Virus record (IMG/VR): IMGVR_UViG_3300005882_000010
DNA length: 34,315 nucleotides
Direction: 5' to 3' (one strand)
DNA from: a virus
Part shown: positions 1-34,315 of the stretch, in pieces
How the letters are laid out: each line of letters opens with the position of its first letter
Position numbering within the stretch: the stretch's first letter is position 1
The notes under the pieces: model-generated
What the model was told of the DNA's origin: nothing
The model's input: the letters and a program-made list of their open reading frames with translations, nothing else
Database searches by the model: none
Position numbers and translations under genes: made by a program

Positions 1-99
1 ACCCAAAAAGCCAGAACCTAAGCCAAAGAAAAAGCGCAAATGATAGAGATTGTATCGCCATACATAGACACGGTTGCCGTTTTTATTGCAATGGCGATG
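1..99. repeat. Terminal direct repeat, copy 1 (identical to 34217..34315). Assembly overlap of a circular or circularly permuted genome.
   Basis: Bases 1-99 (acccaaaaagccagaacc...attgcaatggcgatg) recur exactly at 34217-34315. The NinG-like ORF end and the start of the next ORF lie inside the repeat. Confidence 0.95.
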
Positions 100-510
100 C
101 TTTCTATTGCCCAAACAAAAACATCTCTTATAACTGCTTGCGAGTTTGTAGCATACAACCTTTATTCTTTTGTAATATACAAACTTGAGATAACAAGCCC
201 CATGTTATGGTATGGATTTGTTCTAATTCCGTACATTTCCTGCCATTTTCACGTGATTTGCACAAGTCACAGGCTTGTAGTAGCGTCATTTTTTATTCCT
301 TTCGTTTATAATTTAGTTGTTAGCTACGAATGGCAAACGGGGAATTATGGGATATTCGATTACTATTACACCTATGCAATGTGGGCAGCAATGCTTATGC
401 AGCTACTCACAACAGCGATATACGGCGGTCTAAAAGATGGACTACTACGCTGGGGTAGGAACATTGCTGATCGGAATATTCCTTATCTACGGATTAATGC
501 AGGTAGCTAA
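40..510 (+). CDS. Integral membrane protein (about 4-5 hydrophobic helices), function unknown
   Basis: 156-aa ORF. Its ATG overlaps the NinG-like stop (ATGA at 40-43). Several long hydrophobic segments. Sits directly upstream of the lysis genes. Confidence 0.7.
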   Translation: MIEIVSPYIDTVAVFIAMAMLSIAQTKTSLITACEFVAYNLYSFVIYKLEITSPMLWYGFVLIPYISCHFHVICTSHRLVVASFFIPFVYNLVVSYEWQTGNYGIFDYYYTYAMWAAMLMQLLTTAIYGGLKDGLLRWGRNIADRNIPYLRINAGS

Positions 511-518
511 GGCGTTTA

Positions 519-965
519 ATGATGACTCCTGACGATTTCGAAAGATTCTCGCAGTTGATTAGCCGAAGAGACGAAGAGCACGCTAAGCGCCAAGATAGAT
601 TCGAGCAAGCCATTTCAAAGAGCATGGATAAGCTCGCAGACCAAATGGGTAGGCTTAGCGACTCAGTTATAACAATGACCGCCGAGAATAAGAATATCAG
701 AGAGGACATTCACCGATTTGAAGAGCACCAAAAGAAGCAAGGCGCAGAGCTTAGGGAATTAAAGGAAAAGATAATCCCTGATTTAGACAAAAAGGTCGAG
801 AAGAATTCAGATATCCGGCGCGGTATATTATGGGTATCAACCATCGTTGTAGGCGTAATCATTACCGCGTGGCTAGGAATGCAAATAAACCAGATAACAA
901 AGAAAGACGAAATAACATCAGCAATCGAAAGACTGGCTAAGTCAATTGAAGAGGGCAAGAAATGA
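519..965 (+). CDS. Coiled-coil protein with a single C-terminal TM helix. Possibly a lysis-associated membrane protein.
   Basis: 148-aa ORF, charged and helical, with the TM-like segment GILWVSTIVVGVIITAWLGM. Its stop overlaps the endolysin start. Confidence 0.7.
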   Translation: MMTPDDFERFSQLISRRDEEHAKRQDRFEQAISKSMDKLADQMGRLSDSVITMTAENKNIREDIHRFEEHQKKQGAELRELKEKIIPDLDKKVEKNSDIRRGILWVSTIVVGVIITAWLGMQINQITKKDEITSAIERLAKSIEEGKK

Positions 966-1387
966 ATCAATATAGCCAACGCTCAAGAAGTCGATTGAAC
1001 ACCTGCCATCCTGACCTACAGAGGTTATTCGAGGCTGTATTGCAGGAATGCGACCACACTATAATCAGTGGCCACCGCGGCGAAGAAGAGCAAAACCAGC
1101 TATTCAGTCAGGGCTTGTCCCAATTGAAGTACCCCCAAAGCAAGCACAACACTACCATGTTGAACAGTGAGACCGGAACCTATTTCCCAGAGTCTCGCGC
1201 TGTCGATGTACTGCCATACTGCCAAAATACCAAGCGAATGATTAACGGCGATCAACCGGGGGATGTATTAAAAATCCTGGGTTTTGCCGCAAAGGTATTC
1301 CAGAAGGCTTGCGAATTGCGAATAGGCGTAAGATGGGGAGGTAACTGGAAGAATTTCAAGGATTATCCCCATTGGGAGCTGATATGA
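962..1387 (+). CDS. Endolysin, peptidase M15 (VanY / L-alanyl-D-glutamate peptidase-like) family
   Basis: Zn-peptidase M15 signature by eye: SGHRGEEEQ ... SKHN ... AVDV ... DYPHWEL. Sits in a lysis-cassette context. Confidence 0.85.
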   Translation: MNQYSQRSRSRLNTCHPDLQRLFEAVLQECDHTIISGHRGEEEQNQLFSQGLSQLKYPQSKHNTTMLNSETGTYFPESRAVDVLPYCQNTKRMINGDQPGDVLKILGFAAKVFQKACELRIGVRWGGNWKNFKDYPHWELI

Positions 1388-1647
1388 CAGACCAAGAATT
1401 AGCAGAAGAGGCAATTAATCGCATGAATGACGGCGCGAAGACTATAAGGGTAAACATCAATAGCTTGCTGCTGGATTGCGACATTGAGCCATACGGAAGC
1501 GGAACGTATAAAATTGAATGGTGCGATGGTGAGCCAATGAGCCAAGATGAAGTCACCAAGGTATTTGCTCTAAATCATAATGATGTCGTTGAGAAGCTAG
1601 GCGGCTATCCTCAGTGGCTGCCCACCAAGAAGAAGGGCAAGAAATGA
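1384..1647 (+). CDS. Hypothetical protein in the lysis cassette
   Basis: ATG at 1384 overlaps the endolysin stop (ATGA). The ORF-track start at 1372 is a non-ATG codon. Confidence 0.65.
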   Translation: MTDQELAEEAINRMNDGAKTIRVNINSLLLDCDIEPYGSGTYKIEWCDGEPMSQDEVTKVFALNHNDVVEKLGGYPQWLPTKKKGKK

Positions 1648-1871
1648 AAACTAAACTCAAGGGCGCTTTACGCTCCAAAACGATTAAGTTCAACGCTGTA
1701 ATTGTGCCAGTATTTGCCATGATTGAGCAGAATTTCGGGCTTTTACAGTCATTAATCGGCAACAAATGGTACGGTGTGGCGTTTATGCTTGTATCAGCTG
1801 TGAATATTTATCTGCGGTCTATCACGACCGAATCACTGGAAACCAAGGGCAATGACCAACTACTGCGATGA
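1644..1871 (+). CDS. Putative holin (small protein with two TM helices)
   Basis: ATG at 1644 overlaps the upstream stop (ATGA). Product is 75 aa, MKTKLKGALRSKTIKFNAVIVPVFAM...GVAFMLVSAVNIYL, with two hydrophobic helices. It lies between the endolysin and the spanins. Confidence 0.55.
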   Translation: MKTKLKGALRSKTIKFNAVIVPVFAMIEQNFGLLQSLIGNKWYGVAFMLVSAVNIYLRSITTESLETKGNDQLLR

Positions 1872-2224
1872 AGTCAAATTTAAAAAACAACTTAAATTTC
1901 TGCTTAAAGTTTGCGCTTTTATTGCTTTTTGTCTTATTGCGGGAATTATTTATCATGTTTAAATCAATCTGGTTAAAAGTATCTGCCGTACTTGCTGCTG
2001 TAGCTGGCTTTCTATTCATGTTATTGAAGCTCGAACGGCACAAGCGCAAGGAGGCTGAAGTAAAGGCCGAAATAGCCGAAAAGTCAGAAGAAATAACCGA
2101 ATACATGGCAGATGTGAAAGAATCCGAGCAAGTGCGGGAACAGAAAGAGATTGAGCGAAAAGCTCAGGAGGTGCGAAATGCGGGTAATATTGTTGATATT
2201 AATGATCGGATTAACGGGCTGTAG
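1868..2224 (+). CDS. i-spanin (Rz-like): N-terminal TM plus a charged coiled coil
   Basis: TM segment IWLKVSAVLAAVAGFLFMLL followed by a KRKEAEVKAEIAEKSEE... coiled coil. ATG 1868 overlaps the upstream stop. ATG 1955 (MFKSIW) is an alternative start. The o-spanin gene begins inside its 3' end. Confidence 0.7.
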   Translation: MKSNLKNNLNFCLKFALLLLFVLLRELFIMFKSIWLKVSAVLAAVAGFLFMLLKLERHKRKEAEVKAEIAEKSEEITEYMADVKESEQVREQKEIERKAQEVRNAGNIVDINDRINGL

Positions 2225-2459
2225 CACGACCAAACTAGTCAATGTTCACAAGCCTCTGAGCTTCACTAAAGAACAGTGTAACCCGCGCTTGCCGTCTGAA
2301 TACAAGCGCCAAATCCTACCTAGCAGAGAAGGCGAGACGGTAGAACTTGAAAAGGCACGAAAGCAGGACGTGTTATTAGTCGCGGATTTCTATAAAGCAA
2401 AAATCACCACTTTATGCAATATCGCAGCCGAGCATGATAAAATACACTCCAACAACTGA
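2178..2459 (+). CDS. o-spanin (Rz1-like outer-membrane lipoprotein)
   Basis: MRVILLILMIGLTGCSTT carries a lipobox (LTGC). A strong SD, AGGAGG (2166-2171), lies 6 nt before ATG 2178. The gene starts in an alternative frame within the i-spanin 3' end (overlapped architecture). Confidence 0.8.
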   Translation: MRVILLILMIGLTGCSTTKLVNVHKPLSFTKEQCNPRLPSEYKRQILPSREGETVELEKARKQDVLLVADFYKAKITTLCNIAAEHDKIHSNN

Positions 2460-2500
2460 CCCACTGACCACGCGATGCAGGGCAACCTGGTTGCTGGGAG

Positions 2501-2526
2501 AAAAGGCCGCTTAACTGCGGTTTTTT
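2501..2526 (+). terminator. Rho-independent terminator candidate after the lysis cassette
   Basis: aaaaggCCGCttaactGCGGtttttt: a GC stem extended by A/T pairing, then a T6 run. A small hairpin, GCAAC-ctg-GTTGC, precedes it at 2482-2494. Confidence 0.6.
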
Positions 2527-2601
2527 CATATGTTAAAATAAGACTAACAACTAACCCATCTCTTCTGTGTGGCTTGACTATCTGAAGGCTGGGGGAATTA
2601 G

Positions 2602-2623
2602 CCGACTAATCAGTCGGTTTTTT
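2602..2623 (+). terminator. Rho-independent terminator (second of a tandem pair)
   Basis: CCGACT-aatc-AGTCGG (6-bp stem) followed by TTTTTT. Confidence 0.7.
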
Positions 2624-2630
2624 CATTTCT

Positions 2631-2671
2631 CAACTGGTCGGATCACATAATTTTAAAATCCTTGTTATATT
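2631..2671 (+). promoter_or_regulatory. Motif copy S1 (CAACTGGTCGGAT, core 2633-2642) plus the -10-like hexamer TATATT (2666-2671). Candidate promoter of the accessory cassette.
   Basis: One of five co-oriented copies of ACTGGTCGGA. The core ends 23 nt before the -10-like hexamer and 69 nt before ATG 2712. It lies immediately after the terminator at 2602-2623. Confidence 0.5.
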
Positions 2672-2711
2672 TAAAGCTCAATTAATTAAGATAATCAAAG
2701 AGGGCAATGCT

Positions 2712-3032
2712 ATGTCACAACCAAAAACCATTAAAATTGATAACATTGAGTATGTTCGTTCAGACTCAGTATCTGTAGCGCCAACGAAAAAACAAATCGT
2801 TGTATTGCAGCGCGGCTGGGTAGTTGTTGGAGATGTTGAGAAAACGCCGGAAGAAGTAAAGATCTCAAATTGCTCAGTAATTAGAATTTGGGGTACGTCG
2901 AATGGCTTAGGCGAGATTGCTGAAAGCGGGCCAACTTCAAAAACCAAGCTCGATAAATGTCCGGATGTTATTGTGCATCCCCTTTCTGTAGTCTTATACA
3001 TGAACGTAAACGAGGAAAAATGGAATGGTTGA
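2712..3032 (+). CDS. Hypothetical protein, first gene of a two-gene accessory cassette
   Basis: 106-aa ORF with the purine-rich stretch agaggg upstream. Its stop (3030-3032) overlaps the start of the repeat-protein gene (ATG 3025). Confidence 0.75.
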   Translation: MSQPKTIKIDNIEYVRSDSVSVAPTKKQIVVLQRGWVVVGDVEKTPEEVKISNCSVIRIWGTSNGLGEIAESGPTSKTKLDKCPDVIVHPLSVVLYMNVNEEKWNG

Positions 3033-3336
3033 TATAGAGGGATTTGCGGTTAAAATAAACGGCGACGCCGACGGCTACGGCGACGGATACGGCTACGGCG
3101 ACGGCTCAGGCGGCGGATACGGCTCAGGCTACGGCGACGCCGACGGCTACGGCTACGGCGGCGGCTACGGCGACGGATACGGCTACGGCGACGGCTCAGG
3201 CGGCGGATACGGCTCAGGCTACGGCGACGCCGACGGCTACGGCTACGGCGACGGCTCAGGCTACGGCTCAGGCTACGGCTACGCCGACGACGGCTGGCAA
3301 CTGGTCGGATTTCTTAAACCTCAAAAATCATTATAA
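3025..3336 (+). CDS. Gly/Tyr/Asp low-complexity tandem-repeat protein
   Basis: 103-aa ORF. About 75 residues are G-Y-G / G-D-G / G-S-G repeats with 17 Tyr. Short non-repetitive ends: MVDIEGFAVKING... and ...DDGWQLVGFLKPQKSL. Translationally overlapped with the upstream gene. Confidence 0.7.
   Translation: MVDIEGFAVKINGDADGYGDGYGYGDGSGGGYGSGYGDADGYGYGGGYGDGYGYGDGSGGGYGSGYGDADGYGYGDGSGYGSGYGYADDGWQLVGFLKPQKSL
3061..3290 (+). repeat. GC-rich in-frame tandem repeat. A perfect 89-nt duplication (3072-3160 = 3162-3250, period 90 nt) lies on a short-period ggctac/ggcgac background.
   Basis: Direct comparison of the sequence lines. The two copies are separated by a single base, g3161. Codon choice is almost only GGC/TAC/GAC/TCA/GCC. 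GC content is far above the flanks. Confidence 0.9.
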
Positions 3337-3337
3337 T
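3298..3337 (+). promoter_or_regulatory. Motif copy S5 (CAACTGGTCGGATTTCTT, core 3300-3309) plus consensus -10 TATAAT (3332-3337). Candidate promoter for 3373..3666.
   Basis: The motif lies inside the 3' end of the repeat-protein ORF. TATAAT starts 22 nt after the core, and ATG 3373 follows 63 nt after the core. Confidence 0.5.
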
Positions 3338-3372
3338 AAGTCACATAGGGTTAACGAACGGGGTAACGAACA

Positions 3373-3666
3373 ATGGCTAAATGTAAAACTGTATGGTCTG
3401 GCTCAGATAGCTACGGTCGTAGCGTAGAAGTTGCGGAATCTGTAAATGGTAGTTTTTTCTTTAGAGTTTCCGAACGTACCCGCTATGGCTTGCAGTGGTC
3501 TAAGTGGCAGTCACACGAGCCAACTTTTGAAACTCACGGTGTTAATCAAAGCGACAACTGTCCGGAGCATGAGCGCGTTTTCGAGTACAGCGAACCCCAA
3601 ATGTTTTGTGGCTTCAATAAGATGGAAAAGCACGACAAAGCGCCTAACTACAGACTGCCCTATTAA
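3373..3666 (+). CDS. Hypothetical protein
   Basis: 97-aa ORF, the only long frame here. Preceded by gggtaacgaacaATG. No recognisable family. Confidence 0.65.
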   Translation: MAKCKTVWSGSDSYGRSVEVAESVNGSFFFRVSERTRYGLQWSKWQSHEPTFETHGVNQSDNCPEHERVFEYSEPQMFCGFNKMEKHDKAPNYRLPY

Positions 3667-3673
3667 AGGTTTA

Positions 3674-3822
3674 CCGCCCCAGCCTAACCAAGATTGTGTG
3701 AACATCGCTAGTGCATGCTGTGGAAGGTGGTCAAAGGCGATGCGGCTGGGGTGGTGATTAAGCTAGTTAGTCACCAATTTCGTGTCATGCCAGTCTACCC
3801 CTACTGGTGGTGCAAAAAGGGG
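3674..3822 (+). ncRNA. Candidate structured RNA segment: nested long-range helices, a 9-bp hairpin and a possible H-type pseudoknot
   Basis: An 11-bp helix 3674-3684/3744-3754 (one G-U) encloses a 6-bp helix 3703-3708/3737-3742. Hairpin GGTGATTAA-gctag-TTAGTCACC at 3753-3775. CCAGT/ACTGG (3790-3794/3803-3807), whose loop CCCCT (3798-3802) can pair with AGGGG (3818-3822). No credible ORF. Pairings found by eye only. Confidence 0.35.
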
Positions 3823-3892
3823 CACTTAATTTAAGCTCATCTGACACGTTTAGAGTGAGTTTCGGAATCGTTAAACGGTTCCAGTGGTTTAT

Positions 3893-4004
3893 GCGAGAGA
3901 GTTAGTCAAATCTGAGGTATTGATTTACCAATGGCTAATGGGTGAAAGGTGGAGTCTACCATGCCTGACCATCTTTGCAGGTTCGATTCCTGCCTCTCGC
4001 TCCA
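3893..4004 (+). ncRNA. tRNA-like element: perfect 7-bp acceptor stem, canonical T-arm, discriminator T and encoded CCA, around a non-canonical 77-nt core
   Basis: GCGAGAG (3893-3899) pairs perfectly with CTCTCGC (3994-4000). T-arm is GCAGG-TTCGATT-CCTGC (3977-3993), then T-CCA (4001-4004). The total of 112 nt is too long for a tRNA. I found no 5-bp stem with a 7-nt loop that could be an anticodon arm. Confidence 0.5.
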
Positions 4005-4195
4005 AATATAGGCAATATACCATGAATAGAGATGAGAACCATCGTCGAGCCAGAAGAATAGTAAGTAGCTGGCCCAAATGGAAAAGGGAGGTTTCTTTAA
4101 CCAAACACTCTCTACGTTTAAATTGTGCAGCGAAAACTGGAGATAAAGCATTAACATGATGCGAGTCTGCGAAGGCGAGTAGCTGCATTACCTTT

Positions 4196-4224
4196 TTTTC
4201 ATCTTATAGCCTTTCTGGTATAAT
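4196..4224 (+). promoter_or_regulatory. Sigma70-type promoter candidate with extended -10 (TTTTCA - 17 nt - TGgTATAAT)
   Basis: TGGTATAAT at 4216-4224 matches TGnTATAAT. The -35-like TTTTCA is at 4196-4201. It precedes ATG 4248, which has the SD-like sequence gagagg. Confidence 0.5.
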
Positions 4225-4247
4225 ATCCTCACTATTCAGAGAGGTTT

Positions 4248-4433
4248 ATGTTCATGAGTAAGTCACTATATAAGCATATCAGCAAAGAAGATAAAAAGCG
4301 CCATTTCTCAAACGAGCTATGGGGCGGCAAGGGCGATTGCAGATTTAGAGGCAGACGCTCAAACGATGAAGTATCCGAAGAGCTGGATAACTACCGCAAG
4401 AACTACGATTTAATTGATTGGTCTAAAAAGTAA
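4248..4433 (+). CDS. Hypothetical small basic protein
   Basis: 61-aa ORF, SD-like gagagg 5 nt upstream, downstream of the extended -10 promoter candidate. Confidence 0.6.
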   Translation: MFMSKSLYKHISKEDKKRHFSNELWGGKGDCRFRGRRSNDEVSEELDNYRKNYDLIDWSKK

Positions 4434-4466
4434 CAATCAAGCCCCTTTACTATAGGAGATACGGCG

Positions 4467-4643
4467 ATGAAAGAAGATTTGATAAGTAAAATCATATCAT
4501 GCGACAAGTGTGAAAAGACCACATCATCGATAAATATGTGCGTTGTGCATGCTATAGAATGGACATGCATGACACTAGTAAAAAATAACTATGGTTTTGA
4601 TGAGTTTTGTGTGGACAATATGGAGATTGATACCAATGGCTAA
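4467..4643 (+). CDS. Hypothetical Cys-rich small protein (58 aa, below the ORF-track cutoff)
   Basis: My own translation: MKEDLISKIISCDKCEKTTSSINMCVVHAIEWTCMTLVKNNYGFDEFCVDNMEIDTNG*. SD aggag lies 8 nt upstream. The stop overlaps ATG 4636 of the next gene (ATGGCTAA). Confidence 0.5.
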   Translation: MKEDLISKIISCDKCEKTTSSINMCVVHAIEWTCMTLVKNNYGFDEFCVDNMEIDTNG

Positions 4644-4968
4644 GACACGCGCACAGCAAAACAGAACTATACGACAAGAGGCTCTCAGGGAGCAATTATC
4701 TCAGCAAAAGCACATCGAGAAAGTTGTTGATAATATTGTGGAAATGGAAAAGCTGGATTTCTTCAAAAAGGGGGATAATGGCAAAATTGACTATAAAGTG
4801 GCGCAATCCACTAAATTTAGGTTAGATGCACTAAGAGCAGCTAACGAGCAGCGCCTTAAACTGATTAATAAATACTTGCCTGACCTTAAGAACACTGAGA
4901 TAACAGGTGAAGGTGGCGGTTCAATTACTATTAAAGTAACGGAGTACGGATCATCAGACGATGATTGA
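4636..4968 (+). CDS. Putative terminase small subunit
   Basis: 110-aa helical, charged protein (MAKTRAQQNRTIRQEALREQL...NKYLPDLK) immediately upstream of TerL and overlapping it. The internal ATG 4636 is chosen because it is coupled to the upstream ORF stop. Confidence 0.55.
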   Translation: MAKTRAQQNRTIRQEALREQLSQQKHIEKVVDNIVEMEKLDFFKKGDNGKIDYKVAQSTKFRLDALRAANEQRLKLINKYLPDLKNTEITGEGGGSITIKVTEYGSSDDD

Positions 4969-6295
4969 AATCTCTATTCCTAATCAATGGGAGCCTAGAC
5001 CGCATCAGCTTCCATTCTTTAAAGCGATGGACTCAGGAAAGAAGCGAGCCTGTTTAGTGTGGCATAGACGGGCGGGAAAGGACTCATCTGTTTTAAACTT
5101 CACAGCTAAGGAAATGTTTAAACGTGTCGGTAACTACTGGCACCTATTCCCCAAGCAACGGCAAGCCCGAAAGGCAATCTGGAATGGTATTGACGGATAC
5201 GGCCGAAAGATAATCAACCAGGTATTCCCCAAAGAAGTCGTAAAGCGCCAAGACACTACAGAGATGATGATTGAGCTGGTGAATGGCTCAACGTGGCAAT
5301 TATGCGGCTCTGATAACTATGACTCACTGGTGGGGGCTAACCCTGTTGGCGTTGTATTCTCCGAGTGGTCATTATGTGACCCCAATGCGTGGAACTATGT
5401 TCGCCCAATGCTTGCCGAGAATGGAGGCTGGGCAATATTTATTTATACGGCTCGTGGTAAGAATCACGGGTACACGCTGTATAACATGGCAAAAAATAAC
5501 CCTGAGTGGCATTGTGAGCTATTAACCGTCAATGACACGAGAAGGGAGGACGGTTCGCCAGTTATAGGGCCGGAGATAATACAGGCCGAGCGTGACGAGG
5601 GAATGAGTGAGGAAATGATTCAGCAGGAGTATTATTGTTCCTTCGATGCTCAGATACCTGGAGCTATTTACGCCATGCAATTATCAGCAGCAAGGGACGA
5701 CGGGCGAATCACTCGGCTACCTATCGACCCAGCATTGGAAGTGCATACCGCATGGGATTTGGGCATATCGGATGCTATGTCGCTGTGGTTCTTTCAAGCT
5801 ATCGGCAAAGAGATACGCCTTGTTCACTACTACGAGGACCACAACAAAGGCATGGAGCACTACGCTCAATACTTGCAGGAGTTCAAATTAAAACACGGTA
5901 TTCAGTACGGAGAGCATCTAGCGCCGCACGATATTGAGGTTAGAGAGCTAACCAGCGGCAGAAGCAGGAAAGAGATAGCTCGCGATATGGGCATCATGTT
6001 CAGGACTGTGGAGCGGCCCAAGACCAAATCAGAAGGGCATCAGGCAGTCAGAAAGATATTTCCTATGCTGTGGATTGACGACCATAGAGCCGAGTTGGGA
6101 TTGTCTTGTTTGTCTGAGTATCAGTATGAATGGGACGACAAGAAGAAGGTGTTTAAGGACAATCCGCTACACAACTGGGCGTCTCATGGTGCTGACGCAT
6201 TGCAAACCCTTGCGTTAGGCTGGCGCGAAAGAATGGTATCAGGCAGGCCAAAGCCACAGCCATCTCAAATGAAGGTCAATATCAATGTCTGGTGA
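4961..6295 (+). CDS. terL: Terminase large subunit
   Basis: 444 aa. Walker A-like WHRRAGKDS, then VVFSEW (Walker B-like) and a C-terminal nuclease-type region (TAWDLGISD...). Typical position upstream of the portal. Confidence 0.9.
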   Translation: MIEISIPNQWEPRPHQLPFFKAMDSGKKRACLVWHRRAGKDSSVLNFTAKEMFKRVGNYWHLFPKQRQARKAIWNGIDGYGRKIINQVFPKEVVKRQDTTEMMIELVNGSTWQLCGSDNYDSLVGANPVGVVFSEWSLCDPNAWNYVRPMLAENGGWAIFIYTARGKNHGYTLYNMAKNNPEWHCELLTVNDTRREDGSPVIGPEIIQAERDEGMSEEMIQQEYYCSFDAQIPGAIYAMQLSAARDDGRITRLPIDPALEVHTAWDLGISDAMSLWFFQAIGKEIRLVHYYEDHNKGMEHYAQYLQEFKLKHGIQYGEHLAPHDIEVRELTSGRSRKEIARDMGIMFRTVERPKTKSEGHQAVRKIFPMLWIDDHRAELGLSCLSEYQYEWDDKKKVFKDNPLHNWASHGADALQTLALGWRERMVSGRPKPQPSQMKVNINVW

Positions 6296-6617
6296 GGTTT
6301 ATTACATCTGCTTCAAGGAGGCAGCCAGACCAAAATGGTTTATGCGCTTTCTAAAAAGAGGCTTTTCCCATTGCTTTGCATTACAGCCTTATAACGGGAA
6401 GTGGGTTAAGTATGAGTATGGTCACGGTGTATTGAGAGTAGACGTGATAGACGATGTGACTGACGTCAAAGAAGGCTGTATAATCATTAAGCATTACAGA
6501 GAGTCCAATGACAAATACTTTGGTATAATGAGCTGTGTGGGCTTTGTTAAGTGGGCGTGCGGAATACCTGGATTCAGTTTAACGCCTTATCAACTATACA
6601 AGAGGCTGAAGAAATGA
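6285..6617 (+). CDS. Hypothetical protein
   Basis: 110-aa ORF overlapping the TerL 3' end, co-oriented, no competing frame. Confidence 0.65.
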   Translation: MSGEVYYICFKEAARPKWFMRFLKRGFSHCFALQPYNGKWVKYEYGHGVLRVDVIDDVTDVKEGCIIIKHYRESNDKYFGIMSCVGFVKWACGIPGFSLTPYQLYKRLKK

Positions 6618-7000
6618 GTTTCCTAAAGAAAGCATTAAGGGCGGGGTTGACCGGAGGTGGTACAGGCCGTATCGCTGATCCGTTAAAGCTAGGCGAAGCC
6701 AGAGATAAAAAGAAACCAAAGGCACCAGAAAAGACAGCGCAGCAAGAGGCAATAGAGCGCCGTCAATCGATGTTGTTGGATGAAGAAATTGAAGAGCAAG
6801 AGGAGTTGCTTAAGTCTTTGGCATCAGGCCGAAGCTTCAAAGAGTCACTATTGGCCGGAACACCTAAGAGCCGCAAAGCAGCGGCAAGAGGCGCTAGCAT
6901 GTTAGGTAGTGGCACTCGTAGCGGTGGCGGCTCAGGCGGCGGTGGTGGCGGTGGTGGCTCTACTCCATCCACACCTTCACGCGGAACAATGACGAGATAA
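6614..7000 (+). CDS. Hypothetical protein with a C-terminal poly-Gly/Ser tract
   Basis: ATG 6614 overlaps the upstream stop (ATGA). Product begins MSFLKKALRAGLTGGG and contains GGGSGGGGGGGGSTPSTP. Confidence 0.65.
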   Translation: MSFLKKALRAGLTGGGTGRIADPLKLGEARDKKKPKAPEKTAQQEAIERRQSMLLDEEIEEQEELLKSLASGRSFKESLLAGTPKSRKAAARGASMLGSGTRSGGGSGGGGGGGGSTPSTPSRGTMTR

Positions 7001-7002
7001 CT

Positions 7003-8577
7003 ATGGCTAGCATATTACCTCCCAAGCTCAGCGACTTTGAGCATGTAAATCAGCGCTTCAGGAAAGCATTTGACATTGAGTCTCAATGGTTCGATTTGCT
7101 CGATGATGTCTATGAGTACGTCTTGCCCCAGCGAAATCTATTTAATGAGGATAGGGAAGGCTCCAAGAAGATGGATAGGATCTATGATTCTACCGCTTTA
7201 CAGGCCATTCAAGAAGGCGCAAGTCGAGTACAAGAGAACACAGCCCCTATCTGGAAGCGTTGGGCTAAGGCTGAATTGAGCGACTTTGCCAAGAAAGAGC
7301 TTGAGCAGTTGGACGATGCTCCGAGTATCGAAGAGATACAGAAGAATCTCGATAAGAACAATGAGATAGTATTCGACTACATCAACCGCTCTAATTTCTC
7401 AACTCAGTTTTATGAATTCGTATTGGATTGGCTGGTTGGCACCGGAACACTTCGGATAGACGAGGAAGACAGTTTTGATATGCCTTTCTCATTCCACGCC
7501 ATTCCACCAAAAGGCATTGCCTATGAAGAAGCGCCAGACGGCGTTATTCGCACTCATTGGCGCAAATTCAAGGTAAAAGGCGCTCACATTGAAAAGAAGT
7601 GGCCTGGCTTCCGATTAAGCTCTGAGCTTGCCGACAAGATAAGCAACGACCCAAATGTAATGGTCGATATTTGCGAGGGCATGGTTTATGACACCGACTC
7701 AGGCAAATATTACGGCGTTGCATGGACTAAGGGTGAAGATCATTTCTCATGGGAGTTCGACTTTGGCGAGTCCAGCCCGTGGATAACAGGTCGCTATGCT
7801 AAGGCAGCGGGGGAAACTCGTGGACGAGGCCCAGCAATGCAGGTTTATCCCGATATTCGCTCATTGAATAAAGCCAAAGAATTTGTCTTGCAAAAGGCAG
7901 CTATTGACCTTGCGGGGATGTGGACAGCCACAGATGACGGAGTGACTAACCCTTACACCCTGACAATATCGCCAGGTGTAGTTATTCCTGTAGGCTCAAA
8001 CAATACAAGCAATCCATCTATCGCTCGACTCGATACCGCAACCAATCTGCAATTGGCGCAGTTTGAAATTTCTGAGCTGCAAATGGCAATTAAGAAGGCT
8101 TTCTTTAACGACCTCCGAGACCCTACAGGCCCAGTGAGAAGCGCCACAGAGATTGCTATTGAAGCCCGAGAGTTGGCAAAGCGTATCGGCTCAGCATTTG
8201 GACGACTGCAAACAGAGGTATTAGTTCCCATCTTGAAGCGGGTTTATCACATTCTGAACAAGAAAGGGATTATCGATATTGACCTGAATAATATTGAAAC
8301 TCAGGTTAAATTCACCTCTCCACTCGCGGCAGCGCAAGACCAAGAGGACTTGATAGCGATTCAGCAAGCTGTAGAGTTTACCGTAATGACAGCAGGCCAA
8401 GAGCGTGCTCAGATGGCGTTTAAGCTGGAGGACTTTGGAACCTATGCAGCACGACTAACCGGAATGCCTCAAGAGCTGGTAAGAAGCGAGTCAGAGAAGA
8501 AGCAGGTTATCCAGGCAGGGGCGCAAGCAGCAGCCGCGCAAATGCCGCAACAAGAACCACAGGAGCCTAGCCAATGA
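7003..8577 (+). CDS. Portal (head-to-tail connector) protein
   Basis: 524 aa. Size and position (after TerL, before scaffold and capsid) match podovirus portals such as T7 gp8 (about 540 aa). Acidic, Gln-rich C-terminus. Confidence 0.8.
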   Translation: MASILPPKLSDFEHVNQRFRKAFDIESQWFDLLDDVYEYVLPQRNLFNEDREGSKKMDRIYDSTALQAIQEGASRVQENTAPIWKRWAKAELSDFAKKELEQLDDAPSIEEIQKNLDKNNEIVFDYINRSNFSTQFYEFVLDWLVGTGTLRIDEEDSFDMPFSFHAIPPKGIAYEEAPDGVIRTHWRKFKVKGAHIEKKWPGFRLSSELADKISNDPNVMVDICEGMVYDTDSGKYYGVAWTKGEDHFSWEFDFGESSPWITGRYAKAAGETRGRGPAMQVYPDIRSLNKAKEFVLQKAAIDLAGMWTATDDGVTNPYTLTISPGVVIPVGSNNTSNPSIARLDTATNLQLAQFEISELQMAIKKAFFNDLRDPTGPVRSATEIAIEARELAKRIGSAFGRLQTEVLVPILKRVYHILNKKGIIDIDLNNIETQVKFTSPLAAAQDQEDLIAIQQAVEFTVMTAGQERAQMAFKLEDFGTYAARLTGMPQELVRSESEKKQVIQAGAQAAAAQMPQQEPQEPSQ

Positions 8578-8858
8578 GCTGGAGTGACATTGAATTAGCA
8601 GGAAAAACCAAGGAAGAGAGGCGCAAGATAGCCGAGGACAGAAAGGCTAAGTCCGAGGAATTGTCCAAGAAGTTCAGCCGCGCATTCAATAGCGATGATG
8701 GCAAGGTGGTATTTGAGCACCTTTTTCAGCGTTTCGTATTGGATAATGATACTCCATTGAATGCGCCAAATCCCGAATACGAGGCCGGATATCACAATGG
8801 AGAAGCCGGAGTAATCAAATACATAACACACCAAATCACTAAAGCCAAAAACCTTTAA
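8574..8858 (+). CDS. Hypothetical protein (head module)
   Basis: 94-aa ORF, start overlaps the portal stop. Confidence 0.7.
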   Translation: MSWSDIELAGKTKEERRKIAEDRKAKSEELSKKFSRAFNSDDGKVVFEHLFQRFVLDNDTPLNAPNPEYEAGYHNGEAGVIKYITHQITKAKNL

Positions 8859-8867
8859 GGAGGTTCT

Positions 8868-9359
8868 ATGCCTGACCAGCAGCAAGCTGACACTCAGCAA
8901 GACGCCCATCAGGAGCTGATTGCCAAGGGAAAAGCGTTAGGGCTTAAGCAAGCCGCTAACATGAAGCCTGAAACCCTCATTAAGAAAATCGAGGAGATCG
9001 AAACCAGAGCGAAAGCCAAAGAGCAGAGTAGCAATGCTCATGCTGATATTGAGCGTATTAACGCTGAATCCATACCCGTCCAGGTTGACGTGGTGGACTT
9101 TGGAGCAAAGTTTTTAAAGTCCATTGGATTTGACTTTGAATGGCTCGGCCCTATCGCTAATCAATACGGGATAGAGCGTTTCGAGTATATCCATAAGTTT
9201 CGAGCGTTTCGAGTCTACAAGAATGGCGTTCACGTTGACTGGATTGACGTTAACGAGGTTGGTCTGCTTAACGGCAAGCGCCACCTATGCGAAATCCTTC
9301 TGCGTCATACACCAGTAGACAAGTCTCGCCGTTTATTCGATTTTCATTGGAGAGGTTAA
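8868..9359 (+). CDS. Hypothetical head-module protein with an N-terminal Rho-N/SAP-like helix-extended-helix motif
   Basis: 163 aa. LIAKGKALGLKQAANMKPETLIKKIEE resembles the Rho N-terminal/HeH motif. SD ggagg upstream. Confidence 0.65.
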   Translation: MPDQQQADTQQDAHQELIAKGKALGLKQAANMKPETLIKKIEEIETRAKAKEQSSNAHADIERINAESIPVQVDVVDFGAKFLKSIGFDFEWLGPIANQYGIERFEYIHKFRAFRVYKNGVHVDWIDVNEVGLLNGKRHLCEILLRHTPVDKSRRLFDFHWRG

Positions 9360-9362
9360 TTT

Positions 9363-10154
9363 ATGCGATTATTCAACTATCGATTACAGGAAGAAGCAAC
9401 CGAGGGCGGCGAAGGTATGACCCAGGACGCACCACAGGAGCAGCCGCAGGAGCAAGGTTCGCTCATCGAGCAATCAGCAGAGCCGCAACTAGGGGAGAAC
9501 GAATATCTCCTTATTGATGGCGTTAAAGGCGTGGGAGAGCGCCCCGAATGGTACAAAGCTGACAAGTACAAGACAGTAGCAGAGCAGGCGCGAGCCTATA
9601 CAGAGCTTGAAAAGAAATTCGGCTCATTCACCGGAGCGCCTAAAGACGGCTATCAACTGCCCGAAGGACTGGATGCCGAGGACGAATTAGCCCAGCAGGT
9701 CATTGAGTGGGGGACTAAGAACAACCTATCTCAAGAAGGATTTAACGACCTGTTGACGCTTGCTATGGCTCAATCTCAAGCCACTCAAGAAGTGAATCGA
9801 GAGATGGAGTTAAAGAAACTCGGAGATAACGCTGCTCAACGTATCAAGCAGGTGGAGACATTTCTTAAGCAAAAGGCTGGCGATAAGTACGAGGAAATCT
9901 CAGGGCTTGTTACCTCAGCCGATGATGTGTTGCTTGTTGAGAAAATCATGGAAGCTATTCAGCCGCCTAAACTTCCTATTGACGGCGTGGAGATTGAAGG
10001 CAAGCCAACATGGGCAGATATTGAACGTGAGATGTGGCGCAAGGATGAGCACGGCAATCTATTGCGCTCAGTAGACCATGCCCATGAGATGAAGATACAG
10101 CGCATGCTCAAGGAGTACGGCGGGGACAGGTTGAATAACAAGGTTGTAGGTTAA
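9363..10154 (+). CDS. Putative scaffolding protein
   Basis: 263 aa, acidic and helical, located between the portal and the major capsid gene as in T7-like head modules. Confidence 0.65.
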   Translation: MRLFNYRLQEEATEGGEGMTQDAPQEQPQEQGSLIEQSAEPQLGENEYLLIDGVKGVGERPEWYKADKYKTVAEQARAYTELEKKFGSFTGAPKDGYQLPEGLDAEDELAQQVIEWGTKNNLSQEGFNDLLTLAMAQSQATQEVNREMELKKLGDNAAQRIKQVETFLKQKAGDKYEEISGLVTSADDVLLVEKIMEAIQPPKLPIDGVEIEGKPTWADIEREMWRKDEHGNLLRSVDHAHEMKIQRMLKEYGGDRLNNKVVG

Positions 10155-10297
10155 TAACCAATCGTTGTATAATATCCCCATCGGACACCCCTTCTCTAAG
10201 GCCCGATGTTGAAGGTTTGTAGCAGACCTCGCATCGGGCACTCTGCGAAAAACCTCAAAACCAGACAGAATATCAACGGCCATTGATAAGAAGTCTG
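10144..10297 (+). promoter_or_regulatory. Capsid-gene leader: weak promoter candidate (TTGTAG - 18 nt - TATAAT at 10168-10173), mutually exclusive hairpins and a symmetric hairpin
   Basis: CATCGG (10179-10184) or CATCGGGC (10232-10239) can each pair with GCCCGATG (10201-10208). Also CAGAC-agaa-TATCAA-cggcca-TTGATA-agaa-GTCTG at 10262-10297. Confidence 0.3.
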
Positions 10298-10340
10298 TTA
10301 ATCATTGTTTTTAAAACTCGATTATTTGAGGTAAATCAAA

Positions 10341-11174
10341 ATGAGTAAGAGTCTATCAGCCGTAGCAGTCCAGGAGTTTGACTCCCTGGTAAAGCACGCA
10401 TATCAAGGCATGAGCTTATTGAAGCCTGCCGTAACAATCCGTAACAACGTAGTAGGCGATCAGTATAAATTCCGTCGCATGGGTAAAGGTTTAGCTAATC
10501 AGAAATCGACCGCTGATTTGGTAACTCCTATGGACGTAGCGCACCAGTTCAAGGTAGCCACCTTAAGCAACTGGAACGCGCCTGAATATACTGACATCTT
10601 TGACCAGCAAGAGGTAAACTTCGATGAGAAGAATGAGCTTGCGCACACCATTGCAGGCGCATTAGGTCGTCGATGTGATCAATTAGTCATTGATGCTATG
10701 GATGCCTCTACACCATTAACCACAGCAGTAGCGGCAGGCGCAGCCAACCTAACTATGGCTAAACTGATTGATGCGAAAGTTCAATTGGTACACCAAGGCG
10801 TAGGCTCTCGTGACCTGTTTGGCGTTATCGAAGGTGAAGGCTTAGGTGGTCTTTTGAATGATGAGAAGGCAACCTCATCCGATTACCAGAACGTCAAAGC
10901 TCTCGTAAATGGCGATGTAAACTCCCTTAACGGTTTCCGCATTATCGTAATCGAAGACCGTGACGAAGGTGGTTTGACCGAAGCCTCTGACATTGTTGAT
11001 TCATGGTTCTTTGCAAAAGATGCAGTTGGTTTAGCCATCGGTATCGATATGCGAACCGAAATTAACTATGTGCCTGAGCGTACATCATGGCTATGTAACG
11101 GTATGTTAAAAGCGGGATCAGTCGTTCGCGATGAGGGCGGCCTGGTTAAAGTTCAATACGACAAGACAGCATAA
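10341..11174 (+). CDS. Major capsid protein
   Basis: 277 aa. Follows the scaffold gene and a 186-bp structured leader. SD tgaggt. A terminator lies shortly downstream, the usual pattern for a highly expressed capsid gene. Confidence 0.75.
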   Translation: MSKSLSAVAVQEFDSLVKHAYQGMSLLKPAVTIRNNVVGDQYKFRRMGKGLANQKSTADLVTPMDVAHQFKVATLSNWNAPEYTDIFDQQEVNFDEKNELAHTIAGALGRRCDQLVIDAMDASTPLTTAVAAGAANLTMAKLIDAKVQLVHQGVGSRDLFGVIEGEGLGGLLNDEKATSSDYQNVKALVNGDVNSLNGFRIIVIEDRDEGGLTEASDIVDSWFFAKDAVGLAIGIDMRTEINYVPERTSWLCNGMLKAGSVVRDEGGLVKVQYDKTA

Positions 11175-11186
11175 GGAGTAATCATC

Positions 11187-11456
11187 ATGGCTTTTTCACG
11201 ATCTGGCCTGTCAAAAGTAGGTAGTGGCACTGGTGATGCCCCTTCGTTGTGGACTTACACTTCAACAGATGCTATCGCAACCGTAAATACCGCAGGGTAT
11301 TTCAATGACGCTTCTAAGGAGCTTCAGGTTCGGGATATTATCTTTGTAGTGGATAGTGCCACGCCAACCACTCATATCGTTAGCGTACTGAGTAACGCAA
11401 GCGGAGTTGTTGACGTATCAGACGGTCTACAAATTACCGAAACTGACACTGACTAA
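11187..11456 (+). CDS. Small virion-module protein sharing a domain with the N-terminus of 12053..12778
   Basis: 89 aa. MAFSRSGLSKVG...WTYTSTDAIATVNTAGYFNDA...DIIFV aligns by eye with MAFDNDMLVKIG...YTYKTDDNLATVTTAGYFSEA...DYIIV. Confidence 0.75.
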   Translation: MAFSRSGLSKVGSGTGDAPSLWTYTSTDAIATVNTAGYFNDASKELQVRDIIFVVDSATPTTHIVSVLSNASGVVDVSDGLQITETDTD

Positions 11457-11460
11457 CCAT

Positions 11461-11482
11461 AGGGGCTTCGGCCCCTTCTTTA
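11461..11482 (+). terminator. Rho-independent terminator after the capsid genes
   Basis: AGGGGC-ttcg-GCCCCT followed by TCTTT. Confidence 0.7.
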
Positions 11483-11492
11483 AGGTTTAATC

Positions 11493-12050
11493 ATGGCGTC
11501 AAAAATTGATTTAATCTCAGGTGCTTTAGTCTTAATCGGTGATAAGCCGATTAATTCTTTAACTGTATCAGGAAGGGCGCAAGAGGTAGCTAATTCACTT
11601 TATGATCGCATCGTAAAGAATGAGCTATCAAAGCATCGTTGGGGATTCGCTCGTAAAAAGGCGCAAATCTCTCTTACCACTGATACCCCTGTTGATGATG
11701 AATGGCGCAGCATTTACCAGTTGCCCACTGATTTAATCACCCTGATAACCATCAAGCCCTTAGTAAACTATCAAATCTACGGCGATAAGCTTCACTGTAA
11801 TGTTAATCAAAAGTTGGTAGCTGATTACATTGCAGAAACAACCGAGGACGAATGGCCGGAGTATTTCTCGCAAATGATTGTTTACGCATTGGCTTTGGAC
11901 TTCGCGCAATCTATCCGCGACTCTTCGAGCATTCAGCAAAACATTGCGGTGCAGTATGAGAACGCTTCACGAATGGCGCGTTATACCGACTCACAGCAAC
12001 ACCCACAAACGCCGATAGCGCATAGACCCTTTATCGATGTGAGGTTTTAA
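11493..12050 (+). CDS. Head-tail adaptor / tail tubular protein A-like (T7 gp11 position and size)
   Basis: 185 aa. N-terminal pattern ISGALVLIGDKPINSL...A...LYD....ELSKHRWGFA is typical of podovirus adaptor/gp11-like proteins. Supported by synteny. Confidence 0.55.
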   Translation: MASKIDLISGALVLIGDKPINSLTVSGRAQEVANSLYDRIVKNELSKHRWGFARKKAQISLTTDTPVDDEWRSIYQLPTDLITLITIKPLVNYQIYGDKLHCNVNQKLVADYIAETTEDEWPEYFSQMIVYALALDFAQSIRDSSSIQQNIAVQYENASRMARYTDSQQHPQTPIAHRPFIDVRF

Positions 12051-12052
12051 TT

Positions 12053-12778
12053 ATGGCCTTCGACAATGACATGCTTGTTAAGATTGGAGGTCAGAATCAA
12101 GCTCAAGCCTTCTACACCTACAAGACAGATGATAATTTAGCGACCGTAACCACGGCGGGATATTTCAGCGAGGCTTTCGGAAAGCTACGAGAGAACGATT
12201 ACATCATCGTTAGAAATTCCGCTGAGGATTACATGCTAAGAGTCTCTACGGCCTCAGCAGGCGTGGTATCGGCAAGTCTAATGCTTTATCTCGACCGACT
12301 GGGGCAGACCTCTGGATGGGTTCATATTATCGATACAACCTACACCAGCGGTAGTCCTTTAGCTTTAACGGCAGGCGTTAGAACTAAGTTGGACTTAAAC
12401 TCAGATTCAGTTATTGAGTCCAATGCGCCACCAGGAACAACGGCGGCTACCTTTTGGGATGAAGTAACGAGTAAATTATATGGGGAAACTGTTGGTGATG
12501 CCTTCGAGTTGAGATTTCAATTCACTGCTCAACCTGCAAATCAGAATAGCTATATCACTGTCGACCTAGATATAGGTGGCTCGCAGGGGATTATATGGGA
12601 TCACACCACAAGCTTTATTAAAGGCACCTCAGCCCAGCGAGTAGTGAGAGATATTTCTTACTACACCTTAGACACCTTCAATACTAACGGCGGCGAGATA
12701 TACTTAACCGCTAACAACAACACCAATATGTATAATATGTCATTCTTGATCAGACGAGTTCATAAAGGCGTTACCTAG
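12053..12778 (+). CDS. Virion protein with an N-terminal domain paralogous to 11187..11456
   Basis: 241-aa ORF in the tail module. The first 80 or so aa align with the 89-aa protein. Confidence 0.75.
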   Translation: MAFDNDMLVKIGGQNQAQAFYTYKTDDNLATVTTAGYFSEAFGKLRENDYIIVRNSAEDYMLRVSTASAGVVSASLMLYLDRLGQTSGWVHIIDTTYTSGSPLALTAGVRTKLDLNSDSVIESNAPPGTTAATFWDEVTSKLYGETVGDAFELRFQFTAQPANQNSYITVDLDIGGSQGIIWDHTTSFIKGTSAQRVVRDISYYTLDTFNTNGGEIYLTANNNTNMYNMSFLIRRVHKGVT

Positions 12779-15267
12779 TGGCTAAGACTAGATTCATTCA
12801 GAACAACTTCACATCTGGCGTACTTTCCCCTTTATTGAAGGGGCGGACAGATATACAGCAATATTACAACGGACTAGAAACCGGAAAGAACGTAGTTATT
12901 CTACCTCAAGGCGGGGCAAAGAAACGACCTGGTACTCAGCACATAGACGAAGCCCTTCCGATAATGATTAGGAACACAACCACTCCAACCATGCCAAATG
13001 GCGGTACGGCTGCAAGCGTCAATGACGGCGATGATTCAACCACCACGACAACCACCAATCCCATAGGCACAACCAATCCCTACGTCATAGTTGATTATGA
13101 TTTAGGCTCTGCCAAAGACGTTGAATATGTAGACCTAAGAGGCGTTAGTCTATCCGCAGGAAGTAGCACAAAGTTTAGAGTTTCATATTCCACCAACGGC
13201 ACTACATGGTTTGATGCATCATTCCCCACTAAGATATTGGAGATTGGCACGGGGCCTCAGGATTTTAGAATTAGAGTCCAAAGAAATGCGCGCTACTGGA
13301 GATTCGAAAAGATAAGCTCCGAGGATTTTGGCGGGGCAGTTGTGAATATTGCCGATTTTAATCTATATGAAAAATCGGGAACCTTATCGAAAGTTCAGTT
13401 AAAAGAATTTTCCGTATCAGCGTCAGAGCATTATCTGTTTGTGCTTACAGATAAGAATTGCTACATATACGACAGGGCATCGAATGCTTACGTTGCAGCG
13501 GTCAAGGTTCCGCATTTATCGGATGAAGTCATGGACGTTAGATCTGTATCTTCCGAGAAGGTTATTATCTTGTTTCATGAAAATCATGAGCCAGTCAGGA
13601 TAACCAATTTAGGGACAAATGCTGATTGGTTCCAAGATAATCCACCGTTTATTAACATCCCTCAAGTGGATTATAACGATGACTCAAGCCCAACGCCTAC
13701 CAGTGAAGTGCAGGATCTTGCTTTTAGCGCAGGCTGGAATCCTGGCGACACCTATCAAATAGATGTTGAGGGGGTATTAAGTAAAAACATTACTTTCGCC
13801 GGAGATACAAACGCAGACGAGCGTTCGGCGACCGCATTTAACTTGCAGAAGAATTTGCAGGATATGCCAGTATTTGGCTCAACCGGAGTTGACGTGGCTC
13901 GCACCGGAGCATTAACCTACAGAGTGACCATATCAGGTGAGAGCGCTAAAGCGTTTGAATTGTTCTCAGGATTCCCAACAGCCGGAACGGCGAGTAAGAC
14001 CTTATCCTTCACTAAGATAACCACAGGTTCGCCGAGGAAAGAGGATGCGTGGTCTGCTACTCGCGGATGGCCTAAGACCGCGTGTTTTTATGAGGGTCGA
14101 TTAATACTAGGCGGAACCAAATCAAAGCCACAATCAATCTTCGCAAGTAAGTCCGGCGAGCCTTTCAACTTTGAGCTGGATGAAAGTGACGACAATGATG
14201 CGATATTTGCCACCATCAACAGTCGAAAGCTATCGGATATAGTGGACGTATACCCTGGCAGAAACTTGCAGATATTCACGGCAGGCGGAGAATACGCGGT
14301 ACTCCTAAGTCCCATCACGCCTCAGACGTTCGGGGTTATCCCTCAGACAGCGCATGGCGCGAGCAATCTCGAAGTGAAGGATATCGACGGAGCTACTATG
14401 TTTATCGACCGCAACGGCAAGACCTTGAGGGAATACGTTTATTCCTTCAATGAGGATGCCTATCTTGCCAACGATATTTCGGTATTGAGTCCTGAATTAA
14501 TTAAACAGCCCGTTGATATGGCTATTCTAGGCGGCACTCAGTCGGAGGATGCCAACTGGGTATTTATAGTAAATAGCGATGGTACAGCTACCGTATTAAA
14601 TACACTTCGCTCTCAAGACATAAACGGCTTTACATCATGGGAGACGGACGGGACTATAGAATCAGTCGCGGTGGTAGATGATAATCTATATATTGCAGCC
14701 AAAAGAACCATTAATGGCACATCTATATACCATATAGAAAGATGGGATTTCGACTATCCGCTAGACGATGGCATAAGACATTATGTTGGCGGGATTCCTT
14801 TTACATCAATCACTGGACTGGGCAACTTCGAAGGACAAGAGCTTAGCATAGTTGGCGATGGCGCGTACATAGGAGAGGCAACTGTATCTAGCGGCACTAT
14901 AACGCTTGACAATGCTGTATCCGAGGCGTATGTGGGAATTAAGTTTGAATCTCAAGTTAAGCCTATGCCATTAGCTACAAACGTAGGCAGCGGCCCAAAT
15001 GTATTGAGACAGAAGAAGATAATCAGAATGAATCTCCGCGTACTCAATACAACCGGACTCTATTTAGATGGAGAGCATCAGCCTGTCAGATTCTTTAGTG
15101 ATTCTTCGGACAGCCCTCTCGATACGCCACCTAAACAGAAAACTGGTATAATCGAAGACTGGTACCCAAGTTCTGGATGGTCACGCGAAGATATGCCCGT
15201 TATATCGCAGCCTGATCCAATGCCATTCACTATTCTGGCGGTAGAGTATGAAGTCGAATCTAGCTAA
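12778..15267 (+). CDS. Tail tubular protein B / nozzle-like (T7 gp12 position and size) with an inserted discoidin-like domain
   Basis: 829 aa. The GTG start overlaps the upstream TAG. N-terminus FIQNNFTSGVLSPLLKGRTDIQQYYNGL...GGAKKRPG is typical of gp12-like proteins. Residues about 62-198 look like an F5/8 type C domain. Confidence 0.7.
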   Translation: MAKTRFIQNNFTSGVLSPLLKGRTDIQQYYNGLETGKNVVILPQGGAKKRPGTQHIDEALPIMIRNTTTPTMPNGGTAASVNDGDDSTTTTTTNPIGTTNPYVIVDYDLGSAKDVEYVDLRGVSLSAGSSTKFRVSYSTNGTTWFDASFPTKILEIGTGPQDFRIRVQRNARYWRFEKISSEDFGGAVVNIADFNLYEKSGTLSKVQLKEFSVSASEHYLFVLTDKNCYIYDRASNAYVAAVKVPHLSDEVMDVRSVSSEKVIILFHENHEPVRITNLGTNADWFQDNPPFINIPQVDYNDDSSPTPTSEVQDLAFSAGWNPGDTYQIDVEGVLSKNITFAGDTNADERSATAFNLQKNLQDMPVFGSTGVDVARTGALTYRVTISGESAKAFELFSGFPTAGTASKTLSFTKITTGSPRKEDAWSATRGWPKTACFYEGRLILGGTKSKPQSIFASKSGEPFNFELDESDDNDAIFATINSRKLSDIVDVYPGRNLQIFTAGGEYAVLLSPITPQTFGVIPQTAHGASNLEVKDIDGATMFIDRNGKTLREYVYSFNEDAYLANDISVLSPELIKQPVDMAILGGTQSEDANWVFIVNSDGTATVLNTLRSQDINGFTSWETDGTIESVAVVDDNLYIAAKRTINGTSIYHIERWDFDYPLDDGIRHYVGGIPFTSITGLGNFEGQELSIVGDGAYIGEATVSSGTITLDNAVSEAYVGIKFESQVKPMPLATNVGSGPNVLRQKKIIRMNLRVLNTTGLYLDGEHQPVRFFSDSSDSPLDTPPKQKTGIIEDWYPSSGWSREDMPVISQPDPMPFTILAVEYEVESS

Positions 15268-15655
15268 ATTACAGGAGGCTATGAGCCACTTTGAGCAGGC
15301 TGATTGCCCTGTCGAGCATTATTTCAGTGACGGAATTTATGCTAGACAGCTAACTATACCCGCCGGAGTCTGCATTGTTGGCGCGAAGCACAAAACCAAT
15401 CATCTATTGATGCTTGTTTCTGGTGAGTGCCTCGTATCAACCAACGGCGAAGATGCAGAAAGAATTCAAGCCCCTAAGATGGTGGAGACCAAAGCAGGCA
15501 CTAAGCGAGCTATCACAGCTCTAAGCGATACTACAATGATTACCTTTCATGTAACCGAAGAGACAGATGTGGAGAAGATAGGCGACCAGATATTGGAAAA
15601 AGATTATAACGGCCTTCCGCAATGGAAAAACAATCTACTGGAGGTCAAGCGATGA
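15248..15655 (+). CDS. Small beta-rich protein, possibly cupin-like
   Basis: 135-aa ORF. An alternative ATG at 15281 sits directly after SD AGGAGG. PVEHYFSDGIYARQLTIPAGVCIVGAKHKTNHLLMLVSGE is reminiscent of a cupin barrel (tentative). Confidence 0.6.
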   Translation: MKSNLAKLQEAMSHFEQADCPVEHYFSDGIYARQLTIPAGVCIVGAKHKTNHLLMLVSGECLVSTNGEDAERIQAPKMVETKAGTKRAITALSDTTMITFHVTEETDVEKIGDQILEKDYNGLPQWKNNLLEVKR

Positions 15656-16056
15656 GTTGGGTTGTCACAGCCATAGCAGTTGTCGGAGCAGTTGCGTCAG
15701 CAGATGCACAGCGGCAAGCAGCCAAAGCAACAGAGATTCAGCTTAAAGAGCAAGCCGAACAAGAGCGAATCTCAGCGGAGGCAAGAGAGCTTGAGCGGAG
15801 GCAGCAGTTAAATAAAGTACTCGCGGCTAACATCGTCTCTCAATCGACAAGCGGTATAACCGGAGAAGGTACGCCTCAAAGCATTGCTTTAGAATCGGCC
15901 AAGCAGGCCAGTATCAGTGAGGGTATCATATCCCTATCTGAGAAATTAAAGCAGGCTCAGTTAAGGCGTCAGGCTAGTAACGTGCGTTCAGCAGGCGATA
16001 GGCAGGCCGCATCCACGCTATTATCATCAGCATTCGATATATCTAAGATGGGTTAA
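15652..16056 (+). CDS. Internal virion protein candidate (N-terminal TM, Ala/Gln-rich)
   Basis: ATG 15652 overlaps the upstream stop (ATGA), with SD ggagg. MSWVVTAIAVVGAVAS is hydrophobic. Occupies the position of T7 gp13/gp14. Confidence 0.6.
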   Translation: MSWVVTAIAVVGAVASADAQRQAAKATEIQLKEQAEQERISAEARELERRQQLNKVLAANIVSQSTSGITGEGTPQSIALESAKQASISEGIISLSEKLKQAQLRRQASNVRSAGDRQAASTLLSSAFDISKMG

Positions 16057-16058
16057 AT

Positions 16059-18215
16059 ATGGCTCAGAAGCGGATTGATTTTTTCGGACAATTCAGACCC
16101 ACTGGAGTTGACCCAACAGCGGCGGAGAAATACCGCCAATTAGCTGGAATAGGTCAGCAAGTAACCTCTATTGCCCTCCAAGAAGGCAAGCGCATCCGAA
16201 CCGAGGAAGGAATGCAGGAAGGTTTGAAAGCGGGGCAGGAAGCAGCAGAGGCAGGAGAGGCAATAGAAAAGCGGTCATCATTTACGTTTAAAGACCAAGC
16301 GTATAATGAAGGCGTTATTTTGTCTTATCGCGCCCAAGTGAGAAAGGACGCCAAAGAAACCCTAAATCGACTGCAGAATGAATATGAGCTGGATCCAGAG
16401 AAATTCCGCTCAGTGGCAGACGAGTACAAAAAGGGCATTATCCAAGGACTCCCAGAAGAGTTTGCTTTTGTAGTCGGCGGCGATATAGATAATGAAATAG
16501 TTAATCGAGCTACCGCTTTAGATGATGCGGCTTTTGAGCATGGTCGCCAACAGCTTATAGCCGACAATCTTGCAATGGCCGAAGACTTAAAAGACGACAT
16601 CTTAAACGCTGTTAGGCGTGGTGATGAGAAAGAAGCGGCTCGTTTGAGAGCTGAACGCATGGCCCTTATGGAGCGAGGGGTTCAGAATCGACTAATTGAC
16701 CCAAAGGTTCAGGCCAAAGACGCAGAGTCTATGGTCGAGCAAATAGCCATAAACAGAGAAGTTGGAAAACTCGACAGGTTGTTTGCTGATCCATCATTGA
16801 CCATTGAGGAAAAGATTCAGCGCGCTACTGAGATAGTAGACACCACCAAAAACAAAGAATTTAAAGACCTAGACCTTAGTCAAAAAGAGGCGCTAGGGGA
16901 TGCGCTGCAGTCAAAGCTGAACGAGCAAATCAGATTGCAGGCAGAATTCAAAGCGCAGGAGCAGAAGCAGTTAGCCGAAGAGACAATAGCTCTCAAGCTA
17001 GATGCTCAACTTTTACGTAAAGACCCCGTAGAAATACACGCAAAAGCCCAGGATATGTTCAGGAATGACCAAATCACAGAGGGCGAATATCAGGGGATAT
17101 TAACATCACTCGCACAAGCGGAAGCAAAAGAGACCCAGAATCAGCTAACTATCTCTAAAGTATCGGAAAGACTGAAGGGTGACGAATCCATTTTGGTGTC
17201 TCAGAAAGAAAACGATTTCTTCTGGGACAATGTCATGGAGAACTCATTATCCGGACTCGAAGCAGACGACAGAATATCGCTATCTGTCAATTATGTTAAA
17301 GATGTTGGTAGCGTACCTAGTAAGCTAAAGGCGCGAATCACTAACGGCTTGCGCTCTATGGATCAAGATTTGATTGCTGAGTCTGCCCGAATCATTGATG
17401 GAATAGACAACCTAAGAGGTATTGAAACTCCAGTAACGCCACATGACAGAGCCTTTGCTCAATTGGTTGTTGACTTAACAAAAAACATGGAGCCAGCCGA
17501 AGCGCTCAAGATAGCAAGAGAGCAGACTGACCCATCAAACGAGGCCCGAATCAAGGCCAGAGAAAAGCTAATCAAAGAGCAGAAGTATGAAGATAAGTAC
17601 CCTGACAAAGTAAATTCTCTCTTTCAGTCATCGGCTTTTGACTTTGGAGACTTCCAGGGAAAAGACCTTATCAACTTCTCGCAAATGCAAGAAGAGTACA
17701 AAGGTTTATTCGAGACATTTGTAAAAGCGGGAATGGATGAGTCTGCAGCAGAAGAAAAGGCCGGACAGTTATTGGTAAAGAATTGGAGCTATAGCCCATC
17801 GTCTGATCGCATGATGAAGTATCCTCCAGAGCACTACTACAATATCCAAGGCGATGCAGATTACATAAAAGATCAGCTTGACGAATTCATAAGAAAAGAG
17901 ACTAGCTTTGGAATAACAGAGGAAGGGTACCAAAAGGCACTATTAATATCCGATGAGCAAACCGGACAGTTGGCATCAAAAGGCACGCCTGATTATTTGG
18001 TGTATGTTCTTACTAACTCAGGACAGTTGGAGCTTGTGACAGGAACAGACCCTAAAGACGGCAAGATTAAGCCTATGCGCTGGAGTCCTGACGTTAAGAA
18101 AGAGCGCCAAAGACGTTCTGAAGAGATACGCAAGGGCGGCATGGATATTAGGAAAGAAGCGCTAAGAAAGCAGAGAAATATCATTAACATGCCATTGCAA
18201 TCGGGGGCTTTCTAA
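16059..18215 (+). CDS. Internal virion / ejection protein candidate (T7 gp15-like position and size)
   Basis: 718 aa, highly helical and charged, lying between the nozzle and tail fibre genes. Confidence 0.55.
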   Translation: MAQKRIDFFGQFRPTGVDPTAAEKYRQLAGIGQQVTSIALQEGKRIRTEEGMQEGLKAGQEAAEAGEAIEKRSSFTFKDQAYNEGVILSYRAQVRKDAKETLNRLQNEYELDPEKFRSVADEYKKGIIQGLPEEFAFVVGGDIDNEIVNRATALDDAAFEHGRQQLIADNLAMAEDLKDDILNAVRRGDEKEAARLRAERMALMERGVQNRLIDPKVQAKDAESMVEQIAINREVGKLDRLFADPSLTIEEKIQRATEIVDTTKNKEFKDLDLSQKEALGDALQSKLNEQIRLQAEFKAQEQKQLAEETIALKLDAQLLRKDPVEIHAKAQDMFRNDQITEGEYQGILTSLAQAEAKETQNQLTISKVSERLKGDESILVSQKENDFFWDNVMENSLSGLEADDRISLSVNYVKDVGSVPSKLKARITNGLRSMDQDLIAESARIIDGIDNLRGIETPVTPHDRAFAQLVVDLTKNMEPAEALKIAREQTDPSNEARIKAREKLIKEQKYEDKYPDKVNSLFQSSAFDFGDFQGKDLINFSQMQEEYKGLFETFVKAGMDESAAEEKAGQLLVKNWSYSPSSDRMMKYPPEHYYNIQGDADYIKDQLDEFIRKETSFGITEEGYQKALLISDEQTGQLASKGTPDYLVYVLTNSGQLELVTGTDPKDGKIKPMRWSPDVKKERQRRSEEIRKGGMDIRKEALRKQRNIINMPLQSGAF

Positions 18216-21200
18216 TGCCTGTTAGATTTGACGATAAAACAAACTTGGCAGTTGAGCGATTCATTCCCGCTCAGCAGTTTGAGGACGATGTCTCGTTTAA
18301 AGAGACCGTCATGGCATCGTACAGACTAGATAATACTGTTGGCTCGTTATTAGCCAAAGAATCAGGCATGCCTGATAGTATAGTTGAGAATCCCGAATTT
18401 AACCCCTTTGATCTATTGACCGAAGAAGAGCAGCAGGACGAAGCGTTTGTCTTCAATGCAGCCCTAGCAGACAACGAATATGAGCTTAATCAGCTTAGAA
18501 AGCAGGTGGCCAGAGAGCGTAAAGACAGGGAGACTTTGGAGAAGTCAGGCGCTATGGCTTTTCCGGCTGCGATTGCTATGGGTATTGTTGACCCAATCAA
18601 CTTAATACCTGTTGGCGGCACGGCCTATCGTTCATACAAAACCGGAAGTAGTATTCTCGCAGGTGCTATGGCTACTGGCTCGGTCGCTGCAGGCTCAGCG
18701 GCAATGAGCGAGGCAGCACTGCACGCTACTCAATTGGAAAGAACATTCGGAGAGTCAGCCTTAAACGTGTCTGGCTCAGCATTGTTGGGTGGCGTATTGG
18801 GCGGTCTTTCGTCCGGCCTAAAGCAATTCCAAATGAACAAGATTTCCCAGGAAATCGAAGAGTCCATGAATGTAGAGCCTAAAGTAAGGGAGGGCTTAGA
18901 TTCAGTTGGTGCGGCTCGATACGTTGAAGATGTGGAGATTTCAGGGAAGGCGGCAAAAGTCCTTGCTAAGGGGCTGGCATTTGACCCTCTGACAAGAACG
19001 CTTAGCAGTGAAGTTTCGGTGGTTCGAAGGGTGGCTAACTCTTTGGCAGAGAATCCTTACGATATGGATGGCGGCATAACCCAAGCCGTAGAGTCTAAGA
19101 TTAAAATCCATGATGGTCGATATGTGACCGCTATGGAAAACCATCTAAACAACTACAAAGAATTTCAGCGCGAAATTGGCGGTAAGACGGGTATTGGCAG
19201 GGCCTTCAACAGAAAAGGAATGAGTCGCAGAGAGTTCAGTGAAGCGGTGTCAAGACAGGTCAGAAACCCATCTGAAAACGCGCATCCTAGAATAAAAGCC
19301 GCTGCAGATAGTTGGCTGAATGACTTCTATACGCCCATTAAAAACGAGCTGATAGAGGCTAAATTATTACCGGAAGATGTGGACGTTAAGACTGCAGTTA
19401 ACTACCTTAATCGCGTTTGGAGCCCTGGAAAGATAACCGCCAATAAAGATTTATTTGTCTCCAAGGTGGCAAAGTGGCTTGCCGATGAGGATGTGAAGCT
19501 GCATAAGGCTGCAGATGAAGCGGCTGAAGAACTCAGAGGGCTTAATAAGCAGATTGATGAGCTGCGCGCAAGAGGCGAAAGAGCTGATAAAAAAATGCTC
19601 AAGAGGCTCGATGAATTAGAGGCGCAGATAGGAAAGTCTAAATTTAAGCAAGAGCTAGACCTTGAAGAGCTGGACTACAGAAACACGGCAGAGCAGATAG
19701 CAGACAGGATAATCGGAACTCCTGACGGCAAGCTTCCCTATGATTTTAAATTGGACGGAAGCTCAAAAAGCGCAGGGTTTGCAACAAAGAATCAAAAGCT
19801 AAAAGGCCCACTTAAGTCGAGAACCTTCAATATCCCAGATGAGTTAATCGAGGAGTTCTTGGAAAATGATATTGAGATGCTAGGTGGCAGATATTTGCGG
19901 CAGGTTGTTCCGGATTTGGAGCTAACGAAAGCCTACGGCGACATTGATATGACCGAGCAGTTGAAGGAGATAGAATCTGCCCACAGGGAAAAAGCAAGAG
20001 GATTGACCGGAAAGGCTGCAGACAAGCTGGAAAAACAAAAGCAGAGAGACCTTAAGGACATTATTGGAATGCGGGATAGAATACGTGGCGTTTATGATAA
20101 AGCCGACCCCAATAACCCTTGGGTAAGAATTAGGCGCTCAATACGAGATTTAAATTATCTTCGCTTTATGGGTGGCGTTGTTGCCTCCTCCGTTCCGGAT
20201 GTCGCTAGGATATTTATGGCAGAAGGCTTTGCGAACACCTTCAAGAACGGTCTTGGCGTATTAATCAAAAACTCAAAAGGCTTTAAGATTGCTGCAGCAG
20301 AGGCTAAAAGGTACGGTGTGGGCGTAGATGCCATTATCGGGGGTAGGTCTCAGATAATCGCGGATATAGCTGATTACACTCAAGGCGGCACCGCTGTTGA
20401 GCGTGGGTTACGCTCTATGGCCGAGAAGTTCGGAAAAGTAAACCTAATGGACTACTGGACAACCGGAGTTAAGCAGCTTCACGCGGTAACCATGCAAAAT
20501 ACCCTGATTGAAAAACTTATTAAGGGCAGATATGACAAACGCCTTGCAAGGCTGGGGATTGATGAAGCAGACGCCAAATTAATAACCGAGCAACTAAAGA
20601 AGCATGCCGAAAAGATGGACGGCGTATGGATTTCCAATGCCAAAAAATGGGATTCCATAGAAGTAGAGAAGATGTGGGGAGCCGCTATTCGAAAAGAGTC
20701 AGACCGAGTTATTGTTGTGCCTGGTCAGGAAAAGCCGCTTTTCATGTCTTCCGATATGGGCAAGACAGTTATGCAGTTTCGCTCCTTCATGTTTTCGGCC
20801 ACGCAAAGAATGCTCATCGCAGGCATACAGGGACAAGAGGCCAACTATGTTGGCGGCATGTTAATGATGACCTCATTAGGCATCATGACTTACATGTTCA
20901 AGCAGTGGGACGCGGGCAGAGATATATCAGATGACCCTATGACATTAGTCATGGAGGGCATAGACCGCTCTGGTGCATTAGGCGCTATCATGGAGATAAA
21001 CAATACCATAGAGCGCACCAGCAACAATAATTTCGGACTAAGGCCGCTTTTGGGAGTTAGCCAGCCTGCAAGCAGGTTTGCATCTAGGAGCCAAGCAGAG
21101 GCTCTTCTAGGCCCGACATTTGGCAGCTTTCTATCTACTGTACTTCAAGTTACATCGGCGGGGACAGACGCCAACGAGTGGAAAGAAGGCGATACCAGAG

Positions 21201-21280
21201 CGATAAGAAGACTTATTCCTTATCAGAATTTAATGATTATCAGGCAATGGCTTGATAAAATAGAGCAAAGTATACAATAG
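18215..21280 (+). CDS. Large internal virion / ejection protein candidate (T7 gp16-like position)
   Basis: 1021 aa, the largest ORF. Start overlaps the upstream stop. Gly/Ala-rich hydrophobic stretches (AMATGSVAAGSAAMSEA, SGSALLGGVLGGL). Confidence 0.55.
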   Translation: MPVRFDDKTNLAVERFIPAQQFEDDVSFKETVMASYRLDNTVGSLLAKESGMPDSIVENPEFNPFDLLTEEEQQDEAFVFNAALADNEYELNQLRKQVARERKDRETLEKSGAMAFPAAIAMGIVDPINLIPVGGTAYRSYKTGSSILAGAMATGSVAAGSAAMSEAALHATQLERTFGESALNVSGSALLGGVLGGLSSGLKQFQMNKISQEIEESMNVEPKVREGLDSVGAARYVEDVEISGKAAKVLAKGLAFDPLTRTLSSEVSVVRRVANSLAENPYDMDGGITQAVESKIKIHDGRYVTAMENHLNNYKEFQREIGGKTGIGRAFNRKGMSRREFSEAVSRQVRNPSENAHPRIKAAADSWLNDFYTPIKNELIEAKLLPEDVDVKTAVNYLNRVWSPGKITANKDLFVSKVAKWLADEDVKLHKAADEAAEELRGLNKQIDELRARGERADKKMLKRLDELEAQIGKSKFKQELDLEELDYRNTAEQIADRIIGTPDGKLPYDFKLDGSSKSAGFATKNQKLKGPLKSRTFNIPDELIEEFLENDIEMLGGRYLRQVVPDLELTKAYGDIDMTEQLKEIESAHREKARGLTGKAADKLEKQKQRDLKDIIGMRDRIRGVYDKADPNNPWVRIRRSIRDLNYLRFMGGVVASSVPDVARIFMAEGFANTFKNGLGVLIKNSKGFKIAAAEAKRYGVGVDAIIGGRSQIIADIADYTQGGTAVERGLRSMAEKFGKVNLMDYWTTGVKQLHAVTMQNTLIEKLIKGRYDKRLARLGIDEADAKLITEQLKKHAEKMDGVWISNAKKWDSIEVEKMWGAAIRKESDRVIVVPGQEKPLFMSSDMGKTVMQFRSFMFSATQRMLIAGIQGQEANYVGGMLMMTSLGIMTYMFKQWDAGRDISDDPMTLVMEGIDRSGALGAIMEINNTIERTSNNNFGLRPLLGVSQPASRFASRSQAEALLGPTFGSFLSTVLQVTSAGTDANEWKEGDTRAIRRLIPYQNLMIIRQWLDKIEQSIQ

Positions 21281-21288
21281 GTGACGTT

Positions 21289-23466
21289 ATGCCCGTAACT
21301 AACTCAAGCGCACGAGACCAATACACAGCAACATCAGGACAGACGATATTTGCTTACACCTTCGAGATCTTTCAAAAGGAAGATATTGCAGTCGAGCAAA
21401 ACGGCACGCTATTAACTGTAGATGTAGATTTTACAGTTTCAGGGGTGGGCAATGATAGCGGCGGCAACGTCACTCTGACCACCGGAGCCACAGCAGGCGA
21501 TATAATCACCATCTATCGAGACATGGACTTAGCCCGAACCACGAATTATCAGCCCTCTGGCTCGTTCTTAGCCGATGAAGTGGATGACGACTTTGACCGT
21601 TTATGGATGGCGCTACAGCAGCAGCAGGCCAAATTCGGCCAAGCTATCCGCGCAAAGCTAAATGATACAGCATTAAATTCAACCAACACCGAATTAGCCG
21701 ATGTAAACACAAGGGCAAACAAGGTTCTAGGCTTTGATAATTCCGGTCTGTTAAATTATGTAAACGTCAATCTTGCAGCAGGGACTTATAAATATCACGC
21801 CACTGTAGCCTCGATGCAGGCTGACGACTCGCTTCAAGTGGGTGACGTTGTAATCATAGGCGAACGAGCCAATTCCCTATGGGACGTGATAGCGGCTACT
21901 ACAAATAACGGATATGACATCTTAGATGGTACGGCTTCTGGAGTGAGTTTGCAGCTTCGACATGAAAATGGGGTTATAGACATGGCTGCGTTTGGGGTAA
22001 GCAAAGATGCAACCCCGTCCTTCAATCAAGCAGCGGCACAGAGAGCACTAGATGTCGCAGGCTCTACTACTACACCTGGCACTTCTAGTGCCGGAGGTGA
22101 AGTAAAGTGTGTCATGGGTGTAACCATAGCCGGTAGTATAGAGGTTAAAGGTATAGGCACAACACTATACGCCCCGAGAGGGAGAGGTAGGGTCAACAGC
22201 TACCACTTTAAATTGGATGCCTCATCTACAGACACGAAAACTATACATGTATCAGGACCAGCATCGACACTAAGAGGACTGACTATTTTAGGAAAGGGGC
22301 CGACGGCTTCGGGAACTTATGCCATTACCGCAGAGGAAGGGTACGATGGAACCAATAATGCAGATGTGGATTTATACATTGAAAATTGCGAGATTGGGAA
22401 CGCTGAGACATGTATAAAAGTCTCGGGTAGGGGGCTGTACGTAAACGACACTGACTTTACGTTAATGACAAACGTATTTGAACTTGATTACCCTGGTGCT
22501 GCATTTGTAGAAGGGCCGAATGCAGATCAAAAAACAATAACAGGCTATAGATGTTACACTGTCAGGGATTCTAGATTTCATGCCGCTAGCGGTGGATTTA
22601 TAGTTAAGAATACAGGTGCTCAGAAGGCTAACTTGCAGCAGTTTTTAATGACTGGGTGTTTTTGCGATGCGACTATAAGGATATGGGATGGAGAGATGCA
22701 CAAAGCCCTTATAGATGGCAATCACTTTATTTACAAAAATGCCACGGCTACTAGCCTATTTAATTTGTCAGGCGGCTCTGACTCTATGGTATCAAATAAT
22801 TATATAGGTGGTATGCCAGATAATGGATATGGAACAACAAGGGAATACATAGGAATTGCTTCATTCACAAATTGCTCAAACATTAAATTTGTAGACAACG
22901 AGTTTTTCAGAGTAAATAAAGATTGCTTTACAATAGTGACTGGTAATTCTGATATCTATATAGAGGGCAATACTTTTAGAGAGTTCTGCTTAATCAATAA
23001 TACAGAGACAAGGTATCCGGTCAGGGTTGCGGGTGCAATAGACGGATTGAGAGTTCAGAATAATGAATTCATTAATTCTTCAACTAGAACCAATGACACC
23101 TATATTATTGGTAATGTTGGGGGCGTAGCTATAACCAATTGTTACCGAGAGGGAAATAAGTTCGACACTTCCAATTGGATACTTGATAATATTATTGAGT
23201 CAGACAAGCAGGGGTCTCATTCTTCCTACCGTAGATACGAGAGAGTTACAGGTGACGGCACTGCATCTCAGGTTGTTACATTTGCATTCGAGCCTTTGTG
23301 GTGCATAGTAAATTGCATATCTGGTGTAAATAAAGGAGAGACCCTTATAGTGTCTGCTTTTAGCGGCACAGGCTCCGGTGAGGTCGATATTGTAAACAAT
23401 ACAGTTGAGCTAAAAGGCATATTCAATGCCACTGGCGACATATACAGTGTAGTTGCCTTCATATAA
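21289..23466 (+). CDS. Tail fibre / tailspike with a right-handed beta-helix (depolymerase-like) domain
   Basis: 725 aa. The N-terminal pattern (YTATSGQTIFAYTFEIFQKEDIAV...DFTVSG...ITIYRD...DDDFDRLWMALQQ) is conserved in phage tail fibre anchors. The central region has repeated N-x-F/I-x-G/N strands (NNYIGG, DNEFFRV, GNTFREF, NNEFINS). Confidence 0.75.
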   Translation: MPVTNSSARDQYTATSGQTIFAYTFEIFQKEDIAVEQNGTLLTVDVDFTVSGVGNDSGGNVTLTTGATAGDIITIYRDMDLARTTNYQPSGSFLADEVDDDFDRLWMALQQQQAKFGQAIRAKLNDTALNSTNTELADVNTRANKVLGFDNSGLLNYVNVNLAAGTYKYHATVASMQADDSLQVGDVVIIGERANSLWDVIAATTNNGYDILDGTASGVSLQLRHENGVIDMAAFGVSKDATPSFNQAAAQRALDVAGSTTTPGTSSAGGEVKCVMGVTIAGSIEVKGIGTTLYAPRGRGRVNSYHFKLDASSTDTKTIHVSGPASTLRGLTILGKGPTASGTYAITAEEGYDGTNNADVDLYIENCEIGNAETCIKVSGRGLYVNDTDFTLMTNVFELDYPGAAFVEGPNADQKTITGYRCYTVRDSRFHAASGGFIVKNTGAQKANLQQFLMTGCFCDATIRIWDGEMHKALIDGNHFIYKNATATSLFNLSGGSDSMVSNNYIGGMPDNGYGTTREYIGIASFTNCSNIKFVDNEFFRVNKDCFTIVTGNSDIYIEGNTFREFCLINNTETRYPVRVAGAIDGLRVQNNEFINSSTRTNDTYIIGNVGGVAITNCYREGNKFDTSNWILDNIIESDKQGSHSSYRRYERVTGDGTASQVVTFAFEPLWCIVNCISGVNKGETLIVSAFSGTGSGEVDIVNNTVELKGIFNATGDIYSVVAFI

Positions 23467-23490
23467 AAAACCCAGCAACTTAGCATAAAC

Positions 23491-23509
23491 GCGGCGATTC
23501 ATTCGCCGC
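23491..23509. terminator. Hairpin at the convergence point of the + and - transcription units (possible bidirectional terminator)
   Basis: GCGGCGA-ttcat-TCGCCGC, a 7-bp stem. It overlaps the stop of the minus-strand gene. There is no adjacent T-run, so termination is uncertain. Confidence 0.3.
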
Positions 23510-23909
23510 CATTGCTCGGCCAAGGTACATGAATTCCATGCTCTGCCAGCTTTCGATTTAACACCTCGTAAATCTGCGTATATTCGGCTCTTTCCGGCTT
23601 TGTAGTTGATTCCTTTCCGGTCAGAGCCTTTTGCACAGGCCGCCAAAAGTGGTCCTTAACCAATTCAGGTGTAAACGGCACAGGATAACCCTCTTTCAAG
23701 AACAGCCTGAAATCATATCCCGCATCGTTCAAAGCATCAGCGACAAGCCTGCAATAAACATGCAGGGCTTTGTTTTGCTGACCACTCCTTTGCTTCCCTG
23801 TCCTTAAAGAAACTCGAAGATACTTGTGATTATTAAACATCTCATCGAGATAGCGCTTGTACCGCTCAAGCTCATAGACTGAGTTAATTACTTGTTCTTT
23901 AGATTCCAT
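23499..23909 (-). CDS. ninB: NinB/Orf-like recombination mediator
   Basis: 136 aa. RSGQQNKALHVYCRLVADAL and GKESTTKPERAEYTQIYEVLNRKLAEHGIHVPW parallel lambda NinB RSLDQNRKLWACLGDV and GQSTSRMRVGEFAELLELIQAFGTERGVKW (from memory). Confidence 0.55.
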   Translation of the reverse strand: MESKEQVINSVYELERYKRYLDEMFNNHKYLRVSLRTGKQRSGQQNKALHVYCRLVADALNDAGYDFRLFLKEGYPVPFTPELVKDHFWRPVQKALTGKESTTKPERAEYTQIYEVLNRKLAEHGIHVPWPSNGGE

Positions 23910-24091
23910 ATCGCTTTCTCAAGCTTTTTAATGTCCTCGCGCAATACTTTCATTTCGCTATCCATGCGTTTTTCCTGCTCTTCCTGGACCTCTTTCAGCA
24001 CTCGAACAGTCTTAGCCAAGTCCACAATCGCCACCTGCTCAGGCGTTAATTCTTCCTCGAATCCCCGTTCACCAAAATCTGGATGTGTCAT
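23888..24091 (-). CDS. Hypothetical coiled-coil protein
   Basis: 67-aa ORF. Its start overlaps the upstream stop (TAATG). Confidence 0.6.
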   Translation of the reverse strand: MTHPDFGERGFEEELTPEQVAIVDLAKTVRVLKEVQEEQEKRMDSEMKVLREDIKKLEKAIWNLKNK

Positions 24092-24606
24092 TATTCAACC
24101 TCCCAAGGCCAGCAATAGCCATCCTGCAACCCTTTAATCGTAAAAGCAGTTATCGCGGTGATGTAGTCCGAACCCATAATATAGATTGTCTTATACATTA
24201 CTTCCAACTCAAAGCCAGCCTCTTCTAGCTTTCCCATAAGCCCTTTAACATTTTTAAAATTCTCAGTACTAAACCAGTAGTTCATACGGGGCTTGCAGTA
24301 GTTCCACAAAAGATCGTCTTCGGAAGTGAAGCCATTTGGACTGATACATTTCAAATGACACATAACTGGAGAATTATCGAATCCGACGCGCATTGAAAAC
24401 AGACAATCAATACCGCTATTCACCAGCACACTCATATCAACAGGCTTTATCTCAGGCTCAAGTTTCTCTGCAATCTCTTTGCCGAATTTGTAGAGCTCTC
24501 CAGTCTTGCTTGTTTTAATTAACATTCCGTCTTTCTTTTGCTTCTCGAATAGCCTGTAACAATTTAAAGCGATTCGCTCATGTTCTTTCAATTCACTCTC
24601 TTTCAT
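24091..24606 (-). CDS. Hypothetical protein
   Basis: 171-aa ORF, SD aaggag 8 nt upstream, downstream of motif copy S3. Confidence 0.75.
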   Translation of the reverse strand: MKESELKEHERIALNCYRLFEKQKKDGMLIKTSKTGELYKFGKEIAEKLEPEIKPVDMSVLVNSGIDCLFSMRVGFDNSPVMCHLKCISPNGFTSEDDLLWNYCKPRMNYWFSTENFKNVKGLMGKLEEAGFELEVMYKTIYIMGSDYITAITAFTIKGLQDGYCWPWEVE

Positions 24607-24632
24607 TTCTGAACTCCTTAATTAACCTTTAC

Positions 24633-24833
24633 TCATTCTCTCACGCCCTTAGCGCACAACAAATCCGACCAGTTTTGCCGAGCAGCCCTGCATCCCTTCA
24701 CATCAACAACCTTCACGCTGAAATTCCACCATGACTTATCCACGACTTCATTTTTAATTCCTAGCTCGCAATCGCCCTCGACACTCAAATGAGGACAGTC
24801 ATTGCACCAGGTTTTAGCGCGAAGGTGTTTCAT
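24633..24833 (-). CDS. Hypothetical Cys-rich small protein
   Basis: ATG 24833 overlaps the upstream stop (ATGA). Product is 66 aa, MKHLRAKTWCNDCPHLSVEGDCELG... Confidence 0.6.
   Translation of the reverse strand: MKHLRAKTWCNDCPHLSVEGDCELGIKNEVVDKSWWNFSVKVVDVKGCRAARQNWSDLLCAKGVRE
24635..24675 (-). promoter_or_regulatory. Motif copy S3 (AAACTGGTCGGATTTGTTG, core 24673->24664) plus the -10-like hexamer GAGAAT (24640->24635)
   Basis: Shares 17 identical nt with copy S2. Lies within the 3' end of ORF 24633..24833. The core ends 23 nt before the -10-like hexamer and 57 nt before ATG 24606. Confidence 0.45.
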
Positions 24834-25096
24834 TGCCAGTTCATCACTGTGTGGTTTCGCAAAGTCTCTGAGCACTCATTAAATAAGTAAGTCGGCATGG
24901 TGCCAAACCGCTTGTTATTAATAATCACGTAAGTATATGGCTTGCCTTGGTGCCGGCACTCGTAGACCTTTTTAACGATGTTGATTTGCTTCTGCATCAC
25001 TAAGTCAGACTCAACCTTATCCCTGATATGCAGCGTATGAGTCACGAATGACGATAATCCGATGCATAGCACACACAATATAGCTGTGAATTTCAT
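24830..25096 (-). CDS. Small protein with an N-terminal signal/TM segment
   Basis: 88 aa, MKFTAILCVLCIGLSSFV... Confidence 0.65.
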   Translation of the reverse strand: MKFTAILCVLCIGLSSFVTHTLHIRDKVESDLVMQKQINIVKKVYECRHQGKPYTYVIINNKRFGTMPTYLFNECSETLRNHTVMNWQ

Positions 25097-25323
25097 TCCT
25101 CAATCCTCCACTTACTCTTACTCTCAATAACTAACACTTTACCCGATGGCAACTGGACAGACTTTCGGCCATGCTCCAATTGCCGCTTGTAATTCGCCAT
25201 GCTTGCGCTTATCGTCCGCTTGTCATCGAATGACAACCTCATATAGTGCCATGACTTATCCCACATGCTGACGAACTCAGGCGGCGGCTTGGCTTCTTTC
25301 GGTTGCTTCTTAGGCGGCATCAC
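25093..25323 (-). CDS. Hypothetical small basic protein
   Basis: 76-aa ORF, overlapping stops and starts with both neighbours. Confidence 0.6.
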   Translation of the reverse strand: MMPPKKQPKEAKPPPEFVSMWDKSWHYMRLSFDDKRTISASMANYKRQLEHGRKSVQLPSGKVLVIESKSKWRIEE

Positions 25324-25559
25324 CGATACCTCGCTAATAATCTATCTACCGCATTATCAAATGCGATATAAGCCAAATCTTCATCCACATCAGCTTCAAT
25401 CGCTGCATCTCTTACTATTCCGTACATCTCAATTGAACGCTCGATAAATCCCTTTTCCGAGCGCTCGATACAGTACACACATCGAATTGAGCCTGCATGT
25501 TTCCGCATTTCATCCTTTGAGCGGTCTTTTTGGCAAAGCGGACAGGCTTCAGGCTTCAT
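25320..25559 (-). CDS. Cys4 zinc-ribbon small protein
   Basis: 79 aa, CPLC ... CVYC. Confidence 0.65.
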   Translation of the reverse strand: MKPEACPLCQKDRSKDEMRKHAGSIRCVYCIERSEKGFIERSIEMYGIVRDAAIEADVDEDLAYIAFDNAVDRLLARYR

Positions 25560-26047
25560 TTTATCAATAACCCTGGCTTGCCCTTTTCTAACTTAGCGCC
25601 GTTGATTTCAGCCCCATCCTTGAGAGCCTTCTTAATCGCTGTTTTATCGGCCTCTTTCTTGACCTTGACGTATTCTTCCGGCAAGGCTTCGACATCTTCA
25701 ACCACGACAACATCAAGCGGCTTTTTAAGCGTTATGCGGAATTCTGGACACTCGATTTTAGTAATCCCTGAGAATTCCATATTGTCACGCAGATAATCGC
25801 GGAGCTTGTTAGCTTTGGCCTCTAGGACTTTTCGGCGCTCTGCAATGCGCTTTTCCGCTTGCTTCATTGCGTCAACATCGGATTGAATGTTCTGAAAGAA
25901 AGCTGCAACAGATTTGCATTTTTCCTGCAATTCACCCTCAAGCGCTGACATGGTGTCATCAAAGGTTTGCTCGTCAATATCATCCATCTCAAGCAATGCG
26001 AGAAATGTTGAGTTGTATTCAGCTGCAATTTCGTAAAGTTTAGCCAT
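25556..26047 (-). CDS. Siphovirus Gp157-like protein
   Basis: 163 aa. MAKLYEIAAEYNSTFLALLE...QAEKRIAERRKVLEAKANKLRDYL...ITKIECPEFRITLKK...LPEEY...IKKALKDGAEINGAKL follows the Gp157 family pattern. Confidence 0.8.
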   Translation of the reverse strand: MAKLYEIAAEYNSTFLALLEMDDIDEQTFDDTMSALEGELQEKCKSVAAFFQNIQSDVDAMKQAEKRIAERRKVLEAKANKLRDYLRDNMEFSGITKIECPEFRITLKKPLDVVVVEDVEALPEEYVKVKKEADKTAIKKALKDGAEINGAKLEKGKPGLLIK

Positions 26048-26546
26048 TTCGATTTCCTCTTTCTTCTGCTGGTAAAGCCCATTGTGGCAATGGCGGGTTT
26101 TGGAAGTTTCCGTAATTATCCAAATCTACCCACGACTGACCTAAATAGTACAAGTACCGGCCTATTCCGAATTTAACAGCGGCACGCTTAAATGCGTCCG
26201 AAATAGCGCCTTTTTCGCCTTCTGTCGCCGTATCGCCTGCGCCATCGCTCTTAGATATCCACTCCCCGTTTATCCGAACAGAGAGCTTGCAAATAAGCCT
26301 TCCTTGTTGCGTTTCCTCGTATTCGTCTTGCCAGTTCTCCATGCCGACCACATCATCTAGGCGCTTCATTACGTCACGGCTGTTGATGTAGGCCAAGGCT
26401 ATGCCTTTTGTAGGCTTTGCAAACTTATCGACAGTCTCTCTAGCCACCTTCTTTTGATTCGTTGCGCCAACTCGCCAATGGATTTCTTTTGCCTTAAACG
26501 GCTCTTTTAACTTAGCCAAAATATCACTTGCTTTTAATTCGCTCAT
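26040..26546 (-). CDS. Rad52/Sak-like single-strand annealing protein
   Basis: 168 aa. EIHWRVG...ALAYINSRDVMKRLDDVVG..NWQ...KGAISDAFKRAAVKFGIGRYLY is the Rad52-like signature. Confidence 0.8.
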   Translation of the reverse strand: MSELKASDILAKLKEPFKAKEIHWRVGATNQKKVARETVDKFAKPTKGIALAYINSRDVMKRLDDVVGMENWQDEYEETQQGRLICKLSVRINGEWISKSDGAGDTATEGEKGAISDAFKRAAVKFGIGRYLYYLGQSWVDLDNYGNFQNPPLPQWALPAEERGNRNG

Positions 26547-26688
26547 TCATCACCTCGATAGTTTCTTTTAAACTTGATTGCGCTGACCGGAGTCTTTCAA
26601 TCCATTCATTACTAAAAGGCTCGGGCTCACGCAATTCTTTTTCTTTAAACTCCTGCATTACAGTTTGCTCAAATTGCGCTTGACTCAT
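26524..26688 (-). CDS. Hypothetical 54-aa protein (below the ORF-track cutoff)
   Basis: My own translation: MSQAQFEQTVMQEFKEKELREPEPFSNEWIERLRSAQSSLKETIEVMNERIKSK*. The strong SD taGGAGGggat lies directly upstream. It fills an otherwise empty gap in a tightly packed operon. Confidence 0.55.
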   Translation of the reverse strand: MSQAQFEQTVMQEFKEKELREPEPFSNEWIERLRSAQSSLKETIEVMNERIKSK

Positions 26689-26696
26689 ATCCCCTC

Positions 26697-26993
26697 CTAA
26701 AAATTGAACAGCCTGTATTCTTGGATTAACTCTACCTTATGGCGTTTGGCGTAGCTTTCATCGGTTTTAATCAAATACTTAATAACACTACTGAAGGTTT
26801 TGTCATTAATAACTGAATCGACTAGAAGTGCAGCCCATTCAGGCTTCCCCATAATCGCCTCATACTCTTCACTGTAGTCCAGTTGGGTCAACAGCTCATC
26901 CAGCACTTCATCGGACTCGCGCGCTAGACTAAAATCTAACTCGTCACGGATTTCTTCGTTTTTCTGTGCTCTTTTAGCTTTCCACAGCATCAT
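26697..26993 (-). CDS. Hypothetical acidic protein
   Basis: 98-aa ORF, SD gaggtg upstream, first gene after the internal terminator and motif copy. Confidence 0.7.
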   Translation of the reverse strand: MMLWKAKRAQKNEEIRDELDFSLARESDEVLDELLTQLDYSEEYEAIMGKPEWAALLVDSVINDKTFSSVIKYLIKTDESYAKRHKVELIQEYRLFNF

Positions 26994-27029
26994 TTTTCAC
27001 CTCATTTATTGTTTAACTTCAGTACGTAC

Positions 27030-27070
27030 AGAATGCCATAAGTGAGGGTTAGAACAAATCCGACCAGTTA
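27030..27070 (-). promoter_or_regulatory. Motif copy S2 (TAACTGGTCGGATTTGTTC, core 27068->27059) with a weak -10-like hexamer CATTCT (27035->27030)
   Basis: Lies in a 136-bp non-coding gap, 16 nt downstream of the minus-strand terminator. The core ends 65 nt before ATG 26993. Followed by the palindrome GTACGTAC (27022-27029). Confidence 0.4.
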
Positions 27071-27084
27071 TTTTATTACCAGGG

Positions 27085-27112
27085 GATAAAAAGAACCCCG
27101 CCGAAGCGGGGT
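27085..27112 (-). terminator. Rho-independent terminator inside the leftward early unit
   Basis: Minus strand reads CCCCGC-ttcg-GCGGGG followed by TTCTTTTTAT. Confidence 0.75.
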
Positions 27113-27129
27113 AAAGGGTTGAGGGTTAA

Positions 27130-27327
27130 TCAACCATGGGAGGGTGTTTGAGATGAGGTGAGATAATTCTTTCTTAAACATTGTAGCTCTTTATTCAGCT
27201 TAATCAAAGCCCTCCTGTAATGCTCGATAGCCTCCTTCGAGAATGACTTTTCGGCCTGCTTTAATGCAGCCTTGCAAGCATCACGCCTGGCTTCGGTGTC
27301 GATTATTTCCTGGTGTAAATCATTCAT
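27130..27327 (-). CDS. Hypothetical coiled-coil protein
   Basis: 65-aa ORF, start overlaps the upstream stop. Confidence 0.6.
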   Translation of the reverse strand: MNDLHQEIIDTEARRDACKAALKQAEKSFSKEAIEHYRRALIKLNKELQCLRKNYLTSSQTPSHG

Positions 27328-27668
27328 TCTGCACCGCCCTTTTTTAACTCTTGATTAACTTTGTTTATATAAGATCGAAGAGTTGCCTTTGCTATTTCTT
27401 TCGCCCGTCCTTTGAGGTGGTCTAGCTCAAAGTTGCTAATAGCGGCTTCAAACGCATCTGCTTTGCGAGCTTTTAATTCCAGCTCTTGCATCTTGTTTTC
27501 AATGTGTCTTAATTCATTGTAGGCATTAATAATTAAATTATCCCGATGAAACAACTCTATTATCTCTCTTCTCTTTTCTTCTACAGTGCCGTCCATGCTA
27601 ACTTGATTTCTTAAGCACTTAAGTTCATTGCACTTACTTATTAAAATTTTTAAATAATCCACTTTCAC
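27324..27668 (-). CDS. Hypothetical coiled-coil protein
   Basis: 114-aa ORF, co-oriented and tightly packed. Confidence 0.65.
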   Translation of the reverse strand: MKVDYLKILISKCNELKCLRNQVSMDGTVEEKRREIIELFHRDNLIINAYNELRHIENKMQELELKARKADAFEAAISNFELDHLKGRAKEIAKATLRSYINKVNQELKKGGAE

Positions 27669-27671
27669 ACT

Positions 27672-28079
27672 TTAATCCGCCTTTTCAATTTCATCGATTG
27701 CGTTTTTTAGAGCCAGTACAGCCGTATCACCTCGCGTATACGAGTTACGCTGATTGTCTTTTGAGACTGCGCGACATAACCAATGGCTTTTTCTGTCGAA
27801 TAAATCGAACTTTAAAAGCGTTCTTTCTGCCTTCCCGTAAACTTCCAGCTCTTTCACTCTTTGTTGTAGCTTATAATAATCATTTTTGCTGGTATGATGC
27901 TCAGGAATAAAGTTGCTTAATGAGTGTAGTGTCGCGCAGTTTTTGCATGTAATATAAACTTCAGATAAATAGTTCTCTTCGCCTTCGCTGATGTCTCTGC
28001 CAGTGTCTACTATTTTCCACTCAAACTCATCATTGCAGCCGCAATTACCGCAAATAATATGAAGCCTTGATCTAGCCAT
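27672..28079 (-). CDS. Cys4 zinc-ribbon protein carrying the LQQRVKELE motif
   Basis: CGNCGC ... CKNC. ATG 28079 is preferred over the GTG at 28082. SD AAGGAG is embedded in the upstream gene's last codons. Confidence 0.7.
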   Translation of the reverse strand: MARSRLHIICGNCGCNDEFEWKIVDTGRDISEGEENYLSEVYITCKNCATLHSLSNFIPEHHTSKNDYYKLQQRVKELEVYGKAERTLLKFDLFDRKSHWLCRAVSKDNQRNSYTRGDTAVLALKNAIDEIEKAD

Positions 28080-28342
28080 CACTCATTCTCCTTTGGTGGC
28101 TTATATTTATGATTTTCCACATCAACAAAACCATGCCCATCTATATAACCTGTCTCGTCCGCCAGCTCGATGTAGTCGGTCAGTATTTTTTGTGATTGCT
28201 CAAGTTCATTAACTTTTTGCTGCAGCCTACCTATGTAGTCCAAAGCATCATCACAAGCATTAACAATAAAGACATAGCCCGCGCACTCTGGTGGATTATC
28301 AACAATCCAGCCTAGATTATTCAAAACCGTTTCACTGTCCAT
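28079..28342 (-). CDS. Hypothetical protein carrying LQQKVNELEQSQ
   Basis: ATG 28342 is preferred over the GTG at 28345. C-terminus ...KPPKENE. Confidence 0.65.
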   Translation of the reverse strand: MDSETVLNNLGWIVDNPPECAGYVFIVNACDDALDYIGRLQQKVNELEQSQKILTDYIELADETGYIDGHGFVDVENHKYKPPKENE

Positions 28343-28345
28343 CAC

Positions 28346-28663
28346 TCACTCCTTGCCTTTGGGAATGCGGGAGTTCTCAGGGCGCAAGAACTTTAAGTCA
28401 TACTCCTGTGCCAACTTATAATCATCGTTGTTAATGCCTGCTTCTGAAAGAATGTCGTTTGCAATTACAGGGCGGTCATGTATTTCATTAATTCGAGCAC
28501 AAGCCCAGATTATTCCTTGTGCAAAACCTTGCTTAAAGTTTGAGTTTTGTGATTGCTCCAGCTCTTTCACTCTTTGCTGTAGCCTTTTAAGTTCAACAAC
28601 TGCATCTTGAGCGTCACGCTTTAAAGGGTTGGTGCTACTTAACCTTTTTATCAAATCATTCAT
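28346..28663 (-). CDS. Hypothetical protein carrying LQQRVKELEQSQ
   Basis: ATG 28663 is preferred over the GTG at 28666. SD AAGGAG upstream. Confidence 0.65.
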   Translation of the reverse strand: MNDLIKRLSSTNPLKRDAQDAVVELKRLQQRVKELEQSQNSNFKQGFAQGIIWACARINEIHDRPVIANDILSEAGINNDDYKLAQEYDLKFLRPENSRIPKGKE

Positions 28664-28676
28664 CACCTATTCTCCT

Positions 28677-28868
28677 TTAAGGAATGCAACGTTCGCTTTT
28701 TCCGCAGTAGTGCATATCTGAGCAAAAATCTTCTGGATCACACTCAATAACATGTAAATCACCGCAGCTACGACAAGGGAATAGGCACTGTTCACCTGCT
28801 TCTAAATTGGGGTTGTATTGAAGTAATTCGTCTAGATCATTATGCTGGCTGGTATTACTCACGCTCAT
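28677..28868 (-). CDS. Cys-rich zinc-ribbon-like small protein
   Basis: 63 aa with 8 Cys (CLFPCRSCGDLHVIEC...CSDMHYCGKSERC). Confidence 0.6.
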   Translation of the reverse strand: MSVSNTSQHNDLDELLQYNPNLEAGEQCLFPCRSCGDLHVIECDPEDFCSDMHYCGKSERCIP

Positions 28869-29085
28869 TCTCCTTTGGTGGCTCAGGCAATGGCATCCAG
28901 TGAGTAACGTGATTTAATTTTTCGTCCAGATGACTCATTCTCCACCAATATGCGCCCGACTTGATTTTTACAAAACACGCCATTAATATTTCACCGTTAT
29001 CGATCACCAAGACATCATTGCTTCTATAGGCTCCAGCCTTGCCCACTTCTGGCAATCTGTCATCAACACTTATCCACTTACTCAT
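28855..29085 (-). CDS. DUF551-like protein
   Basis: MSKWISVDDRLPE...VLV...THWMPLPEPPKE matches the DUF551 pattern. Confidence 0.7.
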   Translation of the reverse strand: MSKWISVDDRLPEVGKAGAYRSNDVLVIDNGEILMACFVKIKSGAYWWRMSHLDEKLNHVTHWMPLPEPPKENERE

Positions 29086-29372
29086 AACTCACCTCTTTCA
29101 TATCGCTTTAACCTTTCCGATTCTTTCCCTGCAATCTCAATCTTTCTTTTGAGCAATTGTCTGTTTGCGTTGCCTATTATGCTATCCGTCATATCCAGAC
29201 CTCTAAAAGTCTCGGTTTTCGCGGATTCTTCAGCTATTATTTCATTTCGTTGCCAGTCTCGATGCTCAATAACTTCATCAAAACACCCCACGCAAGACAC
29301 AGCCCCTCTGTACTCGTAAGCGTCCATAGCATCGACTTTTTTACCGCATTTACTGCATTGATATTCACTCAT
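29082..29372 (-). CDS. Cys4 zinc-ribbon protein
   Basis: 96 aa, CSKC ... CVGC. Confidence 0.65.
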   Translation of the reverse strand: MSEYQCSKCGKKVDAMDAYEYRGAVSCVGCFDEVIEHRDWQRNEIIAEESAKTETFRGLDMTDSIIGNANRQLLKRKIEIAGKESERLKRYERGEL

Positions 29373-29388
29373 ACCCTCACCTCACCTT

Positions 29389-29601
29389 TTAAATACGATT
29401 AAAAGAAATCACTTCCATATTCTCATTAGTGCCATATCTTTCCAGATACTCAGCTTTTGCCGCATTAATACACTCTCTAAATGCTTTAGCTGGTGCAGGG
29501 AAAAAAGATCGGTATGTTACTACGTAATGCCCCCAAGCGAGACTACCATTTCCGTCATTGTGATACAGTTTAACGCGCATAAAATAGGTTCTTTTAATCA
29601 C
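29389..29601 (-). CDS. Hypothetical protein (GTG start)
   Basis: 70-aa ORF, purine-rich ggtgaggtgagaga upstream. Confidence 0.55.
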   Translation of the reverse strand: MIKRTYFMRVKLYHNDGNGSLAWGHYVVTYRSFFPAPAKAFRECINAAKAEYLERYGTNENMEVISFNRI

Positions 29602-29610
29602 TCTCTCACC

Positions 29611-29694
29611 TCACCAAACAACCATTGCGACAATCGGACACAACGCAAACAAGCATCGGTCAAACCACTTTTCTTGCCAGATAATTTCGTTCAT
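29611..29694 (-). CDS. Possible 27-aa hydrophobic peptide
   Basis: My own translation: MNEIIWQEKWFDRCLFALCPIVAMVVW*. Its ATG shares a base with the upstream TGA (TGATG). It fills the only gap in this stretch. Confidence 0.3.
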   Translation of the reverse strand: MNEIIWQEKWFDRCLFALCPIVAMVVW

Positions 29695-29882
29695 CAATCT
29701 ACCCTCATAATTTTACGCATAATCACAGCCGACCATCGTTCGATTGACTCTCTGATTAAAGCTCTGTCTTTCGGACTCCTGGCGGCTCGTTTAACCTCAT
29801 CATCTATCAAGCATGAGCCGTGAAGATGTGGATTTAACTTAGTCTCGAATATGTCGATATTAACTTGTGCTGGAGTTTTCAT
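29694..29882 (-). CDS. Hypothetical protein
   Basis: 62-aa ORF, co-oriented and tightly packed. Confidence 0.55.
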   Translation of the reverse strand: MKTPAQVNIDIFETKLNPHLHGSCLIDDEVKRAARSPKDRALIRESIERWSAVIMRKIMRVD

Positions 29883-29884
29883 AA

Positions 29885-30154
29885 TTAAGCCTTTGGATTA
29901 TTATCTGGCTCTTTGAAGGCGCACATTTCGACAGCACTGATATAAAGTCGAAACTCGTTAAAGTCCTTAGTCTTAAACACCACCGGATCTCCATCCCAAT
30001 CGATAGACGCTTTGACAGCATACAGCGGCGCGTAATCCGAAGTCGTGTAGTAACAATCAATCTTTTTGACCGCCCATAAGGACGTAAAAACCGTAAAAAA
30101 AGCCAATCCAAGCACTGAAAGCAAAATTCCAACAAAGATTTTTTCGCCGTTCAT
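29885..30154 (-). CDS. Small membrane protein, first gene of the leftward unit
   Basis: ATG 30154 lies 9 nt after SD AGGAG (30168->30164). The track start at 30163 is a GTG with no spacing. TM segment IFVGILLSVLGLAFFTVF. Confidence 0.7.
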   Translation of the reverse strand: MNGEKIFVGILLSVLGLAFFTVFTSLWAVKKIDCYYTTSDYAPLYAVKASIDWDGDPVVFKTKDFNEFRLYISAVEMCAFKEPDNNPKA

Positions 30155-30188
30155 CTCAATCACTCCTGTTATTCAACCTGTAACCAGT

Positions 30189-30214
30189 ATTATCCACCAT
30201 TCACCATTTTTCAA
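30189..30214 (-). promoter_or_regulatory. Candidate leftward promoter elements (TTGAAA ... GATAAT) separated by a tandem heptamer AATGGTG AATGGTG
   Basis: Minus strand reads TTGAAA (30214->30209), AATGGTGAATGGTG (30208->30195), GATAAT (30194->30189). The spacer is only 14 nt, so the assignment is uncertain. Confidence 0.3.
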
Positions 30215-30222
30215 TCGGTTTT

Positions 30223-30235
30223 AGACTGGTCGGAG
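30223..30235 (+). promoter_or_regulatory. Motif copy S4 (AGACTGGTCGGAG, core 30225-30234) in the divergent control region
   Basis: Same 10-mer core. Lies 14 nt upstream of the -35 of the rightward promoter candidate. Confidence 0.45.
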
Positions 30236-30248
30236 GACTCAAACATCA

Positions 30249-30276
30249 TTGATGATTGGTCTGTATTGTGTATAAT
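30249..30276 (+). promoter_or_regulatory. Rightward sigma70-type promoter candidate (TTGATG - 16 nt - TATAAT)
   Basis: Consensus -10 TATAAT at 30271-30276 and -35-like TTGATG at 30249-30254. About 100 nt upstream of the O-like gene. Confidence 0.55.
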
Positions 30277-30316
30277 TGTGATGCTGGTGTGGAGTCCTTA
30301 CCACTTAAAGTGCTTC

Positions 30317-30379
30317 CCTCCTGTGCCGCCAGCGACCGAAATTACAGGAGGCGGTCAACACATGCAGGAGATGCTATGA
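30317..30379 (+). promoter_or_regulatory. Leader hairpin sequestering an SD, plus a 5-codon mini-ORF that ends overlapping the O-like gene start
   Basis: CCTCCTGT (30317-30324) pairs perfectly with ACAGGAGG (30344-30351). ATG 30362 gives MQEML*, with its TGA at 30377-30379 overlapping ATG 30376. Confidence 0.4.
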
Positions 30380-31002
30380 GCATGAATCTAATGGTCAAAG
30401 CCATGACCTTAAAAATAGGCTCCCCAATAAGAAAGCTAGTCCTTATCAAATTAGCTGATAATGCTAACGACAAGGGTGAATGCTGGCCTTCTTATCAACA
30501 TATCGCAGATCAATGTGAACTATCTAAATCAGCCGTCAGAAAGCACATCAAGCAGCTAGAGAAAGACGGATTCTTAGCAATTGAGAACCGGAAAGGAGAA
30601 AAAGGGAACAGCTCTAACCTATATCACCTCAGACTACACCCTATAGCACGAGGTGACACACCTATGCCACCTCAGACTACACCCCTATGCCACGAGGTGA
30701 CACCAGAACCAGTCACTATAGAACCAGTCAATGAACCTAAAGAGAGGGCGAAAGCTAAACGCTTTGCGCCACCCTCCCTAAATGAGGTATCAAGCTATTG
30801 CAGAGAAAGGGGAAACTCAATAGACCCTGAGCAATTCATAGACTTCTATTCGGCCAAAAACTGGATGATTGGCAAAAACAAAATGAAGGACTGGAAAGCC
30901 GCCGTTAGGACATGGGAAAAGAGAGAAAATAAATCCAAGGGAGTTCCGATTGATACATCGTGTCGTGAATGGTGGAAAGGTATAGAAGACGAGGTATTCT
31001 GA
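30376..31002 (+). CDS. Replication initiator, lambda O-like/DnaD-like (N-terminal winged HTH, conserved phage C-terminal domain)
   Basis: KLVLIKLADNANDKGECWPSYQHIADQCELSKSAVRKHIKQLEKDGFL is an HTH. C-terminal region: PSLNEVSSYCRERGNSIDPEQFIDFYSAKNWMIGKNKMKDWKAAVRTWEKRE. ATG 30376 follows SD aggag. The track start at 30256 would lie in the promoter region. Confidence 0.8.
   Translation: MSMNLMVKAMTLKIGSPIRKLVLIKLADNANDKGECWPSYQHIADQCELSKSAVRKHIKQLEKDGFLAIENRKGEKGNSSNLYHLRLHPIARGDTPMPPQTTPLCHEVTPEPVTIEPVNEPKERAKAKRFAPPSLNEVSSYCRERGNSIDPEQFIDFYSAKNWMIGKNKMKDWKAAVRTWEKRENKSKGVPIDTSCREWWKGIEDEVF
30625..30730. repeat. Iteron-like direct repeats inside the O-like gene (candidate origin of replication)
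   Basis: CACCTCAGACTACACCCTATAGCACGAGGTGACAC (30625) and CACCTCAGACTACACCCCTATGCCACGAGGTGACAC (30668), period 43 bp, each bounded by inverted CACCTC/GAGGTG. CCTATGCCAC occurs twice (30661, 30684). GAACCAGTCA occurs twice (30706, 30721). Confidence 0.6.
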
Positions 31003-31424
31003 TGACTGACAAAAAAGATCTTCAGGCGCAAATCAATCAATTGAGAAAGTCTTGCAGTGAGGACGAAGCCAAAGGCGCTGCACCGATAATTGACCGCGTG
31101 TTTGTTGGATTAAAGCGCATCTTTCCGGCATATAGCCATTGGATAAAGTCTCAAGCGGACGAAGACGGAATTAAAAAGGAGTGGGCGGTAGCACTAAAAC
31201 AGCATGGCGTTACTGATATTGAGATGATTAAGCGCGGCTTTAAGCATGCCAGAATGTATTGCAGCCCATTTTTCCCATCTGTAGGAATGTTCATTGACTG
31301 GTGTAAAACGCCGGAAGAAACAAAGCACCCGAGCCATGAAGCCTACTTGCCGCCACCGGACCTTACGGATGAAGAGCAGCAAAAGGCCAAAGAATACTTA
31401 AAGCGAATCAAGGAGCAGTTATGA
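31002..31424 (+). CDS. Lambda P-like replication protein (helicase loader N-terminal region)
   Basis: IIDRVFVGLKRIFPAYSHW...IKKEWAVALKQHGVTDIEMIKRGFKHARMYCSPFFPSVGMFIDWCK parallels lambda P IINGVFSQLLATFPAS...IRRQWVLAFRENGITTMEQVNAGMRVARRQNRPFLPSPGQFVAWCR (from memory). ATG 31002 overlaps the O-like stop. Confidence 0.75.
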   Translation: MTDKKDLQAQINQLRKSCSEDEAKGAAPIIDRVFVGLKRIFPAYSHWIKSQADEDGIKKEWAVALKQHGVTDIEMIKRGFKHARMYCSPFFPSVGMFIDWCKTPEETKHPSHEAYLPPPDLTDEEQQKAKEYLKRIKEQL

Positions 31425-31612
31425 ATCCCTATGCAAGCCCTAGTAAATACCGAATCTCTGACCACGAAATGAATAAAATGAAAACCATGATCAGGCATCA
31501 TTCGACATTAGGGCAGCCTGGTCACGTTGTCGATGAAACATTCGCAAGGTGGGACGCTGAAAACAACGCAAAGCCTGTAAAGCAGGAAAGGTCAGACCAC
31601 TTCCAAGGCTAA
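31421..31612 (+). CDS. Hypothetical protein
   Basis: 63-aa ORF, start overlaps the upstream stop (ATGA). Confidence 0.6.
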   Translation: MNPYASPSKYRISDHEMNKMKTMIRHHSTLGQPGHVVDETFARWDAENNAKPVKQERSDHFQG

Positions 31613-31632
31613 AGTGGAGTAATATCTTAACT

Positions 31633-31827
31633 ATGGATCAGCTACCATTATTTCTTGAAGACAATACTCGCTACCGCATCCGGTACAGAGATAAGGGAAA
31701 TAGAGTTTCTGAGTTCGATTGCTGGTGTTTAGCTGGCAAGTTTATGGCAGATAACTATTCCATTCTCGATATGAGCAGGGTTGAGGTATTAGCGAGAATA
31801 GGACACAGGAGAGAGGTTTTTGTATGA
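31633..31827 (+). CDS. Hypothetical protein
   Basis: 64-aa ORF, co-oriented. Confidence 0.55.
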   Translation: MDQLPLFLEDNTRYRIRYRDKGNRVSEFDCWCLAGKFMADNYSILDMSRVEVLARIGHRREVFV

Positions 31828-32105
31828 GTGAATTAGAGGTAGAGCTTGAGATTAAAGCTTTGGACACCGAGGGTTATTTAGTTTCTTTGAATGACGTGAA
31901 GTCAGAAATGAGTCGAGTTGTTAGAAGTGCTGTAGAGCAAGCATTCATGGCTGGACAATCTGATTGCGGAGTTGATCCTAGTTTCAGCTCTGCAAAGAAA
32001 TACGCAGATTCGATTTTGGGTGAAAACAAGGAGCCAGAGAAGCCGTGCGAAAACTGCGGAAACCCCCTTTGGTCTGGTATGTGTGACGAGTGCATCCCGT
32101 ACTAA
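31824..32105 (+). CDS. Hypothetical protein with a C-terminal Cys4 knuckle
   Basis: 93 aa, CENCGNPLWSGMCDEC. Start overlaps the upstream stop. Confidence 0.6.
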   Translation: MSELEVELEIKALDTEGYLVSLNDVKSEMSRVVRSAVEQAFMAGQSDCGVDPSFSSAKKYADSILGENKEPEKPCENCGNPLWSGMCDECIPY

Positions 32106-32115
32106 TGGAGCAATC

Positions 32116-32289
32116 ATGTATAAAATCGACTACTCAAACGGTAACTACATAGTCATAGATAATCGAGGCTATGAAGCTAACAGGAATAAATCAGCTAAAC
32201 GGATTAAATCCTATCTCAATCAGATTGGGATAGATTGGAGAAATTGCGAAGTATTGAATGAAGCTAAACAGGCTTTTGGGAGGAAATAA
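32116..32289 (+). CDS. Hypothetical 57-aa protein
   Basis: ATG 32116 lies 5 nt after GGAG (MYKIDYSNGNYIVIDNRGYE...). The longer track ORF starting at 31972 overlaps the previous gene in another frame. Confidence 0.5.
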   Translation: MYKIDYSNGNYIVIDNRGYEANRNKSAKRIKSYLNQIGIDWRNCEVLNEAKQAFGRK

Positions 32290-32492
32290 TGGTTTTTTAT
32301 ATTGTATTAGGCGTTATCGGCTGGTTGGTTATTGCTGCGATAACTAGAGATTGTGCTATTCGCGTGGCAAGGGAGTTACTTTTTAACTTAAGCGAACTGA
32401 GGCTTTCGATTATTTCTATTATTTGGCCTTTATTTTGGCTTTGGGTTTTTATATATGCACAAATGCCGCAATTAAGATTGTCGTCAATATAG
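32289..32492 (+). CDS. Small membrane protein (two TM helices)
   Basis: 67 aa, VFYIVLGVIGWLVIAAI and ISIIWPLFWLWVFIY. Start overlaps the upstream stop. Confidence 0.6.
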   Translation: MVFYIVLGVIGWLVIAAITRDCAIRVARELLFNLSELRLSIISIIWPLFWLWVFIYAQMPQLRLSSI

Positions 32493-32515
32493 CTTTTCCA
32501 GATAAGAAGTAAACG

Positions 32516-32887
32516 ATGACAAATAAAGCTAAACGCAAAGTCCTGACGCTTGAGCAGAAGATACAACTAGGAAAAGACGCATTAGAGCTTTACCGCGAAT
32601 TCAAGGCCAGAAAGAAAGGCGGCTGGGCTGACGTAGGAAAGGCTTTATCAGTAACCCATACAACGGCCAAGCGATATGCCGATTTGTACGCGGAAGGCGG
32701 CGCAGAGATGATTGAAGATGCGCATTATGCGGGCAAGTCTCGTCAAATGAGTTCGCATCCAAACAAAGGCTTTACGATGGGCAACACTAGGCGGTCGCTG
32801 TGGGGGCCAGAATTCAAATATAGCGATATTTGGAACCATGCGCTATTCGGCAAAGATATATCAAACTTAATCAATGGGAGAGTTTAA
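32516..32887 (+). CDS. Possible HTH DNA-binding protein
   Basis: 123 aa. GWADVGKALSVTHTTAKRYADLY looks like a helix-turn-helix. Basic N-terminus. Confidence 0.6.
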   Translation: MTNKAKRKVLTLEQKIQLGKDALELYREFKARKKGGWADVGKALSVTHTTAKRYADLYAEGGAEMIEDAHYAGKSRQMSSHPNKGFTMGNTRRSLWGPEFKYSDIWNHALFGKDISNLINGRV

Positions 32888-33160
32888 ATGTTTAGGTTTA
32901 TAGCAGATTGGCTGATAAATTTGCTCGGAGGTTACACCGATAGCGATATTCAAGAAATGAACGAATACATGGAAAAATGGGCTAAGGACAACTTGGACAA
33001 TGAGACGATGGTAATAAAGGAAAGTCGTGAATATATTCCATCCGGCGCAAAAGTCGCCGTCATAAGCAGTAATCTGACAGCTTCAAATTTAGTTGTTAGA
33101 AAGATAAGTGTAGCGCCTTGGTGCAAGAATGTTAAATTATATCAAATGAGGACAATATAA
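32888..33160 (+). CDS. Hypothetical protein
   Basis: 90-aa ORF immediately following the previous stop. Confidence 0.6.
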
Positions 33161-33609
33161 TGGCTTCAAGGGGAATTAATAAGTGCATCATCCTAGGCCA
33201 CCTGGGAAATGATCCCGAAATCCGGCACACTCCAAACGGCGGTGCTGTCGCCAATCTAACGGTAGCAACATCTGAGCAGTGGAAGGATAAAAACACAGGC
33301 GAGCCACGCGAAAAGACCGAATGGCACAGGGTAGTCATTTTCGGCAAGCTGGCAGAAATCGCCGGACAGTATCTTAGAAAAGGCTCTCAGGTTTACCTTG
33401 AGGGGAAATTGAGTGATCGAAAGTACCAAGGCAAAGACGGCCAAGACCGATATATAACTGAGGTTGTAGTCGATATTAACGGCGTTATGCAAATGCTAGG
33501 TGGCGGCAATCAGAAGCCGCAGCAACAACAGCAGCCGCAAGCGCAGCAAGCGCCGGAGCCTAATCCAGCGCAAGACTTTGGCGATTTCGACCAGGATATA
33601 CCCTTTTAG
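33160..33609 (+). CDS. ssb: Single-stranded DNA-binding protein
   Basis: [44 protein letters not shown]...[32 protein letters not shown] is an OB fold. Followed by a Gln/Pro-rich linker and the acidic tail DFDQDIPF. Confidence 0.95.
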
Positions 33610-33611
33610 CC

Positions 33612-34259
33612 ATGCCGCACAAGAAAAGAAAATGCGTAAACTGCAAAGAATTTAAGCCAGTTGAAGAGGGCAATATAACCCCGTCTGGCTTTATCTGCTC
33701 TGGTGAATGTGCGATTGAATACTCAAGAAAGCAGTTTATCAGAAGAAACTACCTGGGAAACAAGGGCAAGCGCAAAACAAACAATAATCAGGCCGCTAGT
33801 GATTTAAGGGTAAGTAAAAGGGCGGCTATTGCAGCTTGCCATAAATATATTAGAGAGCGCGATAGAGGTGGGCTTTGTATATGCTGCGGAGAGCCATTGA
33901 AAGAAGAGTTTCATGCTGGCCATTTTTGGAACTCAGGAAACTATCCTTACATTAGATTTGATGAAGATAATATTCATGGGCAAAATATTCAGTGTAATTA
34001 TTTTAAAGGCGGCGACTCAGGTTATTATCGTGAAAGGTTGATTGAAAAAATAGGGCTTGAGCGAGTTAAAAGGCTTGATGACAATAGAAGCAAGTCAATA
34101 AAGCGCACATTTGAAGATTATCGAGAGATAGAGCGATACTATAAACAAAAGCTCAAAGATTTGATACAATCAAGGAAGGAAACTAACCGGGGATTTGAAA
34201 TGTCAGGCTCAACCAAACCCAAAAAGCCAGAACCTAAGCCAAAGAAAAAGCGCAAATGA
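33612..34259 (+). CDS. ninG: NinG/Rap-like recombination endonuclease
   Basis: CHKYIRERDRGGLCICCGEPL...HAGHF...IRFDEDNIHGQNIQCNYFKGG...YRERLIEKIGLERV...YYKQKLKDL parallels lambda NinG FIRERDRDLPCISCG...DAGHY...LRFNERNIHKQCVVCN...YRVELISRIG...EYQQKLKDL (from memory). Confidence 0.85.
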   Translation: MPHKKRKCVNCKEFKPVEEGNITPSGFICSGECAIEYSRKQFIRRNYLGNKGKRKTNNNQAASDLRVSKRAAIAACHKYIRERDRGGLCICCGEPLKEEFHAGHFWNSGNYPYIRFDEDNIHGQNIQCNYFKGGDSGYYRERLIEKIGLERVKRLDDNRSKSIKRTFEDYREIERYYKQKLKDLIQSRKETNRGFEMSGSTKPKKPEPKPKKKRK

Positions 34260-34315
34260 TAGAGATTGTATCGCCATACATAGACACGGTTGCCGTTTTT
34301 ATTGCAATGGCGATG
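34217..34315. repeat. Terminal direct repeat, copy 2 (identical to 1..99)
   Basis: Exact 99-nt identity with the window start. Confidence 0.95.

Follow-up and report, generated by a model that had tools for sequence, protein, structure and literature searches.

Five copies of a 10-nt motif, ACTGGTCGGA, are present in the window (the whole 34,315-nt stretch of DNA analysed, which is a complete circular 34.2-kb podophage genome with a 99-bp circular overlap). We consider it likely, judging from sequence and position, that these boxes are operators for the host fatty-acid regulator FadR, four of them at internal operon promoters that FadR would activate and the fifth between the early promoters. 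The boxes match the FadR operator, share the geometry of a FadR-activated promoter at four sites and recur in unrelated phages.

A repeated box upstream of −10 elements

Exact copies of ACTGGTCGGA were located at 2633-2642(+), 3300-3309(+), 24664-24673(−), 27059-27068(−) and 30225-30234(+), all oriented with local transcription. The exact and one-mismatch search with shuffled controls proposed in a preliminary description of this DNA was carried out, and its five co-oriented copies were recovered at the same positions, against a mean of 0.04 copies in 100 dinucleotide-preserving shuffles, none of which reached five. The window holds no one-mismatch copy, and two-mismatch copies are at chance level; barring a tandem repeat within coding sequence and one word that encodes coiled coil, the motif is the sole dispersed over-represented 10-mer in the window. 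A longer 14-mer, AACTGGTCGGATTT, is matched exactly at three sites. The absence of variation in ten bases across five copies is tighter than is usual for the operators of metabolic regulators. The boxes and the elements around them are as follows.

2600..2629, + strand: intrinsic-terminator-like hairpin (2600-2619) with T-run, end of the rightward replication/lysis operon
2632..2648, + strand: FadR-type box 1 (AACTGGTCGGATCACAT), 3 mismatches to the published FadR 17-mer
2663..2671, + strand: promoter 1 extended −10 (TGtTATATT), upstream of gene 2712-3032
3299..3315, + strand: FadR-type box 2 (AACTGGTCGGATTTCTT), within the 3′ end of ORF 3025-3336, 3 mismatches to the FadR 17-mer
3332..3337, + strand: promoter 2 −10 hexamer TATAAT, upstream of gene 3373-3666 and then packaging and structural genes
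24635..24643, − strand: promoter 3 extended −10 (TGaGAGAAT), upstream of gene 24606->24091
24658..24674, − strand: FadR-type box 3 (AACTGGTCGGATTTGTT), within the 3′ end of ORF 24633-24875, 2 mismatches to the FadR 17-mer
27030..27038, − strand: promoter 4 extended −10 (TGgCATTCT), upstream of gene 26993->26697 and the Rad52/Gp157 recombination module
27053..27069, − strand: FadR-type box 4 (AACTGGTCGGATTTGTT), 2 mismatches to the FadR 17-mer
27085..27112, − strand: intrinsic-terminator-like hairpin (27112-27095; ACCCCGCTTCGGCGGGGT) with T-run, end of the leftward early operon
30186..30214, − strand: leftward sigma70-like early promoter (TTGAAA-17-AATACT)
30224..30240, + strand: FadR-type box 5 (GACTGGTCGGAGGACTC), between the divergent early promoters
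30249..30276, + strand: rightward sigma70-like early promoter (TTGATG-16-TATAAT)

The spacings given in the preliminary description all agreed with the sequence, as did its placement of the copies. Two lie just behind terminator-like hairpins with T-runs (box 1, 13 nt past 2600-2619(+); box 4, 25 nt past 27112-27095(−)), two lie in ORF 3′ ends and are read in different frames (QLVGF versus NWSDL), and the fifth is 14 nt upstream of TTGATG (30249), the −35 of the rightward early promoter. The centre of box 5 is ~52 nt from the inferred start sites of both early promoters.

The −10-like hexamers at sites 1-4 (TATATT at 2666-2671, TATAAT at 3332-3337, GAGAAT at 24640->24635 and CATTCT at 27035->27030) begin 24, 23, 24 and 24 nt after GGA, respectively, and the next start codon is 69, 63, 57 and 65 nt away. 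All four hexamers have A at position 2 and T at position 6, while GAGAAT and CATTCT have no T at position 1; sites 1, 3 and 4 carry TG at +21/22, the TGn arrangement of sigma70 extended −10 promoters. The earlier statement that none of them has a −35 was too strong, since sites 3 and 4 have the partial −35 elements TTGTTG and TTGTTC (spacer 16) and the scan of promoter 1 returned ATCACA-18-TATATT with TG. Relative to the predicted start sites, the 17-bp box spans approximately −46 to −30 in four copies, with its centre near −40.5. These positions point to a box of activator type that overlaps the −35 of extended −10 sigma70 promoters, and they support the original proposals of an orientation-fixed promoter element acting at the DNA level and of a class II-like factor-binding box in the −35/−40 region upstream of a −10.

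An RNA-level motif (a processing site, antitermination or translational signal) had been offered as an alternative and is scarcely credible. The motif is oriented with transcription, two copies lie within transcribed ORF ends and weak hairpins were called over sites 2 and 3, but the folds differ from site to site and are no stabler than shuffled sequence (z-scores −1.05 to +0.84), and no Rfam match was obtained. Furthermore, the two copies past terminators would be poorly transcribed by the upstream operon, and what is conserved downstream of the motif is a DNA element resembling a −10.

Comparison with FadR operators and fab promoters

FadR is a GntR-family dimer that regulates fatty-acid metabolism; at the fabA promoter the DNA-bound protein activates, and long-chain acyl-CoA releases it. 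The published operator is a 17-bp palindrome, aaCTGGTCnGACC(T/A)Gtt (PMC9329746). Scanning the window with this consensus at three or fewer mismatches recovered four of the five copies and yielded five distinct sites, compared with 0.30 expected; in site 5 only the left half matches perfectly. Degeneracy affects the right half-site, where TT or GT stands in place of CC, and the match there is poor in site 1 (ATCACAT) and site 5 (GGACTC). The right half of the motif, GGAnTTGTT, is that of experimentally validated activating sites at E. coli fabA and fabB and Shewanella fabA, although these comparison sites may differ from the FadR sites of the window's own host; the FabA proteins retrieved were enteric and related, with none from Alteromonadales. 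The E. coli fabA site, AACTGATCGGACTTGTT, was found as a 100% match 57 nt upstream of fabA; the validated E. coli fabB and S. oneidensis fabA sites are GGCTGATCGGACTTGTT and AGCTGATCGGAGTTGTT, respectively (PMC4537474 Table 2), the latter being reversibly bound by both E. coli and Shewanella FadR (PMC4537474).

The likeness to the fabA/fabB promoters of E. coli, Vibrio and Shewanella extends beyond the nearly identical operator, CTG(G/A)TCGGAnTTGTT. In both groups the box overlaps the −40/−35 region, with a weak −35, a TAnnnT hexamer ~24-25 nt downstream and a start codon ~60 nt from the box; in E. coli fabA, the site is described as '-40 region' and the hexamer is 25 nt after GGA. Four of the five window sites fit this fabA-type, class II-like geometry, and site 5 does not. 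Unlike the fab promoters, the phage boxes are found several per genome on phage DNA, where they are predicted to drive phage operons, have the perfect consensus left half-site CTGGTC instead of CTGATC, and are not followed by a FabR palindrome.

Phage gene content and recurrence of the box

Comparison of 38 small window ORFs with Pfam revealed no sigma factor and no GntR-family match above the cut-off, and comparison of the large ORFs with PHROGs returned structural, packaging and replication roles only, with RNA polymerase absent. A T7-like promoter class calls for an encoded single-subunit RNA polymerase, for which the complete circle has no ORF match. Likewise, a phmmer search with E. coli FadR as query gave zero matches in 498 kb of multi-box loci. 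Two ORFs had been put forward as candidate phage DNA-binding proteins; 30376-31002 corresponds to a lambda-O/DnaD-like initiator and 32516-32887 has no Pfam match, and neither is common to the box-bearing phages.

About 100 further occurrences of the box with its promoter architecture were detected, in other viral contigs as well as in a cultured Alteromonas phage, XX1924. The family consensus is aACTGGTCgGA[G/T]T[T/A]GTT (54 distinct instances); the −10 hexamer lies 24 nt after GGA in 26 of the 54, 15 of these with TGn (TGnTAnnnT), and start codons lie a median of 59.5 nt from the box, compared with 63 nt for fabA. At the 'n' position of the FadR consensus the family has 46 G, 6 A and 2 T, in a set collected with N allowed at that position only, so that XX1924 provides the unbiased test. 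There, all five one-mismatch copies differ solely at this position (G, A or T); the central 'n' is free while the CTGGTC and GA flanks are fixed, as expected of a FadR operator. The window has essentially zero proteins in common with the other box-bearing loci, the complete XX1924 genome included. The box had been called phage-specific, a description that was not borne out, given its match to the consensus of a host regulator and to validated fabA/fabB activating sites and its recurrence in phages that have no proteins in common with the window.

These data also bear on a phage-encoded activator or sigma-like factor serving a phage-specific middle or late promoter class, for which T4 MotA boxes had been the suggested model. 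Such a factor would fit five identical copies with no one-mismatch variants, their positions behind terminators and at transcription-unit starts, and the many small early ORFs that have no known function. We nevertheless regard it as distinctly improbable, as the same box occurs in phages with no detectable common protein, the window ORFs compared with Pfam and PHROGs include no sigma factor, RNA polymerase or GntR-family protein, and the box equals a known host operator. T4 middle promoters have a MotA box centred near −30 and require phage MotA together with AsiA (sigma appropriation). The window promoters resemble them in having a conserved box in place of a good −35 and a good or extended −10; however, the window box is centred near −40 and no factor is common to the box-bearing phages, and the analogy fails both on position and on the need for phage MotA/AsiA.

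In a relative, L201, boxes 3 and 4 are both kept; homology with the window sets in exactly at box 4, the DNA upstream being unrelated. Box 3 is conserved in L201, L213 and L217, and the box, −10 and leader recur in the latter two with different genes attached downstream. These junctions are what recombination joints or mobile promoter cassettes for module exchange, with no regulatory factor of their own, would produce. We judge that reading very improbable. It leaves the operator match, the −10 spacing and the start-codon distance in unrelated phages unexplained, and swapping of modules at promoters that phages share is to be expected wherever promoter sequences are conserved.

XX1924 infects Alteromonas litorea, and the FadR regulon has been reconstructed in nine of nine 'other Alteromonadales', Alteromonas macleodii included (PMC5343134 supplement). 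The window probably comes from a phage of Alteromonas or of a related gammaproteobacterium. Alteromonas phage ZP6 has zero such boxes, so box use is not general among phages of Alteromonas.

Predicted FadR control and its implications

We infer that host FadR would bind each copy, with activation as the predicted outcome at four sites. As in fabA, these boxes would sit on sigma70 promoters that have an extended −10 and a poor −35 (TTGTTN) or none at all. The promoters would restart transcription behind terminators or within operons, driving the recombination module, the 24606 unit and, on the structural side, the units at 2712 and 3373. The fifth box, lying between the divergent early promoters, could mediate activation or repression. 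With neither an RNA polymerase nor a sigma factor nor a FadR-like protein of its own, the phage would rely on the host protein, and its expression would in turn track host acyl-CoA status. Another GntR/FadR-subfamily regulator with the same half-site preference may instead be responsible.

The opposite sign of regulation, or a role of the boxes as a sink, is rather unlikely. FadR or a FadR-like host regulator could repress these promoters until acyl-CoA rises, or the boxes could form a sink that rewires host lipid metabolism, many copies on replicating phage DNA titrating FadR from host fad/fab promoters. FadR represses most of its regulon (PMC3460868), box 5 lies outside the activating geometry between both early promoters, and some family members, such as ACTGGTCGGATCAGTT in L004, are near-perfect palindromes that lack a −10 at the usual spacing. 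Against this, the phage boxes have a fixed spacing to TGnTAnnnT and weak −35 elements and occupy the same position as in fabA, a FadR-activated promoter, whereas the sites at which FadR is known to repress overlap with the start of transcription (PMC9329746).

Activation by FadR would place these phages alongside others that use host regulators. We found no earlier report of FadR boxes in phage promoters in the literature searched. Host-factor boxes are known from phage promoters, for PhoB and NtcA in cyanophages and for CRP, IHF and LexA in coliphages and CTXphi; there, too, a host metabolic or stress regulator conditions phage expression with no factor of the phage's own. The present case differs in that the predicted regulator is FadR, an acyl-CoA sensor, and in that the box is found at most recognisable promoters, not at a single auxiliary gene.

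If FadR activation holds, it would explain how transcription restarts behind terminators in small podophages and siphophages that have no polymerase, sigma factor or activator of their own, through a promoter design and a regulator whose workings are known from E. coli. To our knowledge, FadR is confined to certain gammaproteobacterial orders, and the box would be a simple sequence signature for host prediction. Phage XX1924 and Alteromonas litorea TF-22 form a culturable pair, and the interchangeability of FadR proteins makes the idea testable even in E. coli. More tentatively, phages that infect marine gammaproteobacteria (Alteromonas and its relatives) and are otherwise unrelated might form a guild that has handed most non-early transcription to host FadR, a possibility that we hold to be doubtful. 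In that event, structural and recombination genes would be on only at low long-chain acyl-CoA, with FadR on the DNA. A supply of exogenous fatty acids, or membrane turnover, would slow lytic development or make it pause, and the many box copies on replicating genomes could titrate FadR, with a shift in host lipid metabolism as the result. Should host FadR indeed control these promoters, the development of phages in abundant marine copiotrophs would be coupled directly to a metabolite signal of the host, long-chain acyl-CoA.

The repeated box and its promoter context

The preliminary description had reported five exact copies of the 10-mer ACTGGTCGGA as a candidate phage-specific promoter or activator box. 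All five were recovered at the positions and on the strands given, and the shuffle control yielded a mean of 0.04 copies and never reached five. A one-mismatch search of the window added zero copies, two-mismatch copies were at chance level, and three of the five sites match the 14-mer AACTGGTCGGATTT exactly. Barring a GYG tandem repeat and a single coiled-coil word, both in coding sequence, ACTGGTCGGA is the sole dispersed over-represented 10-mer in the window. The open reading frame at 3025-3336, whose final codons contain box 2, is nearly all GYGDG/GYGSG-type tandem repeat (DNA period 6-18), and its family search gave no significant match. Three adjacent small early open reading frames at 27672-28666 (minus strand), probably paralogues, have in common a coiled-coil segment (L/QQRVKELE...), the source of the repeated 10-mer AAGAGCTGGA.

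The spacings noted earlier all proved correct when checked against the sequence, as did the terminator-like hairpins preceding sites 1 and 4; distances run from the GGA of the motif to the hexamer, and from the motif to the next start codon:

2632..2648, plus strand: box 1; hexamer TATATT begins at 24 nt; start codon at 69 nt
3299..3315, plus strand: box 2; hexamer TATAAT begins at 23 nt; start codon at 63 nt
24658..24674, minus strand: box 3; hexamer GAGAAT begins at 24 nt; start codon at 57 nt
27053..27069, minus strand: box 4; hexamer CATTCT begins at 24 nt; start codon at 65 nt
30224..30240, plus strand: box 5; the -35 of a TTGATG-16-TATAAT promoter sits 14 nt downstream

All four -10 hexamers have A at position 2 and T at position 6, and TG at +21/22 makes sites 1, 3 and 4 extended -10 promoters; partial -35 elements (TTGTTG and TTGTTC, 16-nt spacer) are present at sites 3 and 4. 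Box 5 is centred ~52 nt away from the inferred start site of either divergent early promoter. An RNA-level role of the motif, also raised earlier, is not supported, and the RNA structure reading was rejected.

The window is an entire JGI contig whose bases 1-99 and 34217-34315 are identical, indicating that the genome is complete at 34,216 bp and closes into a circle (44.8% G+C); NinG (33612-34259) crosses the contig junction into the gene at 40-510. It belongs to a podophage whose structural genes are T7-like (large terminase, portal, capsid, tail tube, internal virion protein and tail fibre); besides these it carries a lambda O/P-like replication module, SSB, NinG, M15 endolysin and spanin-like genes, and a Rad52/Gp157 recombination module. 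The rightward genes extend from ~30.3 kb across the contig junction to 23.5 kb, the leftward ones from 30.16 kb to 23.5 kb. Searches of the window genes turned up no RNA polymerase, sigma factor, integrase or GntR-family protein. The cultured phages searched for DNA similarity included no close relative, and the best matches of the portal protein were ~34% identical. A stretch of ~490 nt at 3757-4247 has no convincing open reading frame and carries hairpins at 3752-3776 and 3864-3882; it is closed by a sigma70-like promoter with TG (TTTTCA-17-TATAAT, 4196-4224) before the gene at 4248. This stretch could contain a packaging site, an origin or a small RNA; tRNA and Rfam searches of it gave no match.

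Distribution among related and unrelated phages

None of 81 loci with large-terminase relatives (amino-acid identity 63-82%, or 46-47% for two distant ones) carries the box, these loci having only structural genes in common with the window, and it is absent from metagenome Rad52 relatives. About 20 terminase relatives (L131, L133, L134, L137, L138, L142-L144 and others) contain a conserved stretch, ACTGGCCGGACTATGACAACTTGAAACCAGACTG..GAGGG...ATG, on the minus strand 1.4-2 kb upstream of the large terminase gene and pointing away from it; this is one mismatch off the 10-mer and may simply be coding sequence.

The contig L201, syntenic with the leftward region of the window at ~78-91% DNA identity, matches the motif exactly at the two homologous positions. 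Its homology with the window begins exactly at box 4, the DNA upstream being unrelated, and the short contigs L213, L215 and L217 retain box 3, its -10 and its leader before differing downstream genes. L216, whose genes are of another kind (YopX, RecT), holds two copies of the motif, and one of them immediately follows a terminator. The start of the L201 homology at box 4 and the joining of the box 3 leader to different genes in L213 and L217 show that a role as mosaic recombination joints is real, but this is best seen as a consequence of common promoter sequences.

An IMG/VR scan with the exact 14-mer returned single-copy chance matches only. ACTGGTCGGATTTGTT matched 26 stretches and ACTGGTCGGAGTTGTT 64, and a reversed-sequence control 16-mer matched 65 compared with 64 for the real 16-mer, so that the raw counts do not rise above chance; evidence was taken instead from the number of copies per locus and from promoter context. 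By these measures, new G-variant loci (460 kb) held 85 copies of ACTGGTCNGA against 4 in control loci (588 kb), 23 loci with at least two copies against 0, and TAnnnT at +23 to +26 of the seed in 38 of 58 cases against 3 of 65. An initial set drawn from 23 sources (263 kb), comprising the window, its relatives, Alteromonas phage XX1924 and T-variant loci, contained 54 distinct instances where ~2 were expected, with the consensus aACTGGTCgGA[G/T]T[T/A]GTT. In 26 of the 54 a TAnnnT hexamer begins 24 nt past GGA, preceded by TGn in 15, and 32 of the 54 are followed, 40-90 nt downstream (median 59.5 nt), by a same-sense ribosome-binding site and open reading frame start. A replication-direction signal was rejected: the motif orientation flips at the presumed origin as well, but in many genomes the motif keeps a fixed distance from -10 elements and start codons, which argues for transcription.

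In XX1924, a cultured siphophage with 43.7% G+C that infects A. litorea, three copies are exact and five have one mismatch; seven of these eight read in the direction of the next gene. Essentially no proteins are common to the window and XX1924 or the other box-bearing loci, which makes recognition by a phage-encoded factor unlikely.

Resemblance to the host FadR operator

The box also matches a host operator, which argues further against a phage-encoded activator and, with its occurrence in phages with essentially no common proteins, against calling it phage-specific. The motif resembles the FadR site of E. coli fabA: of 5,426 E. coli genomes, essentially all have the 50-mer CCGAACTGATCGGACTTGTTCAGCGTACACGTGTTAGCTATCCTGCGTGC with 100% identity, immediately upstream of fabA. 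Within this 50-mer the hexamer TATCCT begins 25 nt past GGA, and the start codon follows at 63 nt. The FadR operator is a 17-bp palindrome, aaCTGGTCnGACC(T/A)Gtt (PMC9329746); FadR serves as an activator of fabA and fabB, and long-chain acyl-CoA releases it (PMC3460868). Experimental probes include E. coli fabA AACTGATCGGACTTGTT, fabB GGCTGATCGGACTTGTT and S. oneidensis fabA AGCTGATCGGAGTTGTT (PMC4537474). Sites 3 and 4 (AACTGGTCGGATTTGTT) have only two mismatches to the published consensus, and their right half, GGAnTTGTT, is common to all three activating sites.

Distinct sites matching the published FadR operator with at most three mismatches, and matches expected
Window: 5 sites (four of the five box copies and 31586-31602); 0.30 expected
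Alteromonas phage XX1924: 9 sites; 0.28 expected
Alteromonas phage ZP6: 0 sites; 0.53 expected

The one-mismatch copies in XX1924 differ only at the consensus 'n' position. ZP6 (MK203850), a cultured podophage of similar genome layout that carries PurZ (diaminopurine DNA), is without FadR-type boxes, indicating that box use is lineage-specific rather than general for the host. The FadR regulon has been reconstructed in nine of nine 'other Alteromonadales' genomes, A. macleodii included (PMC5343134 supplement). A homologue search with FabA for an Alteromonas fabA promoter gave, among the matches listed, Enterobacterales, Pasteurellaceae and Plesiomonas proteins only. A phage-encoded FadR or GntR protein was sought among the window genes and, by phmmer, in 498 kb of multi-box loci, and none was found; the sequence of the E. 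coli FadR query was confirmed against PDB entries 1HW1 and 1E2X.

Two weaker FadR-like matches, neither with a -10 at the family distance, may be due to chance:

31586-31602, minus strand: AAGTGGTCTGACCTTTC, three mismatches to the consensus
467-475, plus strand: CTGATCGGA, a fabA-type left half

Other classes were rejected by eye: sigma54 promoters (GG-N10-GC spacing absent), RpoE/ECF sigma promoters (no conserved -10 CGT or TCAAA), the PhoB box (weak direct repeat) and PdhR/LldR-type GntR boxes (TTGGT rather than CTGGTC).

A proposed host-regulated promoter class

From the sequence we infer FadR binding, start sites and the sign of regulation as follows. Host FadR dimers would bind the boxes, four of which would overlap the -35/-40 region of sigma70 promoters with a weak -35 and an extended -10, where FadR would act on RNA polymerase as it does at fabA, by recruiting or stabilising it. 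The box 1 promoter would restart transcription behind the terminator of the rightward replication/lysis operon, and that of box 2 would stand before the 3373 gene and the packaging and structural genes; the predicted box 4 promoter lies behind the terminator of the leftward early operon, before the recombination module, and that of box 3 before the 24606 unit. It is possible that FadR instead acts as a repressor, or that the boxes serve as a FadR sink, above all at box 5 and in those family members that are more palindromic and have no -10. Instances at L004 5591(-), L057 14770(+) and L080 12602(+), three viral loci, form a near-perfect palindrome, ACTGGTCGGA[T/G]CAGTT, followed by a conserved AAAGCGCAACAACAGAAACAGGG, with no -10 at the usual distance; here the same operator may be put to another use, possibly repression.

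Much is already established about FadR, its operator and the activating geometry of fabA-type promoters, and phage promoters with host-factor boxes are of a known kind. The literature searched contained no description of FadR boxes as a recurrent promoter element of several unrelated phages, and a search with the motif string returned unrelated primer sequences only. Activation by host FadR is directly testable in XX1924 and its host, or in E. coli. Since acyl-CoA releases FadR, expression of the four units would drop while the host imports or recycles long-chain fatty acids.

Follow-up and report, generated by a model that had tools for sequence, protein, structure and literature searches.

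The 112-nt element at positions 3893-4004 (+ strand) of this phage genome is, on the evidence of its bases, a derivative of tRNA-Gly in which the top half is intact and the bottom half is degenerate, and the helices that precede it are real but unclassifiable. The explanation that we prefer, tentatively, is that positions 3667-4195 are the 3' untranslated tail of a cassette of three genes specific to this lineage, in which RNase P cleavage would occur at the tRNA-like element and the mRNA end left upstream would be protected by hairpins. The stacked helices and the tRNA-like element would then make up a processing and stability module, as opposed to one folded, ribozyme-like RNA of 330 nt.

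The window, by which we mean the whole stretch of 34,315 bases analysed here, ends in a 99-bp exact copy of its own start, and because of this terminal overlap the genome is taken as complete and circularly assembled, at ~34.2 kb. Pfam scans reveal a Rad52-like recombinase, Gp157, a helix-turn-helix/DnaD-like initiator, a lambda-P-like protein, an SSB and NinG, and a lysis module with an endolysin and a spanin-like gene lies upstream of the cassette; the Rad52-like, lambda-P-like, SSB, NinG, endolysin and spanin-like modules make this a lambdoid-type phage, judged from gene content. Relatives of the large terminase are found in marine and aquatic viral contigs and in phages of Alteromonas, Vibrio and Stenotrophomonas. 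The lysis genes end in two canonical intrinsic terminators (~2500-2527 and ~2600-2626, + strand), and these mark the upstream border of the lineage-specific cassette, which consists of three ORFs (2712-3032, 3025-3336 and 3373-3666), each without relatives, and of the structured region. The third of these ORFs finds no relative but itself among 5.8 billion proteins, in which the window is recorded as a JGI metagenome contig and the identical ORF stands on a second JGI contig as well; the second encodes a G/Y/D repeat protein with 39% glycine and sits 560 nt upstream of the tRNA-like element. On its downstream side the cassette is bounded by the promoter of the packaging operon, a sigma-70-like TTTTCA-17-TATAAT site with a TG extension (4196-4224, + strand, 10/12 matches) in front of the conserved block o4248-terS-terL, and synteny with relatives begins at o4248, that is, just after this promoter. 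The promoter overlaps the end of a run of seven U, which belongs to a terminator-like stem, GUGCAGC/GCUGCAU (4125-4197, + strand), whose fold is weak (z -1.06) and which a consensus terminator scan did not flag; this stem is the probable end of the transcription unit to which the structured region belongs. No promoter-like site was found within 3200-4195, and the region is therefore probably co-transcribed with the upstream ORFs. Given the terminators upstream, the promoter at 4196-4224 and the lack of a promoter-like site between 3200 and 4195, the structured region is most simply viewed as the 3' untranslated tail of the cassette.

The region lacks convincing coding potential. An earlier note on this DNA had held that 3667-4247 contains no credible ORF; this stands for 3667-4021, where candidate ORFs score from -0.18 to +0.05 bits per codon (0.14-0.82 in the neighbouring genes), and is less clear-cut beyond it, a 45-codon ORF at 4022-4159 having a borderline codon score of 0.10. 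A six-frame pseudo-protein query of the region, aimed at mis-called ORFs over homologous DNA, returned no matches in the 5.8-billion-protein set.

All the helices described in the earlier note are present where it had placed them. The most upstream structure, domain 1 (3671-3757, + strand), combines an outer helix, CCGCCCCAGCC (3674-3684) with GGCTGGGGTGG (3744-3754), extendable to 3671/3757 and containing two G-U pairs, and a nested helix of 6-7 bp, CATCGC (3703-3708) with GCGATG (3737-3742), extending to 3703-3709/3736-3742; an internal loop of 18 nt on the 5' side separates the two and the apical region spans 26 nt. It is followed on the same strand by a 9-bp hairpin with a 5-nt loop, GGTGATTAA (3753-3761) with TTAGTCACC (3767-3775), which may also be counted as 9-10 bp (GGUGAUUAA/UUAGUCACC, same 5-nt loop) and which is flagged as terminator-like, with a weak T tail. 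Up to 5 nt of this hairpin are shared with the 3' end of the extended outer helix, so that the two compete or stack. Two smaller + strand hairpins come next, CCAGU/ACUGG (3790-3794/3803-3807) and GUGC/GCAC (within 3790-3826), each with an 8-nt loop, the first containing CCCCU (3798-3802) and the second AGGGG (3818-3822). Finally, two adjacent stable hairpins (3834-3861 and 3864-3882, + strand) end 10 nt before the tRNA-like element; the hairpins within 3828-3892 were absent from the earlier list.

Measured against 200 dinucleotide shuffles, several of these structures are markedly more stable than chance: the outer and nested helices (3667-3761) reach z -3.44, with 0/200 shuffles as good, the 9-10 bp hairpin (tested as 3750-3778) z -4.75 and the two hairpins nearest the tRNA-like element (tested as 3828-3892) z -3.47. 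The entire interval 3667-4010 scores -2.75 on the + strand and -2.39 on the - strand, and 4005-4150, downstream of the tRNA-like element, is unstructured (z -0.45). Across the genome, 3667-3761 on the + strand is the best of all 95-nt windows (0/856 as good, GC-corrected z -3.55), while the same interval is ordinary on the - strand (51/856), and the 226-nt stretch 3667-3892 ranks second of 853 windows. In a 390-nt context, pair probabilities are 0.85-1.0 for the core of the outer helix, 0.92 for the nested helix, 0.68 for the 9-bp hairpin, 0.68 for CCAGU/ACUGG, 0.31 for GUGC/GCAC and about 0.9-1.0 for the hairpins at 3834-3882. The outer, long-range helix and the helix nested in it thus hold up as stabler than chance (z -3.44), as does the 9-bp hairpin (z -4.75), with the + strand favoured, and this strand bias, which arises from the G-U pairs, argues for an RNA read from the + strand.

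The same cannot be said of the H-type pseudoknot that had been proposed for the two smaller hairpins. The loop CCCCT (3798-3802) is indeed complementary to AGGGG (3818-3822), making this a candidate pseudoknot or kissing contact; yet when 5-bp hairpins on the same strand were searched for a loop with a 5-nt Watson-Crick match no more than 25 nt downstream, 21 of 192 comparable hairpins in the genome had one, so the arrangement is at chance level, and the hairpins involved are not unusually stable (z -0.86 for 3785-3830). In our preferred reading the pseudoknot is incidental. This bears on the suggestion that the whole region is one non-coding RNA of about 330 nt and of a novel class, in which helices stacked coaxially and a pseudoknot of the H type (or kissing loops) would precede a tRNA-like 3' domain. 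Such an RNA would parallel the arrangement in plant RNA viruses, where an upstream pseudoknot domain is followed by a tRNA-like structure. The contiguity of the structured elements from 3671 to 4004, with unstructured sequence on either side, the z of -2.75 for the region as a whole and the lack of a match to known families all speak for it, and the statement that no known family can be assigned is borne out, no Rfam family being found at the curated score. No robust long-range or stable tertiary-type pairing was found between the 5' part and the tRNA-like domain, though, and where the two would pair, the minimum-energy and centroid folds disagree. In addition, no homologues were found and hence no covariation, and simple hairpins would equally fit roles as terminators, stabilisers or RNase III sites. 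A single pseudoknotted RNA of 330 nt thus gains no specific support, and we regard it as improbable.

The tRNA-like 3' domain, by contrast with the pseudoknot, is confirmed. Its acceptor stem, GCGAGAG (3893-3899) with CUCUCGC (3994-4000), is Watson-Crick paired at 7/7 positions; the T arm, GCAGG-UUCGAUU-CCUGC (3977-3993), has a 5/5 T stem and a canonical 7-nt loop; U73 (4001) and an encoded CCA (4002-4004) follow. A U lies at position -1 (3892) and the trailer is A/U-rich. A T loop and a CCA at the correct spacing are expected 0.01 times per genome even with the acceptor stem left uncounted, and here the 7-bp acceptor stem comes on top. The element thereby has the acceptor and T-arm set of a canonical tRNA (7-bp and 5-bp stems, 7-nt T loop, discriminator and CCA), and it lacks a D stem of 4 bp with G18 G19 in the loop and an anticodon stem of 5 bp with a 7-nt loop. 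Its relationship to tRNA-Gly is suggested by several features. Bacterial tRNA-Gly identity depends on G1-C72, C2-G71, U73, C35 and C36, G3-C70 and C50-G64 are used by archaeal and Thermus GlyRS, and tRNA-Gly is reported to be alone in combining U73 with G71 (PMC9976931); the element has G1-C72, C2-G71 and U73, and also G3-C70 and C50-G64. The heptamer CUACCAU (3956-3962) occupies the position of CUUCCAA in tRNA-Gly(UCC), with no sound closing stem, and in a MAFFT alignment 3934-4004 aligns to tRNA-Gly gene bodies, including E. coli glyT (sequence confirmed against RefSeq). The likeness to bacterial-type phage tRNA-Gly genes comprises the 7-bp acceptor stem with G1-C72, C2-G71 and G3-C70, U73 and the encoded CCA, the T arm with G53-C61, UUCGAUU and C50-G64, a CUNCCAN heptamer near the anticodon position, and the alignment of the 3' 70 nt. 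Unlike those genes, which measure 74-76 nt, the element measures 112, with ~31 extra nt after position 7, its D and anticodon stems are essentially lost, and it falls below the thresholds of ARAGORN and Rfam.

The element is, in other words, of tRNA origin and overlooked by tRNA detectors. With default settings, ARAGORN reports 0 tRNA or tmRNA genes in the whole window, and Rfam 15 (4227 models, including GOLLD, ROOL, C4, bacterial Y RNA and ribozymes) gives 0 matches there at gathering scores. With E up to 10, the interval 3500-4400 yields only two sub-threshold Rfam matches, tRNA-Sec and SOX2OT, which we take as noise; tRNA-Sec is the best match of the tRNA clan, scoring 17.2 bits (E = 2) where the cutoff is 47. 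The detectors call nothing because the distance from the 5' strand of the acceptor to the T arm is 77 nt, where a tRNA has ~42, and because this interior is no stabler than its shuffles (z -1.44 for arm I and +0.16 for arm II). Folded in a long context, the acceptor stem and T arm pair with a probability of just ~0.3.

Could the element still be a working, if aberrant, tRNA-Gly with anticodon ACC, serving glycine decoding or escape from a host nuclease that targets tRNAs? Identity elements G1-C72, C2-G71 and U73 are present, together with G3-C70 and C50-G64, C35 and C36 would be supplied by CUACCAU (3956-3962), and ARAGORN at default settings does call tRNA-Gly(acc), but only after in silico deletion of 3900-3930; the native sequence remains uncalled, its best Rfam score being 17 bits against 47. 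Even the best model, that of the deleted version, has a D stem of 3 bp, and 2 of the 6 positions of its anticodon stem are mismatched; nor do we know of a bacterial mechanism by which a 31-nt insert at position 7/8 could be excised. As an example of a decoding need, one may point to the 39%-glycine protein encoded upstream. With 40 Gly in 103 residues, the ORF at 3025-3336 is indeed glycine-rich, yet its glycine codons are GGC and GGA, not GGU. Taken together, a working tRNA-Gly is very improbable. Two further identities were rejected. A tmRNA shares the acceptor stem, T arm and CCA with no normal D and anticodon arms between them; the element differs in having U73 and not A73, G3-C70 and not G3-U70, no tag reading frame and only 77 nt from the acceptor 5' strand to the T arm, and ARAGORN calls no tmRNA at default or at 90%, its calls at 80% or below having implausible tags (for example APFCTTSRGRLA) and misplaced tRNA domains. 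For a tRNA interrupted by a group I intron, no Intron_gpI match was obtained in 3500-4400 with E up to 10, and the tRNA-Arg with a 199-nt intron that relaxed ARAGORN proposes has an acceptor with two G-U pairs and one mismatch and ignores the perfect GCGAGAG strand.

The extra ~31 nt of the element include a copy of the ribosome-binding and start region of terS (3919-3938 against 4626-4643, + strand; ATTGA(TT)TACCAATGGCTAA), with an exact repeat of 13 nt (3926-3938 = 4631-4643). The terS start region is the best local match of 3900-3945 in the genome, with a score of 29, where the best matches of 60 shuffled queries average 23.4 and reach at most 27. A search for direct or inverted repeats at the flanks, as a mobile element would leave, gave chance-level matches only. 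The duplicate looks like a recombination scar and favours the main rival to a processing module, namely that the region is evolutionary debris: a phage tRNA-Gly gene decaying at a mosaic recombination junction, next to hairpins that are unrelated leftovers (old terminators or RNase sites, for example) and have no joint function.

Much of what can be said for this rival comes from the search for relatives. When the region was compared by BLAST with 50,697 phage records (INPHARED), nothing was found, or only T-arm matches to ordinary tRNAs, and 80 IMG/VR loci around terL relatives (≤82% identity) were without the region, the T-loop motif or a tRNA. The relatives of o4248 are 50-67% identical (L078 and L323-L326); in L078, L323, L324 and L326 densely packed ORFs come directly before the o4248 relative, and in L325 only ~250 nt are present upstream of it. 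Exact look-ups of the window's proteins found none on record. A 21-mer and a 24-mer of the T arm plus acceptor matched nothing beyond an unrelated tRNA-Ile of a jumbo phage and a contig of Nanoarchaeota; the palindromic helix pattern had chance matches only, and the purine/pyrimidine-coded patterns, which stood for domain 1, the tRNA-like element and the 9-bp hairpin, had 0 matches in IMG/VR. One scan of JGI metagenomes likewise had 0 matches, the window itself being equally unrecovered; another gave at least 120 stretches, and those inspected were ordinary tRNA-Gly genes with no resemblance to the region beyond the T-arm end. No meaningful match was obtained by BLAST against E. coli genomes and plasmids, and no homologue of the region among GTDB genomes. 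The structured region and its tRNA-like element are thus, as far as sequence comparison reaches, an orphan in the collections searched, and the observation is one of a single genome without evolutionary support.

That neither the region nor the three ORFs before it occur in any relative or in any of the collections searched, that synteny with relatives breaks exactly at the structured region, that the D and anticodon arms are unrecognisable and that ~31 extra nt carry a near-copy of the terS start region, as is typical of illegitimate recombination, are all consistent with debris. On the other hand, neutral decay should strike all stems, and here the acceptor (7/7), the T stem (5/5), the T loop, U73 and CCA are intact; a perfect top half with an interior at shuffle level is the pattern expected if only the determinants for RNase P and the CCA end were maintained. 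Nor would leftovers readily account for 3667-3761 being the stablest 95-nt window of the + strand, with a strong strand bias, or for three separate sub-elements each at z -3.4 or lower. We consider debris unlikely on balance, and nearly as likely as the processing module.

A role at the level of DNA was also weighed: the region might be an attachment site containing the 3' portion of a tRNA gene of the host, or it might serve in packaging (cos/pac) or bind some other protein beside the terminase genes. tRNA genes are integration sites for many phages, which themselves contain the 3' portion of such a gene; the region lies ~600-1300 bp upstream of terS, and according to record coordinates the genome ends of related phages map just upstream of the terminase genes. 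An attachment site fits poorly with a genome in which there is no integrase-sized ORF and in which Pfam scans of 20 non-structural ORFs found no integrase domain. Moreover, both strands of the acceptor are present and not the 3' half alone, and the 24-mer GCAGGTTCGATTCCTGCCTCTCGC (T arm plus acceptor) occurs in no bacterium and in one Nanoarchaeota MAG among 185,579 species representatives. For any DNA-level element, the G-U pairs that make the folds strand-specific point instead to RNA, and we judge such a role highly unlikely. Lambda-type nut/boxB, HK022 put, phi29 pRNA, Y RNA (YrlA) and retron RNA were dropped on inspection: they have no Rfam or Pfam matches here, and what we take to be their defining features or partner genes were not recognised.

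We return to the processing module. In this scheme, host RNase P would recognise the stack of acceptor and T arm, the U at -1 and the UCCA, and would cut at 3892/3893; the A/U-rich trailer would then be trimmed to the CCA by RNase E and exonucleases, releasing a stable tRNA-like RNA of ~112 nt. The 3' end of the upstream mRNA would be shielded by the hairpins at 3834-3882, 3753-3775 and 3671-3757, of which those at 3834-3882 are the candidate protective 3' end after RNase P cleavage. Such events are not unprecedented: bacterial RNase P cuts tRNA-like structures in transcripts other than tRNAs, including polycistronic operon mRNAs and phage regulatory RNAs, and the 3' end of MALAT1 is made by RNase P cleavage at a tRNA-like element (PMC4919922). 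In E. coli, RNase E cuts tRNA precursors immediately past the encoded CCA (PMC2190699). In favour of the module, the stability of the hairpins is significant and biased to the + strand, and 4005-4150 is unstructured. Against it, RNase P cleavage and the transcript are predictions; no homologue was found and thus no sign of selection, and relatives do without the element; the acceptor and T arm pair with a probability of ~0.3 in long context and the terS duplicate is scar-like; and any single 34-kb genome has some best-folding window.

The stronger proposition, that a glycine-type tRNA-like structure and stacked protective helices together constitute a functional module ending the mRNA of accessory genes in a phage, seems to us a long shot, and it would have several implications if true. 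Bacterial viruses would then have their own equivalent of MALAT1/mascRNA processing, or of the plant-virus arrangement of an upstream pseudoknot domain and a tRNA-like structure; the released RNA of 112 nt would end in CCA, might be charged with glycine, and could act as a decoy or effector for host factors that bind tRNA-Gly; and the internal copy of the terS start might link the element to translational control of the packaging genes. If the RNA is processed and stable, the phage would have retained no more of a tRNA than its top half (the determinants for RNase P, the CCA-adding enzyme and possibly GlyRS) and joined it to an mRNA tail, and tRNA detectors would be missing a class of tRNA-derived phage RNAs. 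To our knowledge, 3'-end formation at tRNA-like elements is well known in eukaryotes and organelles and little documented in phages. If the region is debris, it offers a clear snapshot of the decay of a phage tRNA gene at a mosaic junction. Its practical value at present is as a candidate for transcript mapping.

The region can be compared with four kinds of known system. (i), T7-type RNase III processing hairpins and 3' stabiliser hairpins occur in the polycistronic mRNAs of phages; domain 1 resembles them in having more than 20 bp in two helices with an internal loop and in lying between cistrons, and differs in the strong asymmetry of its internal loop (18 nt on one side, 1 nt on the other) and in having no conserved sequence. 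(ii), plant plus-strand RNA viruses of the TMV/TYMV type carry an upstream pseudoknot domain followed by a 3' tRNA-like structure. The likeness, which is one of resemblance only, lies in stacked helices or pseudoknots directly before a tRNA mimic that looks aminoacylatable; here the virus is a DNA phage, the element lies inside a transcript whereas theirs is at the 3' end of the genome, the acceptor stem is an ordinary helix and not a pseudoknot, and the sole pseudoknot proposed is at chance level. (iii), non-tRNA substrates of RNase P, such as the precursor of the C4 antisense RNA of P1/P7 and operon mRNAs, share with the element an acceptor/T-arm-like stack with a 3' CCA, which in the phage transcript could direct RNase P (PMC4919922), although the element matches neither the C4 model nor any other family of Rfam. 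(iv), MALAT1/mascRNA, MEN-beta and the t-elements of plant mitochondria have the same overall order, a structured protective 3' region followed at once by a CCA-type tRNA-like element. Those systems are eukaryotic, nuclear or organellar, and their upstream protection is a triple helix, whereas in the phage the predicted RNase P cut would leave an mRNA end protected by plain hairpins.

The extra segment of the tRNA-Gly-like element (3919-3938, part of its surplus nucleotides) duplicates the region of terS that runs from the Shine-Dalgarno sequence to the start (4626-4643), with exact identity over 13 nt (TACCAATGGCTAA). The 5' end of the element also resembles a gene start: 26 nt spanning that end (3883-3908) are 73% like the start region (4240-4265) of o4248, the ORF ahead of terS. 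Genome-wide, ATGGCTAA occurs seven times where 1.35 copies are expected, three of the seven being at gene starts. These start-region copies could be a recombination scar; alternatively, they could imitate a site where translation starts. The terS ORF is listed as 4591-4968 (+). Because the repeated start context in terS consists of GGAG, 10 nt and then ATGGCTAAG at 4636, opening the product MAKTRAQQ..., the sequence suggests that 4636, rather than 4591, is the true start.

Downstream of the element, a possible basic ORF of 45 codons (4022-4159, +; MNRDENHRRARRIVSSWPKWKREVSLTKHSLRLNCAAKTGDKALT) begins 18 nt 3' of the encoded CCA. Its codon score is borderline (0.10 bits per codon), no clear Shine-Dalgarno sequence was found ahead of it, and a six-frame pseudo-protein query of the region against a set of 5.8 billion proteins returned no relatives. 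Upstream, and 560 nt from the element, lies an ORF for a glycine-rich protein of 103 residues (3025-3336, +; Gly 39%, Tyr 17%, Asp 14%), made up of DNA repeats of 12 and 18 nt, with GYGDGYGYGDGSGGGYGSGYGDADGYGYG present twice; its GC content is 0.65 against about 0.45 elsewhere, and its glycine codons are GGC (34) and GGA (6). Further upstream, 3' of the spanin genes, another 250-nt stretch without ORFs (2455-2715, +) marks the upstream border of a moron-like cassette. Two canonical intrinsic terminators lie within it (about 2500-2527 and 2600-2626, both +), as do two promoter-like sites (2511-2539 and 2642-2671, both +), and folding of the entire stretch gives a z score of -2.95.

At the scale of the genome, the contig closes into a circle: an exact direct repeat of 99 bp at both termini (1-99 and 34217-34315) shows it to be complete, at about 34,216 bp. 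It carries early and recombination modules of lambdoid type, and two divergent genes, 29082-29372 (-) and 29527-29823 (+), could form a repressor/cro-like pair. No integrase-sized ORF was seen across the whole genome; possible lifestyles include a lytic derivative, a plasmid prophage, or integration via a host recombinase.

By far the top folding stretch of the genome is 30561-30800 on the minus strand (GC-corrected z of -4.2 to -4.6 in a genome-wide scan with windows of 112-226 nt), which is enclosed by an HTH_36/DnaD_N initiator-like gene (30256-31002, +). This stretch is probably the replication origin, lying within the initiator gene in the same arrangement as in lambda O.

What the first reader, a model, noticed from the sequence alone, without database searches (positions are those of the whole stretch)
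3893..4004. tRNA-like element with perfect acceptor stem, canonical T-arm and encoded CCA but no anticodon arm
GCGAGAG (3893-3899) pairs perfectly with CTCTCGC (3994-4000). GCAGG-TTCGATT-CCTGC (3977-3993) is a textbook T-arm, followed by discriminator T and CCA.

The two acceptor strands are separated by 77 nt where a tRNA would have about 41 nt. I scanned every position by hand and found no 5-bp stem closing a 7-nt loop, and no GG-containing D-loop. The element is therefore neither a standard class I nor a class II tRNA.

Possibilities:
- An acceptor/T-arm minihelix used as an RNase P/Z processing signal, releasing RNAs from the 3' UTR of 3373..3666.
- A tRNA mimic with an inserted domain.
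- A degenerate or interrupted tRNA.
- A remnant att-type tRNA 3' segment, although no integrase is present.
Basis: partly seen in the sequence, partly recalled or inferred. Interest (0 to 1): 0.75.

Follow-up and report, generated by a model that had tools for sequence, protein, structure and literature searches.

The report
Anticodon-less tRNA-like element in a phage
A marine-type phage carries a 112-base piece of RNA-coding DNA that keeps only the "top half" of a glycine tRNA (acceptor stem, T-arm, CCA) and cannot decode, most likely serving as a cutting signal for the host's tRNA-processing enzymes just upstream of a small candidate anti-defence gene.

Summary
GCGAGAG (3893-3899) pairs perfectly with CTCTCGC (3994-4000). 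GCAGG-TTCGATT-CCTGC (3977-3993) is a canonical T-arm, followed by T and CCA. None of 300 shuffles reproduces this.

It is not a tRNA, tmRNA or any Rfam family. No single deletion restores a cloverleaf. The 77-nt interior folds no better than random.

The acceptor stem, U73 and CCA are identical to those of real tRNA-Gly genes.

The genome is a complete circle with no integrase. No bacterial genome carries this T-arm and acceptor 3' strand, so an att remnant is unlikely.

Eighty-three related contigs lack the element. One related phage contig (L212, TerL 79% identical) has the T-arm, acceptor 3' strand and CCA (27 of 29 bases) at the same genomic place. A provirus (L087) has a similar anticodon-less element with a compensatory T-stem change.

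The element lies 17 nt upstream of a real 45-aa gene. Bacterial homologues of that gene sit directly behind anti-phage dCTP deaminases.

Best reading, which is inferred: a tRNA-derived top-half element cut by RNase P and trimmed to its CCA, punctuating the transcript as plant mitochondrial t-elements do. The main rival is a rearranged tRNA relic.

The parts
3893..3899 (+). 5' strand of the acceptor stem (GCGAGAG). The predicted RNase P cut is between U3892 and G3893.
   Evidence: Sequence. It forms seven Watson-Crick pairs with 3994-4000. The same 7-mer is the acceptor of real tRNA-Gly(GCC) genes in metagenomes.
3900..3976 (+). 77-nt interior that replaces the D-arm, anticodon arm and variable loop. 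It has no tRNA-like architecture.
   Evidence: No 5-bp stem closing a 7-nt loop. Folding energy equals that of shuffles, z = -0.03. No single deletion of 4-60 nt gives a consistent cloverleaf. Alignments to tRNA-Gly interiors are not significant, p about 0.2.
3942..3948 (+). Alternative, imperfect 5' acceptor strand (GUGAAAG, 6 of 7 pairs) chosen by the tRNA-Gly covariance model.
   Evidence: hit at 3942-4004, 30.8 bits. Probably a by-product of the model's length penalty.
3977..3993 (+). T-arm: GCAGG / TTCGATT / CCTGC. It contains the GGTTCRANYCC motif.
   Evidence: Sequence. The T-arm is conserved apart from one T-loop base in L212, within a 29-nt block that matches 27 of 29. L087 has a compensatory C-G to U-A pair.
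3994..4000 (+). 3' strand of the acceptor stem (CTCTCGC).
   Evidence: Sequence. Identical in L212 and L087.
4001..4004 (+). Discriminator U73 and encoded CCA.
   Evidence: Sequence. U73 with G1-C72, C2-G71 and G3-C70 is the bacterial glycine acceptor identity set (PMC9976931). The discriminator is G in L212 and L087.
3667..3892 (+). Structured non-coding leader between the stop of ORF 3373-3666 and the element. It holds a long G+C-rich hairpin at 3671-3757 and an 8-bp hairpin at 3864-3882 that ends 10 nt before the predicted cut.
   Evidence: A weak second tRNA-like fold at 3801-3888 appears only at ARAGORN's 70% threshold.
4022..4159 (+). Real 45-aa gene with the motif NHxRAxxxVxSWPxWKREVSLTKHS. 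It is an orphan homologue of the small ORF that follows anti-phage dCTP deaminases.
4157..4199 (+). Possible intrinsic terminator: hairpin at 4157-4190, then a run of seven U at 4193-4199.
   Evidence: Fold (-11.4 kcal/mol, not exceptional) and the sequence. Not called by the simple scanner.
4196..4224 (+). Sigma-70-type promoter-like site (TTTTCA, 17 nt, TG-n-TATAAT) in front of the packaging/structural operon.
   Evidence: The extended -10 aligns with TGATATAAT in L212.

Best explanation
**What it is.** This is a tRNA-derived 'top-half' element. It keeps the coaxial acceptor-stem/T-arm helix, the discriminator and an encoded CCA. The acceptor branch is identical to that of genuine tRNA-Gly genes. 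The D-arm, anticodon arm and variable loop are replaced by 77 nt with no tRNA architecture and no special stability, so the element cannot decode.

**Where it sits.** It lies on the coding strand at the end of the lysis/accessory gene block of a complete, lambdoid-style podovirus genome. Upstream are 226 nt of hairpins that follow ORF 3373-3666. A real 45-aa gene starts 17 nt downstream. A U-run and promoter-like pair that opens the packaging/structural operon lies about 190 nt downstream.

**Most likely mechanism (inferred, not shown).**
1. The element folds within the polycistronic RNA.
2. Host RNase P cuts between U3892 and G3893.
3. The host 3' tRNA-trimming pathway (endonucleolytic cut in the A/U-rich trailer, then exonucleases) stops at the encoded CCA at 4004.

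This punctuates the transcript. The upstream mRNA ends in protective hairpins. The small downstream gene gets its own short-leader RNA. A stable RNA of about 112 nt is released.

**Shown:** the anatomy, the failure of every tRNA, tmRNA and Rfam test, the context, and limited conservation.

**Inferred:** transcription, cleavage, and any benefit to the phage.
For: **Anatomy matches the minimal RNase P substrate.** It has a 7-bp plus 5-bp coaxial helix, a canonical T-loop, U at -1, G at +1 and 3' NCCA. That an acceptor/T-arm minihelix is enough for RNase P is established knowledge recalled from memory (McClain, Guerrier-Takada and Altman 1987), not tested here.

**Not chance.** 0 of 300 shuffles reproduce it. 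The tRNA-Gly model scores 30.8 bits, E = 7e-7.

**Not a decoding tRNA**.

**Conservation.**
- A related phage contig, L212 (TerL 79% aa), carries the T-arm, 3' acceptor strand and CCA with 27 of 29 identical bases.
- It sits at the same place, upstream of the homologue of gene 4248-4433, the conserved -10 and TerS.
- The sequence after CCA is unalignable, and TerS DNA is only 74.6% identical. My binomial estimate for 27 or more of 29 at that identity is about 0.013.
- Provirus L087 has a complete anticodon-less element with the same acceptor, the same 'AG' after it, CCA, an A/T-rich trailer and a compensatory T-stem pair.

**Neutral decay is hard to reconcile.** All 35 top-half positions are intact, while the interior is unrecognisable and needs more than one rearrangement.

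**Position.** The element is on the same strand as its neighbours, with no promoter-like site between 3056 and 4196.

**Analogy.** Plant mitochondrial t-elements are non-canonical tRNA-like folds with a conserved GGTTCRANYCC arm that direct RNase P and RNase Z cuts at mRNA ends (PMC1920247).
Against: - There are no expression or cleavage data.
- The family has only two complete members and one truncated member. L087 was found with a pattern that fixed the acceptor and T-loop, so only its T-stem change, flanks and lack of a tRNA body are independent evidence.
- The L212 contig ends 6 nt before the T-stem. Its copy could be an ordinary tRNA, which would make the window's copy a degraded derivative.
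- Eighty TerL relatives from IMG/VR and three further TerS relatives (L209 to L211, whose TerS is 81-95% identical) have packed ORFs and no such element, so it is dispensable.
- The interior is not structured.
- The window and L087 interiors do not align significantly.
- The terminator and promoter are only consensus-like.
Confidence: 0.45

Rival explanations
1. Non-functional relic. A phage tRNA gene of the glycine type, once at the end of the lysis/accessory block, had its D and anticodon regions destroyed by insertions, deletions or recombination. The intact top half simply reflects how recent the damage is.
For: - The interior is no more stable than random.
- Faint collinear traces of a tRNA body remain. 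GGTGGAG-TCTACCATGCC resembles the tRNA-Gly D-loop, anticodon 5' strand and U-GCC (15 of 19, p about 0.2). GCTAATGGGTGAAAGGTGG resembles a class II D-arm (p = 0.04).
- Most relatives lack the element.
- The L212 copy might be an intact tRNA.
- A 42%-glycine ORF rich in GGC codons lies 560 nt upstream, so a former tRNA-Gly(GCC) would have made sense there.
Against: - No single deletion restores a cloverleaf, so several events are needed, yet none of the 35 top-half positions is damaged.
- L087 shows the same anticodon-less design independently, with a compensatory T-stem change.
- The T-arm and acceptor block is more conserved between the window and L212 than the coding DNA beside it.
Confidence: 0.3
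2. Trans-acting tRNA acceptor-end mimic. The released CCA-ended minihelix would act as a decoy or substrate for enzymes that read only the acceptor branch. Candidates are GlyRS, toxins that acetylate Gly-tRNA (TacT type), and defence enzymes that modify tRNA 3' ends.
For: - The element carries the complete bacterial glycine acceptor set: U73, G1-C72, C2-G71 and G3-C70.
- The U73 plus G71 combination is reported to occur only in tRNA-Gly and to specify TacT action (PMC9976931).
- The acceptor stem, U73 and CCA are identical to real tRNA-Gly genes.
- The neighbouring gene looks like an anti-defence gene.
Against: - The discriminator is G, not U, in L212 and L087, so glycine identity is not conserved in the family.
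- The C35 and C36 identity elements have no anticodon loop to sit in.
- A stoichiometric decoy would have to compete with abundant host tRNA.
- No such toxin is known for the unknown host.
Confidence: 0.1
3. A functional decoding tRNA with an intron or an aberrant body that standard detectors miss.
For: - ARAGORN at a 70% threshold with introns allowed proposes tRNA-Pyl(CUA) with a 33-nt intron.
- Long phage and metagenomic tRNAs with inserted segments do exist: L090 7014-7125, L092 and L163.
Against: - The proposed models are mutually inconsistent (Gly-ACC, Ser-GGA, Pyl, Val, Ile, Trp) and have mismatched anticodon stems.
- The intron position is non-canonical.
- The Rfam tRNA model gives no hit even at E = 10, although it does score the other long tRNAs at 38-42 bits.
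- The host is bacterial, and no splicing machinery is evident.
Confidence: 0.05
4. Recombination scar or attP core: the 3' end of a host tRNA gene retained for site-specific integration.
For: - The recognisable tRNA sequence starts at the T-stem and runs to CCA, as attP cores often do.
- L212 shares just that block.
Against: - The genome is a closed circle (99-nt terminal overlap) with no integrase among its ORFs.
- The location is between lysis and packaging genes.
- A perfect 7-nt 5' acceptor strand is present, with chance about 0.6% by my estimate.
- The 24-mer occurs in no bacterial genome among one genome for each of 185,579 species.
Confidence: 0.04

Closest known systems
Plant mitochondrial t-elements (tRNA-like processing signals)
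   Same: Both are non-canonical tRNA-like folds that keep a perfect GGTTCRANYCC T-arm and an acceptor-like stem. Both lie at the boundaries of mRNAs. t-elements are cut by RNase P and RNase Z and can receive or carry C and A residues at the 3' end (PMC1920247). This is the closest functional analogue.
   Different: t-elements are organellar rather than phage-borne and are not homologous to this element. Their ends have been mapped experimentally, whereas nothing has been mapped here. CCA is encoded here, so bacterial exonucleolytic trimming is expected rather than RNase Z.
Canonical bacterial and phage tRNA-Gly genes
   Same: The acceptor stem GCGAGAG/CTCTCGC, U73 and CCA are identical to tRNA-Gly(GCC/UCC) genes from metagenomes such as L096, L106 and L121. 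The T-loop is canonical.
   Different: There is no D-arm in register, no anticodon arm and no anticodon. The element is 112 nt rather than 74-76 nt. It fails ARAGORN and Rfam RF00005.
tRNA-like domain of tmRNA
   Same: The top half of a tRNA (acceptor plus T-arm plus CCA) is retained while the bottom half is replaced by other sequence.
   Different: There is no G3-U70 alanine determinant (G3-C70 here), no tag reading frame and no pseudoknots. The insert is only 77 nt. ARAGORN's tmRNA search and Rfam found nothing.
P1/P7 C4 and P4 CI RNAs (phage regulatory RNAs matured by RNase P)
   Same: These are phage RNAs excised from a longer transcript by RNase P, thanks to a terminal stem and a 3' CCA. 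This rests on my own knowledge of Hartmann et al. 1995 and Forti et al. 1995, which I did not re-read.
   Different: No Rfam family reached even E = 10 here, C4 included if the library holds it. No antisense target stands out in the genome: the best duplex is -43.5 kcal/mol, against shuffled minima of -42.5 to -45.7. C4 and CI have no T-arm.
T4 RNAC and RNAD (small stable RNAs of the T4 tRNA cluster)
   Same: These are phage-encoded, tRNA-associated small RNAs that do not decode and have no known role (PMC3014915).
   Different: They are part of a large tRNA cluster in a T4-type genome. No sequence relation was tested.

Membership tests
tRNA (Rfam RF00005 / ARAGORN) | Detector score above threshold for a full cloverleaf. 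| tested here: not met
   ARAGORN at default settings finds 0 genes. Rfam at gathering score finds 0, and the permissive scan gives only tRNA-Sec at 17.2 bits against a gathering score of 47.
tRNA (Rfam RF00005 / ARAGORN) | Anticodon arm: a 5-bp stem closing a 7-nt loop. | tested here: not met
   Enumeration of 3900-3976 finds none. Variants from the deletion scan have mismatched stems.
tRNA (Rfam RF00005 / ARAGORN) | D-arm two nucleotides after the acceptor stem, with GG in the loop. | tested here: not met
   TTAG-TCAAAT-CTGA is in register but has no GG. The hairpins with GG loops, at 3908-3926 and 3934-3950 (read from the sequence), are out of register.
tRNA (Rfam RF00005 / ARAGORN) | 7-bp acceptor stem, 5-bp T-stem, T-loop TTCRANY and discriminator (plus CCA). 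| tested here: met
Bacterial tRNA-Gly identity set | U73, G1-C72, C2-G71 and G3-C70. | tested here: met
   Sequence compared with Table 1 of PMC9976931.
Bacterial tRNA-Gly identity set | C35 and C36 in an anticodon loop. | tested here: not met
   There is no anticodon loop. A U-GCC-U string at 3962-3966 is paired in the best predicted folds.
tmRNA | G3-U70, a tag reading frame with a resume codon, pseudoknots, and a detector hit. | tested here: not met
   The pair is G3-C70. ARAGORN's tmRNA mode and Rfam are negative.
C4 antisense RNA family (P1/P7/P4 type) | Rfam model match, and loops complementary to targets on the same transcript. | tested here: not met
   There is no Rfam match, and no duplex better than with a shuffled interior.
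t-element-like processing signal | Conserved GGTTCRANYCC arm in a non-canonical tRNA-like fold inside a transcribed region. | tested here: met
   GGTTCGATTCC is at 3980-3990. The element is on the same strand as its neighbours, with no promoter-like site upstream.
t-element-like processing signal | RNA ends coincide with the ends of the element. | not testable with these tools
   No RNA data are available for this uncultured phage.
tRNA-type attP | Adjacent integrase, and identity to a host tRNA 3' end. | tested here: not met
   The complete genome has no integrase. The 24-mer occurs only in a Nanoarchaeota tRNA-Leu among one genome for each of 185,579 species.

The most novel reading that the evidence does not exclude
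The element could be the processing and stabilising module of a phage anti-defence cassette, working as a natural 'tRNA-cargo' array. RNase P and CCA-limited trimming at the tRNA-like top half would release a defined RNA of about 190 nt (4005 to the U-run at 4199). That RNA carries an orphan copy of the small ORF that in bacteria is translationally coupled to AvcD-type anti-phage dCTP deaminases. Its product, either the 45-aa protein or the RNA itself by analogy with the AvcI RNA antitoxin, would neutralise that defence. Anticodon-less top-half tRNAs would then be a small, unrecognised class of phage cis-processing elements.
Probability: 0.15. Interest if true: 0.75.

Novelty: new variant of a known kind. 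Interest (0 to 1): 0.5.

Why it matters
Phage tRNA genes are normally read as decoding aids or as replacements for tRNAs cut by host defences.

An element that keeps only the half of a tRNA seen by RNase P, the CCA pathway and acceptor-reading enzymes would show something different: phages using tRNA shape purely as an RNA-processing or mimicry device. This is known for plant mitochondrial t-elements, mascRNA and engineered tRNA-guide RNA arrays, but it is not an established class in phages.

Such elements are invisible to tRNA and Rfam annotation.

The neighbouring 45-aa gene is a separate lead. It ties a previously unannotated small ORF to anti-phage dCTP deaminases and suggests a phage counter-measure.

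Tried and rejected
- **Canonical tRNA or tmRNA.** ARAGORN at default, with introns, in mitochondrial mode and at lowered thresholds gave only implausible models at 70-80% thresholds.
- **Rfam.** Nothing was found at gathering score or in the permissive scan.
- **Hidden intron or insertion.** All single deletions of 4-60 nt were re-scanned. This gave 61 calls of six different identities, all with poor stems, so the idea was rejected.
- **Internal tandem duplication.** Not significant, p = 0.38-0.79.
- **Antisense regulator of the C4 type.** No target scored better than with a shuffled interior.
- **Structured inserted domain.** The interior has z = -0.03.
- **Host tRNA copy or attP.** The exact 24-mer scans found only a jumbo-phage tRNA-Ile (L081) and a Nanoarchaeota tRNA-Leu (L082).
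- **Homologues by DNA.**
  - There was no blastn or megablast match in 50,697 phage records.
  - Gapped pattern scans of IMG/VR and the metagenome collection returned 12 and 65 hits. These are a mixed bag of real tRNA-Gly genes preceded by a chance GCGAGAG, long intron-like tRNA-Leu genes, and a few unclassifiable elements. None has an interior similar to this one.
  - Interior-anchored patterns found nothing.
  - A Gly-type pattern found ordinary tRNA-Gly genes.
- **Coding ORF 3884-4159 over the element.** Codon statistics were inconclusive. Homologues start at Met47, so the first half is not coding.
- **Remnant of a deaminase gene upstream of the small ORF.** There was no tblastn signal.
- **tRNA-like features near the small ORF or the deaminase in other loci.** None were found.
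- **Fetching the second JGI contig that carries this phage's proteins.** It is not retrievable.

Full report
**1. The observation**

The sequence at 3893-4004 reads GCGAGAG, then 77 nt, then GCAGG-TTCGATT-CCTGC, then CTCTCGC, T and CCA, exactly as reported. All twelve stem pairs are Watson-Crick.

An exhaustive enumeration confirms that no 5-bp stem closes a 7-nt loop in the interior. Two details need correcting:
- The 77 nt separate the 5' acceptor strand from the T-arm, not the two acceptor strands, which are 94 nt apart.
- Hairpins with GG in their loops exist at 3908-3926 and 3934-3950 (read from the sequence), but they are out of tRNA register.

The feature is not chance. I ran 300 dinucleotide-preserving shuffles of the whole window with a relaxed definition. 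A T-arm occurred 0.60 times per genome, a T-arm plus 7-bp acceptor 0.043 times, and the same plus CCA never. A covariance model built from 33 tRNA-Gly genes hits only this site, at 30.8 bits and E = 7e-7.

**2. What it is not**

*Not a recognised RNA family.*
- ARAGORN finds no tRNA or tmRNA in the window.
- Rfam finds nothing at gathering score. The permissive scan of 3600-4250 gives only tRNA-Sec at 17.2 bits, E = 1.4.

*Not a tRNA hidden by an intron or insertion.*
- With thresholds lowered to 70% and introns allowed, ARAGORN proposes implausible models.
- I deleted every interior segment of 4-60 nt and re-scanned. This gave 61 default-threshold calls, but of six different identities (Gly-ACC, Ser-GGA, Pyl, Val, Ile, Trp), all with mismatched anticodon stems. 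A perfect acceptor and T-arm are evidently enough to satisfy the detector, and no hidden intron emerges.

*Not a structured inserted domain.* The interior folds no better than shuffles, z = -0.03. It shows no significant internal duplication. It has no significant similarity to tRNA-Gly interiors. The best local match is GGTGGAG-TCTACCATGCC against GGTAGAGCACGACCTTGCC, 15 of 19, p about 0.2. A class II D-arm-like stretch reaches p = 0.04.

*Not an antisense regulator with a visible target.* No target stands out anywhere in the genome.

**3. Context**

The window is a complete, circularly assembled genome with a 99-nt terminal overlap. It is a podovirus with lambdoid-style modules:

| Module | Coordinates or evidence |
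|---|---|
| Rad52-type recombinase and Gp157 | minus strand |
| HTH/DnaD-like and lambda-P-like replication proteins | Pfam matches |
| SSB and NinG | Pfam matches |
| M15 endolysin | 962-1387 |
| Weak Rz-like spanin match | 1868-2224 |
| Accessory ORFs | between the lysis genes and the gap |
| Non-coding gap | 3667-4247 |
| Small terminase, TerL, portal, capsid, tail | downstream of the gap |

There is no integrase.

The 24-nt T-arm plus 3' acceptor string occurs in one genome out of one per 185,579 species, a Nanoarchaeota tRNA-Leu. It occurs once in IMG/VR, in a jumbo-phage tRNA-Ile. An att remnant is therefore unlikely.

The element is on the same strand as its neighbours. No promoter-like site lies between 3056 and 4196. 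Upstream are several hairpins. Downstream are a hairpin with a run of seven U at 4157-4199, and an extended -10 promoter-like site at 4196-4224.

**4. Acceptor identity**

G1-C72, C2-G71, G3-C70 and U73 are the bacterial glycine acceptor determinants. U73 with G71 is reported to be unique to tRNA-Gly (PMC9976931).

Pattern scans recovered many genuine tRNA-Gly(GCC/UCC) genes whose acceptor stem, discriminator and CCA are letter-for-letter those of this element. The element is therefore most simply derived from a tRNA-Gly-type gene.

**5. The downstream ORF**

The 91-codon ORF 3884-4159 that overlaps the element is coding only in its second half. A full HMMER search of 1.84 billion representatives found 11 small proteins that align from their own first residues to Met47 onward. 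A profile search found 32 clusters sharing the motif NHxRAxxxVxSWPxWK(K/R)EVSLTK(H/Y)S. The differences I read between two homologues (L195 and L197) are mostly synonymous, which points to a protein.

In bacterial contigs this ORF lies immediately 3' of a 460-505-aa protein and often overlaps it. That protein matches PADLOC 'dCTPase' at E = 1e-164 to 1e-173 and is named 'anti-phage dCTP deaminase' by NCBI.

In phage-like contigs (L198-L200) and in this window the ORF stands alone. The window holds no deaminase remnant. The gene at 4022-4159 is therefore a candidate anti-defence gene. For comparison, the known antitoxin of AvcD is an RNA of 152-174 nt encoded 5' of the deaminase (bioRxiv 10.1101/2021.03.31.437871; PMC10511110).

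No other member of this ORF family has a tRNA or tRNA-like element beside it.

**6. Conservation**

*Relatives that lack the element.*
- Eighty TerL relatives from IMG/VR (up to 82% aa identity) have no tRNA, no GGTTCGAWTCC motif, no blastn match to 3660-4250, and no hit with the tRNA-Gly model.
- The closest small-terminase relatives, L209 (95%) and L210/L211 (81%), have packed ORFs upstream.

*One relative that has it.* L212 (small terminase 79-80% aa identical, TerL 79% aa) begins with AATATC-GCAGG-TTCGAGT-CCTGC-CTCTCGC-G-CCA-A.
- This is 27 of 29 identical to window 3977-4005.
- It lies about 250 nt upstream of the homologue of gene 4248-4433 (55% aa identity over the 31 residues that align), with an aligned TGATATAAT, and upstream of the small terminase.
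- Everything between CCA and the promoter is unalignable, and the 45-aa gene is absent.
- The neighbouring coding DNA is 74.6% identical, so the block is better conserved than its surroundings. My binomial estimate is p about 0.013.
- The contig ends 6 nt before the T-stem, so the body of the element is unknown.

*A second complete example.* In IMG/VR the only match to GYAGGTTCGAKTCCTRCCTCTCGCNCCA is L087, a provirus element between a small gene and a primase-polymerase/helicase gene. Its features:
- the same acceptor stem, followed by AG;
- a 71-nt interior without any tRNA call;
- the T-loop and G discriminator of L212;
- CCA and an A/T-rich trailer;
- a T-stem pair changed on both sides, C-G to U-A.

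Its interior does not align significantly with the window's.

These three copies form a small family. Its existence argues against simple decay. The discriminator varies (U, G, G), which argues against a glycine-specific role.

**7. Mechanism**

What remains constant is the part of a tRNA that RNase P, the CCA pathway and 3' trimming recognise. I therefore favour a cis-acting processing signal.
- RNase P cuts at 3892/3893.
- 3' trimming stops at CCA 4004.
- The upstream mRNA is left ending in hairpins.
- The downstream small gene gets a 17-nt leader.
- An RNA of about 112 nt is released.

This works like plant mitochondrial t-elements (PMC1920247). Membership in that group cannot be claimed, because no RNA ends are known here.

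My confidence is 0.45. The rivals are:

| Rival | Confidence |
|---|---|
| Rearranged tRNA relic | 0.30 |
| Acceptor-end mimic or decoy | 0.10 |
| Aberrant decoding tRNA | 0.05 |
| att scar | 0.04 |

**8. Novelty and interest**

This is a new variant of a known kind: tRNA-like processing or mimicry elements, here in a phage and without any anticodon domain. Interest is moderate, at 0.5.
- The anatomy is striking and invisible to annotation.
- There is some independent conservation.
- It adjoins a likely anti-defence gene.
- Against this, the family is tiny, the function is inferred, and a relic cannot be excluded.

Noticed in passing
window 4022-4159; loci L195-L197, L201-L206: A 45-aa gene belongs to an unannotated small-protein family with the motif NHxRAxxxVxSWPxWKREVSLTK(H/Y)S. 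In bacteria the family member lies directly behind anti-phage dCTP deaminases (AvcD type) and often overlaps them. In phage contigs it is an orphan. This makes it a candidate partner or inhibitor of that defence.
   Followed up: partly
window 3025-3336: This ORF encodes a repeat protein of about 42% Gly, 21% Tyr and 17% Asp (GYGDGYGYGDGSGGGYGSGYGDAD...). It has 65% G+C in a genome of about 45% and uses mostly GGC codons. It lies 560 nt upstream of the glycine-type tRNA-like element, and its function is unknown.
   Followed up: partly
L087 545-650: A provirus carries another element with an acceptor stem, T-arm and GCCA but no anticodon arm, just upstream of a primase-polymerase/helicase gene. 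The 16 nt before it (AAAGGAAAGTTTTATG) repeat the ribosome-binding site and ATG of the preceding gene. G1 of the element is the G of that ATG, as it is in the window (TTTATG|CGAGAG).
   Followed up: partly
L084 2310-2426; L085 2351-2444 (same sequence as L108); L089 2370-2474; L157; L154: Further viral and metagenomic elements have the GCGAGAG acceptor and a T-arm but interiors that neither ARAGORN nor Rfam accepts as tRNA. Some have a small D-arm and a long non-anticodon arm. Since a single acceptor sequence was searched, such elements may be common.
   Followed up: no
L090 7014-7125 and 3512-3624; L092 6223-6330; L105; L138; L143; L163; L164 and L180: These are long tRNA genes of 95-120 nt with inserted hairpins in the anticodon region, the D-loop (L163) or the variable arm (L164 and L180, a tRNA-Gly(CCC) with a long variable arm). 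Several are scored as tRNA by Rfam at only 38-42 bits and are missed by ARAGORN.
   Followed up: no
L121, L123, L128, L145, L146, L117, L151 (metagenome loci): Real tRNA-Gly(GCC) genes are preceded, 35-45 nt upstream, by a second copy of their own 5' acceptor strand GCGAGAG. This copy often lies within a GCGAGAG...CTCTCGC-like leader hairpin.
   Followed up: no
window 3801-3888: A weak second tRNA-like fold lies just upstream of the element. It has the acceptor CTACTGG/CCAGTGG, then TG, then a D-arm GTGC-AAAAAGGG-GCAC. It is seen only at ARAGORN's 70% threshold and is not part of the minimum-energy fold.
   Followed up: partly
window 3671-3757: A long hairpin with a G+C-rich closing stem (ACCGCCCCAGCC/GGCTGGGGTGGT plus two more pairs) starts 5 nt after the stop codon of ORF 3373-3666. 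No U-run follows it.
   Followed up: no
window 1-99 and 34217-34315: An exact 99-nt terminal direct overlap shows that the contig is a circularly assembled, complete genome of 34,216 bp.
   Followed up: yes
L195 4106-7161: In one bacterial contig, the island carrying the dCTP deaminase and small ORF lies next to glyQ and glyS, the genes for glycyl-tRNA synthetase. This is probably coincidence.
   Followed up: no
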